Part shown: positions 1-64,000 of the stretch, piece by piece | Numbering within the stretch: the first letter of the stretch is position 1 | How the letters are laid out: every line of letters starts with the position of its first letter | Source: an uncultured Gammaproteobacteria bacterium | GTDB taxonomy: Bacteria > Pseudomonadota > Gammaproteobacteria > UBA6002 | Assembly: GCA_963705725.1 (NCBI GenBank) | Contig: CAVPKM010000017.1 | Location: 105,391-169,390, forward strand | Direction: 5' to 3' | DNA length: 64,000 nt | Translations under genes and position numbers: made by a program | Notes under the pieces: model-generated | Told to the model about the DNA's origin: nothing | Database searches by the model: none | The model's input: only the letters and a program-made list of their open reading frames with translations

Positions 1-181
1 GGTTCATGGATATGGAAAGAAAGTTAGTATATTCAATGCGTGTCGGATCATTCTCAATTAACTTCTCATATTTTTTTATTAATCTCTTAATTTCTTCAGT
101 GTTATGATGAATAATTGCCGTTTCCATTTTGCTTAAATCCGCATTCACTCGCTGTAGTGGGGGTTTTTCTTTTTTAAACAT
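1..181 (-). CDS. 5' part of a hypothetical protein running off the window (MFKKEKPPLQRVNADLSKMETAIIHHNTEEIKRLIKKYEKL...)
   Basis: ATG at 181 preceded by GCGGAAAG; frame open toward the left edge on manual translation; family not recognised. Confidence 0.55.
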   Translation of the reverse strand, partial: MFKKEKPPLQRVNADLSKMETAIIHHNTEEIKRLIKKYEKLIENDPTRIEYTNFLSISMN

Positions 182-235
182 TTCAACTTTCCGCCATTAA
201 ATTATTATTTTTTATTCAATTATAGCGCATCTTTG

Positions 236-464
236 AGTCAAGGAGGCAAAAACAGTCAGATTTTCACCATCTCTCGAACAATATCCGGTAAGGATTGAGT
301 TGCTGTTTGCTCTTGAAGTTTCTGGATAAGTTGGATGAATTTCTTGGTCATTTGCTCAACGTAATCTCTGTCAAGCAATAAGCGGCAGACCTCGTTGCGA
401 TACGATCAGGGTTGGCATGCTGTTGGATGAGTTCGGTGACAATACGTTCTCGTTCTTCAGCAAT
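236..464 (-). pseudogene. Duplicated, degenerate 3' end of lpxB plus ~20 bp downstream (direct repeat of 2139..2362)
   Basis: Near-identical to 2139..2362, with a 1-bp deletion (ctcgttgcga vs ctcgtttgcga), a 6-bp duplication (cgttct x2) and several substitutions. Confidence 0.95.
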
Positions 465-493
465 TTTTTTCATCCTGATCCTTTTGCGGATTA

Positions 494-2074
494 TCAAAGG
501 TTTGGCCTTCTTCTGGGGTCGGAGCTTGTTTGTTTTTCGCATGCTAGTAATGAGATTAATTGCGGCGTATGTTGATTAATCTTACATCCCACCAAGCCGA
601 GTTGACCTCGATCATTATCTCCAAAAGCATAGAGCGAGCCATTCTCACATAGAACTAGGCTATAGCAAATACCAACTGCCATGAGAATAGGTTTTTTATC
701 TTGAAAAAAAGAAATGCATTGCGGCGTATTTCGAGAATAGTTATGTCCCAAACCGAGTTGACCATAACTATTAAATCCAAAAGCATAGAGCGAGCCATCC
801 TCACATAAAACTAGGCTATGCCAATAACCAGCTGCGATCAGAATAGGTTTTTTATCTTGAAAAAAAGAAATGAATTGCGGCGTATTTTGAAAATAAAAAT
901 GCCCCAAACCGAGTTGACCATAACTATTATCTCCAAAAGCATAGAGCGAGCCATCTTCACACAAAACTAGGTTATGCCGACCACTAGCTGCGATCAGAAT
1001 AGGTTTTTTATCTTGAAAAAAAGAAATGAATTGCGGCGTATGTTGATCATCAACATGCCCCAAGCCGAGTTGACCCTGATGATTATATCCAAAACCATAG
1101 AGCGAGCCATCCTCACATATAACTAGGCTATGCCAACAACCAACTGCCATGAGAATAGGTTTTTTATCTTGAAAAAAAGAAATGAATTGCGGCGTATTTT
1201 GATCATCAAAATGCCCCAAGCCGAGTTGACCTCGATCATTCTCTCCAAAAGCATAGAGCAAGCCATCCTCACACAAAACTAGGCTGTGATTATCGCCAAC
1301 TGCCATCAGAATAGGCTGTTTATCTTGAAAAAAAGAAATGCATTGTGGCGTATGTTGATCATCAAAATGCCCCAAGCCGAGTTGGCCCTTATTATTTCTT
1401 CCAAAAGCATAGAGCAAGCCATCCTCACATAAAACTAGGCTGTGATTATCGCCAACTACCATCAGAATAGGCTGTTTATCTTGAAAAAAAGAAATGAATT
1501 GCAGCGTAATTTGATTAGTACTGTGGCCTAATCCAAGCTGGCCATAATCATTCGAGCCACAACTCGAAAGCAAGCCATTTTGAAGCACAAGGGTATGGCT
1601 GCCACCTGCTGCGATAATCGTTTTTCGCCACTTCTTTGCTATCTCATTTTTTATATTTTCATCATGGTTGAAAAACCGGCTGGTACAAGCCAAATTTTGT
1701 AAACTCCCCAATGTCATATAGGAAGCCACATTATAAAGCAGAATATCAGCAGGAATGGGCGTCGCTTCGATTGCTCTATCAGGTGAGAAAGTCCATGCTA
1801 ATTGCTTTTGAAGCGCTTGAAGCCTCGAAACATATTGACTTAACGGTGCTTGCTGAATCATCCAGGTTATTTGATTACAAAGTGCTTCACCATCCGCATG
1901 GGATCCCGCCAATTCATAAGCAAGTAGCTTTCCATCAAAAGCATTTAATTCCCTGGCAATAGAATGACATAATTCCCTGTTTGTTCCTCTTAGCGTAATT
2001 ACGATCTCTCTGTAGATAGCGGACCAAAATGGATGAAGTGCTTCAGTTTCTGATAACATAGAGAAATTCCTCAT
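494..2074 (-). CDS. RCC1-repeat (7-blade) protein with an N-terminal F-box-like motif; candidate secreted effector
   Basis: Seven ~52-aa repeats G..HSLVLCEDG.LYAFG.N..GQLGLGH; F-box-like IPADILLYNVASYMTLGSLQNLACTSRFFN just before the repeats. Confidence 0.9.
   Translation of the reverse strand: MRNFSMLSETEALHPFWSAIYREIVITLRGTNRELCHSIARELNAFDGKLLAYELAGSHADGEALCNQITWMIQQAPLSQYVSRLQALQKQLAWTFSPDRAIEATPIPADILLYNVASYMTLGSLQNLACTSRFFNHDENIKNEIAKKWRKTIIAAGGSHTLVLQNGLLSSCGSNDYGQLGLGHSTNQITLQFISFFQDKQPILMVVGDNHSLVLCEDGLLYAFGRNNKGQLGLGHFDDQHTPQCISFFQDKQPILMAVGDNHSLVLCEDGLLYAFGENDRGQLGLGHFDDQNTPQFISFFQDKKPILMAVGCWHSLVICEDGSLYGFGYNHQGQLGLGHVDDQHTPQFISFFQDKKPILIAASGRHNLVLCEDGSLYAFGDNSYGQLGLGHFYFQNTPQFISFFQDKKPILIAAGYWHSLVLCEDGSLYAFGFNSYGQLGLGHNYSRNTPQCISFFQDKKPILMAVGICYSLVLCENGSLYAFGDNDRGQLGLVGCKINQHTPQLISLLACEKQTSSDPRRRPNL
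560..1615. repeat. Tandem 156-bp coding repeats (RCC1 blades)
   Basis: Recurrent tatcttgaaaaaaagaaatg and ccaaaagcatagagc at 156-bp spacing. Confidence 0.92.
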
Positions 2075-2138
2075 AAAAAATTGATTTTATTGATTAGAAA
2101 CATATTTTTTTTACATAATACATATATGGCGCATTGTC

Positions 2139-2362
2139 AGTCAAGGAGGCAAAAGCAGTCAGATTTGCACCATATCTCGAACAATATCGGATAAGGATTG
2201 AGTTGCTGTTTGCTCTTGAAGTTTCTGGATAAGTTGGATGAATTTCTTGGTCATTTGCTCAACGTAATTTCTGTCAAGCAATAAGCGGCAGACCTCGTTT
2301 GCGATACGATCAGGGTTGGCATCCTGTTGGATGAGTTCGGTGACAATACGTTCTTCGGCAAT
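2139..2362. repeat. Direct repeat copy containing the functional lpxB 3' end
   Basis: Matches 236..464. Confidence 0.95.
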
Positions 2363-3298
2363 AATATTGCATAAACCCACGTGAGGAGTATGAATAAGTA
2401 ATTTACCCAGAAAGTAAGTGAGTGGGGAAAGTTTATAAATGATAACCATGGGTCTTTTTAATAACGCCACTTCAAGCGTTGCGGTACCAGAAGCCACGAT
2501 TAACGCATCACAGGATGCCATCATGTTGTAATGAGATTGACAAATTGTGATGGATAAAGCCGTTTGTTTTAAAAAGGGCTGTAAATCCTTAGCGGTGAGT
2601 GTGGGGGCGAGGGGTAGGACAAAATGACTGTTAGGAAAGATTTTTTGTAAGTTTTCAGCTGCTTTAAGCATGACAGGAAGGAGGCGTGTTAACTCCCCCT
2701 TCCTACTTCCTGGCATGAGTCCAATTAGTTTGGTTTGAGCTGTCACCCCCATTGCCAGCCGGCTTTCTGAGGGGGAAGCATTGGCTGTTACCTGGGTAAC
2801 TAGTGGGTTGCCGACAAATTTGACAGGAATTTTTTGTTGTTGATAAATGGCGACTTCAAAAGGAAAAATCACTGCCATCAAGTCAATATATTTTTTGATA
2901 TGATAAATTCGATTGTAACGCCATGCCCAGAGCTGTGGACTGATATAATATAAAATTTTAATATTAGGATTGCTATTTTTAATTGCTTTAGCTAGGCGAA
3001 GGTTAAATCCCGGATAATCAATTAAAATAATTAATTGGGGTTCAAGTGTTTTGATCGCTGCTAAGATTTTTTTAAATGTCTTTTTAATAAGATTAAGCTT
3101 ACTGATCACTTCGACAAAACCGACAACAGCAAGCGGTGTTGAGTCGACGATAATTTTGGCACCAGCTGCTTTAAGCCCTTTGCCGCCCATTGCATAAAAT
3201 TGAATGAGAGAAGGTTGCAGTAGGTGGATTAAATGCGCCCCATGAAGATCTCCAGAGGCTTCTCCTGAAATAATAAAAACACGTGGATTTAAAGCCAT
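2159..3298 (-). CDS. lpxB: Lipid-A-disaccharide synthase
   Basis: GEASGDLHGA, IDYPGFNL, SPQLWAWR, PGSR and SGTATLE motifs. Confidence 0.97.
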   Translation of the reverse strand: MALNPRVFIISGEASGDLHGAHLIHLLQPSLIQFYAMGGKGLKAAGAKIIVDSTPLAVVGFVEVISKLNLIKKTFKKILAAIKTLEPQLIILIDYPGFNLRLAKAIKNSNPNIKILYYISPQLWAWRYNRIYHIKKYIDLMAVIFPFEVAIYQQQKIPVKFVGNPLVTQVTANASPSESRLAMGVTAQTKLIGLMPGSRKGELTRLLPVMLKAAENLQKIFPNSHFVLPLAPTLTAKDLQPFLKQTALSITICQSHYNMMASCDALIVASGTATLEVALLKRPMVIIYKLSPLTYFLGKLLIHTPHVGLCNIIAEERIVTELIQQDANPDRIANEVCRLLLDRNYVEQMTKKFIQLIQKLQEQTATQSLSDIVRDMVQI

Positions 3299-3300
3299 AT

Positions 3301-4278
3301 TTAGCTCTTAGAAGCAAAGCCGGCGGCTTCATCACGAGCAAGTTGTTCAGCAACAATGCGAGTAATTTCAACGGCAGTGGCTAGAGCGCGCTTTCCTTCT
3401 TCTCCTGTTACTACAGGAGGGGTAAGGGTTTGTATTGAATTCAAAAAAGCTGCGATCTCATCCATCAAGGCATCACCTTGTTCAAAGGCTTGTTCTTCAC
3501 TGATAATTTCCGGGATGCCAGGAAACATTTCACTGACCCCCTTGCGGTGGATGGCAAGCTCCTTGGTGTGAAGATCAAGAGAAATAAATGCATCATGCTG
3601 AAAAATTCTAAGCTTACGTTCAACTTTAAAGCTTACTCGGCTGGCAGTCACATTCGCCACGCAGCCATTTTCGAATTGTAATCTGACATTGGCAATATCA
3701 ATATGAGAGGATAAAACTGATGCGCCATTTGCGTGAATGTTAGTGATGGGCGAGTTAACAATACGTTGAATAATATCGATATCATGAATCATTAAATCAA
3801 GGACGACATTGATATCGGTGCCACGTGGCTTAAATGGCGCTAGCCTGATTGATTCTATAAAACGCGGATTGTCTAAAATCGTATCCAGCGCAACTAATAC
3901 GGTATTGAAACGCTCTAAATGTCCAATTTGAAAAACTCTAGCATGTTGATTCGCAATTTCGATTAAGCTTTCTGCTTCTTGAACCGTTGAAGCGATCGGT
4001 TTTTCAAGAAGAACATGAACATTATTTTCAAGAAAAAATTTGGCGATCGGATAATGAAGGAAAGTGGGAACTGCAATGCTAACAGCATCGATTTTACCGA
4101 GTAGTTTAGTATAGTCTGTTAACGCAGTCACATTATGCTGCCTGGCAATCACTTGGCAACGCTCCTCGTGAATATCACAAACAGCAATTAACTTTGATTG
4201 AGGAAGCAGGGCAAATTTTTCGGCATGAAATTTGCCTAAATATCCGACACCGATTACAGCAGTTCTGATTTTATTCAT
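3301..4278 (-). CDS. Gfo/Idh/MocA oxidoreductase, probably a GnnA-like UDP-GlcNAc 3-dehydrogenase
   Basis: GVGYLG, EKP, GHLERFN and DLMIHDID motifs; 2 bp upstream of lpxB. Confidence 0.85.
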   Translation of the reverse strand: MNKIRTAVIGVGYLGKFHAEKFALLPQSKLIAVCDIHEERCQVIARQHNVTALTDYTKLLGKIDAVSIAVPTFLHYPIAKFFLENNVHVLLEKPIASTVQEAESLIEIANQHARVFQIGHLERFNTVLVALDTILDNPRFIESIRLAPFKPRGTDINVVLDLMIHDIDIIQRIVNSPITNIHANGASVLSSHIDIANVRLQFENGCVANVTASRVSFKVERKLRIFQHDAFISLDLHTKELAIHRKGVSEMFPGIPEIISEEQAFEQGDALMDEIAAFLNSIQTLTPPVVTGEEGKRALATAVEITRIVAEQLARDEAAGFASKS

Positions 4279-4444
4279 TCAGATAGGTTACCTCGATATT
4301 AATTTCGCTAAGCGCCATAAATTATGGATAAATATTTGAGTTGATAAGTATCTATGATAAATTCGCGAAATGGTCGCACTTTTTTTGCACATAATCAATG
4401 TGTATCTCTAGCTTCCCTCACGAAGGGTCGAGTTTCTTAATATA

Positions 4445-5083
4445 TTGAAAACCAGGAATCAGTCATTGTCTAATAAAAAAATAAAAAATTCCTGCTTGAT
4501 TGCTGGTGTGGATGAAGCAGGTCGAGGGCCTTTAGCCGGGCCTGTGGTAGCGGCCGCAGTGATTTTAAACCATCAAAAGCCCATTAAAGGATTGGCCGAT
4601 TCAAAAACCCTAACGGAAAAAAAACGGAAAGAACTTTACGATAAAATTGTTGAAAATAGTCTTTCATGGAGTGTCGGGCGGGCTGAGGTCGAAGAAATTG
4701 ATACAATTAATATCTTGCAAGCAAGTTTACTTGCAATGCGCCGTGCCGTTCTTGGATTGTCTATCAGACCAACAGAAGTATTGGTAGACGGGAATATTTG
4801 TCCAGAAATTCCTTATCCAGTTAGTGCTATTATTGCGGGTGATCAATTCGTTCAAGAAATTAGCGCCGCTTCTATCATCGCTAAGGTCACGAGAGATAAA
4901 GAAATGATAACTTTAGATGCAATTTATCCAAATTATGGTTTTGCGAGGCATAAGGGATATTCCACAAAGGAACATGTAGATAATCTCAATCATTACGGTG
5001 CAACAGAGATACATCGACGTTCGTTTGAACCGGTAAGACGAGTGGTGGAGCAGGGAATCTTGGCACTCGACAGTGACTCATGA
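4445..5083 (+). CDS. rnhB: Ribonuclease HII
   Basis: [32 protein letters not shown] and HRRSF motifs. Confidence 0.97.
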
Positions 5084-8000
5084 CAGCGAAATTTATTCAT
5101 CTCAGCATCCATACCGAATATTCACTCATCGATGGGTTGCCTCGAATCAAGCAATTGATTGATGCCGCTAAGCGTTTGAAAATGCCGGCAATTGCCATAA
5201 CTGATCATTGTAATTTATTTGGCATGGTAAAATTTTATCGAGCGGCGATTGATGCAGGTTTGAAGCCGATTATAGGGGCAGATATATTAATCCATAATGA
5301 AACCACTAACCATGAACCCTATCGCTTGATTTTGCTCTGTCAAAATCAAATTGGATATCAAAATTTAACGCAGCTGGTTTCAAAAAGTTATTTACACCAA
5401 GAATATGGAGTGGGAGTCATTCATAAAGAATGGCTGCTGGGATTATCTGAGGGGCTCTTGGCATTGTCAGGTGGTATGAATGGAGACATTGGCCAGGCGC
5501 TTTTAAAAAATGAAACCGCGCAAGCAGAAGCCTGTTTAGCTTTTTGGTTAGCACAATTCAAAGATCGATTTTATATCGAGTTACAACGAATAGGCTTGAT
5601 TCAAGAAGAAGACTACAATCAAGCAGCAATGCTTCTCGCAGAGAAACACCAAATTCCACTGGTTGCGACCAATAATGTGAGATTTATTGATTCTGACGAT
5701 TTTGAGGCGCATGAAGCGCGAGTTTGTATCCATCAAGGCAGGGTGTTAGAAGATCCCAAAAGACCGCGTATTTATCGTCCCGAGCAATTTTTGCGTTCTG
5801 CTGAAGAGATGACGCATTGCTTTCAAGATATACCTGAAGCGATCAAAAACACCGTAGTGATTGCAAAAAAATGTAATTTCAAGCTGCAATTGGGAAGAGT
5901 TTGTTTGCCCAATTTTCCATTGCCGGAAAACATTTCATTAGATGACTATTTTATTTCTTTAGCTAATCAGGGTCTTGATCAGCGGCTGGCAAAAATTTAT
6001 CCAGATGAAATAAAACGTGAAGAAGTTGCCGATAAATATCATCAACGGCTAGAAATGGAATTGGCTGTGATTATAAAAATGGGTTTTCAAGGCTATTTTT
6101 TAATTGTTGCTGATTTTATCGAATGGTCAAAAAAGAATCGCATTCCTGTTGGTCCTGGACGAGGGTCGGGTCCGGGTTCCTTAGTCGCCTATTCACTGGG
6201 TATTACCGAATTAGATCCGCTTAATTTCGACCTGCTATTTGAACGATTTCTTAACCCTGAACGTGCTTCGATGCCGGATTTTGACATTGATTTTTGCATG
6301 GAAGGACGCGATCGGGTAATCGAATATGTGGCCAGTAAATATGGAAAAGAAAGTGTATCTCAAATCATTACTTATGGCTCAATGGCGGCACGTGCGGTAG
6401 TCAGAGATGTGGGAAGAATTTTAGCTCACCCCTATGGCTTTGTCGATAAACTAGCTAAGTTGATTCCTTTTGAAGTTGGGATGACGTTGAAAAAAGCGTT
6501 AAATCAAGATGAGACCTTGCATCAACGTTATCATGAAGAGGAAGAAGTCAAAGCCTTGATAGATTTGGCTTTAAAGTTAGAAGGATTGCCTCGAAATGCG
6601 GGTAAGCATGCAGGCGGCGTGGTGATTGCACCATCAGTATTAACCGATTTTACCCCGCTTTATTGTGAAGCAGGAGGAGAAAATTTAGTTACTCAATTGG
6701 ACAAAGATGATGTTGAAGCAGTAGGCCTCGTTAAATTTGACTTTTTAGGGCTTCGTACCTTGACCATCATCGATTGGGCGCTGCAAACCATCAATGCAAA
6801 GCGAAAATCTGATCCCTTGGAAATCGCTTCCATACCCATGGATGACGAAAAAGTGTTTGAATTACTTTGTAGAGGGAATACTACAGCGGTTTTTCAGCTT
6901 GAATCACGAGGAATGAAAGATTTAATTAAAAAACTACAGCCGGTTTCTTTCCATGATATTGTGCCCTTAGTTGCATTATTTCGACCCGGCCCCTTGCAGT
7001 CAGGAATGGTAGAAGACTTTATTAGTCGAAGACATGGTCGCGCAAAAATTGAGTATCCCCATCCCGCTTTAGAGCCCGTATTAAAATCTACTTATGGCGT
7101 CATTCTTTATCAAGAACAAGTCATGCAAATTACGCAGGTGCTTGCCGGCTATACCCTAGGTAGAGCAGATTTGCTAAGACGGGCGATGGGTAAGAAGAAA
7201 CCAGAGGAAATGGCAAAACAACGAGCAGGATTTGTTTCTGGAGCACGTGAGCGGGGAGTAAAAGAGCAAGTCGCTAGTCATATTTTTGACTTAATGGAAA
7301 AGTTTGCAGGCTATGCTTTTAATAAACCGCATTCTGCTGCTTATGCCTTGCTGTCTTATCAAACCGCATGGCTTAAGACGCGCTATCCAGCTGAATATAT
7401 GGCCGCCGTATTGTCCGCTGATATGGACCATACAGATAAAGTGGTGCGCCTTATTGAAGATAGTAAGAGTTTAGGATTAAAAATTTCTCCTCCTTGTATC
7501 AACGTTAGTGATTATCGATTTACTGTGGGTAAAGCAGGAGAGATTGTCTATGGTTTGGGCGCGATTAAAGGGGTAGGTCAATCTGCACTGGAAAATTGTT
7601 TAGAAAGTCGTGCATCAATCGGACCTTTTAAAAACTTATTTGATTTTTGTCGCCGAATTGATGCGCGTAGGGTGAATCGTCGCGTGCTCGAATCGCTTAT
7701 CCGATCTGGGTCGTTTGATTGTTTTGGCATTTCTCGGGCAATGCTACTTGCCACTTTAGATAAAGCGCTAATGCGGGCTGAGCAAACCAATAAAAATGAG
7801 GAAGTCGGGCAACAAGATTTATTTATATCCCTTCACCAAGCAGGGATTGAGATAGAAGAGATAGATTATGTCCACGTGCCGGAATGGTCAGATGAAATCC
7901 GGTTGCAAGGAGAAAAAGAAACCTTAGGGGGGTATTTAACGGGTCATCCCATGGACAGATATGAATCAGAACTTAGTCAATTGGTCAGCGCTAAAATCTT

Positions 8001-8532
8001 GGACATTAAACCCAATAAGGAAAAAACAATAACCATAGCGGGGTTGGTTTTAGGAATAAAGCCAATCTTTACGAAGAAAGGCAATCGTATGGGAGTGCTG
8101 ACTTTAGATGATCGTAGTGGGCGGATTGAAATAATCGTATTTTCTGAACTTTTTGCAGAATGTAGAGAATTGATAGAAACCGAAGCGTTTCTTGTCGTTG
8201 AAGGTGAAGTCAGTATCGATGCCTATACAGAAAGCTATCGAATGACAGCCCGAAAAATACTCGGACTAGAACAACTAAGAAACCAAGCGAAAAGTATTCA
8301 ATTAACCTTGTTTGCTGAAAACTGCAATGCTGAGAAAATTCGATGCTTAACGGATGTGCTTGCTGCCCATCGTGGCGGTCAAAGTCAAGTAGATATTTTT
8401 TATAAGCGAGAAACAGGTAGTGCCCAGATAACTTTGGGTAAGGAATGGAAAGTTCGTATTACCGCTTCACTCATTAACCAGCTGCAAGAAATTTTTAATT
8501 TAAATATAGAATTATTATCAGTAATTTATTAA
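5080..8532 (+). CDS. dnaE: DNA polymerase III alpha subunit
   Basis: PHP domain HTEYS..DG, GPGRGS, PDFDIDF, KFDFLGL; follows rnhB. Confidence 0.98.
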
Positions 8533-8580
8533 TATATTTGATTTAAGCTAATTCAATACAAATGCAGCGGGGAATTCGGT

Positions 8581-10440
8581 ATGTTAGAGCAATATAGCCA
8601 GCTTAACTTGGAGCTAATTAAAAAAATCTATAATGAAAATATTGGCAGCGATCTGCTTTTAGGTGAAATTATTGATTTAGGCTTTTTTGCAGATTGCCCC
8701 GACCTCTTTATCGCCACGTTTAAAGAAGCGCTTAGAAAAAATAATCAAATTACTAAAATAGGTCTAATTAAGCCTTCTTCGGAAGTTGCCGCTATCGTGT
8801 TACCTGTGTTACTTGATCCTGAAAACCATCTTTCCATTCTCGCTCTACACAATCCCCAAGAAGAAGCCATAGTGACGTTGCTGCCAATATTTGAAAATTT
8901 AAATAGTAAAATAGAAATTTTAGATTTAAGCCAAACGTTAGAAGGAAGTGAAGGGGCACTGCCAGTTGTTACGCGTTTAGGAGAAGCATTAAAAAATAGA
9001 CATTGTCAGATTACTCAACTGAATCTGTATATTCAGCCTATGGGGTCTGCCATGATACTTGCTAATTATCTGAAACATATCAGGCAAATTCATACCCTGA
9101 GCTTTTTTGAGCCCACGGAGGAGGTGTTTGCAGCCTTTACGTCGGTTTTCAGTGATGAAAATGGTTCAAACAGAATCCGACGATTAGGGTTAGTGAATCC
9201 TTCGCTTATGGTAATCATCCATCTGAAGGCGGTGCTTTCGCATTGTAGTAGTATTGATCACCTTGAACTCGATAGTCTTACAACAGAAGTAATTCTGGCT
9301 CTCGTGCCTTCATTGTCGTCAAGCACTAATAAAGTGTTATCCTTAACATATCGAGGTAACGAACAGTCTTTATACTGGTTAGGTGAAGGATTAAAAAATT
9401 ATGTTGCGTCACCAGTTATTATCTTGCCCGATTCTCTGTCTTATTCACCTAATTGCCAAAATTATTTTCTCGAATTTAATAATCAGATAAAACAAAATCG
9501 AATAACCAGATCACAATATCAACCTCCATTAACAGCTGTTCCTCCGATAAATTCTTATCAAATTATCAACCAAATGACTTCACAAGTGCCAACGACTGAG
9601 CCACCTACTCATTTATCTCCTAGGCAACTAGCTGAAATTCAAATTGTTAACACAAACTCAGGTTATTACTATACCCCAGTTAAAACCTCAAACCCAAGTT
9701 CCGCTCCGGAACCTGTAAAAATTTTTGATCCAATTAAGGTCAGGGAGGTGGTTCAAAGATTACGTGGTAATCAACATATCCATGATGACTGCACTGCACT
9801 GGCTAAGCGCCTCATTGAATACTTCCAGACAGGTAAAATGCCTACCTGCGCCGCCAAAAAAGAAGAGGCAAATTTATTACTCAAGTTGTCGACTATTGAG
9901 GGAGTGGATGAAGGTTGGTCCTACGACATAGTAACAGATCTGGATATTGTGCGAAGCAAAAGCAAGTTCCCCAATATTCCCTGTAATATAGATACGCCGA
10001 CAACTCCAGGGGGTAGTGATGACCTACAAGCGCCTTTTGTTGTTAATGAAAATGAGTACACGCCAGCAGGAATGCACTATGAGGAATTGGACGACTACCT
10101 TAAGCAACTTGCAGCCAATGAAGAAGACGAAATTATTTTTGGCACAGTCATTTTGAATAGATGTGGACTTTTTGTTAGAGCAGATGGCCATGTGCTAGTG
10201 GTTTGTGCGACACCTGATGAAACTTGGTATGTGGATCCTCAATTTTATGATGGCAGCACACATTATGATAGGGGATGCATCTTCAATCGTTTAGTGGATG
10301 CTTTTTCATTCGGCGATCAAGGTGACTTAACTATAAACACTTTTGGTGAATATGTATTTTTTCTCCCAGCCTTTAAGGCCGGGTCAGAATATCGGCCAAT
10401 GGATATTGATGAAAATAACTTACCAAGACCGTCATTCTAA
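8581..10440 (+). CDS. Hypothetical effector-like protein: leucine-rich-repeat-like N-terminus, P/S/T linker, putative papain-fold C-terminus
   Basis: Repeated I..L.L spacing in the first ~280 aa; C-terminal DDCTALA...GHVLVV...WYVDPQ. Confidence 0.7.
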   Translation: MLEQYSQLNLELIKKIYNENIGSDLLLGEIIDLGFFADCPDLFIATFKEALRKNNQITKIGLIKPSSEVAAIVLPVLLDPENHLSILALHNPQEEAIVTLLPIFENLNSKIEILDLSQTLEGSEGALPVVTRLGEALKNRHCQITQLNLYIQPMGSAMILANYLKHIRQIHTLSFFEPTEEVFAAFTSVFSDENGSNRIRRLGLVNPSLMVIIHLKAVLSHCSSIDHLELDSLTTEVILALVPSLSSSTNKVLSLTYRGNEQSLYWLGEGLKNYVASPVIILPDSLSYSPNCQNYFLEFNNQIKQNRITRSQYQPPLTAVPPINSYQIINQMTSQVPTTEPPTHLSPRQLAEIQIVNTNSGYYYTPVKTSNPSSAPEPVKIFDPIKVREVVQRLRGNQHIHDDCTALAKRLIEYFQTGKMPTCAAKKEEANLLLKLSTIEGVDEGWSYDIVTDLDIVRSKSKFPNIPCNIDTPTTPGGSDDLQAPFVVNENEYTPAGMHYEELDDYLKQLAANEEDEIIFGTVILNRCGLFVRADGHVLVVCATPDETWYVDPQFYDGSTHYDRGCIFNRLVDAFSFGDQGDLTINTFGEYVFFLPAFKAGSEYRPMDIDENNLPRPSF

Positions 10441-11106
10441 GTTCCAATCAATAGGGGGCTTCCCCTGATTAATCAGTATCTGATTGGTTTTCGAAAAATG
10501 ATGACAAGATTGAAAACCTTTTACTGAAAAAGGAGAAGGGTGAGCAGCCTTAAGAATGTAATGTTTTGTAGGGTCAATGATCTCTCCTTTTCGCTGAGCA
10601 TAAGCCCCCCACAGCAAAAATACTAAGCCATTTTTCTTTTCATCCAGCACAGTAATCACCCTGTCTGTGAATTGTTCCCAGCCTTTATTAGCATGGCTTT
10701 GCGGTTTGCCAGATTCTACCGTTAACACGGCATTCAATAATAATACCCCTTGCTCGGCCCATTTCATCAGGCAACCATTTTTAGGGGTGGAGACACCCAT
10801 ATCTGAAGATAATTCTTGAAAAATATTTTTCAAGGAAGGGGGCGGGGCAATCCCTGGTAATACAGAGAAAGCTAACCCATGCGCCTGCTTCGGACCATGA
10901 TAAGGATCTTGACCAATAATGACTACTTTCACCTTTTCAAGTGGCGTATATTTCAAAGCGTTGAAAACCTCGTTTTGAGGAGGATAAATAATTTTATGAA
11001 TTCGCTCCTGATGAACAAAATCAAGTAGCGCTTTGAAGTAAGGTTTTTCTTTTTCATCTGAGAGTTCACTTTGCCAAGAGCAAGAAATCGTGGTAATGGT
11101 TTCCAT
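10432..11106 (-). CDS. ung: Uracil-DNA glycosylase (family 1)
   Basis: GQDPYH, PPSL, VLLLN and HPSP motifs. Confidence 0.97.
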   Translation of the reverse strand: METITTISCSWQSELSDEKEKPYFKALLDFVHQERIHKIIYPPQNEVFNALKYTPLEKVKVVIIGQDPYHGPKQAHGLAFSVLPGIAPPPSLKNIFQELSSDMGVSTPKNGCLMKWAEQGVLLLNAVLTVESGKPQSHANKGWEQFTDRVITVLDEKKNGLVFLLWGAYAQRKGEIIDPTKHYILKAAHPSPFSVKGFQSCHHFSKTNQILINQGKPPIDWNLE

Positions 11107-11174
11107 TGTTTTACTCGTGCGTTAATACAGATTAAGGTATGATTCCTAACTTATATACCTCGAGGAGTCAGTCT

Positions 11175-13808
11175 ATGTTGAGTTTGAATAGCTTTGATAC
11201 CCTAAAAAAATTCTCTGTAGAAGGAAGCGACTATTATTATTACAGTTTGGCTTCGCTTCAAGAAAAATTTCCAAATATTGCAAGGCTGCCTTTCTCGCTC
11301 AAAGTTTTACTGGAAAATTTATTACGATTTGAAGAGGGTTCTCGGGTAACAAAGGAGAATATTTCAACGTTAGCGAATTGGGGAAAATCTTCAGCAGGAT
11401 TTCATGAAATTGCTTTTCACCCAGCACGCATATTAATGCAAGATTTTACAGGGGTGCCTGCCATTGTTGACCTTGCTGCAATGCGTGAAGCAATTCATAA
11501 TTTGGAAGGGGATCCAGATAAAGTGAATCCCCTCACACCCGTTGATTTAGTGATCGATCACTCCGTTCAAGTGGATTATTTTGGCAATGACCAGGCTTTT
11601 GAAAAAAATGTTAATTATGAGATGGCGAGAAATAATGAACGCTATGCTTTCTTGCGTTGGGGACAGGCAGCGTTTAAAAATTTTCGAGTGGTTCCTCCAG
11701 GAACAGGAATATGTCACCAAGTCAATTTAGAATATCTCGCTAAAGGAGTTTGGGTGAATGAGGAAGGAGAAAAACGTTTTGCCTATCCTGATACCTTGTT
11801 AGGAACCGATAGTCATACCACCATGATTAACGGTTTAGGTGTGCTTGGTTGGGGAGTGGGCGGAATTGAAGCGGAAGCCGCGATGCTCGGTCAACCGTTT
11901 TCAATGCTCATACCAGAAGTGATAGGTTTTAAATTAGTCGGAAAATTATCCAAGGGAACGACTGCCACAGATTTAGTGCTAACTGTCACGCAGATGCTAA
12001 GAGCAAGAGGAGTAGTGGGGAAATTTGTAGAGTTTTATGGTTCAGGATTAAAAGAATTAATGTTACCTGATCGCGCCACGGTGGCAAATATGGCGCCGGA
12101 ATATGGAGCAACATGTGGCTTTTTTCCCATCGACCAAATCACTTTAGATTATTTGCGATTGACCGGAAGAGATGAACATACATTAAAATTAGTCGAAGCT
12201 TATACCAAGGAGCAAGGCTTATGGCTGAATGAAGAATTAAATGAAGTAAATTATACCGACAGCCTTTACCTTGATCTAGAAAGTGTTGAACCCAGCTTAG
12301 CGGGTCCTAAGCGCCCGCAAGATAGAGTCAAATTGATCGACATGCCAAATACTGTCTCGCTTGCTTTATCGCAATATACTCCTTCTTCAGTTAAGCCAGT
12401 AAATGAATTAAATCATGGTGATGTAGTGATTGCTGCTATCACAAGCTGCACTAATACTTCTAATCCCAGTGTGTTAATGGCAGCAGGGCTACTTGCTAAA
12501 AAAGCCATTGAAAAAGGATTAAAACGAAAACCTTGGGTTAAATCTTCACTTGCCCCTGGCTCTAAAGTCGTCACCTCCTACTTGGAAAAAGCTAAGCTAC
12601 AACCTTATCTGGATGAGCTAGGTTTTAACCTTGTCGGTTATGGCTGTACCACTTGTATTGGGAATTCGGGACCGCTTCCTGAAGAAATTGCAGCAAAAAT
12701 TGAAGCCGATAATTTATGGGTGTGTGCAGTGCTTTCAGGCAATCGAAATTTTGAAGGCCGTATTCATCCCCAAGTTAAAGCGAATTGGCTTGCTTCTCCT
12801 CCATTGGTCGTCGCCTACGCCTTAGCTGGAACCACCCGCATTAATCTGTTGGAAGACCCTTTAGGCCTAAATGAAAGGGATGAAAAAATTTTCTTGCGCG
12901 ATATTTGGCCAACACCAGAAGAAATTCAACATGAAGTCAATAAAATTGATGTTGAGATGTTTAAAACGCAATATGCAGATGTATTTCATGGAGATAAAGC
13001 CTGGCGCGATTTACCGATAGAACAAAATAAAACCTATCATTGGGACATCAATTCTACTTATATTCAGCACCCGCCTTATTTTACGCAGAATAACGATTCC
13101 CATGTAATCGAAAATGCTCGCATATTGGCCTTATTCGGTGACAGTATCACCACTGATCATATCTCCCCTGCAGGTGCAATCAAGCCAGAGAGTCCGGCAG
13201 GGAAATTTTTACTAGAAAAAGGCGTTAACATTCCTGATTTTAATTCTTATGGTTCAAGGAGGGGCAATCATGAAATTATGATGCGAGGCACTTTCGCCAA
13301 TATTCGAATTAAGAATGAAATGTTAAATGGAATAGAAGGAGGATTGACTCTCTACCTACCAACGGAAGAAATATTACCCATTTACGATGCTGCGATGCGT
13401 TATTGTGCCGATGAAACCCCACTTGTTGTTATTGCTGGACAAGAATATGGAACGGGTTCTTCTAGAGATTGGGCAGCAAAAGGGACTCGCCTGCTGGGTA
13501 TTAAGGCAGTCATTGCTGAAAGCTTTGAACGTATTCATCGTTCAAATTTGATTGGAATGGGCGTGCTTCCGCTTGAATTTATAGCCAATCAAAATCGCAA
13601 AACTTTAGGATTCAAAGGTCATGAAATAATCAGCATACAACAAATTGAAAAATTCAGTCCAAGACAAGTTTTGCAAATGAGAATTAAGGATGAGAGAGGG
13701 GAAAGAACAATCGAGGTAATGTCAAGACTCGATACCCAAGAGGAGATTGCTTACTATCAAAGCGGTGGTATTTTGCGGCATGTTTTAAAGAGTCTATCAA
13801 TAAAATAA
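11175..13808 (+). CDS. acnA: Aconitate hydratase A
   Basis: QDFTGVP, DHSVQVD, TDSHTTM, SCTNTSNP, GCTTCIGNSG; GAGGAG precedes ATG 11175. Confidence 0.97.
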   Translation: MLSLNSFDTLKKFSVEGSDYYYYSLASLQEKFPNIARLPFSLKVLLENLLRFEEGSRVTKENISTLANWGKSSAGFHEIAFHPARILMQDFTGVPAIVDLAAMREAIHNLEGDPDKVNPLTPVDLVIDHSVQVDYFGNDQAFEKNVNYEMARNNERYAFLRWGQAAFKNFRVVPPGTGICHQVNLEYLAKGVWVNEEGEKRFAYPDTLLGTDSHTTMINGLGVLGWGVGGIEAEAAMLGQPFSMLIPEVIGFKLVGKLSKGTTATDLVLTVTQMLRARGVVGKFVEFYGSGLKELMLPDRATVANMAPEYGATCGFFPIDQITLDYLRLTGRDEHTLKLVEAYTKEQGLWLNEELNEVNYTDSLYLDLESVEPSLAGPKRPQDRVKLIDMPNTVSLALSQYTPSSVKPVNELNHGDVVIAAITSCTNTSNPSVLMAAGLLAKKAIEKGLKRKPWVKSSLAPGSKVVTSYLEKAKLQPYLDELGFNLVGYGCTTCIGNSGPLPEEIAAKIEADNLWVCAVLSGNRNFEGRIHPQVKANWLASPPLVVAYALAGTTRINLLEDPLGLNERDEKIFLRDIWPTPEEIQHEVNKIDVEMFKTQYADVFHGDKAWRDLPIEQNKTYHWDINSTYIQHPPYFTQNNDSHVIENARILALFGDSITTDHISPAGAIKPESPAGKFLLEKGVNIPDFNSYGSRRGNHEIMMRGTFANIRIKNEMLNGIEGGLTLYLPTEEILPIYDAAMRYCADETPLVVIAGQEYGTGSSRDWAAKGTRLLGIKAVIAESFERIHRSNLIGMGVLPLEFIANQNRKTLGFKGHEIISIQQIEKFSPRQVLQMRIKDERGERTIEVMSRLDTQEEIAYYQSGGILRHVLKSLSIK

Positions 13809-13841
13809 TGTAACTGCACAAATGCTAGAAGTCGCTAAACG

Positions 13842-15449
13842 TTACATGTCGACATAATTGGGTCCATCTCCGCCCTCAGGCGGGACCCAATTAATATTTT
13901 GCATAGGATCTTTAATATCGCAAGTTTTACAGTGAACACAATTTGAAGCATTGATTTGAAGCTGGGGCGTATTCTCTAGGTAAACAATTTCATAAACATT
14001 TGCAGGACAGTAACGCCCCTCTGGAAAGTCATATTTTTTTAAGTTAATTTCAATTGGAATTTTTGAATCTTTTATTTGTAGATGGCAAGGTTGCGGTTCA
14101 TTATAGTGAGTGTTGGCCAAATATACCGAAGATAATTTATCAAAAGTGACCTTATTATCCGGTTTTGGATAGGCAATAGGCTTGCAATTTTTTGCGAGCT
14201 TCAAGGTAAGGTGATCGCATAGATTATTAAATGTCCAAGGCGCACGACCATGCAACAAGTACAGGTCAAATGCAGTATAAAGTAATCCTCCCCATAAGCC
14301 GCGCTTGAAGCTTGGCCTAACGTTCCTGGCTCGATACAGTTCCTTCCCTACCCAGCTTTTTTTCAATATCGTTTCAAATTCAGTTAAATTTTTTTCAAGA
14401 TTATTTCGATTTTGATAAATGGTTTCAGCAGCTAGCATTCCTGATTTCATTGCAGTATGGGTGCCTTTAATTTTGGGAACATTTAACGTGCCTGCACTAT
14501 CGCCGATAATCATGGCACCAGGCACAGTTAATGTAGGCAGTGATTGCCACCCACCTTCTGAAAGGGCCCGAGCACCGTAACAAGTTCTTCTCCCATTTTC
14601 AAATAAGTGAGAGTGAGATGGATGAGTTTTAAAACGTTGAAATTCTTCAAAAGGATCGAGGTAAGGATTGGTATAATCAAGACCCATGATAAAACCAACG
14701 GCAAGTTGTTGGTTAGCGCTGTGATAGATAAAGCCACCACCATAAGTGTGCGAATCGAGCGGCCAGCCAACAGTATGTACCACTCTTCCAAGCTGATGGT
14801 GTTTAGCAGGTATTTCCCAAAGTTCTTTAATGCCAATTCCATAGGTTTGTGGCGAGCGGCCCTTGCCCTTGTCTAATTTGTGCTTATGAATAAGTTGTTT
14901 AGTGAGCGAACCTCGGCAACCCTCAGCAAGGAGGGTTTGTTTAGCGAGCAGGCGAACGCCTTTATCTTCACCCTTGCATCCTGTTTGCACGCCAATGACT
15001 TTTTCACCTTCATAAAGGAGCGCGCTACCCGCAAACCCTGTGAAAATAGTCGTGTTCAATTCTTCTGCTTGTTTGGCTAGCCATCGACAGAAATTATCGA
15101 TGCTGATAATCTCATTGCCTTTATTTTTCATTAGTAGAGGTATGGGTAAGCTAAAGGCTTGATTGGAAGAGAGATAATAAAAAACGTCTTCTGTAACTGG
15201 AGTGCTAAGCGGTGCATCCAGAGATTGCCAGTTTGGCAACAGCTCTAGCAATGCTTTGAGTTCTAAGACCGCACCCGATAACAAGTGCGACCCCACCTCA
15301 GCGCCTTTTTCCAAAACACAGATGGAAAGCGGCGCTGGATCATCTTTTGATAATTGCGCTAGGCGTATTGCAGCAGAAAGACCAGCAGGTCCTGCACCAA
15401 TAATTAAAATATCAAAGTTCATTTCTTCCTGGGCTTGGCCCTGTCCCAC
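13842..15449 (-). CDS. Electron transfer flavoprotein-ubiquinone oxidoreductase
   Basis: IIGAGPAGL FAD motif; C-terminal CPA..Y and NCVHCKTCDIKDP Fe-S motifs; likely GTG start at 15449 after AAGGAGG. Confidence 0.95.
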   Translation of the reverse strand: MGQGQAQEEMNFDILIIGAGPAGLSAAIRLAQLSKDDPAPLSICVLEKGAEVGSHLLSGAVLELKALLELLPNWQSLDAPLSTPVTEDVFYYLSSNQAFSLPIPLLMKNKGNEIISIDNFCRWLAKQAEELNTTIFTGFAGSALLYEGEKVIGVQTGCKGEDKGVRLLAKQTLLAEGCRGSLTKQLIHKHKLDKGKGRSPQTYGIGIKELWEIPAKHHQLGRVVHTVGWPLDSHTYGGGFIYHSANQQLAVGFIMGLDYTNPYLDPFEEFQRFKTHPSHSHLFENGRRTCYGARALSEGGWQSLPTLTVPGAMIIGDSAGTLNVPKIKGTHTAMKSGMLAAETIYQNRNNLEKNLTEFETILKKSWVGKELYRARNVRPSFKRGLWGGLLYTAFDLYLLHGRAPWTFNNLCDHLTLKLAKNCKPIAYPKPDNKVTFDKLSSVYLANTHYNEPQPCHLQIKDSKIPIEINLKKYDFPEGRYCPANVYEIVYLENTPQLQINASNCVHCKTCDIKDPMQNINWVPPEGGDGPNYVDM

Positions 15450-16908
15450 TGGGTGATCCTCCTTGACTCGCATTAGTAAAAGTTCCACCGCCTCTAGTAG
15501 GAGTGGAGGGGGGCGATGGTGATGTCCATTTAAAGAAACTAGTTAATGCATCACTTACTCCTACAGCAGTATCATCAATATAGGCCTTTGCGTTGTCAGC
15601 AAGCGTTGCAGAGTTAGTTTCCATATTCCTGATCCTCTCTGCAAGTTGCGTCCTTTCATCATCAGGTTTTGCCTTGATAACTCGCCAAATTAACTGACCT
15701 TGATCGCCATCAATTGAGGGTATCATGTCACAAGGCCTGCGAGCTACCTTCAGTTTCTCCCAGAAACTTAGACCAAATACTGGGATAAATATTCGTGCGA
15801 TATAGGTAAGAACAGCATCAAACTGGCAGTATTTTGCTTCCCAACTATAGCTCTCCTTTTTTAATTTTTCATTTTCACACATCAACTGCCTAACCCCCAA
15901 TTTCAATTTTCGATTTACCTCTAGAATCTCATCCATTGAAACTTCCTTAATAACTGCTTCTCCTGGTGTTGCCTTGTTGGCTAAGGGTTTCAGCGCTCTA
16001 AGTTCGGCTGCCGCTTGGTTATAGTTGTTTTCTGCTTGACGAAGTTTAAATTGATACTCGTTACGCTCACGAGTCAGCGTGGTAATATTTCTTTCTGCTT
16101 TTTGCAAATTATCTTGAGATGTGGCGAGCTGCCTACTCAGTTCTTGTTTGCTTTTAGAGGCAGCTGCTTCAGTTTGTTGTAATTTTTGAGTTAGATCTGT
16201 ATTTGATCTTTTAATTGTGACAAGCTCAGTCTGAAATTGTTGGTTGTGTGTTGTTAAATTTAAGTTTTCGTTTTTCAAATTTTCAATTTCAGCTTCTCTT
16301 CTCAAGCCTTCTTGTTTTAATTCTTCATTAGTGTTTAAAATTTGCTGACTTTCTTGTGAGGAGAGGGTTAAAGCAGTGCTTTGTTGAGCTAAATTCTTTT
16401 GTAAATTAGATAATTGTTTTTCTAATTCTTTGATTTTGTCATCTTTTTTTCCAATTTTCCCTTTCATTTTATTACGTTTTCGTTGCGCTTTCAGCTGTTT
16501 CTCTGTCATTTGATACACAGCTCGGTCATATCGAGATTCAACTTGCTCCTGAACGATCGCCAATTTACCATTGTAGTTATAATGATCAGAAGCAATTCTA
16601 CAGAGTTGATACAAATAACTTTTTTTTCTATTCCACAACCCTCGCTTAGAAAGTTTTGATAAGTCATCTAAGAATGGAAGCAGCATAAAGACTGCATCAG
16701 GAGCGCGAGAAGTTTTAACATCAGCAATTTTATTTTTTAATAAGCTAGCATAATCTTTATGGGATTGAGACTTATGTCGATTCAAATGAATATAATAATC
16801 CAGGCGTTCTTCAAGCTGATCTAGCCAGTTTGACTCTAAGCTCCAGCGTATTTCTTCATTATCTTTGACTTTACGAACCATGCTATAAGAAGGAAGGTGT
16901 TCTTTCAT
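15412..16908 (-). CDS. Coiled-coil hypothetical protein, effector-like orphan
   Basis: Long Q/E/K/L heptad region; GAGGA before ATG 16908; 3' end overlaps the ETF-QO start. Confidence 0.75.
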   Translation of the reverse strand: MKEHLPSYSMVRKVKDNEEIRWSLESNWLDQLEERLDYYIHLNRHKSQSHKDYASLLKNKIADVKTSRAPDAVFMLLPFLDDLSKLSKRGLWNRKKSYLYQLCRIASDHYNYNGKLAIVQEQVESRYDRAVYQMTEKQLKAQRKRNKMKGKIGKKDDKIKELEKQLSNLQKNLAQQSTALTLSSQESQQILNTNEELKQEGLRREAEIENLKNENLNLTTHNQQFQTELVTIKRSNTDLTQKLQQTEAAASKSKQELSRQLATSQDNLQKAERNITTLTRERNEYQFKLRQAENNYNQAAAELRALKPLANKATPGEAVIKEVSMDEILEVNRKLKLGVRQLMCENEKLKKESYSWEAKYCQFDAVLTYIARIFIPVFGLSFWEKLKVARRPCDMIPSIDGDQGQLIWRVIKAKPDDERTQLAERIRNMETNSATLADNAKAYIDDTAVGVSDALTSFFKWTSPSPPSTPTRGGGTFTNASQGGSPSGTGPSPGRNEL

Positions 16909-17068
16909 ATTATTTGTTTCCTCGTGCTTGTGAAAAAAACGTGAGGTATAGAACCGGTGACGGCGCATTGTAAAACAAGTCAGGGTTTTTTTACAGGGTT
17001 TTTTGATGGTTTATTGTATTTGAATTGAATTGCACTATCCTTGCTATATTCATCACCGGGAAGCAAAA

Positions 17069-17821
17069 ATGGAAAAAATTTTGGTTTGTATTAAGCGAGT
17101 GATTGATTTTAATATAAAAATACGGGTTAAGTCCGATCGGTCTGGTGTTGAAACTTCTCATGTAAGGATGTCAATCAATCCTTTCGATGAAATTGCTTTA
17201 GAACAAGCGATTCGGCTCAAAGAGCAGGGAGGAGCTAAGGAGTTAGTTGCGACATCAATTGGGCCAGAAGGTTGCAAGGAGGGACTTCGATCCGCATTGG
17301 CAATGGGCATGGATAGGGCTATTCATCTGAAAACGGATTGCTGTTATGAACCCATTAATATTGCAAAAATACTTGAACATCTGGTTGCAGTTGAAAGACC
17401 AGATTTAATTATTATGGGTAAGCAAGCCATTGATGATGATTGCAATCAAACAGCTCAAATTCTTGCAGCAAGATTGGATTGGCCGCAAGCGACTTTTGCT
17501 TCACAAGTGCAACTTGAGGATCAAACAATACGTGTGACCAGAGAAGTAGATGGGGGATTGGAAACTTTAGCGCTACTCTTGCCTGCGGTTATTACCACAG
17601 ACCTAAGATTGAATAAACCGCGTTTTATTTCTCTGCCCAATATCATGCGGGCAAAAAAAATGAATATTGACCAGTTAGCAGTCGACACGCTCCAACTTGA
17701 TCTCAAGCCACATCTCACGGTTAAAGAAGTCAATCCTCCAAGTAAAAAAAACCCCGGATTAATTGTCAACAGCGTCGCAGAATTAGTCACCAAGCTGCAT
17801 ATAGAGGCGAGGGTGATTTAA
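17069..17821 (+). CDS. etfB: Electron transfer flavoprotein beta subunit
   Basis: NPFDEIALE, GKQAIDDD, REVDGG motifs. Confidence 0.95.
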   Translation: MEKILVCIKRVIDFNIKIRVKSDRSGVETSHVRMSINPFDEIALEQAIRLKEQGGAKELVATSIGPEGCKEGLRSALAMGMDRAIHLKTDCCYEPINIAKILEHLVAVERPDLIIMGKQAIDDDCNQTAQILAARLDWPQATFASQVQLEDQTIRVTREVDGGLETLALLLPAVITTDLRLNKPRFISLPNIMRAKKMNIDQLAVDTLQLDLKPHLTVKEVNPPSKKNPGLIVNSVAELVTKLHIEARVI

Positions 17822-18771
17822 TGGGCATACTCGTCATTGCAGAACATGATAATAATGAGCTATCCCATACCACGCTTTCTACGCTTTCTGCAGGGCGCTT
17901 GCTTGAATCTCAAGTGGTGATCTTAGTGTTGGGCTATCAATGCCAACTCGTTGCGGATCAGGCAGCAAAGTTTTGTGGGGTAGAAACAGTAATGTTGATC
18001 GATGATCGTAGCTATGAACATCAGCTGGCTGAAAATTCGGCAAAAGTCATTGCCAAGATCGCAAAGGATTTTACTCATATATTAGCACCGGCTAGCACAT
18101 TTGGTAAAAATCTCCTTCCCCGGGTGGCTGGCTTATTATCGCTTAGCCAAATTTCTGATGTGGTACGTATTATTGATCAGGAAACTTTCATTCGGCCAAT
18201 TTATGCAGGTAATGCGCTGGAAACTGTTCAATCGCTTGATCCAATCAAACTCATTACAGTCAGAAGCAGCTGCTTTGAAGCAGCCAAGCAGGGTACAGGT
18301 AAAGCGTCCATTAAAAAAGAATCGATTCGATTTGAAAATAACAGTACTACTTTCATTTCCAAACAAGAAAATAAAAGTGATCGCCCTTTGCTAACCGCTG
18401 CAAAAATAGTGATTTCCGGAGGGCGCGGACTACAAAGTGCTGAAAATTTTAAACTCCTTACCCAATTGGCAGATCAATTAGGTGCAGCGATCGGCGCTTC
18501 GAGAGCGGCAGTCGATGCAGGCTTTATTCCAAATGATTATCAGGTTGGACAAACGGGAAAAATTGTTGCGCCCGATTTATATATTGCCATCGGAATTTCA
18601 GGCGCGATTCAGCATATTGCAGGAATGAAGGAAAGTAAGGTGATTGTTGCAATCAATAAAGATCCTGACGCACCCATATTTAGCGTAGCAGACTATGGGT
18701 TGGTCGGGGATTTCAAACAAATTTTACCAGAATTATCTCAGGCTCTGAGTCAATTAGGATATGGTGTGTAA
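17821..18771 (+). CDS. etfA: Electron transfer flavoprotein alpha subunit
   Basis: RPIYAGN, SGGRG, GASRAAVDAG, QVGQTGK, GISGAIQH motifs. Confidence 0.96.
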   Translation: MGILVIAEHDNNELSHTTLSTLSAGRLLESQVVILVLGYQCQLVADQAAKFCGVETVMLIDDRSYEHQLAENSAKVIAKIAKDFTHILAPASTFGKNLLPRVAGLLSLSQISDVVRIIDQETFIRPIYAGNALETVQSLDPIKLITVRSSCFEAAKQGTGKASIKKESIRFENNSTTFISKQENKSDRPLLTAAKIVISGGRGLQSAENFKLLTQLADQLGAAIGASRAAVDAGFIPNDYQVGQTGKIVAPDLYIAIGISGAIQHIAGMKESKVIVAINKDPDAPIFSVADYGLVGDFKQILPELSQALSQLGYGV

Positions 18772-18781
18772 GGACGAAGCA

Positions 18782-19897
18782 ATGATCATTGGCATTCCAA
18801 AAGAAATTAAAAAAGGAGAACACCGAGTAGGAATGACTCCGCAGAGCGTTAAGGAATTAGTGAAAAGAGGGCATGAAATCATTATCGAAAATCAGGCAGG
18901 TTGCGGTATTGGCTTTAACAACGAGGCTTATTTATTTGAGAATAAAGTGACCGTAGTGGATTTTGCAGAAGAAGTTTATCAGAGCGCGGAGATGATTGTT
19001 AAAGTAAAAGAACCCCAACCCAGTGAATATTGGCTTTTGCGTGAAGGCCAAATATTATTTGCCTACCTTCATCTGGCGCCTGATCATCAACAAGCTCGAG
19101 CGCTAATCGAATCTGGCTGCATTGCAATTGCCTATGAAACAGTAACAGATAAGCAAGGTGGTCTTCCCCTTTTAACACCCATGAGCGAAGTGGCAGGCAG
19201 ACTTTCTATTCAAGCTGGGGCCTATTGTTTGCAAAAAAATATAGGGGGCAAGGGAATTTTACTGGGTGGTGTGGCAGGGGTAAATCGTGCTAATGTAGCG
19301 GTAATTGGAGGGGGAGTAGTGGGAACTAATGCACTGCGAATTGCGCTTGGCCAAGAAGCACACGTCACCCGTACTTGACAAATCTTTAGCAAGATTACGG
19401 GATCTTGATCAGCAGTTTGGATCAGGTTTAACGACTATCTTTGCGACACAAAGTTCAATTGATGAACATGTACAGCAAGCCGATTTAGTCATTGGAGCAG
19501 TGTTAGTGCCCGGAGCTTCAACACCAAAATTGGTTACCCGTAAGCTGTTAAAAAAGATGCAACCAGGTTCCGTTATTGTGGATGTGTCGATCGATCAAGG
19601 TGGATGTTTTGAAACCAGTCGTCCGACCTCGTTTGATTGCCCGACCTATCTCGTAGATGACATTGTTCACTATTGTGTTTCAAACATGCCAGGTGCAGTA
19701 CCGAGAACGGCAACCTTTGCTTTGAATAATGCTACCTGCCCTTCATCATTGAAATTGCAGATTTAGGCTGTCAACAAGCTTTAAAGCAGGATGTCCATTT
19801 GCGTAATGGATTAAATATTTATCAAGGGCGAGTGACTCATCAGGTTGTGGCAAGAGACCTAGGTGAAGATTTTTATTCACCAGAAGAATTGTTTTAA
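18782..19897 (+). pseudogene. ald: Alanine dehydrogenase split by two frameshifts (~19370, ~19736); pseudogene or sequencing error
   Basis: IGIPKEIK..EHRV, KVKEP, MSEVAGR, DQGGCFETS, NMPGAVPRT; a third frame continues LPFIIEIAD...LRNGLN to TAA at 19895-19897. Confidence 0.9.
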
Positions 19898-19925
19898 GAA
19901 ATGAATTTATTGTAAAGGGGCTACC

Positions 19926-21303
19926 ATGTTAGATTGCTATGTAACTCAAGGGGACAAGGTCATCCCAATTCAAACCATTATCACCAAAGAATTTGATCGC
20001 TGGTTAAAAAAACAGCCAAATACGGTTAAGAATTGGGTAAATGTAACAAATTTTTCTGCTAAACCAGGAACGGTTTGTTACCTTGGTGATCAACATGGCG
20101 ATGTACAAACTATTTTGCTGGGAATTAATGATAGAGAAGACGTTTGGTCATTAGGTTACCTTCCCACTATATTAAAAGCAGGCATTTATAGTATTGATGA
20201 TCAATTTCCTGCTGAATTACAAGAATTAGCAGCGGTTGCTTGGGGACTTGGACACTATAGTTTTTGCTGCTATCGTGCTAATCCCACTAACTATGAAGCT
20301 AAGTTATTGCTTCCTGCAATTGTGATTATCCCCATCTTGAAAATACAGTAAAGGCCACTTATTTAATTAGAGATTTAATCAACATTCCTACAGAAGATCT
20401 AGGACCTGCACAACTTGCAGATGAAGCCAGCGTGCTTGCCGAAGAATTTGGCGCTAAAATTCGTTTAATTATTGGCGATGATTTATTAAAAAAAGGGTTT
20501 CCGGCTATTCATGCAGTGGGACGAGCTAGTACCAATGCCCCTCGGCTCATCGAATTACAATGGGGTAAAAAATTGATCCTCATATCGCTTTAATTGGAAA
20601 AGGCGTGTGTTTTGATACCGGTGGACTAGATATTAAAACTTCATTAACGATGCGTTTCATGAAAAAAGACATGGCGGGTGGAGCGCATGTGTTAGGACTA
20701 GCTAGAATGATTATGGCGGCGAATCTTCCTTTGCAACTTCGCGTTCTGATTCCAGCGGTTGAAAATTCTGTTTCCGGCTCGGCGATTAGACCTGGTGACA
20801 TTATTCAAATGCGAAACGGGTTGTTTGTAGAGGTAACGAACACCGATGCTGAAGGTAGATTAATTTTAGCCGATGCGCTCACTGAAGCGGCAAGTCAGGA
20901 ACCCGACCTTATCATCGATATTGCGACATTAACTGGGGCAGCAAGGGTGGCATTGGGTCCAGAACCTGGAGCAATTTTCACAGATTGCGATGAGATAGCA
21001 AAGGGAGTGCTGGAATGTGCAACAAAAGAACAAGATCCGCTTTGGCGATTACCCATCTATAAACCTTACAGAAATTTATTAGAAAGCACGGTAGCGGATA
21101 TTGTCAATGCTGATCTTGATTCAGTAGGCGGTGGTGCAATTATGGCTGCATTATTTCTTAATGAATTTGTACCTCATCCCATCAAGTGGCTCCATCTTGA
21201 TATCATGGCTTACAATTTGAAATACAAGCCTTCTCGGCCAATTGGTGGTGAAGCAATGGGACTAAGAGCACTCTTCCGGTACCTAAAACTGAACTATTGT
21301 TAG
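19926..21303 (+). pseudogene. M17 leucyl aminopeptidase (PepB-like) split by two frameshifts (~20318, ~20570)
   Basis: RDLINIP, IHAVGRAS, GKGVCFDTGG, MKKDMAG, NTDAEGRL and ATLTGA distributed across three frames. Confidence 0.9.
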
Positions 21304-21388
21304 CGTCTGCGAATTTCGCAGAATTTAGGATTTTTTCCTTGAGCATATGCTATGTTATTACTATGGCTTGAAATGAATTCAAGGAAAA

Positions 21389-23872
21389 GTGCTGATGCTT
21401 ATTTTGGGTGAAATTCTAACTGAACTAGTAATTATTTTTTTATTGTTTTTCTTTAATGTATCACTTTTTTTAAGTACGCTAATTCTTCTGGCTGGCTTAT
21501 TTCTGCTCACCTTGCTACACGGATTAAATCTCGTCTTGATTAGTACTTGGATAGTCTTCTTAACCGCGGGTATTTGTTTAAATATACCCATCTTACGTAG
21601 GAAATTGATTACCGCTAAAATATTTCAAGCTGTCAAAAATAAGTTGCCTGCTATCAGTGAAACAGAACAAGAAGTCCTCCAAGCAGGAGATGTTTGGTGG
21701 GAAAAAGCATTGTTAACTGGCCGGCCTAATTGGTCAAAATTTTTAAAATTTTCCAAAGTTAAATTAACACCCGAAGAAGAACAATTTTTAAATATACAAG
21801 TGGATACACTGTGCTCCCTGTTAGAAGATTATAAAATTGTAAAAGAGGGAAATTTACCCAGTGAAGTTTGGAATTATATTAAGCAAGAGCGTTTTCTTGG
21901 GTTAGTGATTCCCAAAGATTATAATGGTCTTGGATTTTCAGCATTTGCACATTCAACCATCATCCAAAAAATTGCTTCAAAAAGTTATAGTGCAGCAGTG
22001 AGTGTGATGGTTCCGAACTCAGTTGGGTTGGCAGAATTTATTTTGCACTATGGGACAGAGGAGCAAAAAACTTATTACTTACCTCGCTTTGTAGTAGGTG
22101 AGGAAATTCCTTGCTTTGCATTAACTACCCCTAGTGCTGGCAGTGATGCAGGTTCAATGACTGATAAAGGAATCGTTTGTTATAGGGAACAGTTAGGAGA
22201 AAAAAAGCTTGGTGTCAAAATAACATTTGATAAACGATATATTACGTTAGCGCCAATTGCCACCTTAATTGGATTAGCATTCAAGCTATCTGACCCCAAT
22301 CACCTCTTAGGAGGGGTAGAAGATCGAGGCATCACTCTGGCGATGATTCCGCGCGATACCATAGGAATAGAAATTGGAAAATATCATTCACCCTTAATGC
22401 TGGGTTTTTTAAACGGACCGGTGCGTGGAGAGGAGGTGTTTATTCCCATTGATTATATTATTGGCGGAGTAGAGTCAGTTGGCCGAGGTTGGTCCATGAT
22501 GATGGAATGTCTGTCAGTGGGTAGAGGGTTATCACTCCCTGCTTTGAGTACAGGAACGGCAAAACTTTGTTTCCGTATGACAAGTGCCTATGTCAATATT
22601 CGTGAACAATTTCACTGTGCAATTGGTCATTTTGAAGGAATAAAAGAAGCATTGGCAAGAATTACCTGTTTTACTTATTTATGTGAGGCAACTCGGTGCC
22701 TAACTGTTTCTGCTATCGATCAGGGAATTAAACCCTCAGTTGCTTCTGCAATCACTAAGTACCACTTAACTGAATTAACCCGTAAAATTGTCAATGATGC
22801 GATGGATATTCATGGCGGACGCTCCATACAACTCGGGCCAAATAACTATTTAGGTTTATACTATATCGCCCAGCCAGTTAGCATCACAGTGGAAGGTGCC
22901 AATATTTTAACACGGAATTTAATTATTTTTGGTCAGGGAATGCTGCGTTGTCATCCTTACATTAAAGCTGAAATTGATGCGCTTAATGAAAAAAATAAAA
23001 AAAAGGGCTTAGCAAAATTCGATCGATTATTCTTTAAACACCTGGGATTGGTGCTTTCAAATCTGACGAGAAGCTTGTTCTATGGTTTGAGTAATGGGAG
23101 AGGAATTCGTTCTCCAGTGAGTGATGAAACCGCATTTTTTTATCGTCAGTTAACTCGTATGAGTGTGGCACTTGCTTTAATTACCGATTTGTCTCTTGCT
23201 GTAATGGGGAAAGCATTAAAACAGCATGAAAGACTGACTGCGCGCTTGGGAGATGTGCTTAGCTATTTATACTTGGCTTCTGCCACATTAAAATATTATG
23301 AAGATCATGACAAGCCGATTGCCGATTTTGTGCTAATTAAATGGATCGAGCAGTATTGCTTATACCAGATAGCCACGACTTTTGAACTTTTTTTTGCGAA
23401 TTTTTGTTCTAAACGCTTAGCTAAAATCATTAAATGGATAATTTTTCCTTGGGGGAATCGTTATCGTTTACCACTTGATGAGCAAGATCATCAGGTAGCG
23501 GACATCGCAATGCAAGAAAGTCAGGTTCGTGACAGAATAACTAAGCACATTGATTTGGGTCATGATAATGACATTCGAAAAAAAATGGATCTCGTCTATA
23601 CGTTACATTTACAAGTAAAAGCGGCAAATCAAAAATTATTACAGGCAATCAAAGCTGGAAAAATAATAGAAAATAATAGTTACCAGCAAGTACTTGCAGC
23701 TAAAAATGCAAATATTTTGACAGATAAAGAAGTCAACCAATTACTGGCATTAGACAGATTGAGACTTGAAGTCATTCAAGTAGATGAATTTGTAGCCATT
23801 CCTCCGTGGATAATTGAACAAGGCGGAAAGTGTTTAGAGGAAGAGGAGGGCCCTCCCTCCTGTACTGAATAG
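21389..23872 (+). CDS. fadE: Acyl-CoA dehydrogenase FadE
   Basis: N-terminal TM segments, ISETE, CFALT.P.AGSDA, KRYITLAP, ITVEGANILTR; exact start uncertain. Confidence 0.93.
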   Translation: MLMLILGEILTELVIIFLLFFFNVSLFLSTLILLAGLFLLTLLHGLNLVLISTWIVFLTAGICLNIPILRRKLITAKIFQAVKNKLPAISETEQEVLQAGDVWWEKALLTGRPNWSKFLKFSKVKLTPEEEQFLNIQVDTLCSLLEDYKIVKEGNLPSEVWNYIKQERFLGLVIPKDYNGLGFSAFAHSTIIQKIASKSYSAAVSVMVPNSVGLAEFILHYGTEEQKTYYLPRFVVGEEIPCFALTTPSAGSDAGSMTDKGIVCYREQLGEKKLGVKITFDKRYITLAPIATLIGLAFKLSDPNHLLGGVEDRGITLAMIPRDTIGIEIGKYHSPLMLGFLNGPVRGEEVFIPIDYIIGGVESVGRGWSMMMECLSVGRGLSLPALSTGTAKLCFRMTSAYVNIREQFHCAIGHFEGIKEALARITCFTYLCEATRCLTVSAIDQGIKPSVASAITKYHLTELTRKIVNDAMDIHGGRSIQLGPNNYLGLYYIAQPVSITVEGANILTRNLIIFGQGMLRCHPYIKAEIDALNEKNKKKGLAKFDRLFFKHLGLVLSNLTRSLFYGLSNGRGIRSPVSDETAFFYRQLTRMSVALALITDLSLAVMGKALKQHERLTARLGDVLSYLYLASATLKYYEDHDKPIADFVLIKWIEQYCLYQIATTFELFFANFCSKRLAKIIKWIIFPWGNRYRLPLDEQDHQVADIAMQESQVRDRITKHIDLGHDNDIRKKMDLVYTLHLQVKAANQKLLQAIKAGKIIENNSYQQVLAAKNANILTDKEVNQLLALDRLRLEVIQVDEFVAIPPWIIEQGGKCLEEEEGPPSCTE

Positions 23873-23891
23873 TCAATAAAGGACGAAGTAT

Positions 23892-25184
23892 ATGACAGAC
23901 AAGCAATTTCAGGGTGACGTGTTTATTGTTGATGGTGCACGGACGCCATTTTTAAAAGTAAAAGGAAAGCCGAATCCTTTTTCTGCAACAGATCTTGCCG
24001 TCGCCGCAGGAAAATCACTACTTGCGAGACAATCCTTTGATCCGAAAGCAATTGGTGAGCTAGTGCTGGGAAGCGTGATGCCTCGAGAAAATGAAGCAAA
24101 TATTGCGCGTGTTACCGCTTTGCGTCTTGGATATGATGAAAATATACCGGCTTTTACTGTCCAACGAAATTGTGGTTCTGGAATGCAAGCCATTGATTCT
24201 GCAATGAAAGATATTTTATCTGGCCGCCACGACTTAGTGCTGGCGGGAGGGAGTGAGGCGATGAGCCGATCACCCCTTCTTTATAATGAAGAATATGTTA
24301 ATTGGATAACCAAATATAAAGCCGAAAAAAGTTTGATGAACAAACTAAAAGTTTTAGCCAAGGTAAAACCACGTTATTTTATGCCCGAAATCGCTTTAAA
24401 AAAGGGGTTAAGTGATCCGTTGGTCGGGTTATCCATGGGGCAAACTGCGGAAAAATTGGCTTATGAATTTGATATAAGCCGAAACGAAATGGATGGATTC
24501 GCGCTGAACAGTCATGAGCGGGCAGCTTTGGCCATAAAGCAAGGTTATTTCAAAGAAATAATCACCCTCTATGATAAAAGTGGCCATTACTATGACCAAG
24601 ATACTGGCATTCGATCAGACACATCACTTGAAAAGTTAGGTCAATTAAAGCCGATGTTCGATAAGTTCGGTTCAGTGACGGCTGGAAATAGCTCCCAAGT
24701 GACAGATGGCGCTGTCATGATCCTTCTCGCCAGCGAGAAGGCAGTGCAAAAGTACAATTTATCTATTTTGGGACGAATTGTTGATGTCAATTGGGCTGCG
24801 CTCTCTCCAGACAGAATGGGGTTAGGGCCCATTTTTGCAGCTACGCCTTTGTTAAAAAGGAATCAGCTCACTTTAAAAGATATTGATTATTGGGAGATGA
24901 ATGAGGCTTTTTCCGCGCAAGTATTGGCTTGTAGGAAGGCCTGGAATGATAAAGCATTCTGTCAGCAAGCCTTAGGTTTAGAGGCTGAAATGGGAGAATT
25001 AGATTTAAGTAATTTAAACGTGGATGGTGGAGCGATCGCACTTGGGCACCCAGTTGGTGCAAGTGGGGCAAGAATTATTCTCCATTTATTAGAAATTATG
25101 CAAAGGCAACAAGCAAAACGCGGCATTTCTATGATTTGCATTGGAGGTGGTCAAGGAGGCGCAATGCTACTTGAACGCGCCTAA
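23892..25184 (+). CDS. fadI: Acetyl-CoA C-acyltransferase (FadI-like thiolase)
   Basis: RTPF, NCGSG, NEAF, GHPVGASG, CIGGGQG motifs; upstream of a fadJ-like gene. Confidence 0.9.
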   Translation: MTDKQFQGDVFIVDGARTPFLKVKGKPNPFSATDLAVAAGKSLLARQSFDPKAIGELVLGSVMPRENEANIARVTALRLGYDENIPAFTVQRNCGSGMQAIDSAMKDILSGRHDLVLAGGSEAMSRSPLLYNEEYVNWITKYKAEKSLMNKLKVLAKVKPRYFMPEIALKKGLSDPLVGLSMGQTAEKLAYEFDISRNEMDGFALNSHERAALAIKQGYFKEIITLYDKSGHYYDQDTGIRSDTSLEKLGQLKPMFDKFGSVTAGNSSQVTDGAVMILLASEKAVQKYNLSILGRIVDVNWAALSPDRMGLGPIFAATPLLKRNQLTLKDIDYWEMNEAFSAQVLACRKAWNDKAFCQQALGLEAEMGELDLSNLNVDGGAIALGHPVGASGARIILHLLEIMQRQQAKRGISMICIGGGQGGAMLLERA

Positions 25185-25212
25185 AGCTATTTGCAATTGA
25201 GGGAGTAAGACT

Positions 25213-27327
25213 ATGGAACAACAAGTATATAAAAATTGGAAGATGAGGCGAGATGGGAAAGGAATACTTTGGCTCGCGATCAATCGTGATTCAAGCCGAG
25301 TTAACTCATTAAATCAAGAAGTGTTGCAAGAGTTAGATCAATTGCTTGATGAAATTAAGACGGATTCTTCTATCAATAGCGTAGTCATCTATTCAAGTAA
25401 AAAAACAGGTTTTATTGCAGGTGCGGATATCACGCAATTTGTAGAGCTGAAATCTGTAGAGGAAGCGTTTAACTTGATTAGACAAGGGCAACTTGTTTTT
25501 AACAAATTGGCAGATTTGCCCAAACCTACTACGGCCATGATAGATGGTTTTTGCTTAGGGGGAGGATTAGAACTCGCATTAGCTTGCCGTTATCGAGTTG
25601 CCGAAGAAGAAAGTAAACTCGGTTGCCCAGAAGTACATCTTGGCATTATTCCTGGCTGGGGAGGGACAGTTAGATTACCTTTATTAATTGGTGCGCCACA
25701 GGCCATGCGGTTAATTGCAACTGGAAAAATGATTAGTGCGAAAGAGGCATTAAAGCTTGGAATGGTTGATGAAGCACTTCCAAGACGAGTATTAGAAAAA
25801 GCGGCTTTTTCCTATGCATTGGACACTCCGCCCATTCATCGACCGACGTTCTTACAATCTTTAACAAATTCTGTCGTCGCCAGACCGCTTTTGGCAAAAA
25901 TGTTTGTGGCTAAGTTAAAAGAAAAGGTTAATTCCTCTCATTACCCTGCCCCTTTTGAAGTCATTCAAAATTGGGAAACATTGGGACCTGAAAATCCCAA
26001 TGCCATGTTACGAGAAGCAAGATCCATTTCCGAATTATTAGTTCATCCTACTGCGCATAATTTAATTCGCGTTTTTTTCTTGAAGGAGAGACTAAAAGGA
26101 TTGGCAAAAGGATTGCGGTTTAAATCCAAGCATGTGCATGTTGTGGGGGCCGGTACCATGGGAAGTGGAATCGCCGCTTGGTGTGCGATTAATGGGTTAA
26201 TGGTGACGCTCCAAGACCAATCTCCGGAGCGAATCGCAGCGGGATTGAATAAAGCCAATCAGATTATAAAAAGTAAACTCCGTTCAGAAAGGAAAGTTTT
26301 AGTGGCGATGGATTATATCAACCCTGATGTCCAAGGATTGGGTGTGTCTAAAGCAGATATTATTATCGAGGCCATTGTTGAAGATTTAGTAGCAAAGCAG
26401 ACGCTTTATAAACAGCTAGAAAAAGAAATGAAACCCTCCACCTTGCTTGCAACCAATACCTCGAGCTTAACTTTGAGTGAGCTGCGAAAGACATTGGATA
26501 ACCCTTCTCAACTAGTTGGCATTCACTTTTTTAATCCCGTTGAAAAAATGGAGTTAGTAGAAGTTATTCATGATGAAGAGACAGATTATAACCGGGTTGA
26601 GGATGCAATCGCCTTTGTCAGGCAAATTAATCGCTTGCCTCTGCCAGTCAAAAGTAGGCCAGGGTTTCTAGTCAATCGAATTCTTATGCCCTATCTTCTG
26701 GAAGGGATGATTTTGTTAGAAGAGGGTATGCCGGCTTTTGTGATTGATCATGCTGCTAAAGATTTTGGGATGCCAATTGGCCCACTTGAATTAGCAGATA
26801 GGGTGGGTCTTGATGTTTGTTTATCGGTGGCCGAGATATTTGCCCATCATTTTGGCGGAAAAGTGCCAGCTAAATTACAGGACAAGGTAACAGAAGGAAA
26901 ATTTGGCACTAAGTCAGGCGAAGGCTTTTACCGCTATCAAGCAGGAAAATTAATACAATCACACCGCAATATCCCAGAAACCTTAGCTATTTCTAAACAG
27001 GACCTGACTGATCGCCTAATTCTTTGCATGATAAAAGAAGCAGAAATCTGCCTGCAAGAAGAAATCGTTGCCGATGCTGACTTGCTAGATGCCGGCATGA
27101 TTTTCGGTACAGGCTTTGCGCCTTTTCGCGGAGGACCAATGAATTATGCAAGGACAAGAGGGCTTAGTCAGATAAACGAGAGGTTAGTGCAATTGGCTAA
27201 TCAATATGGTGAAAGATTTAAACCTGGTCATTATCAGCAAACCCCTTCTTCAGAAGCGCCTAATCCTGATGCCTTTACTCAATCTGAGAAAAAGGCATCA
27301 GTGCTATCAGAAACAAATATTCATTAG
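25213..27327 (+). CDS. fadJ: Fatty-acid oxidation complex alpha subunit (enoyl-CoA hydratase / 3-hydroxyacyl-CoA dehydrogenase)
   Basis: FIAGADI, GGGLELAL, GAGTMG, TNTSS, HFFNP, PGFLVNR motifs. Confidence 0.92.
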   Translation: MEQQVYKNWKMRRDGKGILWLAINRDSSRVNSLNQEVLQELDQLLDEIKTDSSINSVVIYSSKKTGFIAGADITQFVELKSVEEAFNLIRQGQLVFNKLADLPKPTTAMIDGFCLGGGLELALACRYRVAEEESKLGCPEVHLGIIPGWGGTVRLPLLIGAPQAMRLIATGKMISAKEALKLGMVDEALPRRVLEKAAFSYALDTPPIHRPTFLQSLTNSVVARPLLAKMFVAKLKEKVNSSHYPAPFEVIQNWETLGPENPNAMLREARSISELLVHPTAHNLIRVFFLKERLKGLAKGLRFKSKHVHVVGAGTMGSGIAAWCAINGLMVTLQDQSPERIAAGLNKANQIIKSKLRSERKVLVAMDYINPDVQGLGVSKADIIIEAIVEDLVAKQTLYKQLEKEMKPSTLLATNTSSLTLSELRKTLDNPSQLVGIHFFNPVEKMELVEVIHDEETDYNRVEDAIAFVRQINRLPLPVKSRPGFLVNRILMPYLLEGMILLEEGMPAFVIDHAAKDFGMPIGPLELADRVGLDVCLSVAEIFAHHFGGKVPAKLQDKVTEGKFGTKSGEGFYRYQAGKLIQSHRNIPETLAISKQDLTDRLILCMIKEAEICLQEEIVADADLLDAGMIFGTGFAPFRGGPMNYARTRGLSQINERLVQLANQYGERFKPGHYQQTPSSEAPNPDAFTQSEKKASVLSETNIH

Positions 27328-27341
27328 GGGGTGAGTTAACA

Positions 27342-27734
27342 ATGTCAGAGGCGCTACTTGCAAGCTTACCGGAACGTGAGCCAGTACTTAGGATCAAAAC
27401 CTTGCCAAATGATGCAAATAAAACAGGAGATATTTTTGGCGGTTGGTTAATGTCGAAAATCGATATAGCGGGTGCAATCATTGCTGCGAGAAAAACAAGA
27501 GGCCATGTTGTTACCGTAGCAGTAAAGGAATTAATATTTTTGCAACCGCTTTTCGTTTATGATTTGGTTAGTTTCTACGTTGATATTATCAAGATAGGAA
27601 AAACTTCCATTACGCTTAAAGTCGAAGTTTATGCAGAGAGAATGACGCACCCCGGTTTTGTTAAAGTTTCTGAAGCAATTTTGGTTTATGTGGCTGTAAG
27701 CCAGCCCGGCGTTAAGCGCGTTATTGCAGAGTAG
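27342..27734 (+). CDS. Acyl-CoA thioesterase (YciA-like hotdog fold)
   Basis: DAN..GDIFGGWLMS..DIAG motif. Confidence 0.92.
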   Translation: MSEALLASLPEREPVLRIKTLPNDANKTGDIFGGWLMSKIDIAGAIIAARKTRGHVVTVAVKELIFLQPLFVYDLVSFYVDIIKIGKTSITLKVEVYAERMTHPGFVKVSEAILVYVAVSQPGVKRVIAE

Positions 27735-27746
27735 CCATGCAAACAG

Positions 27747-29054
27747 CTAGAGAGTACTCAAGAAGGCGTTAAGGTCTTGATGAGTCTCATCGTCAGGCAT
27801 AGTTAAATCAAGATAATTGTTGTCCCCAGTGTCATCAATACTAGTAGCCCGCTGACGAACTTTAAAAAATGCGGTCTGGGTAGGCTTAATGGGCTTGGGT
27901 GGCTCAGGTTCTCGTTCTACACCAATAGTGATATTTTTAAGTTCATCTTGAGATTCTCGTACTTCAGAGATCCAGTTTCCTCCTGAGGAAATAATAAATG
28001 TAGCAGCAGCAGCTGAATAAGTGATAGCAGGAATGACTGCCTTCTCCTTTAGTGCCAACCACACTGTTAATGCAGTATCAATGCCGTGAATTGGCGCGCC
28101 GAAATAAAGCAAGTAATGGGCTATTTTTGAGGCAAGATCGGGAACCCATCTTTCTTCTTCTTCATCGTTGTGTGGCACATTCGCAATTTTCTCTAGATTC
28201 TTTTTAGTAAAAGCGCCTTCAAATAGAAAGGTTTGAATCAAAATGATATTACTTATCAATAGGGTAAAAAGTGCAGAAAAGATACCAATTGGTACGGAAG
28301 CATAAAGCGGCATTTCCAATACATCGAGAATAGCAGTAGGAGGAATAAAAAGTATCACTGGAATAATATGCTCAAGCGTATCGGCGATTGAACCAGTTAA
28401 GCGAATAGATTTCCGAATAAATGGATATTGCACTAATAAACTTGCTAAACTTTTCATTTTGTTAGTAAACGCTTGATCATAAACATGAATTTGGTGCTTT
28501 TCGATTGAGAATAATTTTCTGATTTCTTTCCAAGTTGCTGGCACCTCATTGGTAAGTGAAAAGGGCGCATCGAATAAGAGATAATAAGCAATAACGCTTC
28601 CCACTTCTGCATGACTGAGGCCTGCTAAAGGGAGATTTTCACTATAAAAACCTTGGATCCAGGCTTTTGTTGCAGACAACATTAAAATATTGGCTAAAGG
28701 GTCAGATAAAATTGTTGCAGTAAGATAAGCGTATTTCATGAGGGTGTAGGGAATAAGTCGACTAGCAGGAGCAGGCCCCAATAAAGGCTGAATTTGTTCT
28801 TCATCAATTTCTTGTGCTATTTCTTCTTCCTTTCCAAAAAATTTACGGATAAAAGGACCTTGAAAGCTATAGAGTGTTAGGAAAGAAACTAATCCCACTG
28901 CTACCCCGGTGACAATTGCAAGATCAAGAGCAAAATCGGGTGTGACTTTCTTGTCGGGATCTTCAAAGGAAACGATAAGGCCAAGGCCTGTATCTAAAGC
29001 ATCGGTGCCGGATTCTACAAGACTAAAAAGTGCTGATGCGATTTTACCAAGCAT
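27747..29054 (-). CDS. Hypothetical multi-pass membrane protein, orphan / effector-like
   Basis: Several hydrophobic segments, acidic loops, hydrophilic tail; AAGG before ATG 29054; family not recognised. Confidence 0.7.
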   Translation of the reverse strand: MLGKIASALFSLVESGTDALDTGLGLIVSFEDPDKKVTPDFALDLAIVTGVAVGLVSFLTLYSFQGPFIRKFFGKEEEIAQEIDEEQIQPLLGPAPASRLIPYTLMKYAYLTATILSDPLANILMLSATKAWIQGFYSENLPLAGLSHAEVGSVIAYYLLFDAPFSLTNEVPATWKEIRKLFSIEKHQIHVYDQAFTNKMKSLASLLVQYPFIRKSIRLTGSIADTLEHIIPVILFIPPTAILDVLEMPLYASVPIGIFSALFTLLISNIILIQTFLFEGAFTKKNLEKIANVPHNDEEEERWVPDLASKIAHYLLYFGAPIHGIDTALTVWLALKEKAVIPAITYSAAAATFIISSGGNWISEVRESQDELKNITIGVEREPEPPKPIKPTQTAFFKVRQRATSIDDTGDNNYLDLTMPDDETHQDLNAFLSTL

Positions 29055-29155
29055 AATTTTACCTTTTATTAATAATAATGCGTTAAGCATCCAAAAAATA
29101 TTAGAATTCTATTATGGATAAGTTAGTTGGCAAGGTAAAGAAAAAATTTCTGAAA

Positions 29156-29545
29156 CTATCGTAAAAACCGTATTGTGAGAGGATAGCGAAAAGGATTACC
29201 ATGTGCAGTTTCAACAGCGGCAATGATCATGGCAATGATATGAAACAAGGCAACAAGGAAAATTAAAAGAAAACCAATAAATAATATGACCAACAATATT
29301 GAAGCAAGGTAATAGATACTGATAGAGATTTGGAAATTAATGGCTTCCTTCCCTTGCTCGTCAAGGTAAGGAAAAGATTGTCGTTTGAATCCCCAAATTA
29401 ATAATGGAGCAATAATATTTGCGATTGGAAACAAAAATCCAGCAAAACCACTCAAATGACAGACCATTGCCCAATGAATGGCTTCAGAGGAGGGGGGAAT
29501 CACAGGTTGAGGTTGTTCTATTGCTTCTTTTTGATCATCCGACAT
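29156..29545 (-). CDS. DUF4870-like small membrane protein
   Basis: WAMVCHLS, PLLIW, GKEAINFQIS, FRYPLTIRF. Confidence 0.88.
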   Translation of the reverse strand: MSDDQKEAIEQPQPVIPPSSEAIHWAMVCHLSGFAGFLFPIANIIAPLLIWGFKRQSFPYLDEQGKEAINFQISISIYYLASILLVILFIGFLLIFLVALFHIIAMIIAAVETAHGNPFRYPLTIRFLR

Positions 29546-29608
29546 AAATTTACACCAATTATTATGACTTTTAATAGATTATAGTCCTTATTTACGGTAG
29601 TAAACAAA

Positions 29609-30082
29609 ATGTTAATTAAAATAAAATCTGCTCTGCAAATTTTGGAAGTTGAAAATAAAGGGAGGGTAGCTCGATCCTATTCCATTTCTACGGCAAAAAA
29701 GGGATTGGGTGAGAATAGGGGTAGTGAAATGACACCCCGCGGATGGCATCAAATTAAAATAAAAATTGGTCAAAACTGTCCTCCCAATACGGTTTTTGTA
29801 GGGAGACGCCAAACAGGGGAAATCTATTCCAAGGCCCTAGCCCAGCAATTCCCAAACCGTGATTGGATACTGACTCGTATTATATGGTTGACAGGTCTTG
29901 AGCCGGGTGTGAATCAATATGGTAATGTCGATACATTAAGACGTTATATTTATATCCACGGCGTGCCAGATGAGGTTCCCATGGGGATAGCGCTCTCTCA
30001 TGGCTGTATACGTATGCGCAATCAGGAAATAATCGAATTATTTAATCTGGTTTCACCAGGAACACAGGTTTTGATTAGTTAA
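29609..30082 (+). CDS. L,D-transpeptidase (YkuD family)
   Basis: TPRG, YIYIHG, SHGCIRM motifs. Confidence 0.93.
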   Translation: MLIKIKSALQILEVENKGRVARSYSISTAKKGLGENRGSEMTPRGWHQIKIKIGQNCPPNTVFVGRRQTGEIYSKALAQQFPNRDWILTRIIWLTGLEPGVNQYGNVDTLRRYIYIHGVPDEVPMGIALSHGCIRMRNQEIIELFNLVSPGTQVLIS

Positions 30083-30131
30083 AAATATCATGCTATAAAC
30101 TACCAATTAGCAGAACATTTATGAGAGCGAT

Positions 30132-30728
30132 ATGCAAAGGTCAGAAGAAATTCTAAAATATTGGTTTGGCACAATGGATGAGTCGGCCTTTCCTTCCAAT
30201 CAGCGAACCCATCTCTGGTTCTCTGAAGATAAAGAGATCGATGAAGAAATACGATCCAAGTTTTCTTATGACTTAGAGAGAGCTGTGCTTGGCGAATATG
30301 TGGATTGGGAAAAATCGGCCCGATCTTCGCTCTCGCTAATTTTACTTTATGATCAATTTTCAAGACATATTTATCGTAATACCCCCTTAGCCTATGCCCA
30401 GGATCACCGCGCGGTGGATCTCTGTTTGCATGGTATTGAAAAACAATTTGATCATGTGATTAGTTTAATCGAGCGCACATTTTTTTATTTTCCGTTAATG
30501 CATTCGGAAAATATTGAAATTCAAGCGACCTCAATTCGTGCTTATAAAATTTTAGTAGACTTATCCTTTCCAGAGGCGAGAACCATTTTTGAAAGTTTTC
30601 TAGAATACGCCCTTAACAATTTTGACATCATTAAACGCTTTGGTCGTTTTCCAGAACGAAATGAAGCCTTAAATAGAAAATCCTCAAAGGAAGAAATAAC
30701 CTATTTGACGAAAGAAAAAAAATCATGA
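30132..30728 (+). CDS. DUF924 family protein
   Basis: IL.YWF, DQFSRHIYR, F.YFPLMHSE, RFGRFP.RN. Confidence 0.9.
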   Translation: MQRSEEILKYWFGTMDESAFPSNQRTHLWFSEDKEIDEEIRSKFSYDLERAVLGEYVDWEKSARSSLSLILLYDQFSRHIYRNTPLAYAQDHRAVDLCLHGIEKQFDHVISLIERTFFYFPLMHSENIEIQATSIRAYKILVDLSFPEARTIFESFLEYALNNFDIIKRFGRFPERNEALNRKSSKEEITYLTKEKKS

Positions 30729-31675
30729 GCCAGGGTCATGTCATGCTAGACCTTGAAGGTTGTGCGTTGACAATGCTTGAAAAAGAAATCCTAGCGCATC
30801 CACAGACAGGTGGCATTATTCTTTTTTCTCGGAATTATGAATCAAAAAAACAACTGACTGCCTTAACTAAAGCAATTCGCAAGATAAAGGGGGCGATGCT
30901 CATTGCAGTCGATCAAGAAGGCGGCAGAGTCCAGCGTTTTAAACAAGAATTTACTTGTTTACCTCCCTTCAGCGCTTATGGTGAACGTTATGATCAGGAG
31001 CAAGAAGCGGCTTTGGAGTATGCCAAGAAAATGGCCTATTGCATGGCAAAAGAACTCCTTGATTGTGGCGTAAATGTGAGCTTTTCGCCAGTACTAGATA
31101 TAGATCATGGTAAAAGTGAAGTGATTCTAGATCGTAGTTTTCATCAAGATAAAGCAGTGGTTATCGAGTTAGCTCGTGCCTTTATCGCTGGCATGCACCA
31201 AGCAAAAATGCCAGCAACTGGAAAGCACTTTCCGGGTCATGGCGCGGTGAAAGCCGATTCACATCACACCTTGCCAGTTGATTCGCGTTCTTTTGAAGAA
31301 ATAGCATCGAGTGATCTACAGCCATTTTGCAAATTACGTGATGACTTGGATGGAATGATGCCATCTCATATTTTATACGAAGCTGTAGATACCGCTCCTA
31401 CTTGTTTTTCATCGAAGTGGTTAGAAGATATTTTGCGACAACAAATTGGTTTTCAGGGAGTGATTTTTAGTGATGATTTAAGCATGGCAGGGGCAAAATT
31501 TTTCACTGATTTGGTAGAACGGGCAGAAAAAGCCCTAACAGCAGGTTGTGACATGGTATTGGTTTGCAATCAGCAAGAACAAGCAATTCGTGTCATCTCG
31601 CATCTTGAAAAATATCATCATCCCCTTTCAGAGCAACGTTTACAGCGGTTTACAGCAATTCCTGCATGGAGATAA
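30725..31675 (+). CDS. nagZ: Beta-N-acetylhexosaminidase
   Basis: DQEGGRVQR, KHFPGHG...DSH, SDDLSM motifs. Confidence 0.96.
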   Translation: MSQGHVMLDLEGCALTMLEKEILAHPQTGGIILFSRNYESKKQLTALTKAIRKIKGAMLIAVDQEGGRVQRFKQEFTCLPPFSAYGERYDQEQEAALEYAKKMAYCMAKELLDCGVNVSFSPVLDIDHGKSEVILDRSFHQDKAVVIELARAFIAGMHQAKMPATGKHFPGHGAVKADSHHTLPVDSRSFEEIASSDLQPFCKLRDDLDGMMPSHILYEAVDTAPTCFSSKWLEDILRQQIGFQGVIFSDDLSMAGAKFFTDLVERAEKALTAGCDMVLVCNQQEQAIRVISHLEKYHHPLSEQRLQRFTAIPAWR

Positions 31676-31679
31676 AGTC

Positions 31680-32246
31680 TTGATTAAAATTCCTGAGGAT
31701 ATTCGTGTTATTTACGAAAAAGCAACGTGTATCCATTCGCGAGAAGCAGTTGAACACGCGCTAGATGATATGGCACTTGCTATTTCAAAGGAAGTTTCTG
31801 AGGTTTATCCCGTTTTTTTATGCGTGGTGGTGGGTGGAATTATTCCACTTGGAAATTTGTTAACACGCATTATCTTTCCATTAGAAATTAATTATATACA
31901 TGCAACTCGCTATCGAGGGGCATTAGTTGGCTCTGATTTAATTTGGCAAGCAAAACCGACCTGCTCGTTAAAAGACAAGGTCGTGGTTATTGTTGATGAC
32001 ATTTTAGACAGCGGACTGACACTGTCAGAAATTATTCGTTATTGTGAAGAGCAGGGTGCTAAAAAAGTCTTAACAGCAGTTTTAGTGGATAAGCACCACG
32101 CAAGACAGCCAGGAGGTTTAAAGAAAGCGGATTTCACCGGGCTAGTAGTAGATGGCCATCATTATGTCTTTGGTTATGGAATGGATTATCGCAACTATCT
32201 GCGTAATGCACCGGGTATTTTTGCTATTTCACCTGAACATCAATAA
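31680..32246 (+). CDS. hpt: Hypoxanthine-guanine phosphoribosyltransferase
   Basis: HATRYRG, IVDDILDSG.TL, YVFGYGMDY; TTG start at 31680 after GGAG. Confidence 0.92.
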   Translation: MIKIPEDIRVIYEKATCIHSREAVEHALDDMALAISKEVSEVYPVFLCVVVGGIIPLGNLLTRIIFPLEINYIHATRYRGALVGSDLIWQAKPTCSLKDKVVVIVDDILDSGLTLSEIIRYCEEQGAKKVLTAVLVDKHHARQPGGLKKADFTGLVVDGHHYVFGYGMDYRNYLRNAPGIFAISPEHQ

Positions 32247-32368
32247 GTGAATTTAGCGATACCCTTCAAGGGGAGTTTCCTTATAAACATATATTAAGCA
32301 TAAAAAATATTCCAAAAAAATAAAAATAATGTATTATTAGATTTTTTTATTGATTTGGTGGGTTTGTA

Positions 32369-35362
32369 ATGCGTAATAATACTGAAAGAGAAATAGATAG
32401 AAGTGAGAATGCGAGAGTCGGAGATCAAATAGCCAACCCGCCTCATCTAGATCAGATAGATCGTTATGAACCTGATAATGAAGGTGAGTGGATAGATCAT
32501 TATGAAACCCCTGGTTGGGAATCATATAATCCATACTACCCATCTTTGCAAAGTTTCGTGCCTTATAATCATTACCCCGATTATTATCCAGAAAATTCTT
32601 TACCTTATTATTATCATCATGAAGGTTATTACCCGCCAAGTTACCCAGCAGATGAGAGGATAAATCGTTATGAAACCCGTGATTATAGATCATATAATCC
32701 CTATTACTCATCTCCGCAAAGTTCCATGCCTCATTATCCTTATCCAGAAAGTTATTATCCAGAAAGTTACCCAGCACCTCGTAAAATAAATCATAATAAA
32801 ACTAATAAGGTTAGAAAAAAGACAATAATTAATCCACGGATGGTGAGTGATTATTTAATTGATTATAATCCAAATAAAATTTCAGAATTTAAAACCATTT
32901 TATTGAACCATGACGATTTTATATCGGCATGGCTTTGTGAATCTATTATTAAAAAACTGACAAACCATTTAAATGAAAATAAAGAATTAAGAAATGAACT
33001 GCTACCAATTGTGAATTTTGCATTTTTTAAAATTGATGAAGTTATAAAAACGCACGCTCAAACTTCAGACATGTGCACCATTAATCACATTCATTTCTTG
33101 TTTCGTTCTGCAACTAGGTGGATCGATGAAAAAAATAAAGAAAAGTTTATTTTCGGATTATCAGTTGATACCTGCCAGACTTTAATCAGTAATTTCGAAA
33201 ATTCTACTAAATTATCAGATAAATCCGTTAGCATATTTATGTATGGTATCTCTAAATTAGTAAATCATGGATATATTACTGATAAAATTATTTTTAATAA
33301 CCTAGATCACATGCTTTCTTACTTGAAGGAAGCTCGCTCTATTGACACAACATTCCTTGCTTTTGAGCATTTTATTAGGAAAAATGTATTTGCCAATACA
33401 ATAAATGCGAAAAGCATCAAGAGAATATTATTGAGCTTATTAGCTTGTCCTGATGTCAGAATTATTAATCTTGAAGTTAGTGTGATTACTTTCGCTAAAT
33501 TGCTTGCTGGCAATTTTGTCAGGCCTGATAGTACAATGTTTGATGATTATGTAGAAGCAGTAACGGGTGCTTTTACTAAAAATTTAAGAGTGGCACACAA
33601 TGCTATTGCTGATGTTTTTTTTATTTTCAGACGCTTAGCGATTAATGGATTAATCATTAGTCCGATAGATTCTCTGTTTTTAAATAAAATCCTTCCAATT
33701 GCATTAGGATTAGATGACCTCTCTAACAAAGATATATTTGCTATTATTTTTTCAATTAAATCATTAGTGGAGAAAAAACTCCTTACGACATTTGAAAGTA
33801 GCAATGTCGAGCAATTATTTATGCGTTATTTTCCTCACCCTACCTTTCCTCATTTTGCTCTTGTCATGCTACATAACTATTTTATAATTAATTCAATTAA
33901 AGGCCTGACGAAAATTAATGATCAAGTTGTAAAAAATTTAATTGATTATTTGGTGCAGATGCCTTCAATAAAAGTAGTTAATTTATATTATGCAATCTTT
34001 TGCATCAAGAGATCGGGTGAAGAGGGATTACTTACTCAAGAGGTGACAAATCACTGTCTAAAAACTCTGATTACTCGCTTATCAAAATTTGCTGATATTA
34101 CCCCTTGTCATATTTATGCTATTTCTTCTTGTCTTATTGCAATTGATCAGTTAGCGACAATTAATCTTGGTATCGATGAGGAAATCGAATACTTTATTTC
34201 TAATGTGCTGGTTTTAAGTGACTCAAAATATGCTACTCACGTGGCTTCAGGGTTTTTTTATATAGCGCGTTTAGTTAAAAATAATTTTATTGATATAAAA
34301 AATTCTAGTTTGAAAAACTTAATTTCCTCTCTTTTACGTTTTCCCCATATTCGTACTAAAGCAATACACCATGTGTTTAACGGTATAAGAATATTATCTG
34401 AAGTAATGGAAGGTGAAAAAATAAACGAACTTTGCCAAGCATTTATAGAAGGCATTACTTATCTTAAAGAAAATAACGATAACCACGCTTATAAAATAAA
34501 CTTTTTAACTTCTCTAATATCGATGCTTTCTTCAGAAAATAAGATAAAGACCTTGTCAGAAAATAAACCGACAGATATAGATATATTGGATATATTTATT
34601 GAAGATGATCAGGGTGAAGGCGAAATTTTTTCTCACACTGATTTGCTAACCTTTGAAGAAGGTAATTATTATGCTTCTTATTACTCTTCAAGCGACTCTG
34701 AAGATTGGGAGGATTTTGCAGAAAATCTTTATTCCTCTGATTTTTTAGCAGTTCCAGCTGAATTAGATTTATCTGCGAGAAATAATAGACAAAATTTATC
34801 CTATGAGGATCTTTTGTTTGAGGATGCATCTGTTGATTACCTAGTGTTTGGTCAAAATATAGAAGGAGACGGAGTCGGTAATACTTGCCCTTTTGCTGCT
34901 GTGACAGATTTGAAGTTTGAACAAACGTCCTCTCCTAATTTTGTAGAGGAAGTAAAGCCCGCCCTACCTATCACCCCTCCATCACTTTTTTTTACCATAC
35001 CTAAAGTTGTTTGGGACACTCGTAAAAGAAAACAGCCTGAAACTGAACAAAATTTTCCAGCTAATAAAAAATTAAAACTAGAAAAAAATACAAATATATC
35101 TACCTTCCTAGCGCGATTATCTTTCACACAAAGAAAGAAATCGTTAGATTTAGATATTCCAACACTCAGTCCACTAGAGAGAAAGTTGTTAGGCAAGCTT
35201 TATATTAACCATAAAAAAGTGAATGGAAAATATCGGTTAACCGTTCAAGATTTCGGGTTATTTAATGAATTCTATCAAAGAATGATGCGCAAGCATTCTA
35301 TGCAACCCTCTTCAGAAGAAGAGAGAAAATCATTCGTTCAAGACTCCTCTCAAAAGAGATAA
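32369..35362 (+). CDS. Large orphan protein, paralog 1 of 3 (Tyr/Pro-rich N-terminus, hydrophobic helical core, acidic region, NLS-like motif)
   Basis: 997-aa open frame, very AT-rich, paralogous to the next two ORFs. Confidence 0.85.
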   Translation: MRNNTEREIDRSENARVGDQIANPPHLDQIDRYEPDNEGEWIDHYETPGWESYNPYYPSLQSFVPYNHYPDYYPENSLPYYYHHEGYYPPSYPADERINRYETRDYRSYNPYYSSPQSSMPHYPYPESYYPESYPAPRKINHNKTNKVRKKTIINPRMVSDYLIDYNPNKISEFKTILLNHDDFISAWLCESIIKKLTNHLNENKELRNELLPIVNFAFFKIDEVIKTHAQTSDMCTINHIHFLFRSATRWIDEKNKEKFIFGLSVDTCQTLISNFENSTKLSDKSVSIFMYGISKLVNHGYITDKIIFNNLDHMLSYLKEARSIDTTFLAFEHFIRKNVFANTINAKSIKRILLSLLACPDVRIINLEVSVITFAKLLAGNFVRPDSTMFDDYVEAVTGAFTKNLRVAHNAIADVFFIFRRLAINGLIISPIDSLFLNKILPIALGLDDLSNKDIFAIIFSIKSLVEKKLLTTFESSNVEQLFMRYFPHPTFPHFALVMLHNYFIINSIKGLTKINDQVVKNLIDYLVQMPSIKVVNLYYAIFCIKRSGEEGLLTQEVTNHCLKTLITRLSKFADITPCHIYAISSCLIAIDQLATINLGIDEEIEYFISNVLVLSDSKYATHVASGFFYIARLVKNNFIDIKNSSLKNLISSLLRFPHIRTKAIHHVFNGIRILSEVMEGEKINELCQAFIEGITYLKENNDNHAYKINFLTSLISMLSSENKIKTLSENKPTDIDILDIFIEDDQGEGEIFSHTDLLTFEEGNYYASYYSSSDSEDWEDFAENLYSSDFLAVPAELDLSARNNRQNLSYEDLLFEDASVDYLVFGQNIEGDGVGNTCPFAAVTDLKFEQTSSPNFVEEVKPALPITPPSLFFTIPKVVWDTRKRKQPETEQNFPANKKLKLEKNTNISTFLARLSFTQRKKSLDLDIPTLSPLERKLLGKLYINHKKVNGKYRLTVQDFGLFNEFYQRMMRKHSMQPSSEEERKSFVQDSSQKR
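32455..32775 (+). repeat. Internal imperfect duplication encoding the Tyr/Pro-rich N-terminus
   Basis: atagatcattatgaaaccc...atcatataatccatactac vs ataaatcgttatgaaaccc...atcatataatccctattac; I[DN][RH]YE occurs three times. Confidence 0.8.
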
Positions 35363-35426
35363 AAACAACTAAGCTCTATAGGTTTACGGTAAATAGGTGT
35401 ATGTTTTAAATTAATGAGATTGAAAA

Positions 35427-38195
35427 ATGTTTGGAAATAATCGAGAAACCAATTCGTCGCACCATTCGTCAAATAATGAAGAAGAATGGATAGATCATTA
35501 TCATACTGATGAACGAGTGTATCGTCGTCAAAGTTCTAATCCACCACGTGCCTATTATCATCCGTCAAGCCATTCAATGTCTTCTCGTCAAGTAACCCGC
35601 ACAAATGATGGTAATAAAACTAATAAGTTTAGAAAAAAGACAATAATTAATCCACGGATGGTGAGTGATTATTTAATTCATTATAATCCAAATAAAATTT
35701 CAGAATTTAAAACCATTTTATTGAACCATGACGATTTTCTACCAGCATGGCTCTGTGAGTCTATTATTCGAAAACTGACAGATCACTTAATACGAGATAA
35801 GCAATTAAGAAACGAATTGTTACCCATTGTGAATTTTGCATTTAATAAAATTGATGAAGTTATAAAAAATAGCTCTGAAGCTTCAGACATGTGCACCATC
35901 AACCACATTGCTTACTTTTTTGAAAAGGCAACTAAATGGATTGATAGAGAAAATAAAGAAAGTTTTACTTTTGGATTATCAGTTGATACCTGTCAGGTTT
36001 TAATCAATAAGTTTGAAAATTCTGTTAAATTGTCAGGAGGACAGGTAGCTTCATTTTTTTCTGGTATCTCAATATTGGTAAAAGATGGATATATTACTAA
36101 AAAAATTAGCTTTAAGAAGATAGATTACTTACTTTCTTATTTGAAGGAAGATCGCTCTATTTACACAGCATTTTTTTCTTTTGATGAATTTATTAAAGCA
36201 AAGGTATTTTGCAGTTATATAAAAGCGAAAACCATCAAATCAATGCTATTTAGCATGTTTGATTCTCCTCATGACAAAATTCATAATAATCTTGAAGTTA
36301 GTGTGGTTACTCTAGCTAAATTATTTGCAGGAGGTTTCATCTTGCCGGATAATACACTCTTTGATGATTATGTAAAAGCACTAACGTGGTATTATTCAAA
36401 AAATTTAATAATGTCAATTAATATTATTGATAAAATTTTCTTTATATTTAAATTCTTTGCGATTAATAAATTTATCATAAGCCAGATCGATTCTTCATTT
36501 ATAAATAAAATACTTCGTATTGCATTAAGATCGGATCAACTCTTTGGGAAAAATATATTCAATATTATTTCAGCAATTACATCATTGGTGGAAGAAAAAT
36601 TTCTTGCACCATTTAAAAGTGAGGATGTTGATCAATTATTTATGCGTTATTCACCTCACTCTGAGTTTTGTGATTTTACTCTTATCACGCTTAATAATTA
36701 TTTTAGAATTAACACTATAAAAGGAATGGCGAGAATTAGTGATCAAGTGGTAAAAAATTTAATTGATCATTTTGTGTCGATGCCTTCAATAGAGCTAGAA
36801 AATGTGTATTATGCAATCTTTTGCATTAAGAGATTGGGTGAGGAGGGGCTGCTTACCGAAGAGGTAACTAATCACTGTCTAAAAACTCTGGTTACTCGCT
36901 TATCAAAATTTCCTGATATTACTTCTCGTCATATTTATGCTATTTCTTCTTGTCTTATAGCGATTGATCAGTTAGCGACAATTAATCTTGGTATCGATGA
37001 GGTAATCGAATACTTTATTTCTAATGTGCTGGTTTTAAGTGATTCAAAATATGCTACTCATGCGGCTTCAGGGTTTTTTTATATAGCACGTTTAGTTAAA
37101 AATAATTTTCTTAATATAAAACATGCTAGTTTGAAAAACTTAATTTCCTCTCTTTTACGTTTTCCCGATATTCGTACTAAAGCAATACACCATGTGTTTA
37201 ATGGTATAAGAATATTATCTAAAGTAATGGAAGGTGAAGAAATAAACAAACTTTTCCAAGCATTTATAGAAGGCATTACTTACCTTAAAGAAAATAACGA
37301 TAACAACGCTTATAAGGTAAGCTTTTTAACTTCTCTAATATCAATACTTTCTCTTGAGATTAATAAAAAGACATCATTAGAAAATAAATCTACAGAAATA
37401 GATATATTTATTGAAGATGATCAGGATGAAGGCGAAATTTTTTCTCAAACTGATTTGCTAACCTTTGAAGAAGGCAATTATTATGCTTCTTATTACTCTT
37501 CAAGCTCTGAAGATTGGGAAGGTTTTGCAGAAAATCTTTATTCATCAGATTTTTACAATGAGAATTTGGGAATTGAACCAGTTCCAGCTAATTTATCTGC
37601 GAGAAATAATAGACAAAATTTACCGTATGAGGATCTTTTTTTTGAGGATGCAGATGTTGGTTGCCCGGTGTTTGAACAAAAAATAGAAGGAGACGGAGTC
37701 GGCAATCCTTGTCCTTTTGCTGCTGTGACTGTGACAGATTTGAAGTTTGAGCAAACGTCTTCTCCTAATTCAGTAGAGGAAGTAAAACCCACCCTAGCTA
37801 TCACCCCTCCATCACTTTTTTTTACCATACCTAAAGATGTTTGGGACACTCATAAAAAGAGAAAACAGCCTGAAACTGAACAAGATTTTCCAGCTACTAA
37901 AAAATTAAAACTAGCAAAAGATACAAATATATCTGCCTTCCTAGTGCGATTATCTTTCACACAAAGAATGAAATCGTTAGATTTAGATATTCCAACACTA
38001 AGTCAACTAGAGAGAAAGTTGTTACGGAAGCTTTATATTAACCATAAAAAAGTGAATGGAAAATATCGGTTAACCGTTCAAGATTTCGGGTTATTTAATG
38101 AATTCTATCAAAGAATGATGCGCAAGCATTCTATGCAACCCTCTTCAGAAGAAGAGAGAAAATCTTTCGCTCAAGACTCGTCTCAAAAGAGATAA
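35427..38195 (+). CDS. Large orphan protein, paralog 2 (5' half like paralog 3, 3' half like paralog 1)
   Basis: 922 aa; best match switches near 36875. Confidence 0.85.
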   Translation: MFGNNRETNSSHHSSNNEEEWIDHYHTDERVYRRQSSNPPRAYYHPSSHSMSSRQVTRTNDGNKTNKFRKKTIINPRMVSDYLIHYNPNKISEFKTILLNHDDFLPAWLCESIIRKLTDHLIRDKQLRNELLPIVNFAFNKIDEVIKNSSEASDMCTINHIAYFFEKATKWIDRENKESFTFGLSVDTCQVLINKFENSVKLSGGQVASFFSGISILVKDGYITKKISFKKIDYLLSYLKEDRSIYTAFFSFDEFIKAKVFCSYIKAKTIKSMLFSMFDSPHDKIHNNLEVSVVTLAKLFAGGFILPDNTLFDDYVKALTWYYSKNLIMSINIIDKIFFIFKFFAINKFIISQIDSSFINKILRIALRSDQLFGKNIFNIISAITSLVEEKFLAPFKSEDVDQLFMRYSPHSEFCDFTLITLNNYFRINTIKGMARISDQVVKNLIDHFVSMPSIELENVYYAIFCIKRLGEEGLLTEEVTNHCLKTLVTRLSKFPDITSRHIYAISSCLIAIDQLATINLGIDEVIEYFISNVLVLSDSKYATHAASGFFYIARLVKNNFLNIKHASLKNLISSLLRFPDIRTKAIHHVFNGIRILSKVMEGEEINKLFQAFIEGITYLKENNDNNAYKVSFLTSLISILSLEINKKTSLENKSTEIDIFIEDDQDEGEIFSQTDLLTFEEGNYYASYYSSSSEDWEGFAENLYSSDFYNENLGIEPVPANLSARNNRQNLPYEDLFFEDADVGCPVFEQKIEGDGVGNPCPFAAVTVTDLKFEQTSSPNSVEEVKPTLAITPPSLFFTIPKDVWDTHKKRKQPETEQDFPATKKLKLAKDTNISAFLVRLSFTQRMKSLDLDIPTLSQLERKLLRKLYINHKKVNGKYRLTVQDFGLFNEFYQRMMRKHSMQPSSEEERKSFAQDSSQKR

Positions 38196-38270
38196 ACATA
38201 AGTAAGGTTTATAAATTAAATTTAGATTTATGGTAAATAGGTGTATTTTTTAAATTAGTGAGATTGAAAA

Positions 38271-41039
38271 ATGTTTAGAAATATTGGAGAAACCAAACCG
38301 TCCCATTCATCAGATAATGAAGAAGAATGGATAGATCATTATGAAACTGATGAACGAGTGTATCGTCGTCAAAATTATTATTCGCAAGGTTCCTCTTCTC
38401 ATCAAGTAACCCGCACGAATGATGGTAATAAAACTAATAAGTTTAGAAAAAAGACAATAATCGATGCACGGATGGTGAGTGATTATTTAATTCATTATAA
38501 TCCAAATAAAATTTCCGAATTTAAAACTATTTTATTGAACCATGACGATTTTCTACCAGCATGGCTCTGTGAGTCTATTATTCGAAAACTGACAGATCAC
38601 TTAATACGAGATAAGCAATTAAGAAACGAATTGTTACCCATTGTGAATTTTGCATTTAATAAAATTGATGAAGTTATAAAAAATAGCTCTGAAGCTTCAG
38701 ACATGTGCGTCATCAACCACCTTCCTTTCCTTTTTGAAAAGGCAACTAAATGGATTGATAGAGAAAATAAAGAAAGTTTTAATTTTGGATTATCAGTTGA
38801 TACCTGTCAGATTTTAATCAATAAGTTTGAAAATTCTGTTAAATTGTCAGGAGGGCAGGTAGCTTCATTTTTTTCTGGTATCTCAATATTGGTAAAAGAT
38901 GGATATATTACTAAAGAAATTAGATTTAATAAGCTAGATTACCTACTTTCTTATTTGCAGGGAGCTCGCTCTATTTACACAGCATTTTTTTCTTTTAATG
39001 AATTTATTCAAGCAAAGGTATTTTGCAATAAAATAAAAGCGAAAACCATCAAATCAATGTTATTAAGCATGTTTGATTCTCCTCAAGCTAAAATTCAGCA
39101 TAATCTTGAAGTTAGTGTGGCTACTTTTGCTAAATTACTCGCAGGAGGTTTCATCTTGCCGGATAATACAATCTTTGATGATTACGTAAAAGCGCTAACG
39201 TGTTATTATTCAAAAAATGTAACAATATTAACCTATATTATTGATAAAATTTTCTTTATTTTTAAATTCTTTGCGATTAATAAATTTATCATAAACCAGC
39301 TAGATTCTTCATTTATAAATAAAATACTTCATATTGCATTAAGATCGGATAAACTCCTTGGAAAAAATATATTCAATATTATTTCAGCAATTGTATCATT
39401 GGTGGAAAAAAAATTTCTTGCGCCATTTGAAAATGAGGACGTTGATCAATTATTCCTGCGTTTTATACCTCACCCTGGGCTTTGTTATTTTACTCTTAAC
39501 ACGCTTAATAATTATTTTAGAATTAACACTATAAAAGGAATGGCGAGAATTAGTGATCAAGTGGTAAAAAATTTAATTGATCATTTTGCGTCGATGCCTT
39601 CAATAGAGCTAGAAAATGTGTATTATGCAATCTTTTTCATTAAGAGATCGGGTGAGGAGGGGCTGCTTACCGAAGAGGTAACTAATCACTGTTTAAAAAT
39701 TCTGATTACTCTTTTATCCAAATTTCCTAGTGTTACTGTTTATCATATTTATTTTATTTCTTATTGTCTTAGAACGATTGATCAGTTAGCCACAATTAAT
39801 CTGGATATAGATGATATAATTGAGCAATTTATTTCTAATTTACTGGTTTTAAGTGAGTCAAAATATGCTACTCACGCGGCTTTAGCGTTTTTTTATATAA
39901 CGCGTTTAGAAAAAAATAATTTTATTAACATAAAAAATTCCAGTCTGAAAAACCTAATTTCCTGTATTTTGCATTCTCCTAATATCCGTATTCAGGCCAT
40001 ACGGCATCTCTTTAATGGTATAAAGATATTATCTGAAATAGGGGAAGATGATAAAACAAACGAACTTCGTCAAGTATTTTTAGAAGGTATTACTTATCTT
40101 AAAGAAAATAACGTTGACAACGCCTATAGGGTAAGCTTTTTGACTTCGATAATATCAATACTTTCTCTTGATATTAATAAAATGACATCATCAGAAAATA
40201 AATCTACAGACATAGATATAATTATGTCTGATGACGAGGATAAAATTTTTCCTCAACCCGAGTTAATGATATTTGATGAAGCTAATTATTATGGTTCTTA
40301 TTACTCATCAAGTGACTCTGAAGAGTGGGAGGATTTTGTAGAAAACCTTTATTCACCTGGTTTTTCTGATGAAAATTTTCAACTTGAACCTGCTCGAATT
40401 GAATTAAATTTATCTGCGAAAAACAATGCCAAAAATTCATCGTTCCGGGAAAATATATTTGGAAATTATGATCATAAAATAGAGGATACCGAAGGGTGTT
40501 ACCAAGTGTTTGATCAAGATATAGAAGAAGTAGGGAATACCTGTCCTTTTGCTGCTATTACAAATTTGGAAATTGAGCAAAAGCAGCCCTATTTTGGTGA
40601 GTTGTCTACTGCTTCAGCTAAGGAAGTAAATCCCACCCTATCTATCTCATCTGGATCAACTTTTTTCTCCTCAAAATCTATAACTGATTCGCAGTCGCAG
40701 TCTCATAAAAGAAAAAGGCCTGAAAATGAACCAATTTTTTTCCCACCTAATAAAAAATCAAAACTAGGAAAAGATACAAACCTATCTGCCTTACTAGCAC
40801 GATTATCTTTCACAAGAAAAATAAACTCCTTGGATTTAGATATTCCAACACTGAGTAAACAAGAGAGAGGATTGTTAAATAAACTTTATATTAGGCATAA
40901 AAAAGTGAATGGAAGATATCGATTAACAGTTGAAGGTTTCGAATTATTTAATGAGAGTTATCAAAGAATGAAACGTAAACTTTCTGCTGAAAAACCTTTG
41001 GAAGATGAAACAAAATCTTATTTAACTAGCAAGCAGTAA
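38271..41039 (+). CDS. Large orphan protein, paralog 3
   Basis: 922 aa; paralogous to the two preceding ORFs. Confidence 0.85.
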   Translation: MFRNIGETKPSHSSDNEEEWIDHYETDERVYRRQNYYSQGSSSHQVTRTNDGNKTNKFRKKTIIDARMVSDYLIHYNPNKISEFKTILLNHDDFLPAWLCESIIRKLTDHLIRDKQLRNELLPIVNFAFNKIDEVIKNSSEASDMCVINHLPFLFEKATKWIDRENKESFNFGLSVDTCQILINKFENSVKLSGGQVASFFSGISILVKDGYITKEIRFNKLDYLLSYLQGARSIYTAFFSFNEFIQAKVFCNKIKAKTIKSMLLSMFDSPQAKIQHNLEVSVATFAKLLAGGFILPDNTIFDDYVKALTCYYSKNVTILTYIIDKIFFIFKFFAINKFIINQLDSSFINKILHIALRSDKLLGKNIFNIISAIVSLVEKKFLAPFENEDVDQLFLRFIPHPGLCYFTLNTLNNYFRINTIKGMARISDQVVKNLIDHFASMPSIELENVYYAIFFIKRSGEEGLLTEEVTNHCLKILITLLSKFPSVTVYHIYFISYCLRTIDQLATINLDIDDIIEQFISNLLVLSESKYATHAALAFFYITRLEKNNFINIKNSSLKNLISCILHSPNIRIQAIRHLFNGIKILSEIGEDDKTNELRQVFLEGITYLKENNVDNAYRVSFLTSIISILSLDINKMTSSENKSTDIDIIMSDDEDKIFPQPELMIFDEANYYGSYYSSSDSEEWEDFVENLYSPGFSDENFQLEPARIELNLSAKNNAKNSSFRENIFGNYDHKIEDTEGCYQVFDQDIEEVGNTCPFAAITNLEIEQKQPYFGELSTASAKEVNPTLSISSGSTFFSSKSITDSQSQSHKRKRPENEPIFFPPNKKSKLGKDTNLSALLARLSFTRKINSLDLDIPTLSKQERGLLNKLYIRHKKVNGRYRLTVEGFELFNESYQRMKRKLSAEKPLEDETKSYLTSKQ

Positions 41040-41093
41040 TGCTCAAATCATACTGGTTGGTTTGTTGCATTATTAAAAAAAGCATGCTTAAAT

Positions 41094-41188
41094 CTTCTCA
41101 TCAGGGGTGCATCAGCTGAGAGAATCTACTTAAGAAGATTCAACCCTTTGAACCTGACTGGGGTAATCCCCGCGTAGGGAGATGAGAA
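41094..41188 (+). ncRNA. TPP riboswitch (THI box)
   Basis: GGGGTGC..GCTGAGA..ACCCTTTGAACCTGA..GGGTAAT.CC.GCGTAGGGA core with P1 ttctcatc/gatgagaa; directly upstream of a TenA-family gene. Confidence 0.95.
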
Positions 41189-41228
41189 TGTAAACAATGA
41201 TATTCCTATCATTGCATCCGCTTTTTCT

Positions 41229-41260
41229 ACTCCCTTTGGCTTTTTTTTACACCAAAGGAG
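41229..41260 (+). promoter_or_regulatory. RBS-sequestering hairpin, the probable riboswitch expression platform
   Basis: ctccctttgg can pair with ccaaaggag, which contains the SD of ATG 41269. Confidence 0.7.
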
Positions 41261-41268
41261 AACGTCAC

Positions 41269-41943
41269 ATGCTTTATCCACAATTAATGGGTCTATCAAA
41301 AAAATTATGGCAGCATAGCCAGCCTACCTTCCACAAAATTACTCAAACACCACTTGTAACAGGTTTAATTGAAGGGTTAACTACAGAAGAATTTCATCGA
41401 TTTACTCAGCAAGATATTTATTATCTTGAACAAAGTTTTCAGCCCGCGATGAAGATCCTCAGCCAAAAAGCTAGTTTGCAAAGCCATCACCAATTATTTT
41501 CTGATTGGATTGCTGCCACAAATGTTGAGTTGTCTCAACTAAAGAAGCAGCTTTCCTTGGTCTATACCGACACCATGATTCCACCTTCTGAAATTTGCGA
41601 AAAATATGGAAAACATCTTTTGGAAACCACCAGCAATCAATCCTATAGTATAGGTGTTGCCGCTTGTTTACCTTGTTTTTTATTTTTTCCAGCAGTAGGT
41701 CTGCATATTAAAAAGCGTGTACCTGATTTAGCCGGTCATCCTCAAGTAGAATGGATAAAAGTATATGCAGATGAATTATTTGATAACGCCTATCACATGG
41801 CTGCGTTTGCTAATGAAGTCATTTCTAAAGAAGATGAACCCGCTGCTTTAAAAGCCTACATGATTTCTGCTGAATTCGAACTTTGCTTTTTTGAAGATGC
41901 CTTGAAGGTAGAAAACAGCCAATCTTATTTTATGATGGAGTGA
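41269..41943 (+). CDS. tenA: TenA/THI-4 family protein (thiamine salvage, thiaminase II-like)
   Basis: F..F.QQD..YL, AACLPC, WI..Y, E..FF motifs; TPP riboswitch upstream. Confidence 0.85.
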   Translation: MLYPQLMGLSKKLWQHSQPTFHKITQTPLVTGLIEGLTTEEFHRFTQQDIYYLEQSFQPAMKILSQKASLQSHHQLFSDWIAATNVELSQLKKQLSLVYTDTMIPPSEICEKYGKHLLETTSNQSYSIGVAACLPCFLFFPAVGLHIKKRVPDLAGHPQVEWIKVYADELFDNAYHMAAFANEVISKEDEPAALKAYMISAEFELCFFEDALKVENSQSYFMME

Positions 41944-42338
41944 AGTTACGATAATTTCGCTGGCGTTAACAGGGTTAGTAATTGCTTAATTAATTTTATT
42001 TGTAACTACTTGGCCCAGCAAGGAAACGTCCATATTTGGCCATCTTTGAACGAAAAACCCGCTGAAAACTGCTCACATATTTATATGTGCTGCACTTTTT
42101 CAGCGAATTTTTCGTTCAGATATGGCTCAAATATGAACGTTTGTGCGTTGAACAGACTCTTACCCCGTGAGCAGTTACTTTTATTTTTTCATTTGGATTA
42201 TTGTCTAATAGTTTAAATTTAAGCGATTTCGAACCTTCTAGCTGATAAATTCTGGGTTGTTTTTGAATTAAATTTAATAGGGCAGTTAAATTAATTTTTG
42301 ACTCTATGTCAAATTCGATTTTTCCATGCAACGCACCT
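41847..42338. repeat. Direct repeat copy A (functional tenA 3' end + dead mfd 3' end interrupted by a MITE)
   Basis: 307 bp after removing the insertion; matches 43572..43884. Confidence 0.95.
42002..42178. mobile_element. 177-bp non-autonomous palindromic element (MITE-like)
   Basis: Absent from repeat copy B; 8-bp duplication ttttattt (41994-42001, 42179-42186); ends gtaactactt / gagcagttac; ~55-bp-arm internal hairpin 42024..42142. Confidence 0.92.
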
Positions 42339-43257
42339 AACTAAACTTCGGATCAAAAATCAAAGTGCTTTAAAAAACACGGTGTTGCTTACCATATAAG
42401 TGGAGGTACAATAATAAGTTCAATTACCTATTTGTTACAAGAAGAAATAGAATGGCAATTAAGGATGCAATTGAACTTAACCCTACCTTAAAAATTAATC
42501 AACCGCATGATAAACTACTCAAGCGACTCCTCTCCAATATTGTCACAACTCGTGAAATTCTTGAAGCTTACTTACCTGAAGAGGTAAAAAATTTCGTTGA
42601 CTTGAATCACTTGAGCGACAATCAGATTCTTTTGTCGATGCCGAACATCGCTTCCTAGAAGTCGACATTTTGTTTAAAACCCGTTGTAAATTAACGCAGG
42701 AAGATTGTCATATCTGGGTCCTCATCGAGCAGCAAAGACAGCCCGATGCCTGGATGCCGCTTCGTTTATTTTGTTACCTGGGGGTGATCTGGGATCATGT
42801 ACGAAAAGCTTCAAAAACTCGGGGCAAATCTGCCAAAATTCCTTTTGTTTATCCCTTGGTGATTTCTAATGCCTCGAGGCCATATCGGCATTCGTTAACC
42901 CTTCGAGATATGGTAGAGCCTGAAGCTGCCAAGCCATTGTTTGATAAATTATTTAATTCTCCGACTCAGCTGATTGATTTAGCTGCCTTACCTGATGAAG
43001 CGCTAAGGGTTCAGCTTCAGGGAGGCATTCAAGCGCTAGTGTTATTACTAAGCTTGAAGCATATTTATGACAAAAACTTATCAGATTATTTAGAATCCGA
43101 CTTGGTTGTCTTGCTTCAAGCATTAGAAGAACAGGGTTATAGAGATGAGGTAGTAGATTTGTTATATTATCTCTATTCTGAGGGAAATTTAAGCCATTCA
43201 TCTAAATTTTGGCCATTTTTACACCGAAAGTTTTCAAAAGAAGTAGAGGAGGAAGTC

Positions 43258-43527
43258 ATGACTTTGAGGCAACAAGATATACAGCAAGGGGAGCAGCGAG
43301 GGTGGGAGCAAGGGCTACAGCAAGGGTTGGAACAAGGGGAACAGAAGGGGTTAACACGAGGGTTAGAACAAGGAGAACAAAAGGGGTTACAGCAAGGCAC
43401 GCAAAAAGCCTTACAAGAAACCGCATTACGAATGCTGCAAAATAAACAGTTTAAAATAGAAACCATAGCCGAAATAACTCAATTATCAATAGCTGAAATT
43501 GAGTCTCTAGCGAAAAAAGAAGGTTAA
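43258..43527 (+). CDS. Predicted intragenic small protein (RpnS-type antitoxin), 89 aa
   Basis: GAGGAGG SD just upstream of in-frame ATG 43258 (MTLRQQDIQQGEQRG...). Confidence 0.7.
   Translation: MTLRQQDIQQGEQRGWEQGLQQGLEQGEQKGLTRGLEQGEQKGLQQGTQKALQETALRMLQNKQFKIETIAEITQLSIAEIESLAKKEG
43285..43397 (+). repeat. 12-bp tandem coding repeats (xxQG / xxKG / xxRG)
   Basis: caaggggagcag cgagggtgggag caagggctacag caagggttggaa... Confidence 0.85.
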
Positions 43528-43571
43528 TCTTTTGTTGATGGCACAAACTCTCGAAATGAAGAATCAGATGT

Positions 43572-43884
43572 TTTAAAAGCCTACATGATTTCTTGCTGAA
43601 TTCGAACTTTGCTTTTTTGAAGATGCCTTGAAGGTAGAAAACAGCCAATCTTATTTATGTCATGATGGAGTGAAGTTTACGATAATTTCGTTGGCGCTAA
43701 CAGGGTTAGTAATTGCTTAATTAATTTTATTTTTTCATTTGGATTATTGTCTAATAGTTTAAATTTAAGCGATTTAGAACCTTCTAGCTGATAAATTTTG
43801 GGTTGTTTTTGAATTAAATTTAATAGGGCAGTTAAATTAATTTTTGGCTCTATGTCGAATTCGATTTTTCCATGCAACGCACCT
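43572..43884. repeat. Direct repeat copy B (dead tenA 3' end + functional mfd 3' end)
   Basis: 313 bp; the tenA-derived part carries +1 and +4 bp indels relative to copy A. Confidence 0.95.
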
Positions 43885-46800
43885 GTTTCAATTTTGTTAA
43901 TACCAAGAGGCGCGGCGAGTAGCTTGATTTCAGTAACCAGGAATAAATTTTTGATAGGATCTGAAAATAACCCAAATCGATCAACCATCTCAACTTGAAT
44001 ATCATGTAATTGCTGTGTGTTGGCGCTAGCGATACGTTTATAAAATGTCAGTCGCATGCTGGTATCTGGCATATATAATTCAGGAATCAAGGCGGTAATT
44101 TTCAAATCTACTTCCGTGCCGGTGCTTAAAGGCAGGTCAGAATCAGAATAAGAGTCTTTATTATCCTTTAGGGCAGCTACCGCCTTATCTAGCATTTCAG
44201 AGTAAAGATGAAATCCAATTTCTTCTATAAATCCACTTTGATCTTCTCCTAAAATCTCACCTGAGCCACGAATTTCAAGATCATGAGTGGCGAGCATAAA
44301 GCCAGCACCTAAATCCTCTAAACTTTCAATTGCTTCTAAACGTTTCACAGCGTCTTTTGTCAAAGTTTGAGTTGGAGGAGTGAGTAAATAAGCATAGGCT
44401 TGATGGTGAGATCTGCCAACTCTGCCTCTTAGCTGATGAAGTTGAGCTAGACCGAAATGATTCGCTTTATTAATAATAATTGTATTTGCGGTCGGGATAT
44501 CAATACCGGATTCAACAATGGTGGTGCAAACAAGCACATTAAATCTTGCATGATAGAAGTCGGACATCACTTTTTCTAAATGTCGTTCAGTCATTTGTCC
44601 GTGAACATAATTAATTTTTGCTTCGGGCAATAGCTGAGAAAGGCCATCAACAGTTTGTTGAATACTTTTGACATCATTATGCAAATAATACACTTGACCG
44701 CCTCGTAATATTTCACGCAGTACCGCTTCTCTAACAATGGCTTGTTGATATTCACGAACAAAAGTTTTAATCGAGAGACGTTTTGCAGGTGCAGTCGCAA
44801 TAATCGATAAATCTCTGACGCCAGTTAATGATAGATTTAAGGTGCGTGGAATAGGAGTGGCAGTTAATGTTAATATATCTACTTCTGCTTTTAGCGCTTT
44901 AATTTTTTCTTTTTGATCCACGCCAAAACGATGTTCTTCATCAATAATCAATAATCCCAGACACTTAAATTTGATTTCAGATTGAAGTAATTTATGTGTG
45001 CCAATGATGATGTCAATCTTGCCTTCCGCCAGTTCTTTGATGATTTGATCTTGTTCTTTTTTAGATTGAAATCTTGAAACTACCGCAATCTTAATCGGCC
45101 AATTTGCAAATCTATCTTTAAAATTTTGATAATGCTGTTCAGCAAGGAGCGTGGTAGGAACAAGGATACCAGCTTGTTTAGTATCATGTGCGGCAATGAA
45201 AGCCGCCCGCATCGCCACTTCAGTCTTACCAAAACCCACATCGCCGCAAATCAAGCGATCCATGGGTCGTGGAGAGGTCATATCGGTGATCACTTCTTGA
45301 ATGGCTTTTAGCTGATCAGGAGTTTCTTCAAATTTAAATTCAGATGAAAAGGTTAGGTAGTCATGATTAGGAGTGGAAAAAGCATAGCCAATTTTTGCTT
45401 GACGTTTGGCATAAATTTCAAGCAAAGCAGAGGCAACGTCTCGAACTTTTTTTGCAGTGCGTGCTTTAATTTTTTCCCATTTTTTTGAGCCGAGCTGATA
45501 GATTGGAGCGGTTTCATCCTCTTTTCCGCTGTATCTTGCAATCAGTTGCAGTGATGAAACGGGAACGTATAACTTATCTCCTCCTTGGTATTCTATGGTA
45601 AGGTATTCCGCTTCGCATTCTCCGGTGTGAATGATTTTTAAGCCCAGATATCTGCCTACCCCATGGTTGATATGCACAACAGGCGCACCTATTTTTAGCT
45701 CTGCTAAATTGCGAATAATCTTATCCGGATCCAACCTTGATTTAGTGCGTAGCCTTCGTTGCATCACTTGCTGACCGAAGAGTTGGGCTTCGGTAACGAT
45801 GACAATGGGGGGCTCAATTAAGGTCATGCCCTCATCTAATGCAGCAACGCAAAGTGCAATTTTAGCGTTGGACCTTAAAAATTGCTTCCAGCTATCGATT
45901 AATACTGGCTGAACATTAATATCTGCTAATAAATTTAATAAAGATTCTCTTCTACCCAGAGTTTCGGCGCAGAATAATATTCTTTCTTGATGGGTATTAA
46001 GATAATGCTGAATTGTGCCAAGTGGCTGTGTCGATTTGTTATTAATGATTAATTCAACTGGCTTAGTTGTGGCGAAGTTAAGTGCATTTTGCTTAAGGTT
46101 AACCGGATCATTTTGAATCACAATTTGTTCAAAATTTTTAAATTTTCCAAATAACTCATTCACTTGAAGCACAATATTTTTGGGTTCCAACAAGGGTTTT
46201 TGAACGTCATAACGGAGTTGTTCGTAACGTTCGACAACTTCTTGCCAAAAAGCATTGGCCTTTTCTTCTATTTCTCCATAAAGCATCAGTAGGGTGTGAG
46301 CTGGGAAGTAATCAAACAGGGTATAGTGGTAATCGAAAAAAAGCGGAAGGTAATACTCAATACCCGTTGCATACTGCCCGTTAGTTACCGCTTCATAGAT
46401 AGGGCAAAGCATGGGATTGCCTGAAAATTGCATGCGCCAGGCTTGTCTAAAGGCAGAAATCGCCTCTTCGGTCAAGGGAAATTCCCTGGCAGGAAGTAGC
46501 CGGATTTCTGTTATCACATCGAGTGAGCGTTGAGTGTCGATTTCAAATGTGCGAATGCTATCCACTTCATTATCAAAGAGATCGAGCCTGTAAGGTGTGT
46601 CACTTCCCATGGGGAAAAGATCAATCAATGATCCCCTAATAGAAAAATCGCCATGCTCCAAAACTTGTGAAACATGGCGATATCCCCTCTGCTCTAAACT
46701 ACGTTGAAAATCAATGGTATCGAGTAGGTCACCTTTTTTGATTAAAAAAGTGGTTGCTTCAACATACTGACGGGATGTGGTGTAGTGCATTAAAGTATTG

Positions 46801-47144
46801 ATAGGGACGAGTAGGATTCCCTGCTTCATATGAGGGATATTATATAGCGTTAATAGTCTCTCTGAGATGATATCTTGATGGGGAGAAAAATGGTCATAAG
46901 GGAGAATTTCCCAGTCGGGAAACGTGCAGATTGTAATCGCTTCTTCTTCCGAAAAAAAACGGAGTTCATTTTGTAATTTTGTAGCAGTTTGCATGTCTGG
47001 TGTGACTACCACCACTAAGCTTTGATGCTGTTTGCTAACTGTTATTATCGCTAAACTGCTGGCAACGCCATATAATTGTCCCCAAAATTGTCGGTTTTGC
47101 GGTTTATTTGTTAAGCTTATCTCTAATGGAGAAAGTGTTGTCAT
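43677..47144 (-). CDS. mfd: Transcription-repair coupling factor
   Basis: LPYD.FSPHQDI.SERL, CGDVGFGKTEVA, DEEHRFG, TATPIPRTL, QLRGRVGRS, DLEIRG; start approximate. Confidence 0.97.
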   Translation of the reverse strand: MTTLSPLEISLTNKPQNRQFWGQLYGVASSLAIITVSKQHQSLVVVVTPDMQTATKLQNELRFFSEEEAITICTFPDWEILPYDHFSPHQDIISERLLTLYNIPHMKQGILLVPINTLMHYTTSRQYVEATTFLIKKGDLLDTIDFQRSLEQRGYRHVSQVLEHGDFSIRGSLIDLFPMGSDTPYRLDLFDNEVDSIRTFEIDTQRSLDVITEIRLLPAREFPLTEEAISAFRQAWRMQFSGNPMLCPIYEAVTNGQYATGIEYYLPLFFDYHYTLFDYFPAHTLLMLYGEIEEKANAFWQEVVERYEQLRYDVQKPLLEPKNIVLQVNELFGKFKNFEQIVIQNDPVNLKQNALNFATTKPVELIINNKSTQPLGTIQHYLNTHQERILFCAETLGRRESLLNLLADINVQPVLIDSWKQFLRSNAKIALCVAALDEGMTLIEPPIVIVTEAQLFGQQVMQRRLRTKSRLDPDKIIRNLAELKIGAPVVHINHGVGRYLGLKIIHTGECEAEYLTIEYQGGDKLYVPVSSLQLIARYSGKEDETAPIYQLGSKKWEKIKARTAKKVRDVASALLEIYAKRQAKIGYAFSTPNHDYLTFSSEFKFEETPDQLKAIQEVITDMTSPRPMDRLICGDVGFGKTEVAMRAAFIAAHDTKQAGILVPTTLLAEQHYQNFKDRFANWPIKIAVVSRFQSKKEQDQIIKELAEGKIDIIIGTHKLLQSEIKFKCLGLLIIDEEHRFGVDQKEKIKALKAEVDILTLTATPIPRTLNLSLTGVRDLSIIATAPAKRLSIKTFVREYQQAIVREAVLREILRGGQVYYLHNDVKSIQQTVDGLSQLLPEAKINYVHGQMTERHLEKVMSDFYHARFNVLVCTTIVESGIDIPTANTIIINKANHFGLAQLHQLRGRVGRSHHQAYAYLLTPPTQTLTKDAVKRLEAIESLEDLGAGFMLATHDLEIRGSGEILGEDQSGFIEEIGFHLYSEMLDKAVAALKDNKDSYSDSDLPLSTGTEVDLKITALIPELYMPDTSMRLTFYKRIASANTQQLHDIQVEMVDRFGLFSDPIKNLFLVTEIKLLAAPLGINKIETGALHGKIEFDIEPKINLTALLNLIQKQPKIYQLEGSKSLKFKLLDNNPNEKIKLIKQLLTLLAPTKLS

Positions 47145-47271
47145 ATGTCTATACTCTTCGTAAATGAATTTTCTATACACTCTTAGAGAGGGATGCTCAC
47201 GATCGGCCTAAAATCCATTCACGAAGAGTATATAAAGCACCGTGTTAAATCGCAATTACAAGGAGAACGGG

Positions 47272-48025
47272 ATGTATCGTCTGGGAACTTCCCCTCTAAT
47301 GGTTTCAGGGGTATTTAAGCATGGCTGGCGTTTGTATAAATCCAGCTTGCCCTATGTGTTAGTCTGGTCTTTGATTCTCGCCCTGATTCATGAAATACCT
47401 GATTATTTCAAAATATATGGTATATTTCTTGATTTATCTGGTCATTTAGTTTTTTCATGGGTGGGAGTAATGGTATTGCTTGTTCTCATGATAGCGGAGG
47501 CGTTTTTCCTGGCTGTCATGTTTTATAGCATGTTTTCTCTCGCAAAGATACAAAAAATTGACCTAATTGGTGCTTTCGTTTGTGGCGAAAAACATCTTTG
47601 GCAGCTTTATCTCACCTTGGTTATTTATGCAGTTTTAGTGCATATTGGAGTAATTTTGCTTTTGATTCCTGCATTATTTGTGGGGGTGCTTTTCGCAATG
47701 ATCCTTGCCCCTTATCTTACTGAAAGATAAGCAGGTTTATGCCAGTTTCTTGGGAAGTGCTAGGCTCGTTTGGGGCTATTGGTGGCAAACATTTTTTGTT
47801 ATTGGCATTCCTTATATCTTAATCTATGCGGTAAGAAGCATTTTTAAAGAAGATTATTTTTTTGCAGGACAGTGGCGATTCTTGGTCGACATGATTATTT
47901 TATTGTTTACTACTCCACTTTTTTATGCCTTTTTATTAGTTCAATATAATAATCTAATAGTCATAAAATCACTTCCACCACCGATTTCTGAAGGATCAAG
48001 AAGAAGTGCGGACATTAATGGGTAG
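47272..48025 (+). pseudogene. Conserved-type inner membrane protein split by a +1 frameshift at ~47704
   Basis: Two overlapping hydrophobic ORFs join into one (..LLLIPALFVGVLF.../LPLILL...S..LVWGYWWQTF); AGGAG before ATG 47272. Confidence 0.7.
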
Positions 48026-48053
48026 GTATGTGTGGTTGCAAGCATCATAGGTT

Positions 48054-48082
48054 GTCGTCCCGTGGTTTGTCCGCGAGACGAC
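48054..48082. terminator. GC-rich REP-like hairpin between convergent genes
   Basis: gtcgtc-ccgtgg-tttgt-ccgcga-gacgac. Confidence 0.6.
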
Positions 48083-48097
48083 GAGTAGGAAAGGCGC

Positions 48098-48427
48098 CTA
48101 GCTTAAAAGATTATCAATTTTAGCAGCCACGATAAAGTCATTTTCAGTTAGGCCAGAAACTGCATGCGTTTTTAGGCTAATGGAGCAATAATTATATCCG
48201 ATCATCAAGTCGGGATGATGATTTTCCAGGTTAGCTATCCATGCAATAGCATTGACAAAACTCATGGTGCGATAAAAATTTGTAAAAGAAAAATGTTTTT
48301 TAATCTCTGTATTTTCAATCAACTCCCAACCGGAAAGCTCGGTCAACAATTCTTTTGCTTTTTCATTAGCAAGTGGTTTGGCTTCGCCTTCACAAGGAAG
48401 GCATTTTTTTTCTGTTAATTTATCCAT
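48098..48427 (-). CDS. phhB: Pterin-4-alpha-carbinolamine dehydratase
   Basis: C.PCEG, ENHHPD, TH.V.GLTENDFI.AAKID. Confidence 0.95.
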   Translation of the reverse strand: MDKLTEKKCLPCEGEAKPLANEKAKELLTELSGWELIENTEIKKHFSFTNFYRTMSFVNAIAWIANLENHHPDLMIGYNYCSISLKTHAVSGLTENDFIVAAKIDNLLS

Positions 48428-48437
48428 TTTTTACTCC

Positions 48438-49523
48438 TTAAATAATTACACCACCACCCAAGCAACGTTCCTGTTCATAAAATACCACAGCTTGACCTGG
48501 GGTTATCGCGCGTTGAGGGTGGTCAAAAACCACTTCATATTGATTCTTCATTTCATAAACAACGCAGGGTTGATCTGCCTGACGATAGCGAATTTTAGCC
48601 AGACAAGTAAGTGGAAATGACGGGCTGCCATTAATCCACGTCACTTGTTCACACTTGAGCCTATCTTTCATGAGAAGTGGGTGGAGAGAATCTTGATCTA
48701 CGACTAATGTGTTGGTAGCAATATCTTTTTGTACGACATACCAAGGTGCTTCCCGATAACCCTTCATTCCGCCAATGCCAATTCCTTCACGCTGTCCTAA
48801 AGTATAAAACATGAGCCCTTGATGTCTACCTAATATGACACCTTGCGGTGTTTCAATATTACCCGGTTTAAGTAGCATATACTCACGTAAAAAATCATTA
48901 AATTTTCTTTCACCGATAAAACAAATTCCCGTACTGTCCTTTTTGTTTGAGGTGATGAGTCCTGCCTCTTTTGCTAATTGTCTAACAAATTTTTTTTCTA
49001 AAGTACCAAGAGGGAACAAGCTATGACTTAGCTGATGTTCATTAAGACGACTGAGAAAATAACTTTGATCTTTTGATTGATCTACTGCCTTATATAAATG
49101 GTACTGATTGCCTTTGGGAACGATACGCGCGTAATGGCCAGTCGCTATCGCTTCTCCGCCTAATTCTAGTGCATAATTTAAAAAGGCTTTGAACTTAATT
49201 TCTTGATTACACAGAATATCTGGGTTAGGGGTTCTTCCTGCTGCCAATTCATCAAGAAAATAGGCGAAGACCTTGTTCCAATACTCTTTTGCGAAATTGA
49301 CTGTTTTTAAAGGAATATTGAGTTTGTCACTAACAGCGCGTGCATCACTTAAATCTTGCGCTCCCGAACAATTCTGATCGTTGAGATCTGCTTCCCAATT
49401 TTGCATAAATACACCAGTTAACTGATAGCCTTGCTGCTTAAGCAGCAAGGCGCCAACGGATGAATCTACACCGCCAGATAAGCCGATAATAATGTGTTTT
49501 TTTGATTTACTCATTTCATTCAC
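48438..49523 (-). CDS. mnmA: tRNA-specific 2-thiouridylase
   Basis: [43 protein letters not shown]. Confidence 0.97.
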
Positions 49524-49598
49524 GAAGGGTATATGGTGTTAGATAAATACAAATGTTATCCTGCTTTTCTTATTTTAAAATTTAGTCTGGAGAATTCA

Positions 49599-50855
49599 AT
49601 GGGGTACCAGCATATTCAAATTCCATCCAATGGGGAAAAAATTCAAGTAAATGGTGATTTATCATTAAATGTTCCTAATCAGCCAATTATACCTTTTATT
49701 GAAGGGGATGGAATCGGGGTTGATATTACTCCGGTCATGAAGCGGGTTTTGGATTCCGCCGTTAAAAAAGCGCATGGTGATAACAAAAAAATTGCCTGGA
49801 TGGAAGTGTATGCCGGCGAAAAAGCAACCAAAATTTATGGAAAGGATACTTGGCTTCCTGAGGAAACACTGAATGCAATTCGTGAGTATGTAGTAGCAAT
49901 TAAGGGACCATTAACGACACCGGTAAGCGGTGGAATTCGTTCTTTAAATGTCGCGCTTAGGCAACAGCTTGATCTTTATGTTTGTTTGCGACCAGTACGG
50001 TATTATGAAGGCACACCCAGTCCTGTTCGGGAACCTTGGAATGTAGATATGGTGATTTTTCGGGAAAATTCTGAAGATATTTATGCCGGTATTGAATGGG
50101 CAGCCGATACCAAGGAAGCTGAAAAAGTAATCGCATTTCTTCAAAATGAAATGGGAGTGACAAAAATTCGATTTCCAGAGCATTGTGGCATTGGGATTAA
50201 GCCGGTTTCTAAAGCGGGTTCTGCACGCCTGGTGGCAAGAGCCATTCAGTATGCTATTGACAATGACCGTGAATCAGTCACGTTGGTGCACAAAGGTAAT
50301 ATTATGAAGTTTACTGAGGGTGCATTTAAAGATTGGGGTTATGAAGTGGCGCGAACGCAATTTGGTGCAACTCTTTTAGATGGCGGTCCTTGGCATGTGT
50401 TAAAAAATCCTAAAACAGGCAAGGAAATCATTGTTAAAGATGCAATTGCAGATGCTTTCCTGCAGCAAACGCTATTGAGACCGATAGAATTCAGTGTAAT
50501 TGCCACTTTAAATTTAAATGGGGATTATCTTTCGGACGCACTTGCAGCGCAAGTAGGCGGAATTGGTATCGCCCCTGGCGCAAATATTGGCGACAACAGT
50601 GCTATCTTTGAAGCGACCCATGGAACTGCACCTCGCTATGCGGGAAAAAATGCGGTTAATCCTGGCTCCATTATTCTTTCTGGTGAAATGATGCTGCGTC
50701 ATCTAGGCTGGTTTGAGGCAGCAAACTATATCAATAAAGGAGTAGAAGGCGCAATTAAAGCGAAAACCGTCACCTATGACTTTCATCGCTTTATGACGGA
50801 TGCCACACTACTTTCTACCTCTGAGTTTGGTGAAGCAATCATCCAACATATGTAG
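49599..50855 (+). CDS. icd: NADP-dependent isocitrate dehydrogenase
   Basis: [41 protein letters not shown]; GGAG before ATG 49599. Confidence 0.97.
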
Positions 50856-50861
50856 CAAAAA

Positions 50862-50893
50862 TTTTACCTCTCCTCCTTGTTGGAGAGGTAAAA
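50862..50893 (+). terminator. Hairpin directly after icd (putative terminator)
   Basis: ttttacctctcc-N8-ggagaggtaaaa, a perfect 12-bp stem. Confidence 0.75.
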
Positions 50894-51057
50894 ACTCTTA
50901 AATTAATGACGTCTACGCAGGCAAGCCGCGAGGCCCAAGCTTCGCCTATACCTTTCCATTTTTTTCAACAAATTCTTATCTTATTTAAAAATTCAAAATC
51001 AAAACAGGAAAATTATTTCGAAATCAACTAATTTTAAATTAAGCGCGAGAGAAAAGT

Positions 51058-51156
51058 GTGAGTAATGAATCGATCATGAATACGGAATTAAGAGATAGGG
51101 AAGTGAACGATTATCTCCGTAATTCTGATTATCCTCTCTTATGTAGGATTGCCTAA
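51058..51156 (+). pseudogene. clpS: clpS remnant (32-aa ORF retaining a ClpS-like C-terminus)
   Basis: GTG-SNESIMNTELRDREVNDYLRNSDYPLLCRIA-TAA immediately before clpA; VNDY.R...YPLLC resembles the ClpS C-terminal helix and strand. Confidence 0.7.
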
Positions 51157-51178
51157 AGGAGGAATAAGGAGGTGCAAC

Positions 51179-53482
51179 ATGTTTAGTAGAGCACTTGAAG
51201 TTACAATCAATAGTGTTTTTGAAAGAGCCAGGGATAAACGGCACGAATTCATTACGGTTGAGCATTTGCTTTTAGCCTTACTTGATAATCCTGATGCGGT
51301 AGAAGTATTGGTGGCTTGTGGAGCTGATTTAAATCGTTTAAAAATAGGATTAGGTATTTTCGTTGATGAAACCACGCCCTTATTACCTAGTGGAAATGAT
51401 TCTGATATTCAGCCCACCAGAGGTTTTCAGCGCGTTTTGCAACGGTCAATTATACAGGTGCAAACAGCAGGCAAGTCTGAAGTAACCGGAGCAAATGTAT
51501 TAGTCGCTATATTTGGAGAGGAAGAAGGTCAATCCGTCTACTTTTTAAGTCAAGAGAATGTCACGCGTTTTGATGTAGTGAATTATATTTCTCATGGAAT
51601 TTCAAAAGTCCATCATCATCATCACTCGACGCCTAGTCCACTTGAACGTTCAACAGATCATGAGCCGGGAGAAGGATTTGTGCATGAAAGCGCGTTAGAG
51701 CGTTTTGCAATTAATTTAAATGAACAAGCAAAAACCGGTCGAATCGATCCCTTAATTGGGCGTCGCGAAGAAATCATTCGTGCGGTTCAGGTGCTCTGTC
51801 GTAGAAGGAAAAATAATCCCTTGCTAGTAGGCGAAGCAGGAGTGGGAAAAACTGCCATTGCTGAAGGGTTGGCAAAATTAATTGTCGAAAGAAAAGTACC
51901 GGAACCCATCTTAAATAGTACTGTCTTTGCACTTGATCTTGGAATGTTATTGGCTGGGACGAAGTATCGGGGAGATTTCGAAAAACGCTTTAAAGAAGTA
52001 CTGAAAGATCTGAAAAGACATCCCGGAGCCATTGTTTTTATAGATGAAATTCATACTATTATTGGCGCGGGTGCTGCTTCAGGTGGAACCATGGATGCTT
52101 CAAACTTGCTGAAACCTTTACTAAGTAGTGGAGAAATTCGTTGCATGGGTTCTACTACTTACCAAGAATATCGAACTATTTTTGAAAAAGACCGCGCGTT
52201 GACGAGACGTTTTCAAAAAATTGATATTACCGAGCCTTCCATAGTCGATACTTATAAAATTCTTTGCGGTCTCAAAAGTCGATTTGAAGCTTATCATGGT
52301 GTGAAATATACTTTTTCTGCTTTAAAAGCGGCGGCTGAACTGTCATCAAAATATATTAATGAACGTCATTTACCTGATAAGGCTATTGATGTCATTGATG
52401 AAGCAGGTGCATATCAACGATTGCAGACTAGTAATAAAAAACGGCGTGTGATTGGGAGTCGAGAGATTGAGGAAGTGGTGGCGAAGTTAGCACATATTCC
52501 TGCTCGGCATGTGAGCATGTCTGATCAGACAGTATTACGCAATATCGAAGAAGATTTGAGAGCGCTGGTCTATGGGCAAGAAGAAGCCATTTCTTCGCTT
52601 TGTATGGCAATTAAAGTATCGCGTTCTGGCCTTCGTGAAGAGAATAAACCCATTGGATGTTTCTTATTTGCCGGGCCAACTGGAGTGGGTAAGACAGAAG
52701 TCACCAAACAATTAGCCAAGAGCCTCGGCATTGAATTAATTCGTTTTGACATGTCGGAGTACATGGAGCGGCATACTGTTTCACGGCTAATTGGTGCCCC
52801 TCCTGGCTATATTGGGTATGATCAAGGCGGCTTGTTGACAGAAGCGGTGACCAAGCATCCGCATGCCGTGTTGCTTCTTGATGAAATTGAAAAAGCGCAC
52901 TCAGATGTTTATAACTTATTGTTACAAGTGATGGATCATGGAACTTTGACCGATAATAATGGACGAATTGCAGATTTCAGGCATGTTATCTTGATTATGA
53001 CAACAAATGCCGGCGCGGAATTGATGGAGCGCACTACCATAGGTTTTATTGAGCAGGATCATCGTAGTGATAGTGTGGGTGTCATTAAAAAATTATTTAC
53101 ACCGGAATTCAGGAACCGCTTGGATGCGATGATTCAGTTTAACCATTTAACGCCTGAAATTTTAAGCTGTGTAGTAGATAAATTTCTAAAAGAATTAGAA
53201 TCGGTGCTCCGAGCTAAGGCTGTCAAGCTTGACGTTGATCAAAGTGCTAGGGATTGGCTTGCAAGAAATGGCTATGATATAAAAATGGGAGCAAGGCCCA
53301 TGAGTCGAATCATACAAGAAAAAATTAAAAAGCCACTCGCTGAAAAATTGCTTTTTGGGAGTTTAATTAACGGTGGCATGGTTCGGATTGTAGCAAGTAA
53401 CGATGAATTAATCCTGGTAACAGAAGAAGAGGGCGAAGACAGTGGTCAGCTGGCTTCTTCCCGTCGTTCCATGGTTCGTTAG
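51179..53482 (+). CDS. clpA: ATP-dependent Clp protease ATP-binding subunit ClpA
   Basis: HEFITVEHLLLAL, two Walker A motifs (GEAGVGKT, GPTGVGKT), GAPPGY; AAGGAGG before ATG 51179. Confidence 0.97.
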   Translation: MFSRALEVTINSVFERARDKRHEFITVEHLLLALLDNPDAVEVLVACGADLNRLKIGLGIFVDETTPLLPSGNDSDIQPTRGFQRVLQRSIIQVQTAGKSEVTGANVLVAIFGEEEGQSVYFLSQENVTRFDVVNYISHGISKVHHHHHSTPSPLERSTDHEPGEGFVHESALERFAINLNEQAKTGRIDPLIGRREEIIRAVQVLCRRRKNNPLLVGEAGVGKTAIAEGLAKLIVERKVPEPILNSTVFALDLGMLLAGTKYRGDFEKRFKEVLKDLKRHPGAIVFIDEIHTIIGAGAASGGTMDASNLLKPLLSSGEIRCMGSTTYQEYRTIFEKDRALTRRFQKIDITEPSIVDTYKILCGLKSRFEAYHGVKYTFSALKAAAELSSKYINERHLPDKAIDVIDEAGAYQRLQTSNKKRRVIGSREIEEVVAKLAHIPARHVSMSDQTVLRNIEEDLRALVYGQEEAISSLCMAIKVSRSGLREENKPIGCFLFAGPTGVGKTEVTKQLAKSLGIELIRFDMSEYMERHTVSRLIGAPPGYIGYDQGGLLTEAVTKHPHAVLLLDEIEKAHSDVYNLLLQVMDHGTLTDNNGRIADFRHVILIMTTNAGAELMERTTIGFIEQDHRSDSVGVIKKLFTPEFRNRLDAMIQFNHLTPEILSCVVDKFLKELESVLRAKAVKLDVDQSARDWLARNGYDIKMGARPMSRIIQEKIKKPLAEKLLFGSLINGGMVRIVASNDELILVTEEEGEDSGQLASSRRSMVR

Positions 53483-53492
53483 AGGGGCTGCC

Positions 53493-53744
53493 TCACTCTT
53501 CTTGAGATTCGGTCGTCTTCTTTTTATCCGGATTGCGAAAGCTGATTCGACCTTTATTCAAATCATAGGGAGTGAGCTCAACGGTGACGGTATCCCCTGT
53601 TAGTATCCTGATATAATTTTTTCTCATCCGGCCAGAAATGTGAGCCGTGATAATGTGTCCGTTTTCAAGTTTAACCCTAAACATGGTATTTGGCAGGGTA
53701 TCTATCACGACTCCCTGCATTTCTATGTGTTCTTCTTTTGGCAT
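53493..53744 (-). CDS. infA: Translation initiation factor IF-1
   Basis: [13 protein letters not shown]...[17 protein letters not shown]. Confidence 0.98.
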
Positions 53745-53830
53745 GAAAATCCTATCTATTTAGAGAAAGCCCCAATTGTACCATTTTTTAAAAAAGACTC
53801 AATTGCCTATGACTTTGAATTTTTTGTTCA

Positions 53831-56301
53831 TCAACAGATAATGCAATTTTCTTTTTCAGGTTGTGATGCCGGTTGCTCTGTTAGTTGTTCTCTTAGCTCA
53901 AAATTAGGGAATGCCGCATAGGTATCACGTGGCATTTTACATTTTGTGAAAATTAAGAAATCTATTTCCTTGCGGTGATCTAATTTCATCTCAAGGCTAT
54001 TCATTCGGATGGGATGTAGCCCTATTTCTGTGCAGTATGCCATTGCAACCAAGATATCATTTTCGTTATTTGCGATCATTATCATTTGACCCTCAACTAA
54101 TTTTACTTCTACAAGATTCTTAAAAGTTTCTGAATAATAGCTTTCCATCAATACATTTATTTGACGTAGAAGCAAAATTGGATAAGATTCAGATTCTTCT
54201 AGCCTGTAATTACAGTCTCCAGTGAGGAGGTGAAATTTTGTTAATAACCTGGCTGTATGTTGTTGTTCGGCACTGCTTGAATGGCGAATAAAATTAGTAA
54301 TATGTTGTGAAATTCTATCAGGATTATCGATATCTGCCTGCAGTGTCGTAGCTAGGTCATGAGATAACAGTGTTTTATATGAGGCGGGATCTTCTAAGAA
54401 ACATTGAACACTAATTTTTTTTAATCTAACTACCTGATTTTCTAAATGGTAATTGCTATTGATAATGAAATTATCCATTGCCATTTGAAAAATTTGATCG
54501 AGCACTTCAAAAGGAAGCCTAGATAAATGGCATAGTGTATCGGTGTTGTTTTGTCTGCTTGCCTGAATAAATACAATAGAAATAACAGCAGCTTTTCGAT
54601 TATTTTGTAAAATCTTCCATCCTTCGAGGTAGCACGCTGGATTCATTTGCTGAGCTGTTTGGTTATCTTTATTTTTTCTGTCGTCTTTGTATCCGTGATA
54701 GAGAAGTAGGGCTATCATCTTTGGTAAGTTATATCTTGCGGCTGTATGTAAGGCAGTCTCCTTAGTAGAAGAAAACAAGACCGGAGTCCAGACCTGAAGG
54801 TGAATCCCTCCAGTTTTTCCTACCATGATATGAGGAAGAAGAGATTCAGCTAATGACAGTTGCTTTGCCGCAGCTAACGACTCTTGCGGTGTCGCAATAA
54901 CGATTAGGAGTGCCGATTCAAATCCAAAGCGATTTCCTATATCGTGCGTTCGGTTTGAGCTTGCGATGGCATAAAGTGCCTCCCAATTCTTTCTTTCGAC
55001 AGCGATTATTGCAGGAGTCAACAAACTAGTGCCTTTGATATTATTGTACCGTCTCTTCGCAGCTAAATCTGCCCCATCTTTTATGGCTAGTTTGACTAGC
55101 TCAGCATTATTAAGTTCAAGAGCATTAAAGAAGATTATCTGTTGGATTCCCGAAACGGCCTTGCGATATTGGCAATTCATCTTCAATAAAAGAAAGATAA
55201 AGATGGTTATTAGCTCGATTGCTTTGTAAGATCTCCCATCCTTTGAGATAACATGCTGCATTCATTTCCTGAGCTGTTTGGCCAGCCGCATTTTTTTTGT
55301 TATCTTGGTAACCATAATAGAGAAGTAGGGCTACCATCTCTGGTAAGTTATGCTGCACAGCTACATGTAAGGCATAATGCTTAGTGCCATCAAAATATGC
55401 GAAATTGTCAACTCCTACCTGTATACGACGAAGAAGATTGGCAGCTAATGGCAGTTGTTTTGAGGCAATGGCGCATAGGAGTGCTGTTTCGAAACGAAAA
55501 CTACCATTATCATTTAATTGGCATGAGCTTACAATGGCACCAAGCGCCTCCCACTGGCTTGTTTCGGCGGCGAAAAATGCAGGAGTAACTGCATCACGTT
55601 TATCCTTATTATATTTCTGATACGATTTAATACTTAAATTTGCCCCTTGTGCTAGGGCTTGTCTGACTAAATCAGCATTGTTAATTTTAATAGCATTAAA
55701 CAGATTATCTGTGGCATCTCCAAAATTGTTTTCAAATATTGGCAAAGTGGATTGAAGAAAAGAAAGACAAAGATTGCCAGTAGCTCGACTGCCTTGTAAA
55801 ATCTCCCAGCCTTCGAGGTAGGACGTTTCGTTAATTTCCTGCGCCGTATGGTTTGTTTTATTTTTTTGATTGTCTTTGTAGCCATAATAGAGAAGTAGGG
55901 CTACCATCTCCGGTAAGTTATGCTTTACAGCGGTATGTAAGGCATTATCTTTAGTATCGCTAAAAATTACGTAGATAAAATTTCTTATATTACCGAGAAG
56001 AATCGCAGCTAACGACAATTGTTTGAATTCAATGACAGTTAGGAGTGCCGTTTCGAAAACGAAAACTACCGGTTGTATCTACCGCCGACCCTGCAATGGC
56101 ATTAAGTGCTTCCCAATGGTTTGATAAAGCAGCAATAATCGCAGGAGTAAACTGACCAGTAATGTTATTATTACGTGTATAGAGTTGTGTAGCGTATAAA
56201 TTTGCCCCCTGTGCTAGGGCTTGTTTGACTAGATCAGCATCGTTAAGTTTAACGGCATTGAACAGATTTTCTGTCGCATCCCCATAGTTACCTTTTTGCA
56301 T
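53831..56301 (-). pseudogene. Ankyrin-like repeat protein (3 repeat units) with F-box-like motif and C-terminal CaaX, split by two +1 frameshifts (~56058, ~55130)
   Basis: ORFs 56029..56301, 55125..56018 and 53831..55261 join into one frame of ~820 codons; ALH.AV..NLPEMVALLL.YG motifs; LSRLPFEVLDQIF; ends CIIC. Confidence 0.85.
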
Positions 56302-56349
56302 TTTAATACCTCTATTAATAATTAGTACATTTTAGTAGCATATCAATTA

Positions 56350-56369
56350 TTTATTAAAATAGTATTAAC
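56350..56369 (-). promoter_or_regulatory. PmrA-type box with downstream -10 element
   Basis: Minus strand gTTAATacT-at-tTTAATaaa-N7-TATGCT upstream of ATG 56301. Confidence 0.65.
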
Positions 56370-56396
56370 TACTGATTAATAGTTACAAAGCCCGAA

Positions 56397-56538
56397 TTGA
56401 CCAGTATTAAACCTAACGAAAGGAAAGATTTCGACCACAAATACTGAACATAGGATTACAACAAATTATTAATATTTTGGTTAAGTGAATTACGGGTCAA
56501 CATTGTGGAGTACTAAGTTAGGTAATTTCGCTGGTCAA
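56397..56538. repeat. Intergenic cluster of TTGACC-N8/9-AC(C/T)TAAC motifs in inverted arrangement
   Basis: Copies at 56397-56417 (+), 56480-56500 (-) and 56517-56538 (-). Confidence 0.5.
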
Positions 56539-56548
56539 CGCGTGTTCA

Positions 56549-58399
56549 TCAACAGATAATGCAATTGCGGCTTTCTTCTGGTTGATGACTTTTGGGATTA
56601 AAATCAGGAAATGCCTCATAGATATCTAGTGATATCTTGCAAATAGTAGAAAGAAAATAATCTATTTCGCTACGTTCAGTTAGCGCTAGTTCATAATTAT
56701 TAATATGCTGAGCGGATAGTCCTCTTTCTGCGCAGTAAACCATTAGCATCGAAATATCACTTTCAGTAGTTGAATGCATTATCATCTGACCGTTTACTAA
56801 ATCAACATTATTAAGTCCTTTAAAGTTTTCATCATGAACTTGCATGACTAATGCTATTTGTTTTAGAAGCAAGGATCTACAATCGAAGGGTTCGACACGA
56901 ATTACGGCGTCAATATTGTTACTAAAAAGATGAAATTTTTCTAATAATGCATTAATTGAGTATTTTACTTGTTTATTCATTTCAGTATCCATATACCCAC
57001 GGATATGATAAGCCTGTTCAAAAGAATTGGCACTTTCTCTGAGCCCTGAAATCAAAGCGTTGCTTGAGTTGGTTTTGTTAAAAAAACTTTGCTTAGAGTA
57101 TTCTTCTGAAAGGCATTTGACGCTTATTTGAGCTAAACGTTCCCTCTGATTTTTCAGATGGTTATTGTCATTCAGTATAATGGGGGCCTGTGCCTGTAAG
57201 AAAAGTTGATTGACGAATTCAAAAGGAAGCTGGTATAAAATACTGTCTTTTTGTCTCATGCCTTGAAGAAAAATGATAGCTCTTGAAGCCTCATGCCGAC
57301 TATTTTGTAAAATTTCCCAACCTGCAAGATAACAAGCTTCATTAAGTTGTCTAGGTTGTTGGTTTTTATGATTTCTTGTCTCCTCTGGATAGCCATAATA
57401 AAGAAGTAGGGCTACCATTTCAGGCCAATTCTCTTGTACAGCTAAGTGTAGGGCTCTGTTTAAATCACAATCTTCTTCCAGCCGAGCATAGCAATCTTTT
57501 CCTATTGTTAAGTGGTTGAGAAGTTGCTTGGCGACTGCAAGTGGTATCTGCTTTCCTGGAATACCCATGACCAGGGCGGATTCAAAACGACAAGATCCGT
57601 TTTCGTCTGTTTTGGAATTTGCAATAACACTCAGTACTTCCCAATGTTTTTTATATGCAGCGATCATTGCTGGAGGCCACGATTTTATTTGATCGTTTGA
57701 TATTGGTTCTAAGAGCGGGAGCTCTAAGTTTGCACCTTGTTCGATGGCTTCTTTGGCTAAATCAGGGCGATTGAGTTTAATCGCATTATGCAAATTTGTT
57801 GCAGGGTTTCCGTCGTATCTTTGCTGAGGTGTTAGAGTTCCCTCAAATAGAGAATTAGCGTTACGCTCATTGTACCACATTTCCCAGCCTTTAAGATAAC
57901 AAACTTCATTGATTTGACAAGGTGTTTCTCCTCGATGATTTTTTAAATGCTCTTGTTGACAACCATAATGAAAAAGTAAGGCTACCATTTCAGGCCAATT
58001 CTCTTTTACGGCCAAGTGTAGGGCTTTGTTATTATCACTACCTGCCCAAGCCAGATAATCTTTTCCTATTACTAAGTGATTGAGAAGTTGCTTGGCGACT
58101 GCAAGTGGGAGGCTTTTTTTTATAATACCTATGATCAGAGCTGATTCAAAACGATACGCTCCGTGAGTGTCTATCGTTGAGTTTACAATAACGCTCAAGA
58201 TGTCCCAGCGTTCATTAGATGCAGCCATCATTGCTGGAGTGCACCTGCCACCGAGTAATGTTTTTTCTTGCAATTGAGAACCTAACCGTGCGCCATTTCG
58301 GATTGCCTCTTTGGCTATATCAAGACGATTAAGTTTAATCGCATTAAACAAATTTGTTGTAGGATCGCCATAGTTGCCTGGGCTTGATTTTGCATGCAT
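56549..58399 (-). CDS. Ankyrin-like repeat protein (2 repeat units) with F-box-like motif and C-terminal CaaX; candidate effector
   Basis: ALHLAV.ENWPEMVALL..YG twice; LYQLPFEFVNQLF; ends SRNCIIC; GAGGTG before ATG 58399. Confidence 0.87.
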   Translation of the reverse strand: MHAKSSPGNYGDPTTNLFNAIKLNRLDIAKEAIRNGARLGSQLQEKTLLGGRCTPAMMAASNERWDILSVIVNSTIDTHGAYRFESALIIGIIKKSLPLAVAKQLLNHLVIGKDYLAWAGSDNNKALHLAVKENWPEMVALLFHYGCQQEHLKNHRGETPCQINEVCYLKGWEMWYNERNANSLFEGTLTPQQRYDGNPATNLHNAIKLNRPDLAKEAIEQGANLELPLLEPISNDQIKSWPPAMIAAYKKHWEVLSVIANSKTDENGSCRFESALVMGIPGKQIPLAVAKQLLNHLTIGKDCYARLEEDCDLNRALHLAVQENWPEMVALLLYYGYPEETRNHKNQQPRQLNEACYLAGWEILQNSRHEASRAIIFLQGMRQKDSILYQLPFEFVNQLFLQAQAPIILNDNNHLKNQRERLAQISVKCLSEEYSKQSFFNKTNSSNALISGLRESANSFEQAYHIRGYMDTEMNKQVKYSINALLEKFHLFSNNIDAVIRVEPFDCRSLLLKQIALVMQVHDENFKGLNNVDLVNGQMIMHSTTESDISMLMVYCAERGLSAQHINNYELALTERSEIDYFLSTICKISLDIYEAFPDFNPKSHQPEESRNCIIC

Positions 58400-58447
58400 T
58401 GCTATCACCTCTAAAATAAAGCTAACTGACAAATAGCTTATCCAATC

Positions 58448-58467
58448 TTTATTAAATTAATATTAAC
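58448..58467 (-). promoter_or_regulatory. PmrA-type box with downstream -10 element
   Basis: Minus strand gTTAATATT-aa-tTTAATAaa-N7-TAAGCT upstream of ATG 58399. Confidence 0.7.
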
Positions 58468-58587
58468 GTTAACGAGCTTGCGAAATAAAAAATAAGTTGA
58501 TATTTTGTTGTTTTTATCATCATGGATAGCATGCTTGGTATAAATAACTATTTTTCTTATATATCTGATTTTCTGTAGGAGAATGAT

Positions 58588-59795
<1,208 letters not shown>

Positions 59796-59855
59796 TTACG
59801 TGATAGTATGTAAAGTTTTTCTTCGATAGTCAAAATATCGCAAAGATGATACTGT

Positions 59856-62246
59856 TTGGTGATCATTGTTCTAAATTTTTCAGTGAGAAGAGCTGTGCGA
59901 AATCGGAAAAATAAAAAAAATAATCATCAAGTATCCATTAAAATGCACAAACGATTTCGTGAAGGACTATTTATTTCAATTACCGCGCTTTGCTTATATT
60001 TATTATTGTCATTGGCTACTTACCATGTGACGGATCCTTCTTGGTCAAATACCGGGCAAGGTGAAAATATTCTTAATTCCGGTGGTGCGGTAGGTGCATG
60101 GCTTTCTGATTTTATTCTTTATATCTGTGGCTATTTTGCCTTTATATTTCCTTTTTTGTTTTCATATTTTGCTTGGCAGTATATTCAAGTGACAGAAAAA
60201 AAAGAATCTACCAGCACGCTTTTTTATCTAAAAGCGATGGGATTTTTGCTTTTCTTATTTGCAGGTGCGGGAATATTAAGCTTACATTTTGCGAGTGGAA
60301 AACATCTCCCCTTTACAGCGGGAGGAATACTCGGAAATATCGTTGGGTATAGCATGTATAAAATATTTAATTCAATGGGGTCGAGTCTAATTTTATTTTC
60401 TATTTTTTTAACCGGCTTAACATTATTGACAGGGATATCCTGGCTCAGCGTTGCAGATAATCTGGGGCGATTTGTGATTGAAAAGGGGATAAAGTTCAGA
60501 CAGCGATGGCAATGTGAAAAAGATGCCAAGCAAGAACCTAGAATTAAAAAGACTGTGCAAACAATGAGTGCAAAGCCTCAATTAGAAATGAAACCTAGTA
60601 TTATTCGTGTTGAACCAAAGGTTAAAGCATTAGCGCTTGAGGAAGAGCAGGAAATTCTAACAAGCCAAGCGGAAATCGAAGAGACAGCTCCAAAAGGGAA
60701 TCAGAAAAAAGCCAGCACTAGGCAGGTAGCGATTGCTTATGAACCCTCGCTGGAAGGAACTATTCCCCCTATTAGCCTATTAGACTTACCTGATCACAGT
60801 CATGCCAAAGGCTATAGCAATCAACAACTTGAAAATATGTCTCGTGAAGTTGAACTTAGGTTGCAGGATTTTGGTATTGAAGTAAAAGTGGTAGCGGTGC
60901 ATCCTGGCCCTGTTGTCACTCGCTTTGAATTGCAATTAGCAGCGGGAACAAAGGTTAGCAAAATTAGTACACTTGCTAAAGATCTGGCTAGGTCATTATC
61001 AGTAATTAGCGTGAGGATTGTTGAAATTATTCCTGGCAAGCCGGTGATTGGATTAGAACTCCCGAATCAACATCGCGAGATGGTACGTTTAAGAGAAATA
61101 TTAGCTTCAACCCAGTATGAAAATACTAATTCACCGCTTGCCTTAGCTTTAGGAAAAGATATAGCGGGTCACCCAGTTATTGTTGACTTGGCAAAAATGC
61201 CACACCTATTGGTAGCAGGGACGACGGGTTCTGGAAAATCAGTTGGCTTAAATGCGATGTTATTGAGCTTATTATTTAAGGCAACGCCGCAAGAATTACG
61301 TTTAATTATGATTGATCCTAAAATGCTTGAGCTTGCCATCTACGAAGGTATTCCTCATTTGCTTACGCCAGTCGTCACTGACATGAAGGAAGCGGCAAGT
61401 GCACTTCGTTGGTGTGTGGCTGAAATGGAGCGTCGTTATAAGTTGATGGCCTCATTAGGTGTACGCAATATTGCTGGCTATAATCAGAAAATAAAAGATG
61501 GCAGACAAAAAGGCGCGCCATTGCTGGACCCTTTATGGCAAGAAGAGATGGGTACTGAGCAGCAGGAGTTACAAGAGTTGCCCTATATTGTCGTATTGGC
61601 CGATGAGTTTGCCGATATGATGATGGTCGTAGGTAAGAAGGTTGAAGAGCTTATCGCCCGTATTGCGCAGAAAGCAAGAGCAGCAGGGATACACCTGATC
61701 CTTGCGACTCAAAGGCCATCTGTTGATGTGATTACAGGCCTGATTAAGGCCAATATTCCCACCCGTATTGCATTCCAAGTTTCTTCTAAGATAGATTCGC
61801 GTACTATTTTGGATCAGCAGGGGGCAGAGCAGCTATTAGGGCACGGAGATATGTTATATCTCGCTCCTGGTACAGGTGTGCCAGTTAGAATTCATGGTGC
61901 ATTTGTGGCAGATGAAGAAGTGCATCGCGTGGTTTGTGATTGGAAGCGACGAGGCAGATCAGACTATCTTGAAGAAGTACTGTCATTATCAAGTGGAGAA
62001 CCCAATGGTCAAGGGGAGGGTTCGTTTGAAAATGGTGATAGTGAACAAGATGCCTTATATGACCAAGCTGTTCAAATTGTGATTGAAACTCGACGTGCTT
62101 CTGTTTCTAATATACAAAGGCGTTTAAAAATTGGTTATAATCGCGCCGCTCGAATTGTAGAAGCCATGGAAATGGCAGGATTAGTTAGTTCAATGGAACA
62201 GAATGGGTCGCGGGAGGTGTTAGTCCCTCGAACTGAATCTGGCTAA
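59856..62246 (+). CDS. ftsK: DNA translocase FtsK
   Basis: N-terminal TM segments, [26 protein letters not shown], gamma domain [14 protein letters not shown]; start uncertain. Confidence 0.97.
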
Positions 62247-62314
62247 AATCTGAACGTTTAGCGGCTTCTTGCATTTATGCTGAATAGTTATAGGTAAAAA
62301 ATGGGGTAAATGTA

Positions 62315-62932
62315 ATGAATAAGTTAAGAGTTGGTCTTGTTATCCTGCTACTTTTCGCGATGACTTCACTTTTTGCAGATGACTCCTTTAGTCAACTAGA
62401 TAAGTTGTTGTCAACATTTCGATCTATGAGTGCGAATTTTCAGCAATCAGTCGTGGTAAAAAAAGGTAAAGGTAAGACTTCAATGGGTACCATGGCGCTT
62501 GAAAGGCCAGGGAAATTTCGGTGGGAAACCCTTTCTCCTAATCATCAAATTATCATTGCTAATGGGCAATACATTTGGTTTTATGATGTGGATCTTGAGC
62601 AAGCAACGGTACAAAATTTAAAGCAGCATGCAAATAGCCCTGCATTGTTACTGAGTGGCTCTACAACGGCGCTCGAGGAGCGCTTTAAAATATTAGAATG
62701 CGCAACAAAAGAAAATGACGTGTCCTTTCGGTTAGCCCCTCGCATGAATCAAGATATGGTTAAGGAAGTGCTTCTCAAGTTTGCAGCAAATAAACTTAAG
62801 CAGATGTCAGTCGTTGACAATCTTGGGCAAAAAACGCTATTTGAATTTAGTCAGGTGAAAATTAATCCCAAACTTTCGAGGACGTTATTCCAATTTCATC
62901 CCCCTAAGAATGTGGATGTGATTAAACAGTAA
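62315..62932 (+). CDS. lolA: Outer-membrane lipoprotein chaperone LolA
   Basis: Signal peptide, RPGKFRW, YDVDLEQAT, F.F.PP..VDVI; follows ftsK. Confidence 0.95.
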   Translation: MNKLRVGLVILLLFAMTSLFADDSFSQLDKLLSTFRSMSANFQQSVVVKKGKGKTSMGTMALERPGKFRWETLSPNHQIIIANGQYIWFYDVDLEQATVQNLKQHANSPALLLSGSTTALEERFKILECATKENDVSFRLAPRMNQDMVKEVLLKFAANKLKQMSVVDNLGQKTLFEFSQVKINPKLSRTLFQFHPPKNVDVIKQ

Positions 62933-62943
62933 TATGAGGCATT

Positions 62944-63683
62944 ATGATCGATCCTAGGTTTTTACGCACTGATATTAAAGCTACGGCTCAGATTTTAAAA
63001 AATCGGGGTTACACCCTTGAAGTAGATCAATTGGAAGCATTAGAGCTAAAACGAAAGCGCTTGCAAGTTAAAACACAAGCCCTACAAAATGAGAGAAATA
63101 CGCAATCAAAAGTCATTGGGCAGAAAAAATCAAAAGGAGAAGATATTGCTCCCTTATTGTCAGAAATGGCTCAGTTTAGCGAGAAATTAAAAGAAATAGA
63201 AAGCGAACTCAATCAACTACAGCATCAATTGCAAGCAATTTATCTTACCGTTCCTAATTTGCCTCATGATTCGGTTCCAGTTGGTCAAGGCGAATCAGAT
63301 AATCTTGAACTGCATAGGGTGGGAGAGCCAACCAAATTTTCTTTTGAACCGAAAGATCATGTTGAGCTTGGTGAGAAATTAGGCTTACTTGATTTTAATG
63401 CCGCTTCAAAGTTGTCCGGATCACGTTTTGTGGTCATGCACGACGGATTGGCACGCCTCCATCGCGCACTCATTCGATTCATGCTTGATGTACATACCAA
63501 GCAACATGGTTACAAAGAAGTTTACGTTCCTTATCTAGTCAAGGAGGAAAATCTTTATGGTACTGGTCAATTACCAAAATTTAGGGAGGACCAATTTTGG
63601 GTTCAAGGAGACACATCCTTATGTTTAATTCCAACAGCTGAAGTGCCGTTAACAAATTTAGTAAGAGATACCATTTTAGATAT
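62944..63683 (+). CDS. serS: Seryl-tRNA synthetase, 5' part only (truncated at a chimeric junction)
   Basis: Manual translation MIDPRFLR...[11 protein letters not shown]...KDHVELG...GSRF...GTGQLPKF...[15 protein letters not shown]; missing from the ORF track because no stop occurs before the window end. Confidence 0.93.

Positions 63684-64000: not shown

Follow-up and report, generated by a model that had tools for sequence, protein, structure and literature searches.

The insertion of restriction-modification (R-M) genes with long target duplication (ILTD) was reportedly described by Nobusato et al. in 2000 (Gene 259:99). Phages and genomic islands that integrate at the 3' end of a gene supply a second copy of that end, which keeps the host gene intact, as in the icd fragment beside e14. 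That outcome depends on an integrase and on a fixed att core borne by the element; both are missing from the loci described here. In the survey of Furuta, Abe and Kobayashi (2010, PMC2853133), ILTD was defined by an R-M insert of <20 kb, with no integrase or transposase, flanked by direct repeats of >30 bp, each of them single at the empty site, and absent from a relative whose flanks can be aligned. ILTD has so far been described for R-M genes. According to the account of Furuta et al., it was seen mainly in naturally competent species, and a nuclease encoded by the cargo itself was the suspected agent.

Here, we analyzed a 64,000-nt stretch of DNA (the window) from an uncultured gammaproteobacterium, together with the 1.58-Mb genome to which it belongs. 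What we found resembles the printed ILTD cases (Furuta et al. 2010, PMC2853133) in that gene-sized inserts without a mobility gene lie between long direct target duplications (30 to ∼420 bp in print, 41–336 bp here), which are variable in length, unique in sequence, sometimes overlap the 3' end of a neighboring gene and could support amplification or loss of the cargo. It differs from those cases in that there is no R-M cargo, most cargoes have no nuclease, and several events, one of them nested, occur in one small genome. Because the R-M criterion defined the survey and not the rearrangement, we class these as events of the same kind with new cargo.

Three other systems are comparable in part. 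Rpn units, as characterized in Kingston 2017 (PMC5350276) and Zhong 2023 (PMC10400941), are likewise single-gene units with variable ends, no inverted repeats and a variable number of C-terminal repeats, which form tandem arrays via duplication, but the units presented in Zhong 2023 have no target duplications, in contrast to copies of 336 bp here and 47 bp in a congener. In the Ku/LigD-dependent capture described by Dupuy, Sauviac and Bruand (2019, PMC6379672), host repair inserts DNA independently of homology using the same enzyme set as is encoded here, although the breaks in their experiments were made by I-SceI. Finally, in the Arabidopsis cases reported by Woodhouse, Pedersen and Freeling (2010, PMC2869330), non-transposon genes lie within direct repeats, often genic, that are single at the orthologous empty site, and a circular product of recombination is proposed there as the inserted molecule; these cases are eukaryotic, and many of the repeats are associated with tandem arrays of genes where the donor lies.

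Results

Two inserts in the window lie between long direct repeats

The features of the two loci are listed in Table 1. In case 1, an RCC1-repeat gene at the 3' end of lpxB is bracketed by two copies of a duplicated segment (hereafter X), 214–450 and 2118–2354, which align over 238 bp with 93.7% identity (E 2.7e-86). Copy A is damaged by a frameshifting 1-bp deletion and a 6-bp insertion. Cargo 1 is one of ∼14 RCC1 genes in the genome and is ∼65% identical to its paralogs at the nucleotide level. Its joint shows a 2-nt AT microhomology, and no source for the 50 nt upstream of the gene was found in the whole genome. The 32-nt motif at the 3' boundary of the cargo is also present beside lpxA, at −621..−590 relative to the window, and beside an RCC1 3' remnant at C1:69322–69354. 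The order of the lpxA-lpxB islet is (motif-gene1-lpxB end)(motif-RCC1-lpxB end), which reads as two alternative islet alleles in tandem.

Table 1. Features of the two loci, in window coordinates
Feature	Coordinates	Strand	Basis
Case 1: copy A, dead fragment of lpxB 3' end and downstream spacer, duplicate of 2118–2365	214..470	-	alignment
32-nt motif with RCC1 gene stop codon and 3' flank	467..498	-	marks RCC1 cargo 3' boundary
Cargo 1, RCC1-repeat gene, 526 aa, seven repeats	494..2074	-	Pfam
Copy B, functional lpxB 3' end: last 69 codons, stop, ∼41 nt downstream	2118..2365	-	alignment
lpxB, intact, 379 aa	2159..3298	-	Pfam LpxB 6e-98
Case 2: TenA/THI-4 family gene, intact, 248 aa	41197..41943	+	Pfam
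X2 left copy, part 1: TenA-like 3' end, stop, complement of the last ∼18 codons of mfd	41824..42001		alignment
MITE, IS66 type, 177 bp, terminal inverted repeats GTAACT.C	42002..42178		TIR and 8-bp target duplication
X2 left copy, part 2: dead mfd 3'-end fragment	42179..42338	-	alignment
Filler at left joint, 25 nt	42339..42363		no other genomic source
Cargo 2, rpn (PF04754) unit, 1.2 kb, pseudogene: 1-bp deletion, in-frame stops	42364..43558	+	Pfam
X2 right copy: dead TenA-like 3' fragment, then functional mfd 3' end	43549..43884		alignment
mfd, transcription-repair coupling factor, intact, 1167 aa	43677..47180	-	Pfam

In case 2, X2 (∼336 bp) spans the stop codons, 3 nt apart, of a convergent TenA-like gene and mfd. 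Its right copy is contiguous, and the two parts of its left copy align over 184 bp (90.2% identity) and 164 bp (97.0%). The left copy is split by a MITE that passes the classical test for an insertion sequence: it has terminal inverted repeats and has duplicated 8 bp of its target (TTTTATTT, at 41994–42001 and 42179–42186). The MITE entered the dead mfd fragment afterwards, as an event of its own. The cargo belongs to the Rpn/YhgA-like family and is broken, its two ORF pieces scoring 33.1 and 63 bits against Transposase_31 (cut-off 21), compared with ∼126–127 bits for intact paralogs; the intact copies on C17 and C13 match it at 97–98% identity. Its joints contain the filler, for which a genome-wide search found no source, and a scrambled stretch of ∼12 nt, with patchy microhomology (CTCGAAATG-like) at the right joint. 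The TenA-like gene is itself accessory islet cargo, with no DNA match in congeners and no homolog beside mfd at the three junctions examined.

The redundant copies have decayed. Differences between copies are mainly non-synonymous, and frameshifts are confined to the redundant fragments, including two frameshifting indels in the TenA-like fragment of the right X2 copy. Both amino acid changes in mfd are derived in the dead copy, which fits post-duplication decay under every model considered below. Substitution patterns were rejected as a guide to the donor or recipient origin of the copies, with few sites and a poorly conserved LpxB tail.

In the original prediction, both duplications straddled a stop codon and left the host genes intact, and this is what we see: the lpxB stop lies within one X and the TenA-like and mfd stops within the other, and all three genes are intact beside the dead copies. 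The predicted repeat lengths of 225–310 bp become ∼238 and ∼336 bp, and the targets are not all housekeeping genes, the TenA-like gene being accessory. The cargo taken for a recombination-promoting nuclease is indeed of the rpn family, but it is a pseudogene and one of ∼6 copies.

Three further events occur elsewhere in the genome

A genome-wide repeat scan confirmed the architecture, with unrelated targets and cargoes, at both window loci and revealed three more instances, bringing the total to five X-cargo-X events: the additional ones involve a leuBDCA-lrp block, a hipBA pair nested inside another event, and, at the 3' end of tamB, a block of ankyrin genes. The lengths of X are 238, 336, 125, 41, and 50 bp, each X is present in exactly two copies genome-wide, which bracket the insert, and the inserts (1.2–7.6 kb) contain no integrase or transposase and are unrelated to one another. 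A conserved gene or operon adjoins every X (lpxB, mfd, the region upstream of ccmC twice, and tamB). Stop codons at convergent gene junctions are straddled in three of the five events and X is intergenic in the other two, so the proposed tie to gene ends holds only for the former. The cargo is not restricted to single effector-like genes as predicted, since the leuBDCA-lrp block and the hipBA pair are bracketed too.

Genome-wide, local two-copy repeats comprised 16 direct HSPs (11 loci) and a single inverted one. Six other sets of repeats were rejected as X-cargo-X events: small ORFs, paralogs of one another, that surround a RelE-like gene (C13:74.6 kb), an IS66-disrupted paralog (C13:179–192 kb), arrays of small ORFs (C7:103–110 kb), debris of mobile elements (C18:73–76 kb), tandem paralogs, as judged from self-comparison only (C1:38 kb), and an ankyrin-like family (window ∼57.7 kb). 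In a sensitive scan of the window, repeats outside paralog families were confined to the two loci above, and there were no comparable repeats in any of five simulated windows, excluding chance as the origin of the two pairs. Eroded repeats had been predicted at other orphan genes between core genes, and none flank them even at E 0.05; the 619-aa gene after dnaE is lineage-specific, though without flanking repeats.

As predicted, no att-like sequence is common to the duplications: among the three long X segments, there is no shared word of at least 10 nt and no tRNA, tmRNA, or other RNA gene. A search for tyrosine recombinases (PF00589), a family that does not include serine recombinases, had no match on C17, C7, and C20 and two matches genome-wide, neither of them near the X-cargo-X loci. 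Pfam searches of the cargo returned RCC1, Transposase_31 (Rpn, which is reported not to be a transposase), HipA/HTH, and Ank, with no integrase, transposase, or R-M protein among the proteins scanned; for the leu block, ORF names come from the initial residues and from similarity to proteins of G002, a congener, rather than from Pfam. These loci thus have neither the nearby integrase nor the common att core of site-specific phage or island integration. Nor do they look like classical insertion sequences or transposons, considering that the left ends of rpn vary and that the duplications measure 41–336 bp.

The rpn family is expanded in a duplication-prone genome

Four of the ∼6 rpn copies in the genome are intact genes, with lengths of 322–362 aa (variable C-terminal repeat number). 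The ends of the unit, notably the left ones, vary among copies and have no terminal inverted repeats. Bracketing repeats were found at one of four rpn contexts here, two of 11 in G002, and two of 27 elsewhere, and one congener unit is closely bracketed by a 47-bp duplication of the spacer downstream of msrB. Loci L060 and L071 carry such repeats. A G002 locus (L044) in which 115-bp repeats enclose an ihfB-like gene together with rpn was rejected as a clean case because a truncated hda-like ORF points to a complex rearrangement. The genome contains tandem duplications, i.e. an array of three 1554-bp rpn units, a row of eight RCC1 genes, and a 212-bp segment that is repeated perfectly. The rpn array, on C17, is a plain tandem duplication; amplification of an X-rpn-X unit was rejected because each spacer is made up of the end of rpn, a MITE, and a unique stretch of ∼135 nt, and does not match the array flanks.

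The same junctions are variable in congeners

The relatives available for comparison are of genus level (∼70% nucleotide identity). At the same junctions they have other genes or none, i.e. variable islets with species-specific content. In G002, lpxA overlaps lpxB, and mfd adjoins a homolog of window 31548..32246. The leu block is absent from the ccm site in all four relatives, its flanking genes being adjacent in G002 and G004, and tamB is followed by other genes in all three relatives compared. The insert is thus absent from relatives with aligned flanks, all of which are genus-level, and a single-copy X at an empty site is visible in them at the gene level only. We rejected the possibility that the leu block is a relocated native operon, because the G002 leu proteins are just 33–50% identical and their flanks have no homologs in G000.

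Two metagenome scans, one using the TenA-like protein and the other an exact 40-nt piece of X2, identified no strain-level relative, and hence neither a true empty site nor a donor allele, and a scan of genome contigs with intact Rpn gave three distant Clostridia matches and nothing else. In a read-level check for excision or amplification, only one soil-metagenome run, available as contigs, had a small share of the words (0.11), in pieces of 151–308 nt, none of which crosses a joint; one inserted A at 42612 probably comes from another rpn copy.

Discussion

Taken together, the findings describe a rare footprint of gene gain that is already known. Of the capture system put forward in the original prediction, the recurrence and the independence from a particular sequence stand, but not the novelty; this is a good new example of ILTD and no new system. 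We read the five events as independent ILTD, preferably by an anchored import, an explanation whose enzymology is inferred and to which we give somewhat less than an even chance. A piece of DNA would be joined to the chromosome at two points offset by 41–336 bp, and because the stretch between offset joints ends up flanking both sides, X would be found on either side of the insert. The makers would be the general recombination and repair machinery of the host, with no dedicated capture system, integrase, or transposase. The incoming fragment, originating in a related cell or on a sister chromosome, would already carry the cargo beside the same conserved gene; one of its ends would recombine homologously (RecA) within that core gene, and its non-homologous end would be ligated illegitimately slightly back inside the paired region. 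This second joint would thus displace the gene end of the recipient downstream, as a dead copy. In a compact genome, selection would let an event survive only if each flanking gene kept one intact copy, which would explain why the repeats so often span the stops of closely spaced convergent genes. The redundant copies have since decayed through frameshifts and, in case 2, the MITE.

RecA and ComEC are encoded in the genome, and the ILTD cases in Furuta et al. (2010, PMC2853133) are mostly from naturally competent species. Since these junctions in congeners are either empty or occupied by other genes, alternative alleles with a common anchor exist. The tandem lpxA-lpxB islet would be expected from one anchored crossover plus one illegitimate joint. 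On the other hand, because the rpn cargo is an intragenomic copy, anchored import needs an earlier, separate illegitimate insertion beside the target, i.e. two events for rpn where end-joining needs one, and the filler and the scrambled rpn joint look more like end-joining. The match of the 32-nt motif, moreover, stands at 28 of 32 identities (E 5.6e-5 within 4 kb).

The main alternative is end-joining at an offset break, which we consider fairly unlikely. Nicks or breaks 41–336 bp apart, on opposite strands or on two sister chromosomes, would leave X on both ends after fill-in, and Ku/LigD would seal in a fragment, either an rpn copy or foreign DNA; the breaks may be made by intact Rpn nucleases, four of which are encoded. 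The genome has a complete non-homologous end-joining (NHEJ) operon (LigD 3'-phosphoesterase, LigD ligase with Prim-Pol, and Ku), Ku is present in all five genomes of the genus, and the ragged cargo ends and the filler at the rpn joints are of the kind that end-joining would leave. In Sinorhizobium meliloti, as described by Dupuy et al. (2019, PMC6379672), Ku/LigD captures heterologous DNA at breaks. However, very long staggers are required, and the model does not account for the 32-nt motif recurring in tandem register between lpxA and lpxB. The cases printed in Furuta et al. (2010, PMC2853133) come largely from naturally competent species such as Helicobacter, Haemophilus, and Neisseria. To our knowledge, such species are not known to have Ku/LigD, so a Ku-independent route must exist.

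Template switching at a fork, or strand annealing, is distinctly improbable. A nascent strand, or an invading single strand, would copy or carry the cargo and resume upstream, so that X is copied again, which suits the variable length of X, the patchy microhomology at the right rpn joint, the 2 nt at the RCC1 joint, and the duplications to which this genome is prone (rpn array, tandem RCC1 genes, 212-bp duplication). The 25-nt filler has no genomic template, though, and cargo of 7.5 kb and of foreign appearance (leu genes with 33–50% protein identity to the congener) would need an exogenous one at the fork.

For case 1 alone, a tandem duplication of the segment comprising the motif, RCC1, and the lpxB end, after which a 243-aa gene took the place of one of the RCC1 copies, would account for the (A-gene-B)(A-gene-B) register, and such duplications are common in the genome. 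This is very unlikely, since it requires a second, ORF-precise replacement without any RCC1 coding remnant and leaves the other four events unexplained.

Least credible, and extremely improbable, is Rpn-catalyzed transposition with long duplications, or att integration restoring the gene end: membership of rpn in Pfam Transposase_31 and the 47-bp msrB duplication speak for the former, but the rpn cargo is not the agent, rpn is missing from four of the five cargoes and broken in the remaining one, its unit ends differ and lack inverted repeats, few of its copies are bracketed, Zhong 2023 (PMC10400941) presents rpn without terminal repeats, target duplications, or autonomous transposition, and att integration is at variance with the lack of a nearby integrase and of a common core.

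Beyond the preferred explanation of ILTD by anchored import, a broader reading is that ILTD is the main entry route into a compact genome in this lineage for eukaryote-like and selfish genes (RCC1, ankyrin, rpn, and hipBA) and even for a biosynthetic operon, with the conserved Ku/LigD module sealing offset breaks, perhaps made by the expanded Rpn nucleases, around any free DNA. We regard this as doubtful, with a small chance of being correct.

Little is understood of how single orphan or effector-like genes reach positions between core genes and leave no scar of a mobile element. The pattern itself is known, and the value of the present example is incremental in that sense. Nevertheless, five dated footprints of one process with non-R-M cargo make ILTD a general mode of gene gain, not a peculiarity of R-M genes, and the flanking repeats predict that cargo genes are easily lost or amplified. 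That one genome has both a complete NHEJ operon and an enlarged rpn family points to a testable enzymology. If true, ILTD driven by Ku/LigD would provide a concrete one for a phenomenon that has been mechanistically unexplained for 25 years, and would link the "recombination-promoting" activity of Rpn to gene gain.

Long direct repeats of gene ends bracket two insertions in the window

The genome under study (1.58 Mb in 20 contigs, ~39% G+C) carries in the window, which covers C17:105391-169390, two cargoes, each lying between direct copies of a neighboring target segment, as in insertion with long target duplication (ILTD). Both repeat pairs, which were originally predicted from the sequence alone, exist (see table). 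A chance origin is excluded, because they are the sole local direct repeats in the window outside paralog families, and five simulated windows contained none.

In the first insertion, a 526-aa gene with seven RCC1 repeats, as assessed by Pfam, is placed between two copies of the lpxB end. The right copy is the functional lpxB end with ~41 nt downstream, and the left copy is a dead lpxB fragment, altered by a 6-bp insertion and the loss of 1 bp. Genome-wide, 98 RCC1-repeat matches fall in ~14 genes, with a further remnant at 69.4 kb of contig C1, and the inserted gene shares only ~65% DNA identity with its paralogs. The 3' boundary of this cargo is sharp, the C1 remnant matching the gene end and its 3' flank up to the exact first base of the lpxB fragment. 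The remnant itself lies flush against a glycosyltransferase-like gene, and the RCC1-repeat expansion, with eight of its genes in tandem on C1, extends to contigs C3, C9, C16, and C18. The order of the lpxA-lpxB islet is (motif-243-aa gene-lpxB end)(motif-RCC1-lpxB end), which looks like two alternative islet alleles joined in tandem.

In the second insertion, a TenA-like gene and mfd converge with their stops just 3 nt apart, and the target segment covers both stops. A 177-bp element, which shows terminal inverted repeats together with an 8-bp target duplication (TTTTATTT), interrupts the left copy; it is an IS66-type MITE that inserted later as a separate event. An rpn unit (PF04754) of 1.2 kb forms the cargo; it has a 25-nt filler at its left joint and is broken by a frameshift and in-frame stops. 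Intact rpn paralogs (322-362 aa) with 97-98% identity to this unit are found on C17, as three tandem units, and on C13. The ORFs of the C17 array (322, 322, and 362 aa) vary in how many C-terminal EQG-type repeats they contain, and a MITE is present in every 5' leader. Directly upstream of the TenA-like gene there is a TPP riboswitch, consistent with a role of this gene in thiamine salvage.

Location of features (plain coordinates are window positions; C, contigs of the genome under study)
Feature	Location	Strand	Details
lpxB-end repeat, left copy	214-450		238 bp, 93.7% identity to right copy
lpxB-end repeat, right copy	2118-2354
lpxB	2159..3298	minus	Pfam LpxB
ORF between dnaE and a UDG-family gene	8581-10440		619 aa, no Pfam match
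Tandem paralogs of mfd islet	32369-41039		997, 922, 922 aa; ~2.8-kb units, 73-98% identity
TPP riboswitch	41093-41197		Rfam RF00059, 69.8 bits
TenA-like/mfd repeat, left copy, first part	41824-42001		184 bp, 90.2%
TenA-like/mfd repeat, left copy, second part	42175-42338		164 bp, 97.0%
TenA-like/mfd repeat, right copy	43549-43884		contiguous
Repeated gene segments	53831-58432	minus	~560-620 bp; families D6, D8, D9, D11
RCC1-repeat expansion	C1:1-16000
RCC1 3' remnant	C1:69322-69537		215 bp
Conserved ORF at ccm site	C7:46736-48010		424 aa, no Pfam match
End-joining operon (L094)	C9:14448-17686		LigD 3'-phosphoesterase 206 aa, LigD ligase with Prim-Pol 610 aa, Ku 267 aa
Two IS66-type elements	C13:184149-190329		three ORFs each, inverted orientation
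Tandem duplication	C13:210021-210444		212 bp, perfect, 100% identical
Tandem rpn array (L026)	C17:36493-40954		three units of 1554 bp
rpn unit in congener G002	L045:1265-2597		~1.24 kb; 47-bp direct copies, 95.7%

The pattern recurs genome-wide

We searched the genome for local repeats present in two copies, 30-700 bp long, with at least 85% identity and 0.4-12 kb apart; the search returned 16 direct HSPs (11 loci) versus a single inverted one. Five of the 11 loci, including the two in the window, hold unique cargo between two copies of a target. The remaining six were set aside as paralog pairs or arrays, a paralog disrupted by IS66, and mobile debris. As side observations, one of the two IS66-type elements on C13 interrupts a paralog of a 560-aa gene, the same contig carries a perfect tandem duplication, and the repeated segments at the far end of the table's window entries look like tandem paralogous repeat-protein genes.

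In the third insertion, a 125-bp intergenic segment (copies 88% identical) brackets a leuBDCA-lrp-hipBA block between a conserved 424-aa gene and ccmC. The ccm operon is normally contiguous. The block is absent from the ccm site in all four relatives; its flanking genes adjoin each other in G002 and G004, and ~2 kb of other DNA lies between them in G001 and G003. All four congeners keep the 424-aa ORF between ccmB and ccmC. The leu genes seem to have been acquired separately: their proteins are 33-50% identical to those of G002, versus 55-80% for core genes. In the fourth insertion, which is nested inside the leu block as a second event, hipBA (1676 bp; Pfam HipA and HTH) is flanked by 41-bp repeats covering the joint between cargo and target of the older, third insertion. 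In the fifth, at a convergent junction, a 50-bp segment (98% identical) composed of the last 13 codons of tamB, its stop, and 9 nt downstream brackets 2.6 kb with two ankyrin-repeat ORFs and an ORF of no assigned family.

The original prediction of single-gene cargo at gene ends thus stands in part. The pattern recurs, although the leuBDCA-lrp-hipBA block shows that the cargo is not always a single gene, and the targets are the 3' ends of lpxB, TenA-like/mfd, and tamB but an intergenic segment in the third insertion. As predicted, no att-like sequence is shared, the three long target segments having no common word of at least 10 nt; they also contain no RNA genes. Tyrosine-recombinase matches number only two in the whole genome, both away from these loci.

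The insertions in the window lie in variable islets

The GTDB order consists of this genus alone, with five genomes, and empty sites were inferred at gene level from relatives with ~70% DNA identity. Between lpxA and lpxB, the genome under study has the 243-aa gene, the lpxB fragment, and the RCC1 gene, whereas G004 has a single unrelated 298-aa ORF and in G002 lpxB is convergent with lpxA and overlaps it. In G001 (87% complete; locus L004) there is no lpxB at the syntenic place, and a Gfo/Idh/MocA-like gene directly adjoins lpxA. At mfd, the genome under study has 11.4 kb with three large paralogs, the TenA-like gene, and rpn, whereas in G002 mfd is convergent with a homolog of the window gene at 31548..32246, and in G004 and G001 other genes occupy the junction. 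Both sites are therefore variable islets, and the TenA-like gene, presented as a housekeeping target, is itself accessory. Flanking repeats were searched for in the islets of the relatives and none were found. The three paralogs, two of which were scanned and gave no Pfam match, fill most of the mfd islet and have no counterpart beside mfd in G001, G002, or G004.

The scheme had also been extended to other orphan genes, around which a repeat search gave no traces. Among them, the 619-aa gene after dnaE, for which no flanking repeat was found, is an insert specific to this lineage: in G002 and G004, dnaE directly adjoins the UDG gene, and in G001 a different insert of ~4.2 kb separates them.

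rpn is not the insertion agent

We rejected rpn as the agent, because four of the five cargoes lack it and most rpn contexts lack bracketing repeats. Such repeats flank one of four contexts in the genome under study, two of 11 in G002, and two of 27 in other class-level genomes. The left end of the rpn unit varies among copies and inverted repeats are absent, in agreement with Zhong et al. 2023 (PMC10400941), where rpn genes are described with variable ends and without terminal repeats or target duplications. Of the two G002 contexts, one is a complex locus; in the other, the rpn unit is tightly bracketed by a clean 47-bp duplication of the spacer that immediately follows the msrB stop.

Published precedent and possible mechanism

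Insertion with long target duplication was reportedly put in print by Nobusato et al. in 2000, and the proposal of a new capture system gives way to this same architecture. The cargo differs: it is restriction-modification in published cases and of new kinds here. Among the 25 best-ranked of 32 papers using the phrase "insertion with long target duplication," no title names rpn, RCC1, ankyrin, or TA cargo. In Furuta et al. 2010 (PMC2853133), ILTD is described for restriction-modification systems of all types, with variable, unique duplications of 30 to ~420 bp that at times overlap a neighbor's 3' end, and with no mobility gene. The same work places ILTD mostly in naturally competent species, shows that the repeats support amplification, and suggests double-strand breakage by the cargo's nuclease as the mechanism (Furuta et al. 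2010, PMC2853133).

The copies of the lpxB segment differ by five non-synonymous changes and one synonymous change, and those of the mfd plus TenA-like segment by three of each. Frameshifting indels occur in dead fragments only, and the mfd amino-acid changes are both derived in the dead copy. These differences fit neutral decay of a redundant copy. Because of this pattern and the tandem-allele look of the lpxA-lpxB islet, we tentatively favor a homology-anchored import with one illegitimate joint, although we infer the enzymology. Homology to the flanking core gene would anchor one side, and the illegitimate joint would be set back within the paired stretch; RecA and ComEC are encoded in the genome. 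The link with stop codons would be due to selection, since at a 3-nt convergent gap both genes stay intact only if the insertion duplicates both gene ends.

The main rival, end-joining at an offset break, is less likely. In its favor are a complete LigD-phosphoesterase/LigD ligase-polymerase/Ku operon in the genome, Ku in all five genomes of the genus, filler at the rpn joints, and the experimentally established capture of foreign DNA by Ku/LigD (Dupuy 2019, PMC6379672). Against it, ILTD is reported mainly from competent species, which are not known to have Ku. Template switching is improbable and, for the RCC1 insertion only, tandem duplication followed by replacement is more improbable still. 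Whichever route produced them, the insertions in this genome are genuine, recurrent, and well preserved, and they represent ILTD with new kinds of cargo and not a new system.

Follow-up and report, generated by a model that had tools for sequence, protein, structure and literature searches.

An rpn gene unit between duplicated ends (~313 bp) of the convergent tenA and mfd genes: what looks like a one-off copying accident in a gammaproteobacterial genome

The window, by which we mean the whole 64,000-nucleotide stretch of gammaproteobacterial DNA analyzed here, contains a tenA-like gene of the TenA/PqqC family (41197..41943, + strand) and a full-length gene for the transcription-repair coupling factor Mfd (43677..47180, − strand). 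The tenA-like gene was taken from the open reading frame (ORF) list and matches PF03070 at 37.4 bits (cut-off, 22); its product also aligns with TIGR04306 over positions 2-207 of 208, with a score under the cut-off of that model. Mfd matches the equivalog model NF007966 at 1461.9 bits (cut-off, 1329) over profile positions 9-1143 of 1148. The two genes are convergent, with stop codons 2 nt apart, and a repeat search with alignment shows that their ends are present twice, as copy A (41847..42338) and copy B (43572..43884), neither of which is assigned a strand. Copy A consists of the functional tenA 3' end (41847..41943, the final ~97 nt of the gene), the 2-nt spacer, and, as a pseudo-copy, the final 69 mfd codons (41946..42001 and 42179..42338). 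Copy B consists of a pseudo-copy of the tenA 3' end (43572..43676), with +1 and +4 indels, and the functional mfd 3' end (43677..43884). The duplicated target is ~313 bp long (~310 bp as originally estimated), and the copies enclose 1233 bp in which rpn is the sole gene. This layout agrees with the original prediction, in which two copies of the tenA/mfd ends surround rpn alone (supported by the repeat search, the alignment, and the family matches) and in which tenA uses copy A and mfd uses copy B (supported by the ORFs and the Mfd model match).

The two copies remain closely similar, with 100% identity between 41868..41930 and 43594..43656, and 97% identity between 42175..42338 and 43721..43884. 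Substitutions number six in the mfd half and one in the tenA half, and relative to copy A, copy B has insertions of +1, +4, and +1 bases, the first two in the tenA part and the third in the 2-nt spacer between the stop codons. In the mfd half, where 6 of 208 nt differ, four changes are non-synonymous and two synonymous. The unused mfd half of copy A also carries a 177-bp element (42002..42178, + strand) with an 8-bp target duplication, an ambiguous border of 8 nt, and an internal 30-nt inverted repeat (42039..42068/42097..42126). Because this element has matches at ~30 places in the genome, the best at 95% (C2:26091-26266), we regard it as a MITE. The A/B alignment and the analysis of the MITE borders thus bear out the earlier view that decay is confined to the unused halves, and, as judged from the sequences, the differences look like those of an unconstrained copy decaying after a true duplication.

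The inserted rpn cassette was delimited by genome-wide comparison of copies to 42339..43571 (1233 bp, + strand). Within it, 42364..43558 is 97-98% identical to the other rpn copies in the genome, the origin of the outermost nucleotides (~25 nt on the left, 13 nt on the right) being uncertain. Both borders of the insert agree within ~30 nt with those of the common rpn unit, and therefore the insert is that unit and not arbitrary neighboring DNA. This border comparison substantiates the proposal that a discrete rpn unit was genuinely inserted, duplicating ~313 bp of target. The two rpn pieces are the only ORFs in the cassette with a family match, and neither an integrase or recombinase gene (from the ORF list and family matches) nor terminal inverted repeats pairing the two insert ends (from the repeat search) were found within 42339..43571.

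The rpn gene itself, of a family of small bacterial genes for defense nucleases, is here a pseudogene (42452..43527, + strand), as shown by three-frame reading and by PF04754 matches on both pieces (33.1 and 63 bits; cut-off, 21). It reads in frame 1 to ~42612 and then in another frame to the stop at 43525..43527, the frameshift resulting from loss of 1 nt near 42610 relative to intact copies, so that the uninterrupted frame of a functional member is lacking at tenA/mfd. The region for the Rpn C-terminal domain contains 12-nt (four-residue) coding repeats (43276..43408, + strand; repeat family D2). The left joint, at 42338/42339, is abrupt, with in-register identity beyond it at the background level (11/44) and no clear microhomology by this comparison. 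At the right, 44 nt lie between the rpn stop and copy B (43528..43571, + strand), of which the first 31 nt are cassette tail common to other copies; these 44 nt match tenA 41803..41846 in register at 24 of 44 positions. The in-register background has a mean of 11.6/44, with at least 25 matches reached in 5e-5 of 20000 random pairs. The idea that other cassette tails also continue into degenerate tenA or mfd sequence was discarded, as local alignment scores past the common 31 nt equal those of shuffled sequence.

The ~1.2-kb rpn unit is found at three other places in the genome, a 20-contig draft assembly. At one of these, 107 kb from the tenA/mfd locus and on its contig and strand, three units form an array (C17:36493-40954), arranged in head-to-tail tandem with a unit length of 1554-1555 bp. 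Four other full-length rpn copies are intact, encoding 323, 323, 363, and 331 aa, and the copies in this genome (323, 331, 363 aa) vary in how many four-residue repeats their C-terminal (RpnS) domain contains. The family models for Rpn/YhgA-like proteins (PF04754 and TIGR01784) are matched above their curated cut-offs, with an intact paralogue scoring 59.9 bits against TIGR01784 (cut-off, 52.1). The intact paralogue aligns over its full length with Escherichia coli RpnC (30% identity; E = 1e-33), and the motifs "D(I/V)L" and "IE(Q/H)Q" are conserved, noting that the core residues were defined in RpnA and the alignment is to RpnC; the PD-(D/E)XK core of RpnA comprises D63, E82, and Q84, according to the part of Kingston et al. 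2017 (PMC5350276) used here. The ends of the unit are not precise: the left end is fuzzy over ~10-50 nt, and the right end, counted from the rpn stop, extends to +31 nt or more in three of the five copies used for comparison, including two array units, and only to ~+5 nt in the remaining two, which diverge straight after the stop. None of the three other rpn places in the genome has bracketing long repeats, so that a target duplication of fixed, short length, as expected at every copy of an insertion sequence, is missing, and the ~313-bp duplication is seen here only. Nor is the locus itself a tandem array, as it has one rpn and its repeat contains no rpn sequence.

How exceptional the arrangement is was gauged by a census of bracketing repeats around 880 ORFs of at least 200 aa in this genome, using 1.5-kb flanks. 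Only eight ORFs are bracketed by any direct repeat of at least 40 bp, and only two by a two-copy repeat of at least 100 bp, which indicates that the tenA/mfd arrangement is more than chance. These two are rpn at tenA/mfd and, in the same window, an RCC1-repeat gene (494..2086) bracketed by a duplication of the lpxB 3' end (225..2354, − strand), which serves as a comparison case. Here the duplicated stretch is ~235 bp, comprising the lpxB 3' end and ~35 nt downstream, with the pseudo-copy at ~225..455 and the real copy at ~2129..2354. The unused lpxB copy has five changed codons, all non-synonymous, plus a 1-nt deletion, and in one same-genus genome lpxA and lpxB directly adjoin each other, tail to tail. 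Import of an allele, with both copies functional, is disfavored, as 9 of the 11 changed codons in the two duplications are non-synonymous. Other bracketing repeats have different origins: that on contig C18 is an IS66-type element inside a 171-bp tandem array, and that on C13 is a pair of small paralogous genes. The repeat on C7 is 41 bp long.

The original prediction held that long flanking repeats would be a feature of rpn loci at large, and this fails outside tenA/mfd. At the 36 loci in other genomes that were usable, no bracketing repeat of at least 150 bp surrounds rpn, and there is no flanking long repeat around E. coli rpnC. Four short bracketing repeats occur at other genomes' rpn loci, three of them pieces of larger duplications that include rpn. 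In a same-genus genome, for example, a 47-bp repeat brackets rpn, the original duplicated unit having been rpn and a neighboring gene; one unit still contains ~300 bp of rpn as a remnant, and the other a remnant of the neighboring gene. An intact Rpn protein searched against genome contigs gave only three distant matches.

The search for an uninterrupted tenA-mfd site, also anticipated originally, yielded no such allele among 31 genomes, the same-genus relatives, or a metagenome scan. DNA of tenA plus the junction matches only its own genome among the 31, and a TenA protein query has no match in four same-genus genomes; Mfd is present in three of these four, each time with different downstream neighbors. 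The metagenome scan for the stop-to-stop junction motif returned three loci, which are chance matches without BLAST resemblance to the region. One soil sequencing run contains 0.17 of the sampled words, and over 40500..45500 it provides only contigs of 151-308 nt on rpn and mfd, none of which crosses a joint of the duplication. The rpn pieces in this run seem to originate in other rpn copies, since one of them carries a MITE-ATG joint that is absent from the tenA/mfd copy. Two further runs gave unrelated conserved matches only.

The tenA/mfd structure is thus real and rare, and it looks like a one-off accident of repair or copying instead of normal rpn mobility. The reading we favor, with a probability of about 0.45, is a non-homologous copy-and-paste of the rpn unit into the tenA/mfd junction through two illegitimate joints, in which the duplication kept the neighbors intact. 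From the anatomy of this single event we infer that a ~1.2-kb single-gene unit resident elsewhere on the same replicon would have been copied into the convergent junction at one time. The left joint (42338/42339) lies 69 codons inside mfd and the right joint (~43558-43571) ~32 codons inside tenA. Relative to the target, the two joints thus stand in the "wrong" order, which duplicated the intervening ~313 bp. Two routes may be envisaged. A replicating 3' end could have switched template twice, into an rpn copy and then back to a point 313 bp behind its departure; alternatively, end-joining could have captured a DNA fragment at a break with widely staggered ends that were then filled in, although a 313-nt stagger is far beyond what end-joining normally fills. 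Neither route would involve an element-encoded transposase or defined ends. Such an insertion was perhaps retained because, with the tenA and mfd stops 2 nt apart, only one that duplicates the ends leaves both genes whole. The redundant halves would then have decayed, through the MITE, indels, and mostly non-synonymous changes, and the rpn copy would have become frameshifted.

In favor of copy-and-paste, possible donor copies with 97-98% identity are present, including the three-unit array on the same contig, and the locus combines an insert matching DNA elsewhere in the genome with a target duplication, as expected of template switching. We note also on its side that a second gene in the window, with RCC1 repeats, has a ~235-bp lpxB-end duplication, and that the genome encodes RecA as well as Ku-LigD for end-joining. 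As the RCC1 gene occurs only once in the genome, intragenomic template switching cannot explain that case, and the two insertions may have followed different routes. The tenA-like 44 nt after the rpn stop (24/44) are not required by the copy-and-paste model and may reflect homology-guided joining or an older history at the site.

These 44 nt also bear on an alternative in which the incoming DNA brought its own tenA and mfd ends, either as a small circle (rpn plus ~310 bp) integrated by a RecA-mediated single crossover, or by one-sided homologous recombination from a sister strain with rpn beside a truncated tenA, the "duplication" then being a donor and a resident copy. The topology of the product is exactly of the Campbell type, RecA is present, the genome's rpn arrays could shed unit circles, and the tenA-like stretch (24 matches against a background of 11.6) is as a remnant of incoming native tenA would be. 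However, for a circle to contain the target ends, a structure similar to the one in question must already have existed, and the tenA-like stretch is only 55% identical, compared with one substitution (plus indels) in the adjoining 99 nt, which a sister-strain donor fails to explain; other cassette tails show no further tenA or mfd similarity. Moreover, functional alleles should differ mostly synonymously, whereas four of six changed codons in the mfd half and five of five in lpxB are non-synonymous. We therefore consider homology-anchored integration unlikely. A larger tandem duplication of rpn with the tenA/mfd ends, followed by deletions that left one rpn between flank remnants, has an exact parallel in the history behind the 47-bp repeat in the same-genus genome, and is in keeping with the array in this genome and with the derivation of rpn arrays from tandem duplication of genomic regions in the sections of Zhong et al. 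2023 (PNAS, PMC10400941) drawn on here. At tenA/mfd, though, it needs one duplication and two deletions ending by chance at both ends of the rpn unit, there is no rpn remnant upstream of tenA or upstream of mfd, and, in contrast to the three cases that were traced, rpn sequence is absent from the repeat; we regard this history as quite improbable.

The original prediction went further in proposing that Rpn mobilizes its own gene by widely staggered cuts or circle integration, leaving long target duplications as the insertion footprint of the family. A single insertion with a ~313-bp duplication stands, and what was inserted is the recurrent rpn unit; the genome also has four intact rpn copies with a predicted D...E.Q core, and RpnA, whose cuts leave 3'-OH ends, promotes recombination that is independent of RecA (Kingston et al. 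2017, PMC5350276, in the part considered). The general footprint is not supported: it occurs at 0/3 other places in this genome and 0/36 loci elsewhere (at ≥150 bp) and is absent around E. coli rpnC, the unit ends vary and lack inverted repeats, and the same footprint occurs at a non-rpn gene. The comparative analysis of Zhong et al. 2023 (PMC10400941), in the portion used here, likewise describes rpn genes without target duplications and without autonomous transposition, and we hold self-mobilization to be highly improbable. That the assembler wrote the tenA/mfd ends twice, misled by a strain mixture or by multi-copy rpn, is scarcely credible. The structure is read from a 20-contig draft assembly in which rpn is a 1.2-kb repeat at 97-98% identity, but the copies differ by seven substitutions, three indels, and the MITE and are therefore not one sequence written twice. 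Each joint is also unique sequence, and even if a mis-join lay inside rpn, genuine fragments would remain, of mfd upstream of one rpn copy and of tenA downstream of a different one.

The patchy distribution of rpn genes, long mislabeled as transposases, raises the question of how they spread, given the reported absence of an insertion footprint. The tenA/mfd locus is a clean natural case: the inserted unit can be read, as can both of its joints, the target that was duplicated, and the decay that followed. It reveals at least one route by which an rpn unit, like the unrelated gene nearby, entered a tightly packed junction and left the neighbors unharmed. If long duplications prove recurrent, they would be a searchable signature of non-homologous gene acquisition in bacteria, and the tenA/mfd junction would be a concrete substrate for the template-switch model of Rpn action. 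A bolder and very unlikely extension is that duplications of 200-300 bp are the missing footprint of Rpn-promoted RecA-independent recombination, where intact Rpn would make breaks, and either their 3' ends would switch template or Ku-LigD would fill and join their staggered ends. The action would be in cis for rpn and in trans for incoming genes such as the RCC1-repeat gene. As it stands, the tenA/mfd case is single and does not implicate Rpn itself.

Comparison with known systems shows partial likeness to several. Insertion sequences and transposons make short target duplications of fixed length and have defined, usually inverted, ends; a direct target duplication flanks the insert here too, but it is ~313 bp, is absent at other copies, and accompanies ends that vary. 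Elements of the Campbell type carry a copy of the target gene's 3' end, so that direct repeats flank the insert. At tenA/mfd direct repeats likewise flank the insert and restore the interrupted genes, but the 1233-bp insert has no integrase or recombinase, and the repeat spans two gene ends and is much longer than usual attachment cores. The MMBIR/FoSTeS model, which Hastings and colleagues reportedly set out in 2009 for eukaryotic copy-number variants, involves replication-based duplication with templated insertion at the joint. The locus resembles it in that DNA copied from another place in the genome lies at the joint of a duplication, whereas the expected microhomology is not evident at the left joint. 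The gain, loss, and arrays of single rpn genes treated in the relevant part of Zhong et al. 2023 (PMC10400941) are alike in the one-gene unit, variable ends, lack of inverted repeats, tandem array, and variable four-residue repeats in the Rpn C-terminal domain; no target-site duplications appear in that part, whereas here rpn lies within ~313 bp of duplicated unique target without rpn sequence. Finally, Kingston, Ponkratz and Raleigh 2017 (PMC5350276), as far as the portion used here extends, measured chromosomal segment replacement after conjugation and not insertion with duplication, and the local rpn copy here is broken. The route proposed there for RpnA-stimulated RecA-independent recombination is template switching by a polymerase at Rpn-made 3' ends, and two such switches would yield a templated insert with a flanking duplication, as at tenA/mfd.

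The genome under study is a 1.58-Mb draft in 20 contigs, and the window is part of contig C17. Repeat searching and pairwise alignment show that a segment of ~313 bp is present twice around rpn, as copy A (41847..42338) and copy B (43572..43884), each made up of the last ~97 nt of tenA, a 2-3-nt spacer, and, on the opposite strand, the last 69 codons of mfd. The original prediction that the two copies enclose 1233 bp containing rpn alone is confirmed by these comparisons and by PF04754 matches on both pieces of the gene, which is frameshifted: compared with intact paralogues, it lacks one base near 42610. The TenA-family gene tenA (41197..41943) takes its 3' end from copy A and mfd (43677..47180, minus strand) from copy B, as had been proposed; mfd scores 1461.9 bits against the Mfd equivalog model (cut-off 1329) and covers profile positions 9-1143 of 1148, and both genes are therefore complete. 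The damage is likewise confined to the unused halves: the mfd half of copy A is interrupted by a 177-bp element (42002..42178) with an 8-bp target duplication and an internal hairpin, a MITE, given its roughly 30 matching places across the genome, and copy B has +1 and +4 insertions in its tenA part, with a further +1 in the spacer. The duplicated structure around rpn is real, rare, and readable. Upstream of tenA lies a 922-aa ORF (38271..41039) with no Pfam match at E ≤0.01; of low complexity and rich in serine and asparagine at both ends, it is a possible effector-like orphan.

Further rpn copies, sought by tblastn and blastn across the genome, form a tandem array of three head-to-tail units of 1554-1555 bp (C17:36493-40954, on the same strand as the insert and 107 kb away), together with one full copy and one 3' fragment on contig C13. 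Of these, the four full-length ones are all intact (323, 323, 363, and 331 aa), and intact Rpn aligns over its whole length with E. coli RpnC (30% identity, E 1e-33). Copies within the genome carry different numbers of 12-nt (four-residue) repeats in the part encoding the C-terminal domain, a variation that Zhong et al. 2023 (PMC10400941) describe for Rpn/RpnS toxin-antitoxin defense genes. The sequence common to rpn copies (42364..43558) is almost exactly the 1233-bp insert (42339..43571). By flank alignment, similarity at the left ends of the units fades over about 10-50 nt; at the right ends, five other copies were compared, and three of them, the C13 fragment and two array units, match the insert for at least 31 nt past the stop, whereas the remaining two diverge ~5 nt past it. 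A repeat search revealed no terminal inverted repeats pairing the ends of the insert. The other full-length copies have a MITE directly before the start codon that is absent from the inserted copy, which is thus an earlier form of the unit. Within the array, one unit joins the next at the rpn unit's left end; the third copy, at 363 versus 323 aa, has extra four-residue repeats and is followed by a different downstream flank. Each gene stands between two inverted MITE copies, one of them inserted directly before the start codon. Members of this MITE family (~170-180 bp, ~30 places in 1.58 Mb), for which we identified no transposase, lie <300 bp from all three full-length rpn places (window 42002..42178; C17:36581-36750, 37757-37927, and repeats; C13:143966-144085), pointing either to a targeting preference or to a MITE-rpn link.

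Flanks of rpn were scanned for bracketing direct repeats of ≥40 bp at ≥80% identity at 55 loci in 26 genomes, of which 41 were usable after 14 were dropped (5 without a central ORF and 9 with a flank <700 bp). Such repeats occur at 6 of the 41, two of them in the genome under study (the tenA/mfd locus and the array); 4 of the 36 usable loci of other genomes have short ones (78, 115, 47, and 40 bp), and none of the 36 has one of ≥150 bp. Three of these four, the 78-bp case not among them, are pieces of larger duplications taking in rpn. The clearest of the three is the 47-bp repeat, in a same-genus genome: it is unique to its rpn locus and is the remnant of a tandem duplication of rpn and a neighbor gene after reciprocal deletions. 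This duplication lies within a 3.7-kb island (locus L045, G002:C24:474000-484500) made up of an rpn remnant, a 503-aa gene, an intact rpn, and msrB; its empty site is present in the genome under study, on contig C16 around 55835-55891, between homologues of the flanking genes. Duplicated unique flanking DNA is absent from the array, the C13 copy, and the C13 fragment. For rpnC of E. coli K-12, which occupies the space between panD and panC, flanking repeats do not exceed 22 nt at 73%. Self-alignment of other rpn flanks, the check that accompanied the original prediction, thus yields no long flanking duplications, and the general claim that the ~310-bp duplication is a footprint of rpn insertion is unsupported, both in this genome and at the 36 loci elsewhere.

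In a genome-wide control of 880 ORFs of ≥200 aa with 1.5-kb flanks, eight lie between repeats of any kind of ≥40 bp, and only two between the copies of a two-copy repeat at least 100 bp long, namely the rpn pseudogene and an RCC1-repeat gene beside lpxB. The latter (494..2086, minus strand; PF25390, PF00415) encodes a 530-aa eukaryote-like repeat protein, and its locus, including both lpxB 3' copies, spans window positions 225..2354 (C17:105615-107744). The gene is inserted downstream of lpxB, with the real lpxB 3' end (~2129..2354) on one side and a pseudo-copy (~225..455) on the other, which together form a ~235-bp repeat with ~95% identity. The pseudo-copy lies 29 nt ahead of the start of the following gene, has lost 1 nt by deletion, and differs in 5 codons, every one of them changed non-synonymously. 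In one same-genus genome, lpxA and lpxB are directly adjacent, tail to tail; in another, a single gene separates them. Because the RCC1 case is alike, long duplication of a neighbor's 3' end around a single-gene insert is not specific to rpn in this organism, and both duplications keep sequences needed by two neighbors. On contig C18 (locus L057, C18:93500-100500), an IS66-type element with ORFs of 117, 118, and 515 aa interrupts an array of tandem 171-bp repeats, and its neighbors are an IS3-type element with a frameshift and a fragment of an RCC1-repeat gene; on contig C7, a 41-bp two-copy direct repeat (95%; locus L058, 1586..1626 and 3303..3343) surrounds a 442-aa gene and an 85-aa ORF.

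At the left joint (42338/42339) the change is abrupt: insert and continuing mfd agree in register at 11 of 44 positions, which is background. The 44 nt from the rpn stop to copy B (43528..43571) match tenA before copy A (41803..41846) in register at 24 of 44 positions, and translate as SFVDGTNSRNEESDV versus AFANEVISKEDEPAA for the tenA counterpart; the background for this comparison has a mean of 11.6, and ≥25 is reached in 5e-5 of 20,000 random pairs. The first 31 of these nucleotides are cassette tail common to other copies, and the tails of other cassette copies have no further tenA or mfd similarity. The tenA-like stretch may reflect patchy homology that steered the joining, or may be a vestige of an earlier history of the site.

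We tentatively favor, at a probability of about 0.45, one non-homologous insertion event as the most economical account of the rpn duplication, with two joints that would lie in inverted order on the target. Possible routes are a double template switch, first to an rpn copy and then back to a point 313 bp behind, and capture of a fragment by end-joining at a break with a wide stagger that is afterwards filled in. The genome encodes RecA and, small as it is at 1.58 Mb, a bacterial end-joining set, the Ku-LigD operon (C9:14448-17686; locus L062). Besides Ku, this operon has a 627-aa ORF with the ligase and primase-polymerase domains of LigD and a separate, overlapping ORF with the 3'-phosphoesterase domain. 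Kingston et al. 2017 (PMC5350276) propose that RecA-independent recombination proceeds by template switching at 3'-OH ends generated by Rpn. With stops 2 nt apart, only a duplicating insertion leaves tenA and mfd whole, and selection for intact neighbors would account for a duplication at this site and its absence at other rpn loci.

A circle or sister-strain fragment that integrated with its own tenA/mfd ends would also leave two copies, but we consider this unlikely. The mfd halves differ at 6 of 208 nt (2 synonymous, 4 non-synonymous), and pooled with the lpxB duplication, 9 of 11 changed codons are non-synonymous, albeit in small numbers. Import of one copy as part of a functional gene from another strain would predict mostly synonymous differences, and is disfavored; for so few codons, the proportion seems roughly that expected of unconstrained decay. 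Because the changes are mostly non-synonymous, we read the tenA/mfd and lpxB repeats as real duplications, identical at birth, whose unused halves then decayed. An empty tenA/mfd site was not found in 31 related genomes or metagenome contigs. A larger tandem duplication later trimmed by deletions, a history like that of the 47-bp repeat, is less probable again, and an Rpn-specific transposition-like mechanism, which the tenA/mfd locus might suggest but rpn flanks elsewhere do not bear out, is improbable. Mis-assembly is very improbable. The one public run with part of the region gives tiny contigs only, none across a joint, and so speaks neither for nor against the assembly.

The scan accords with Zhong et al. 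2023 (PMC10400941), where rpn genes are described as having no identifiable inverted repeats or target-site duplications and variable region ends, rpn arrays as arising via tandem duplication, and Rpn proteins as unlikely transposases. The tenA/mfd case is a variant of this known non-autonomous rpn movement.
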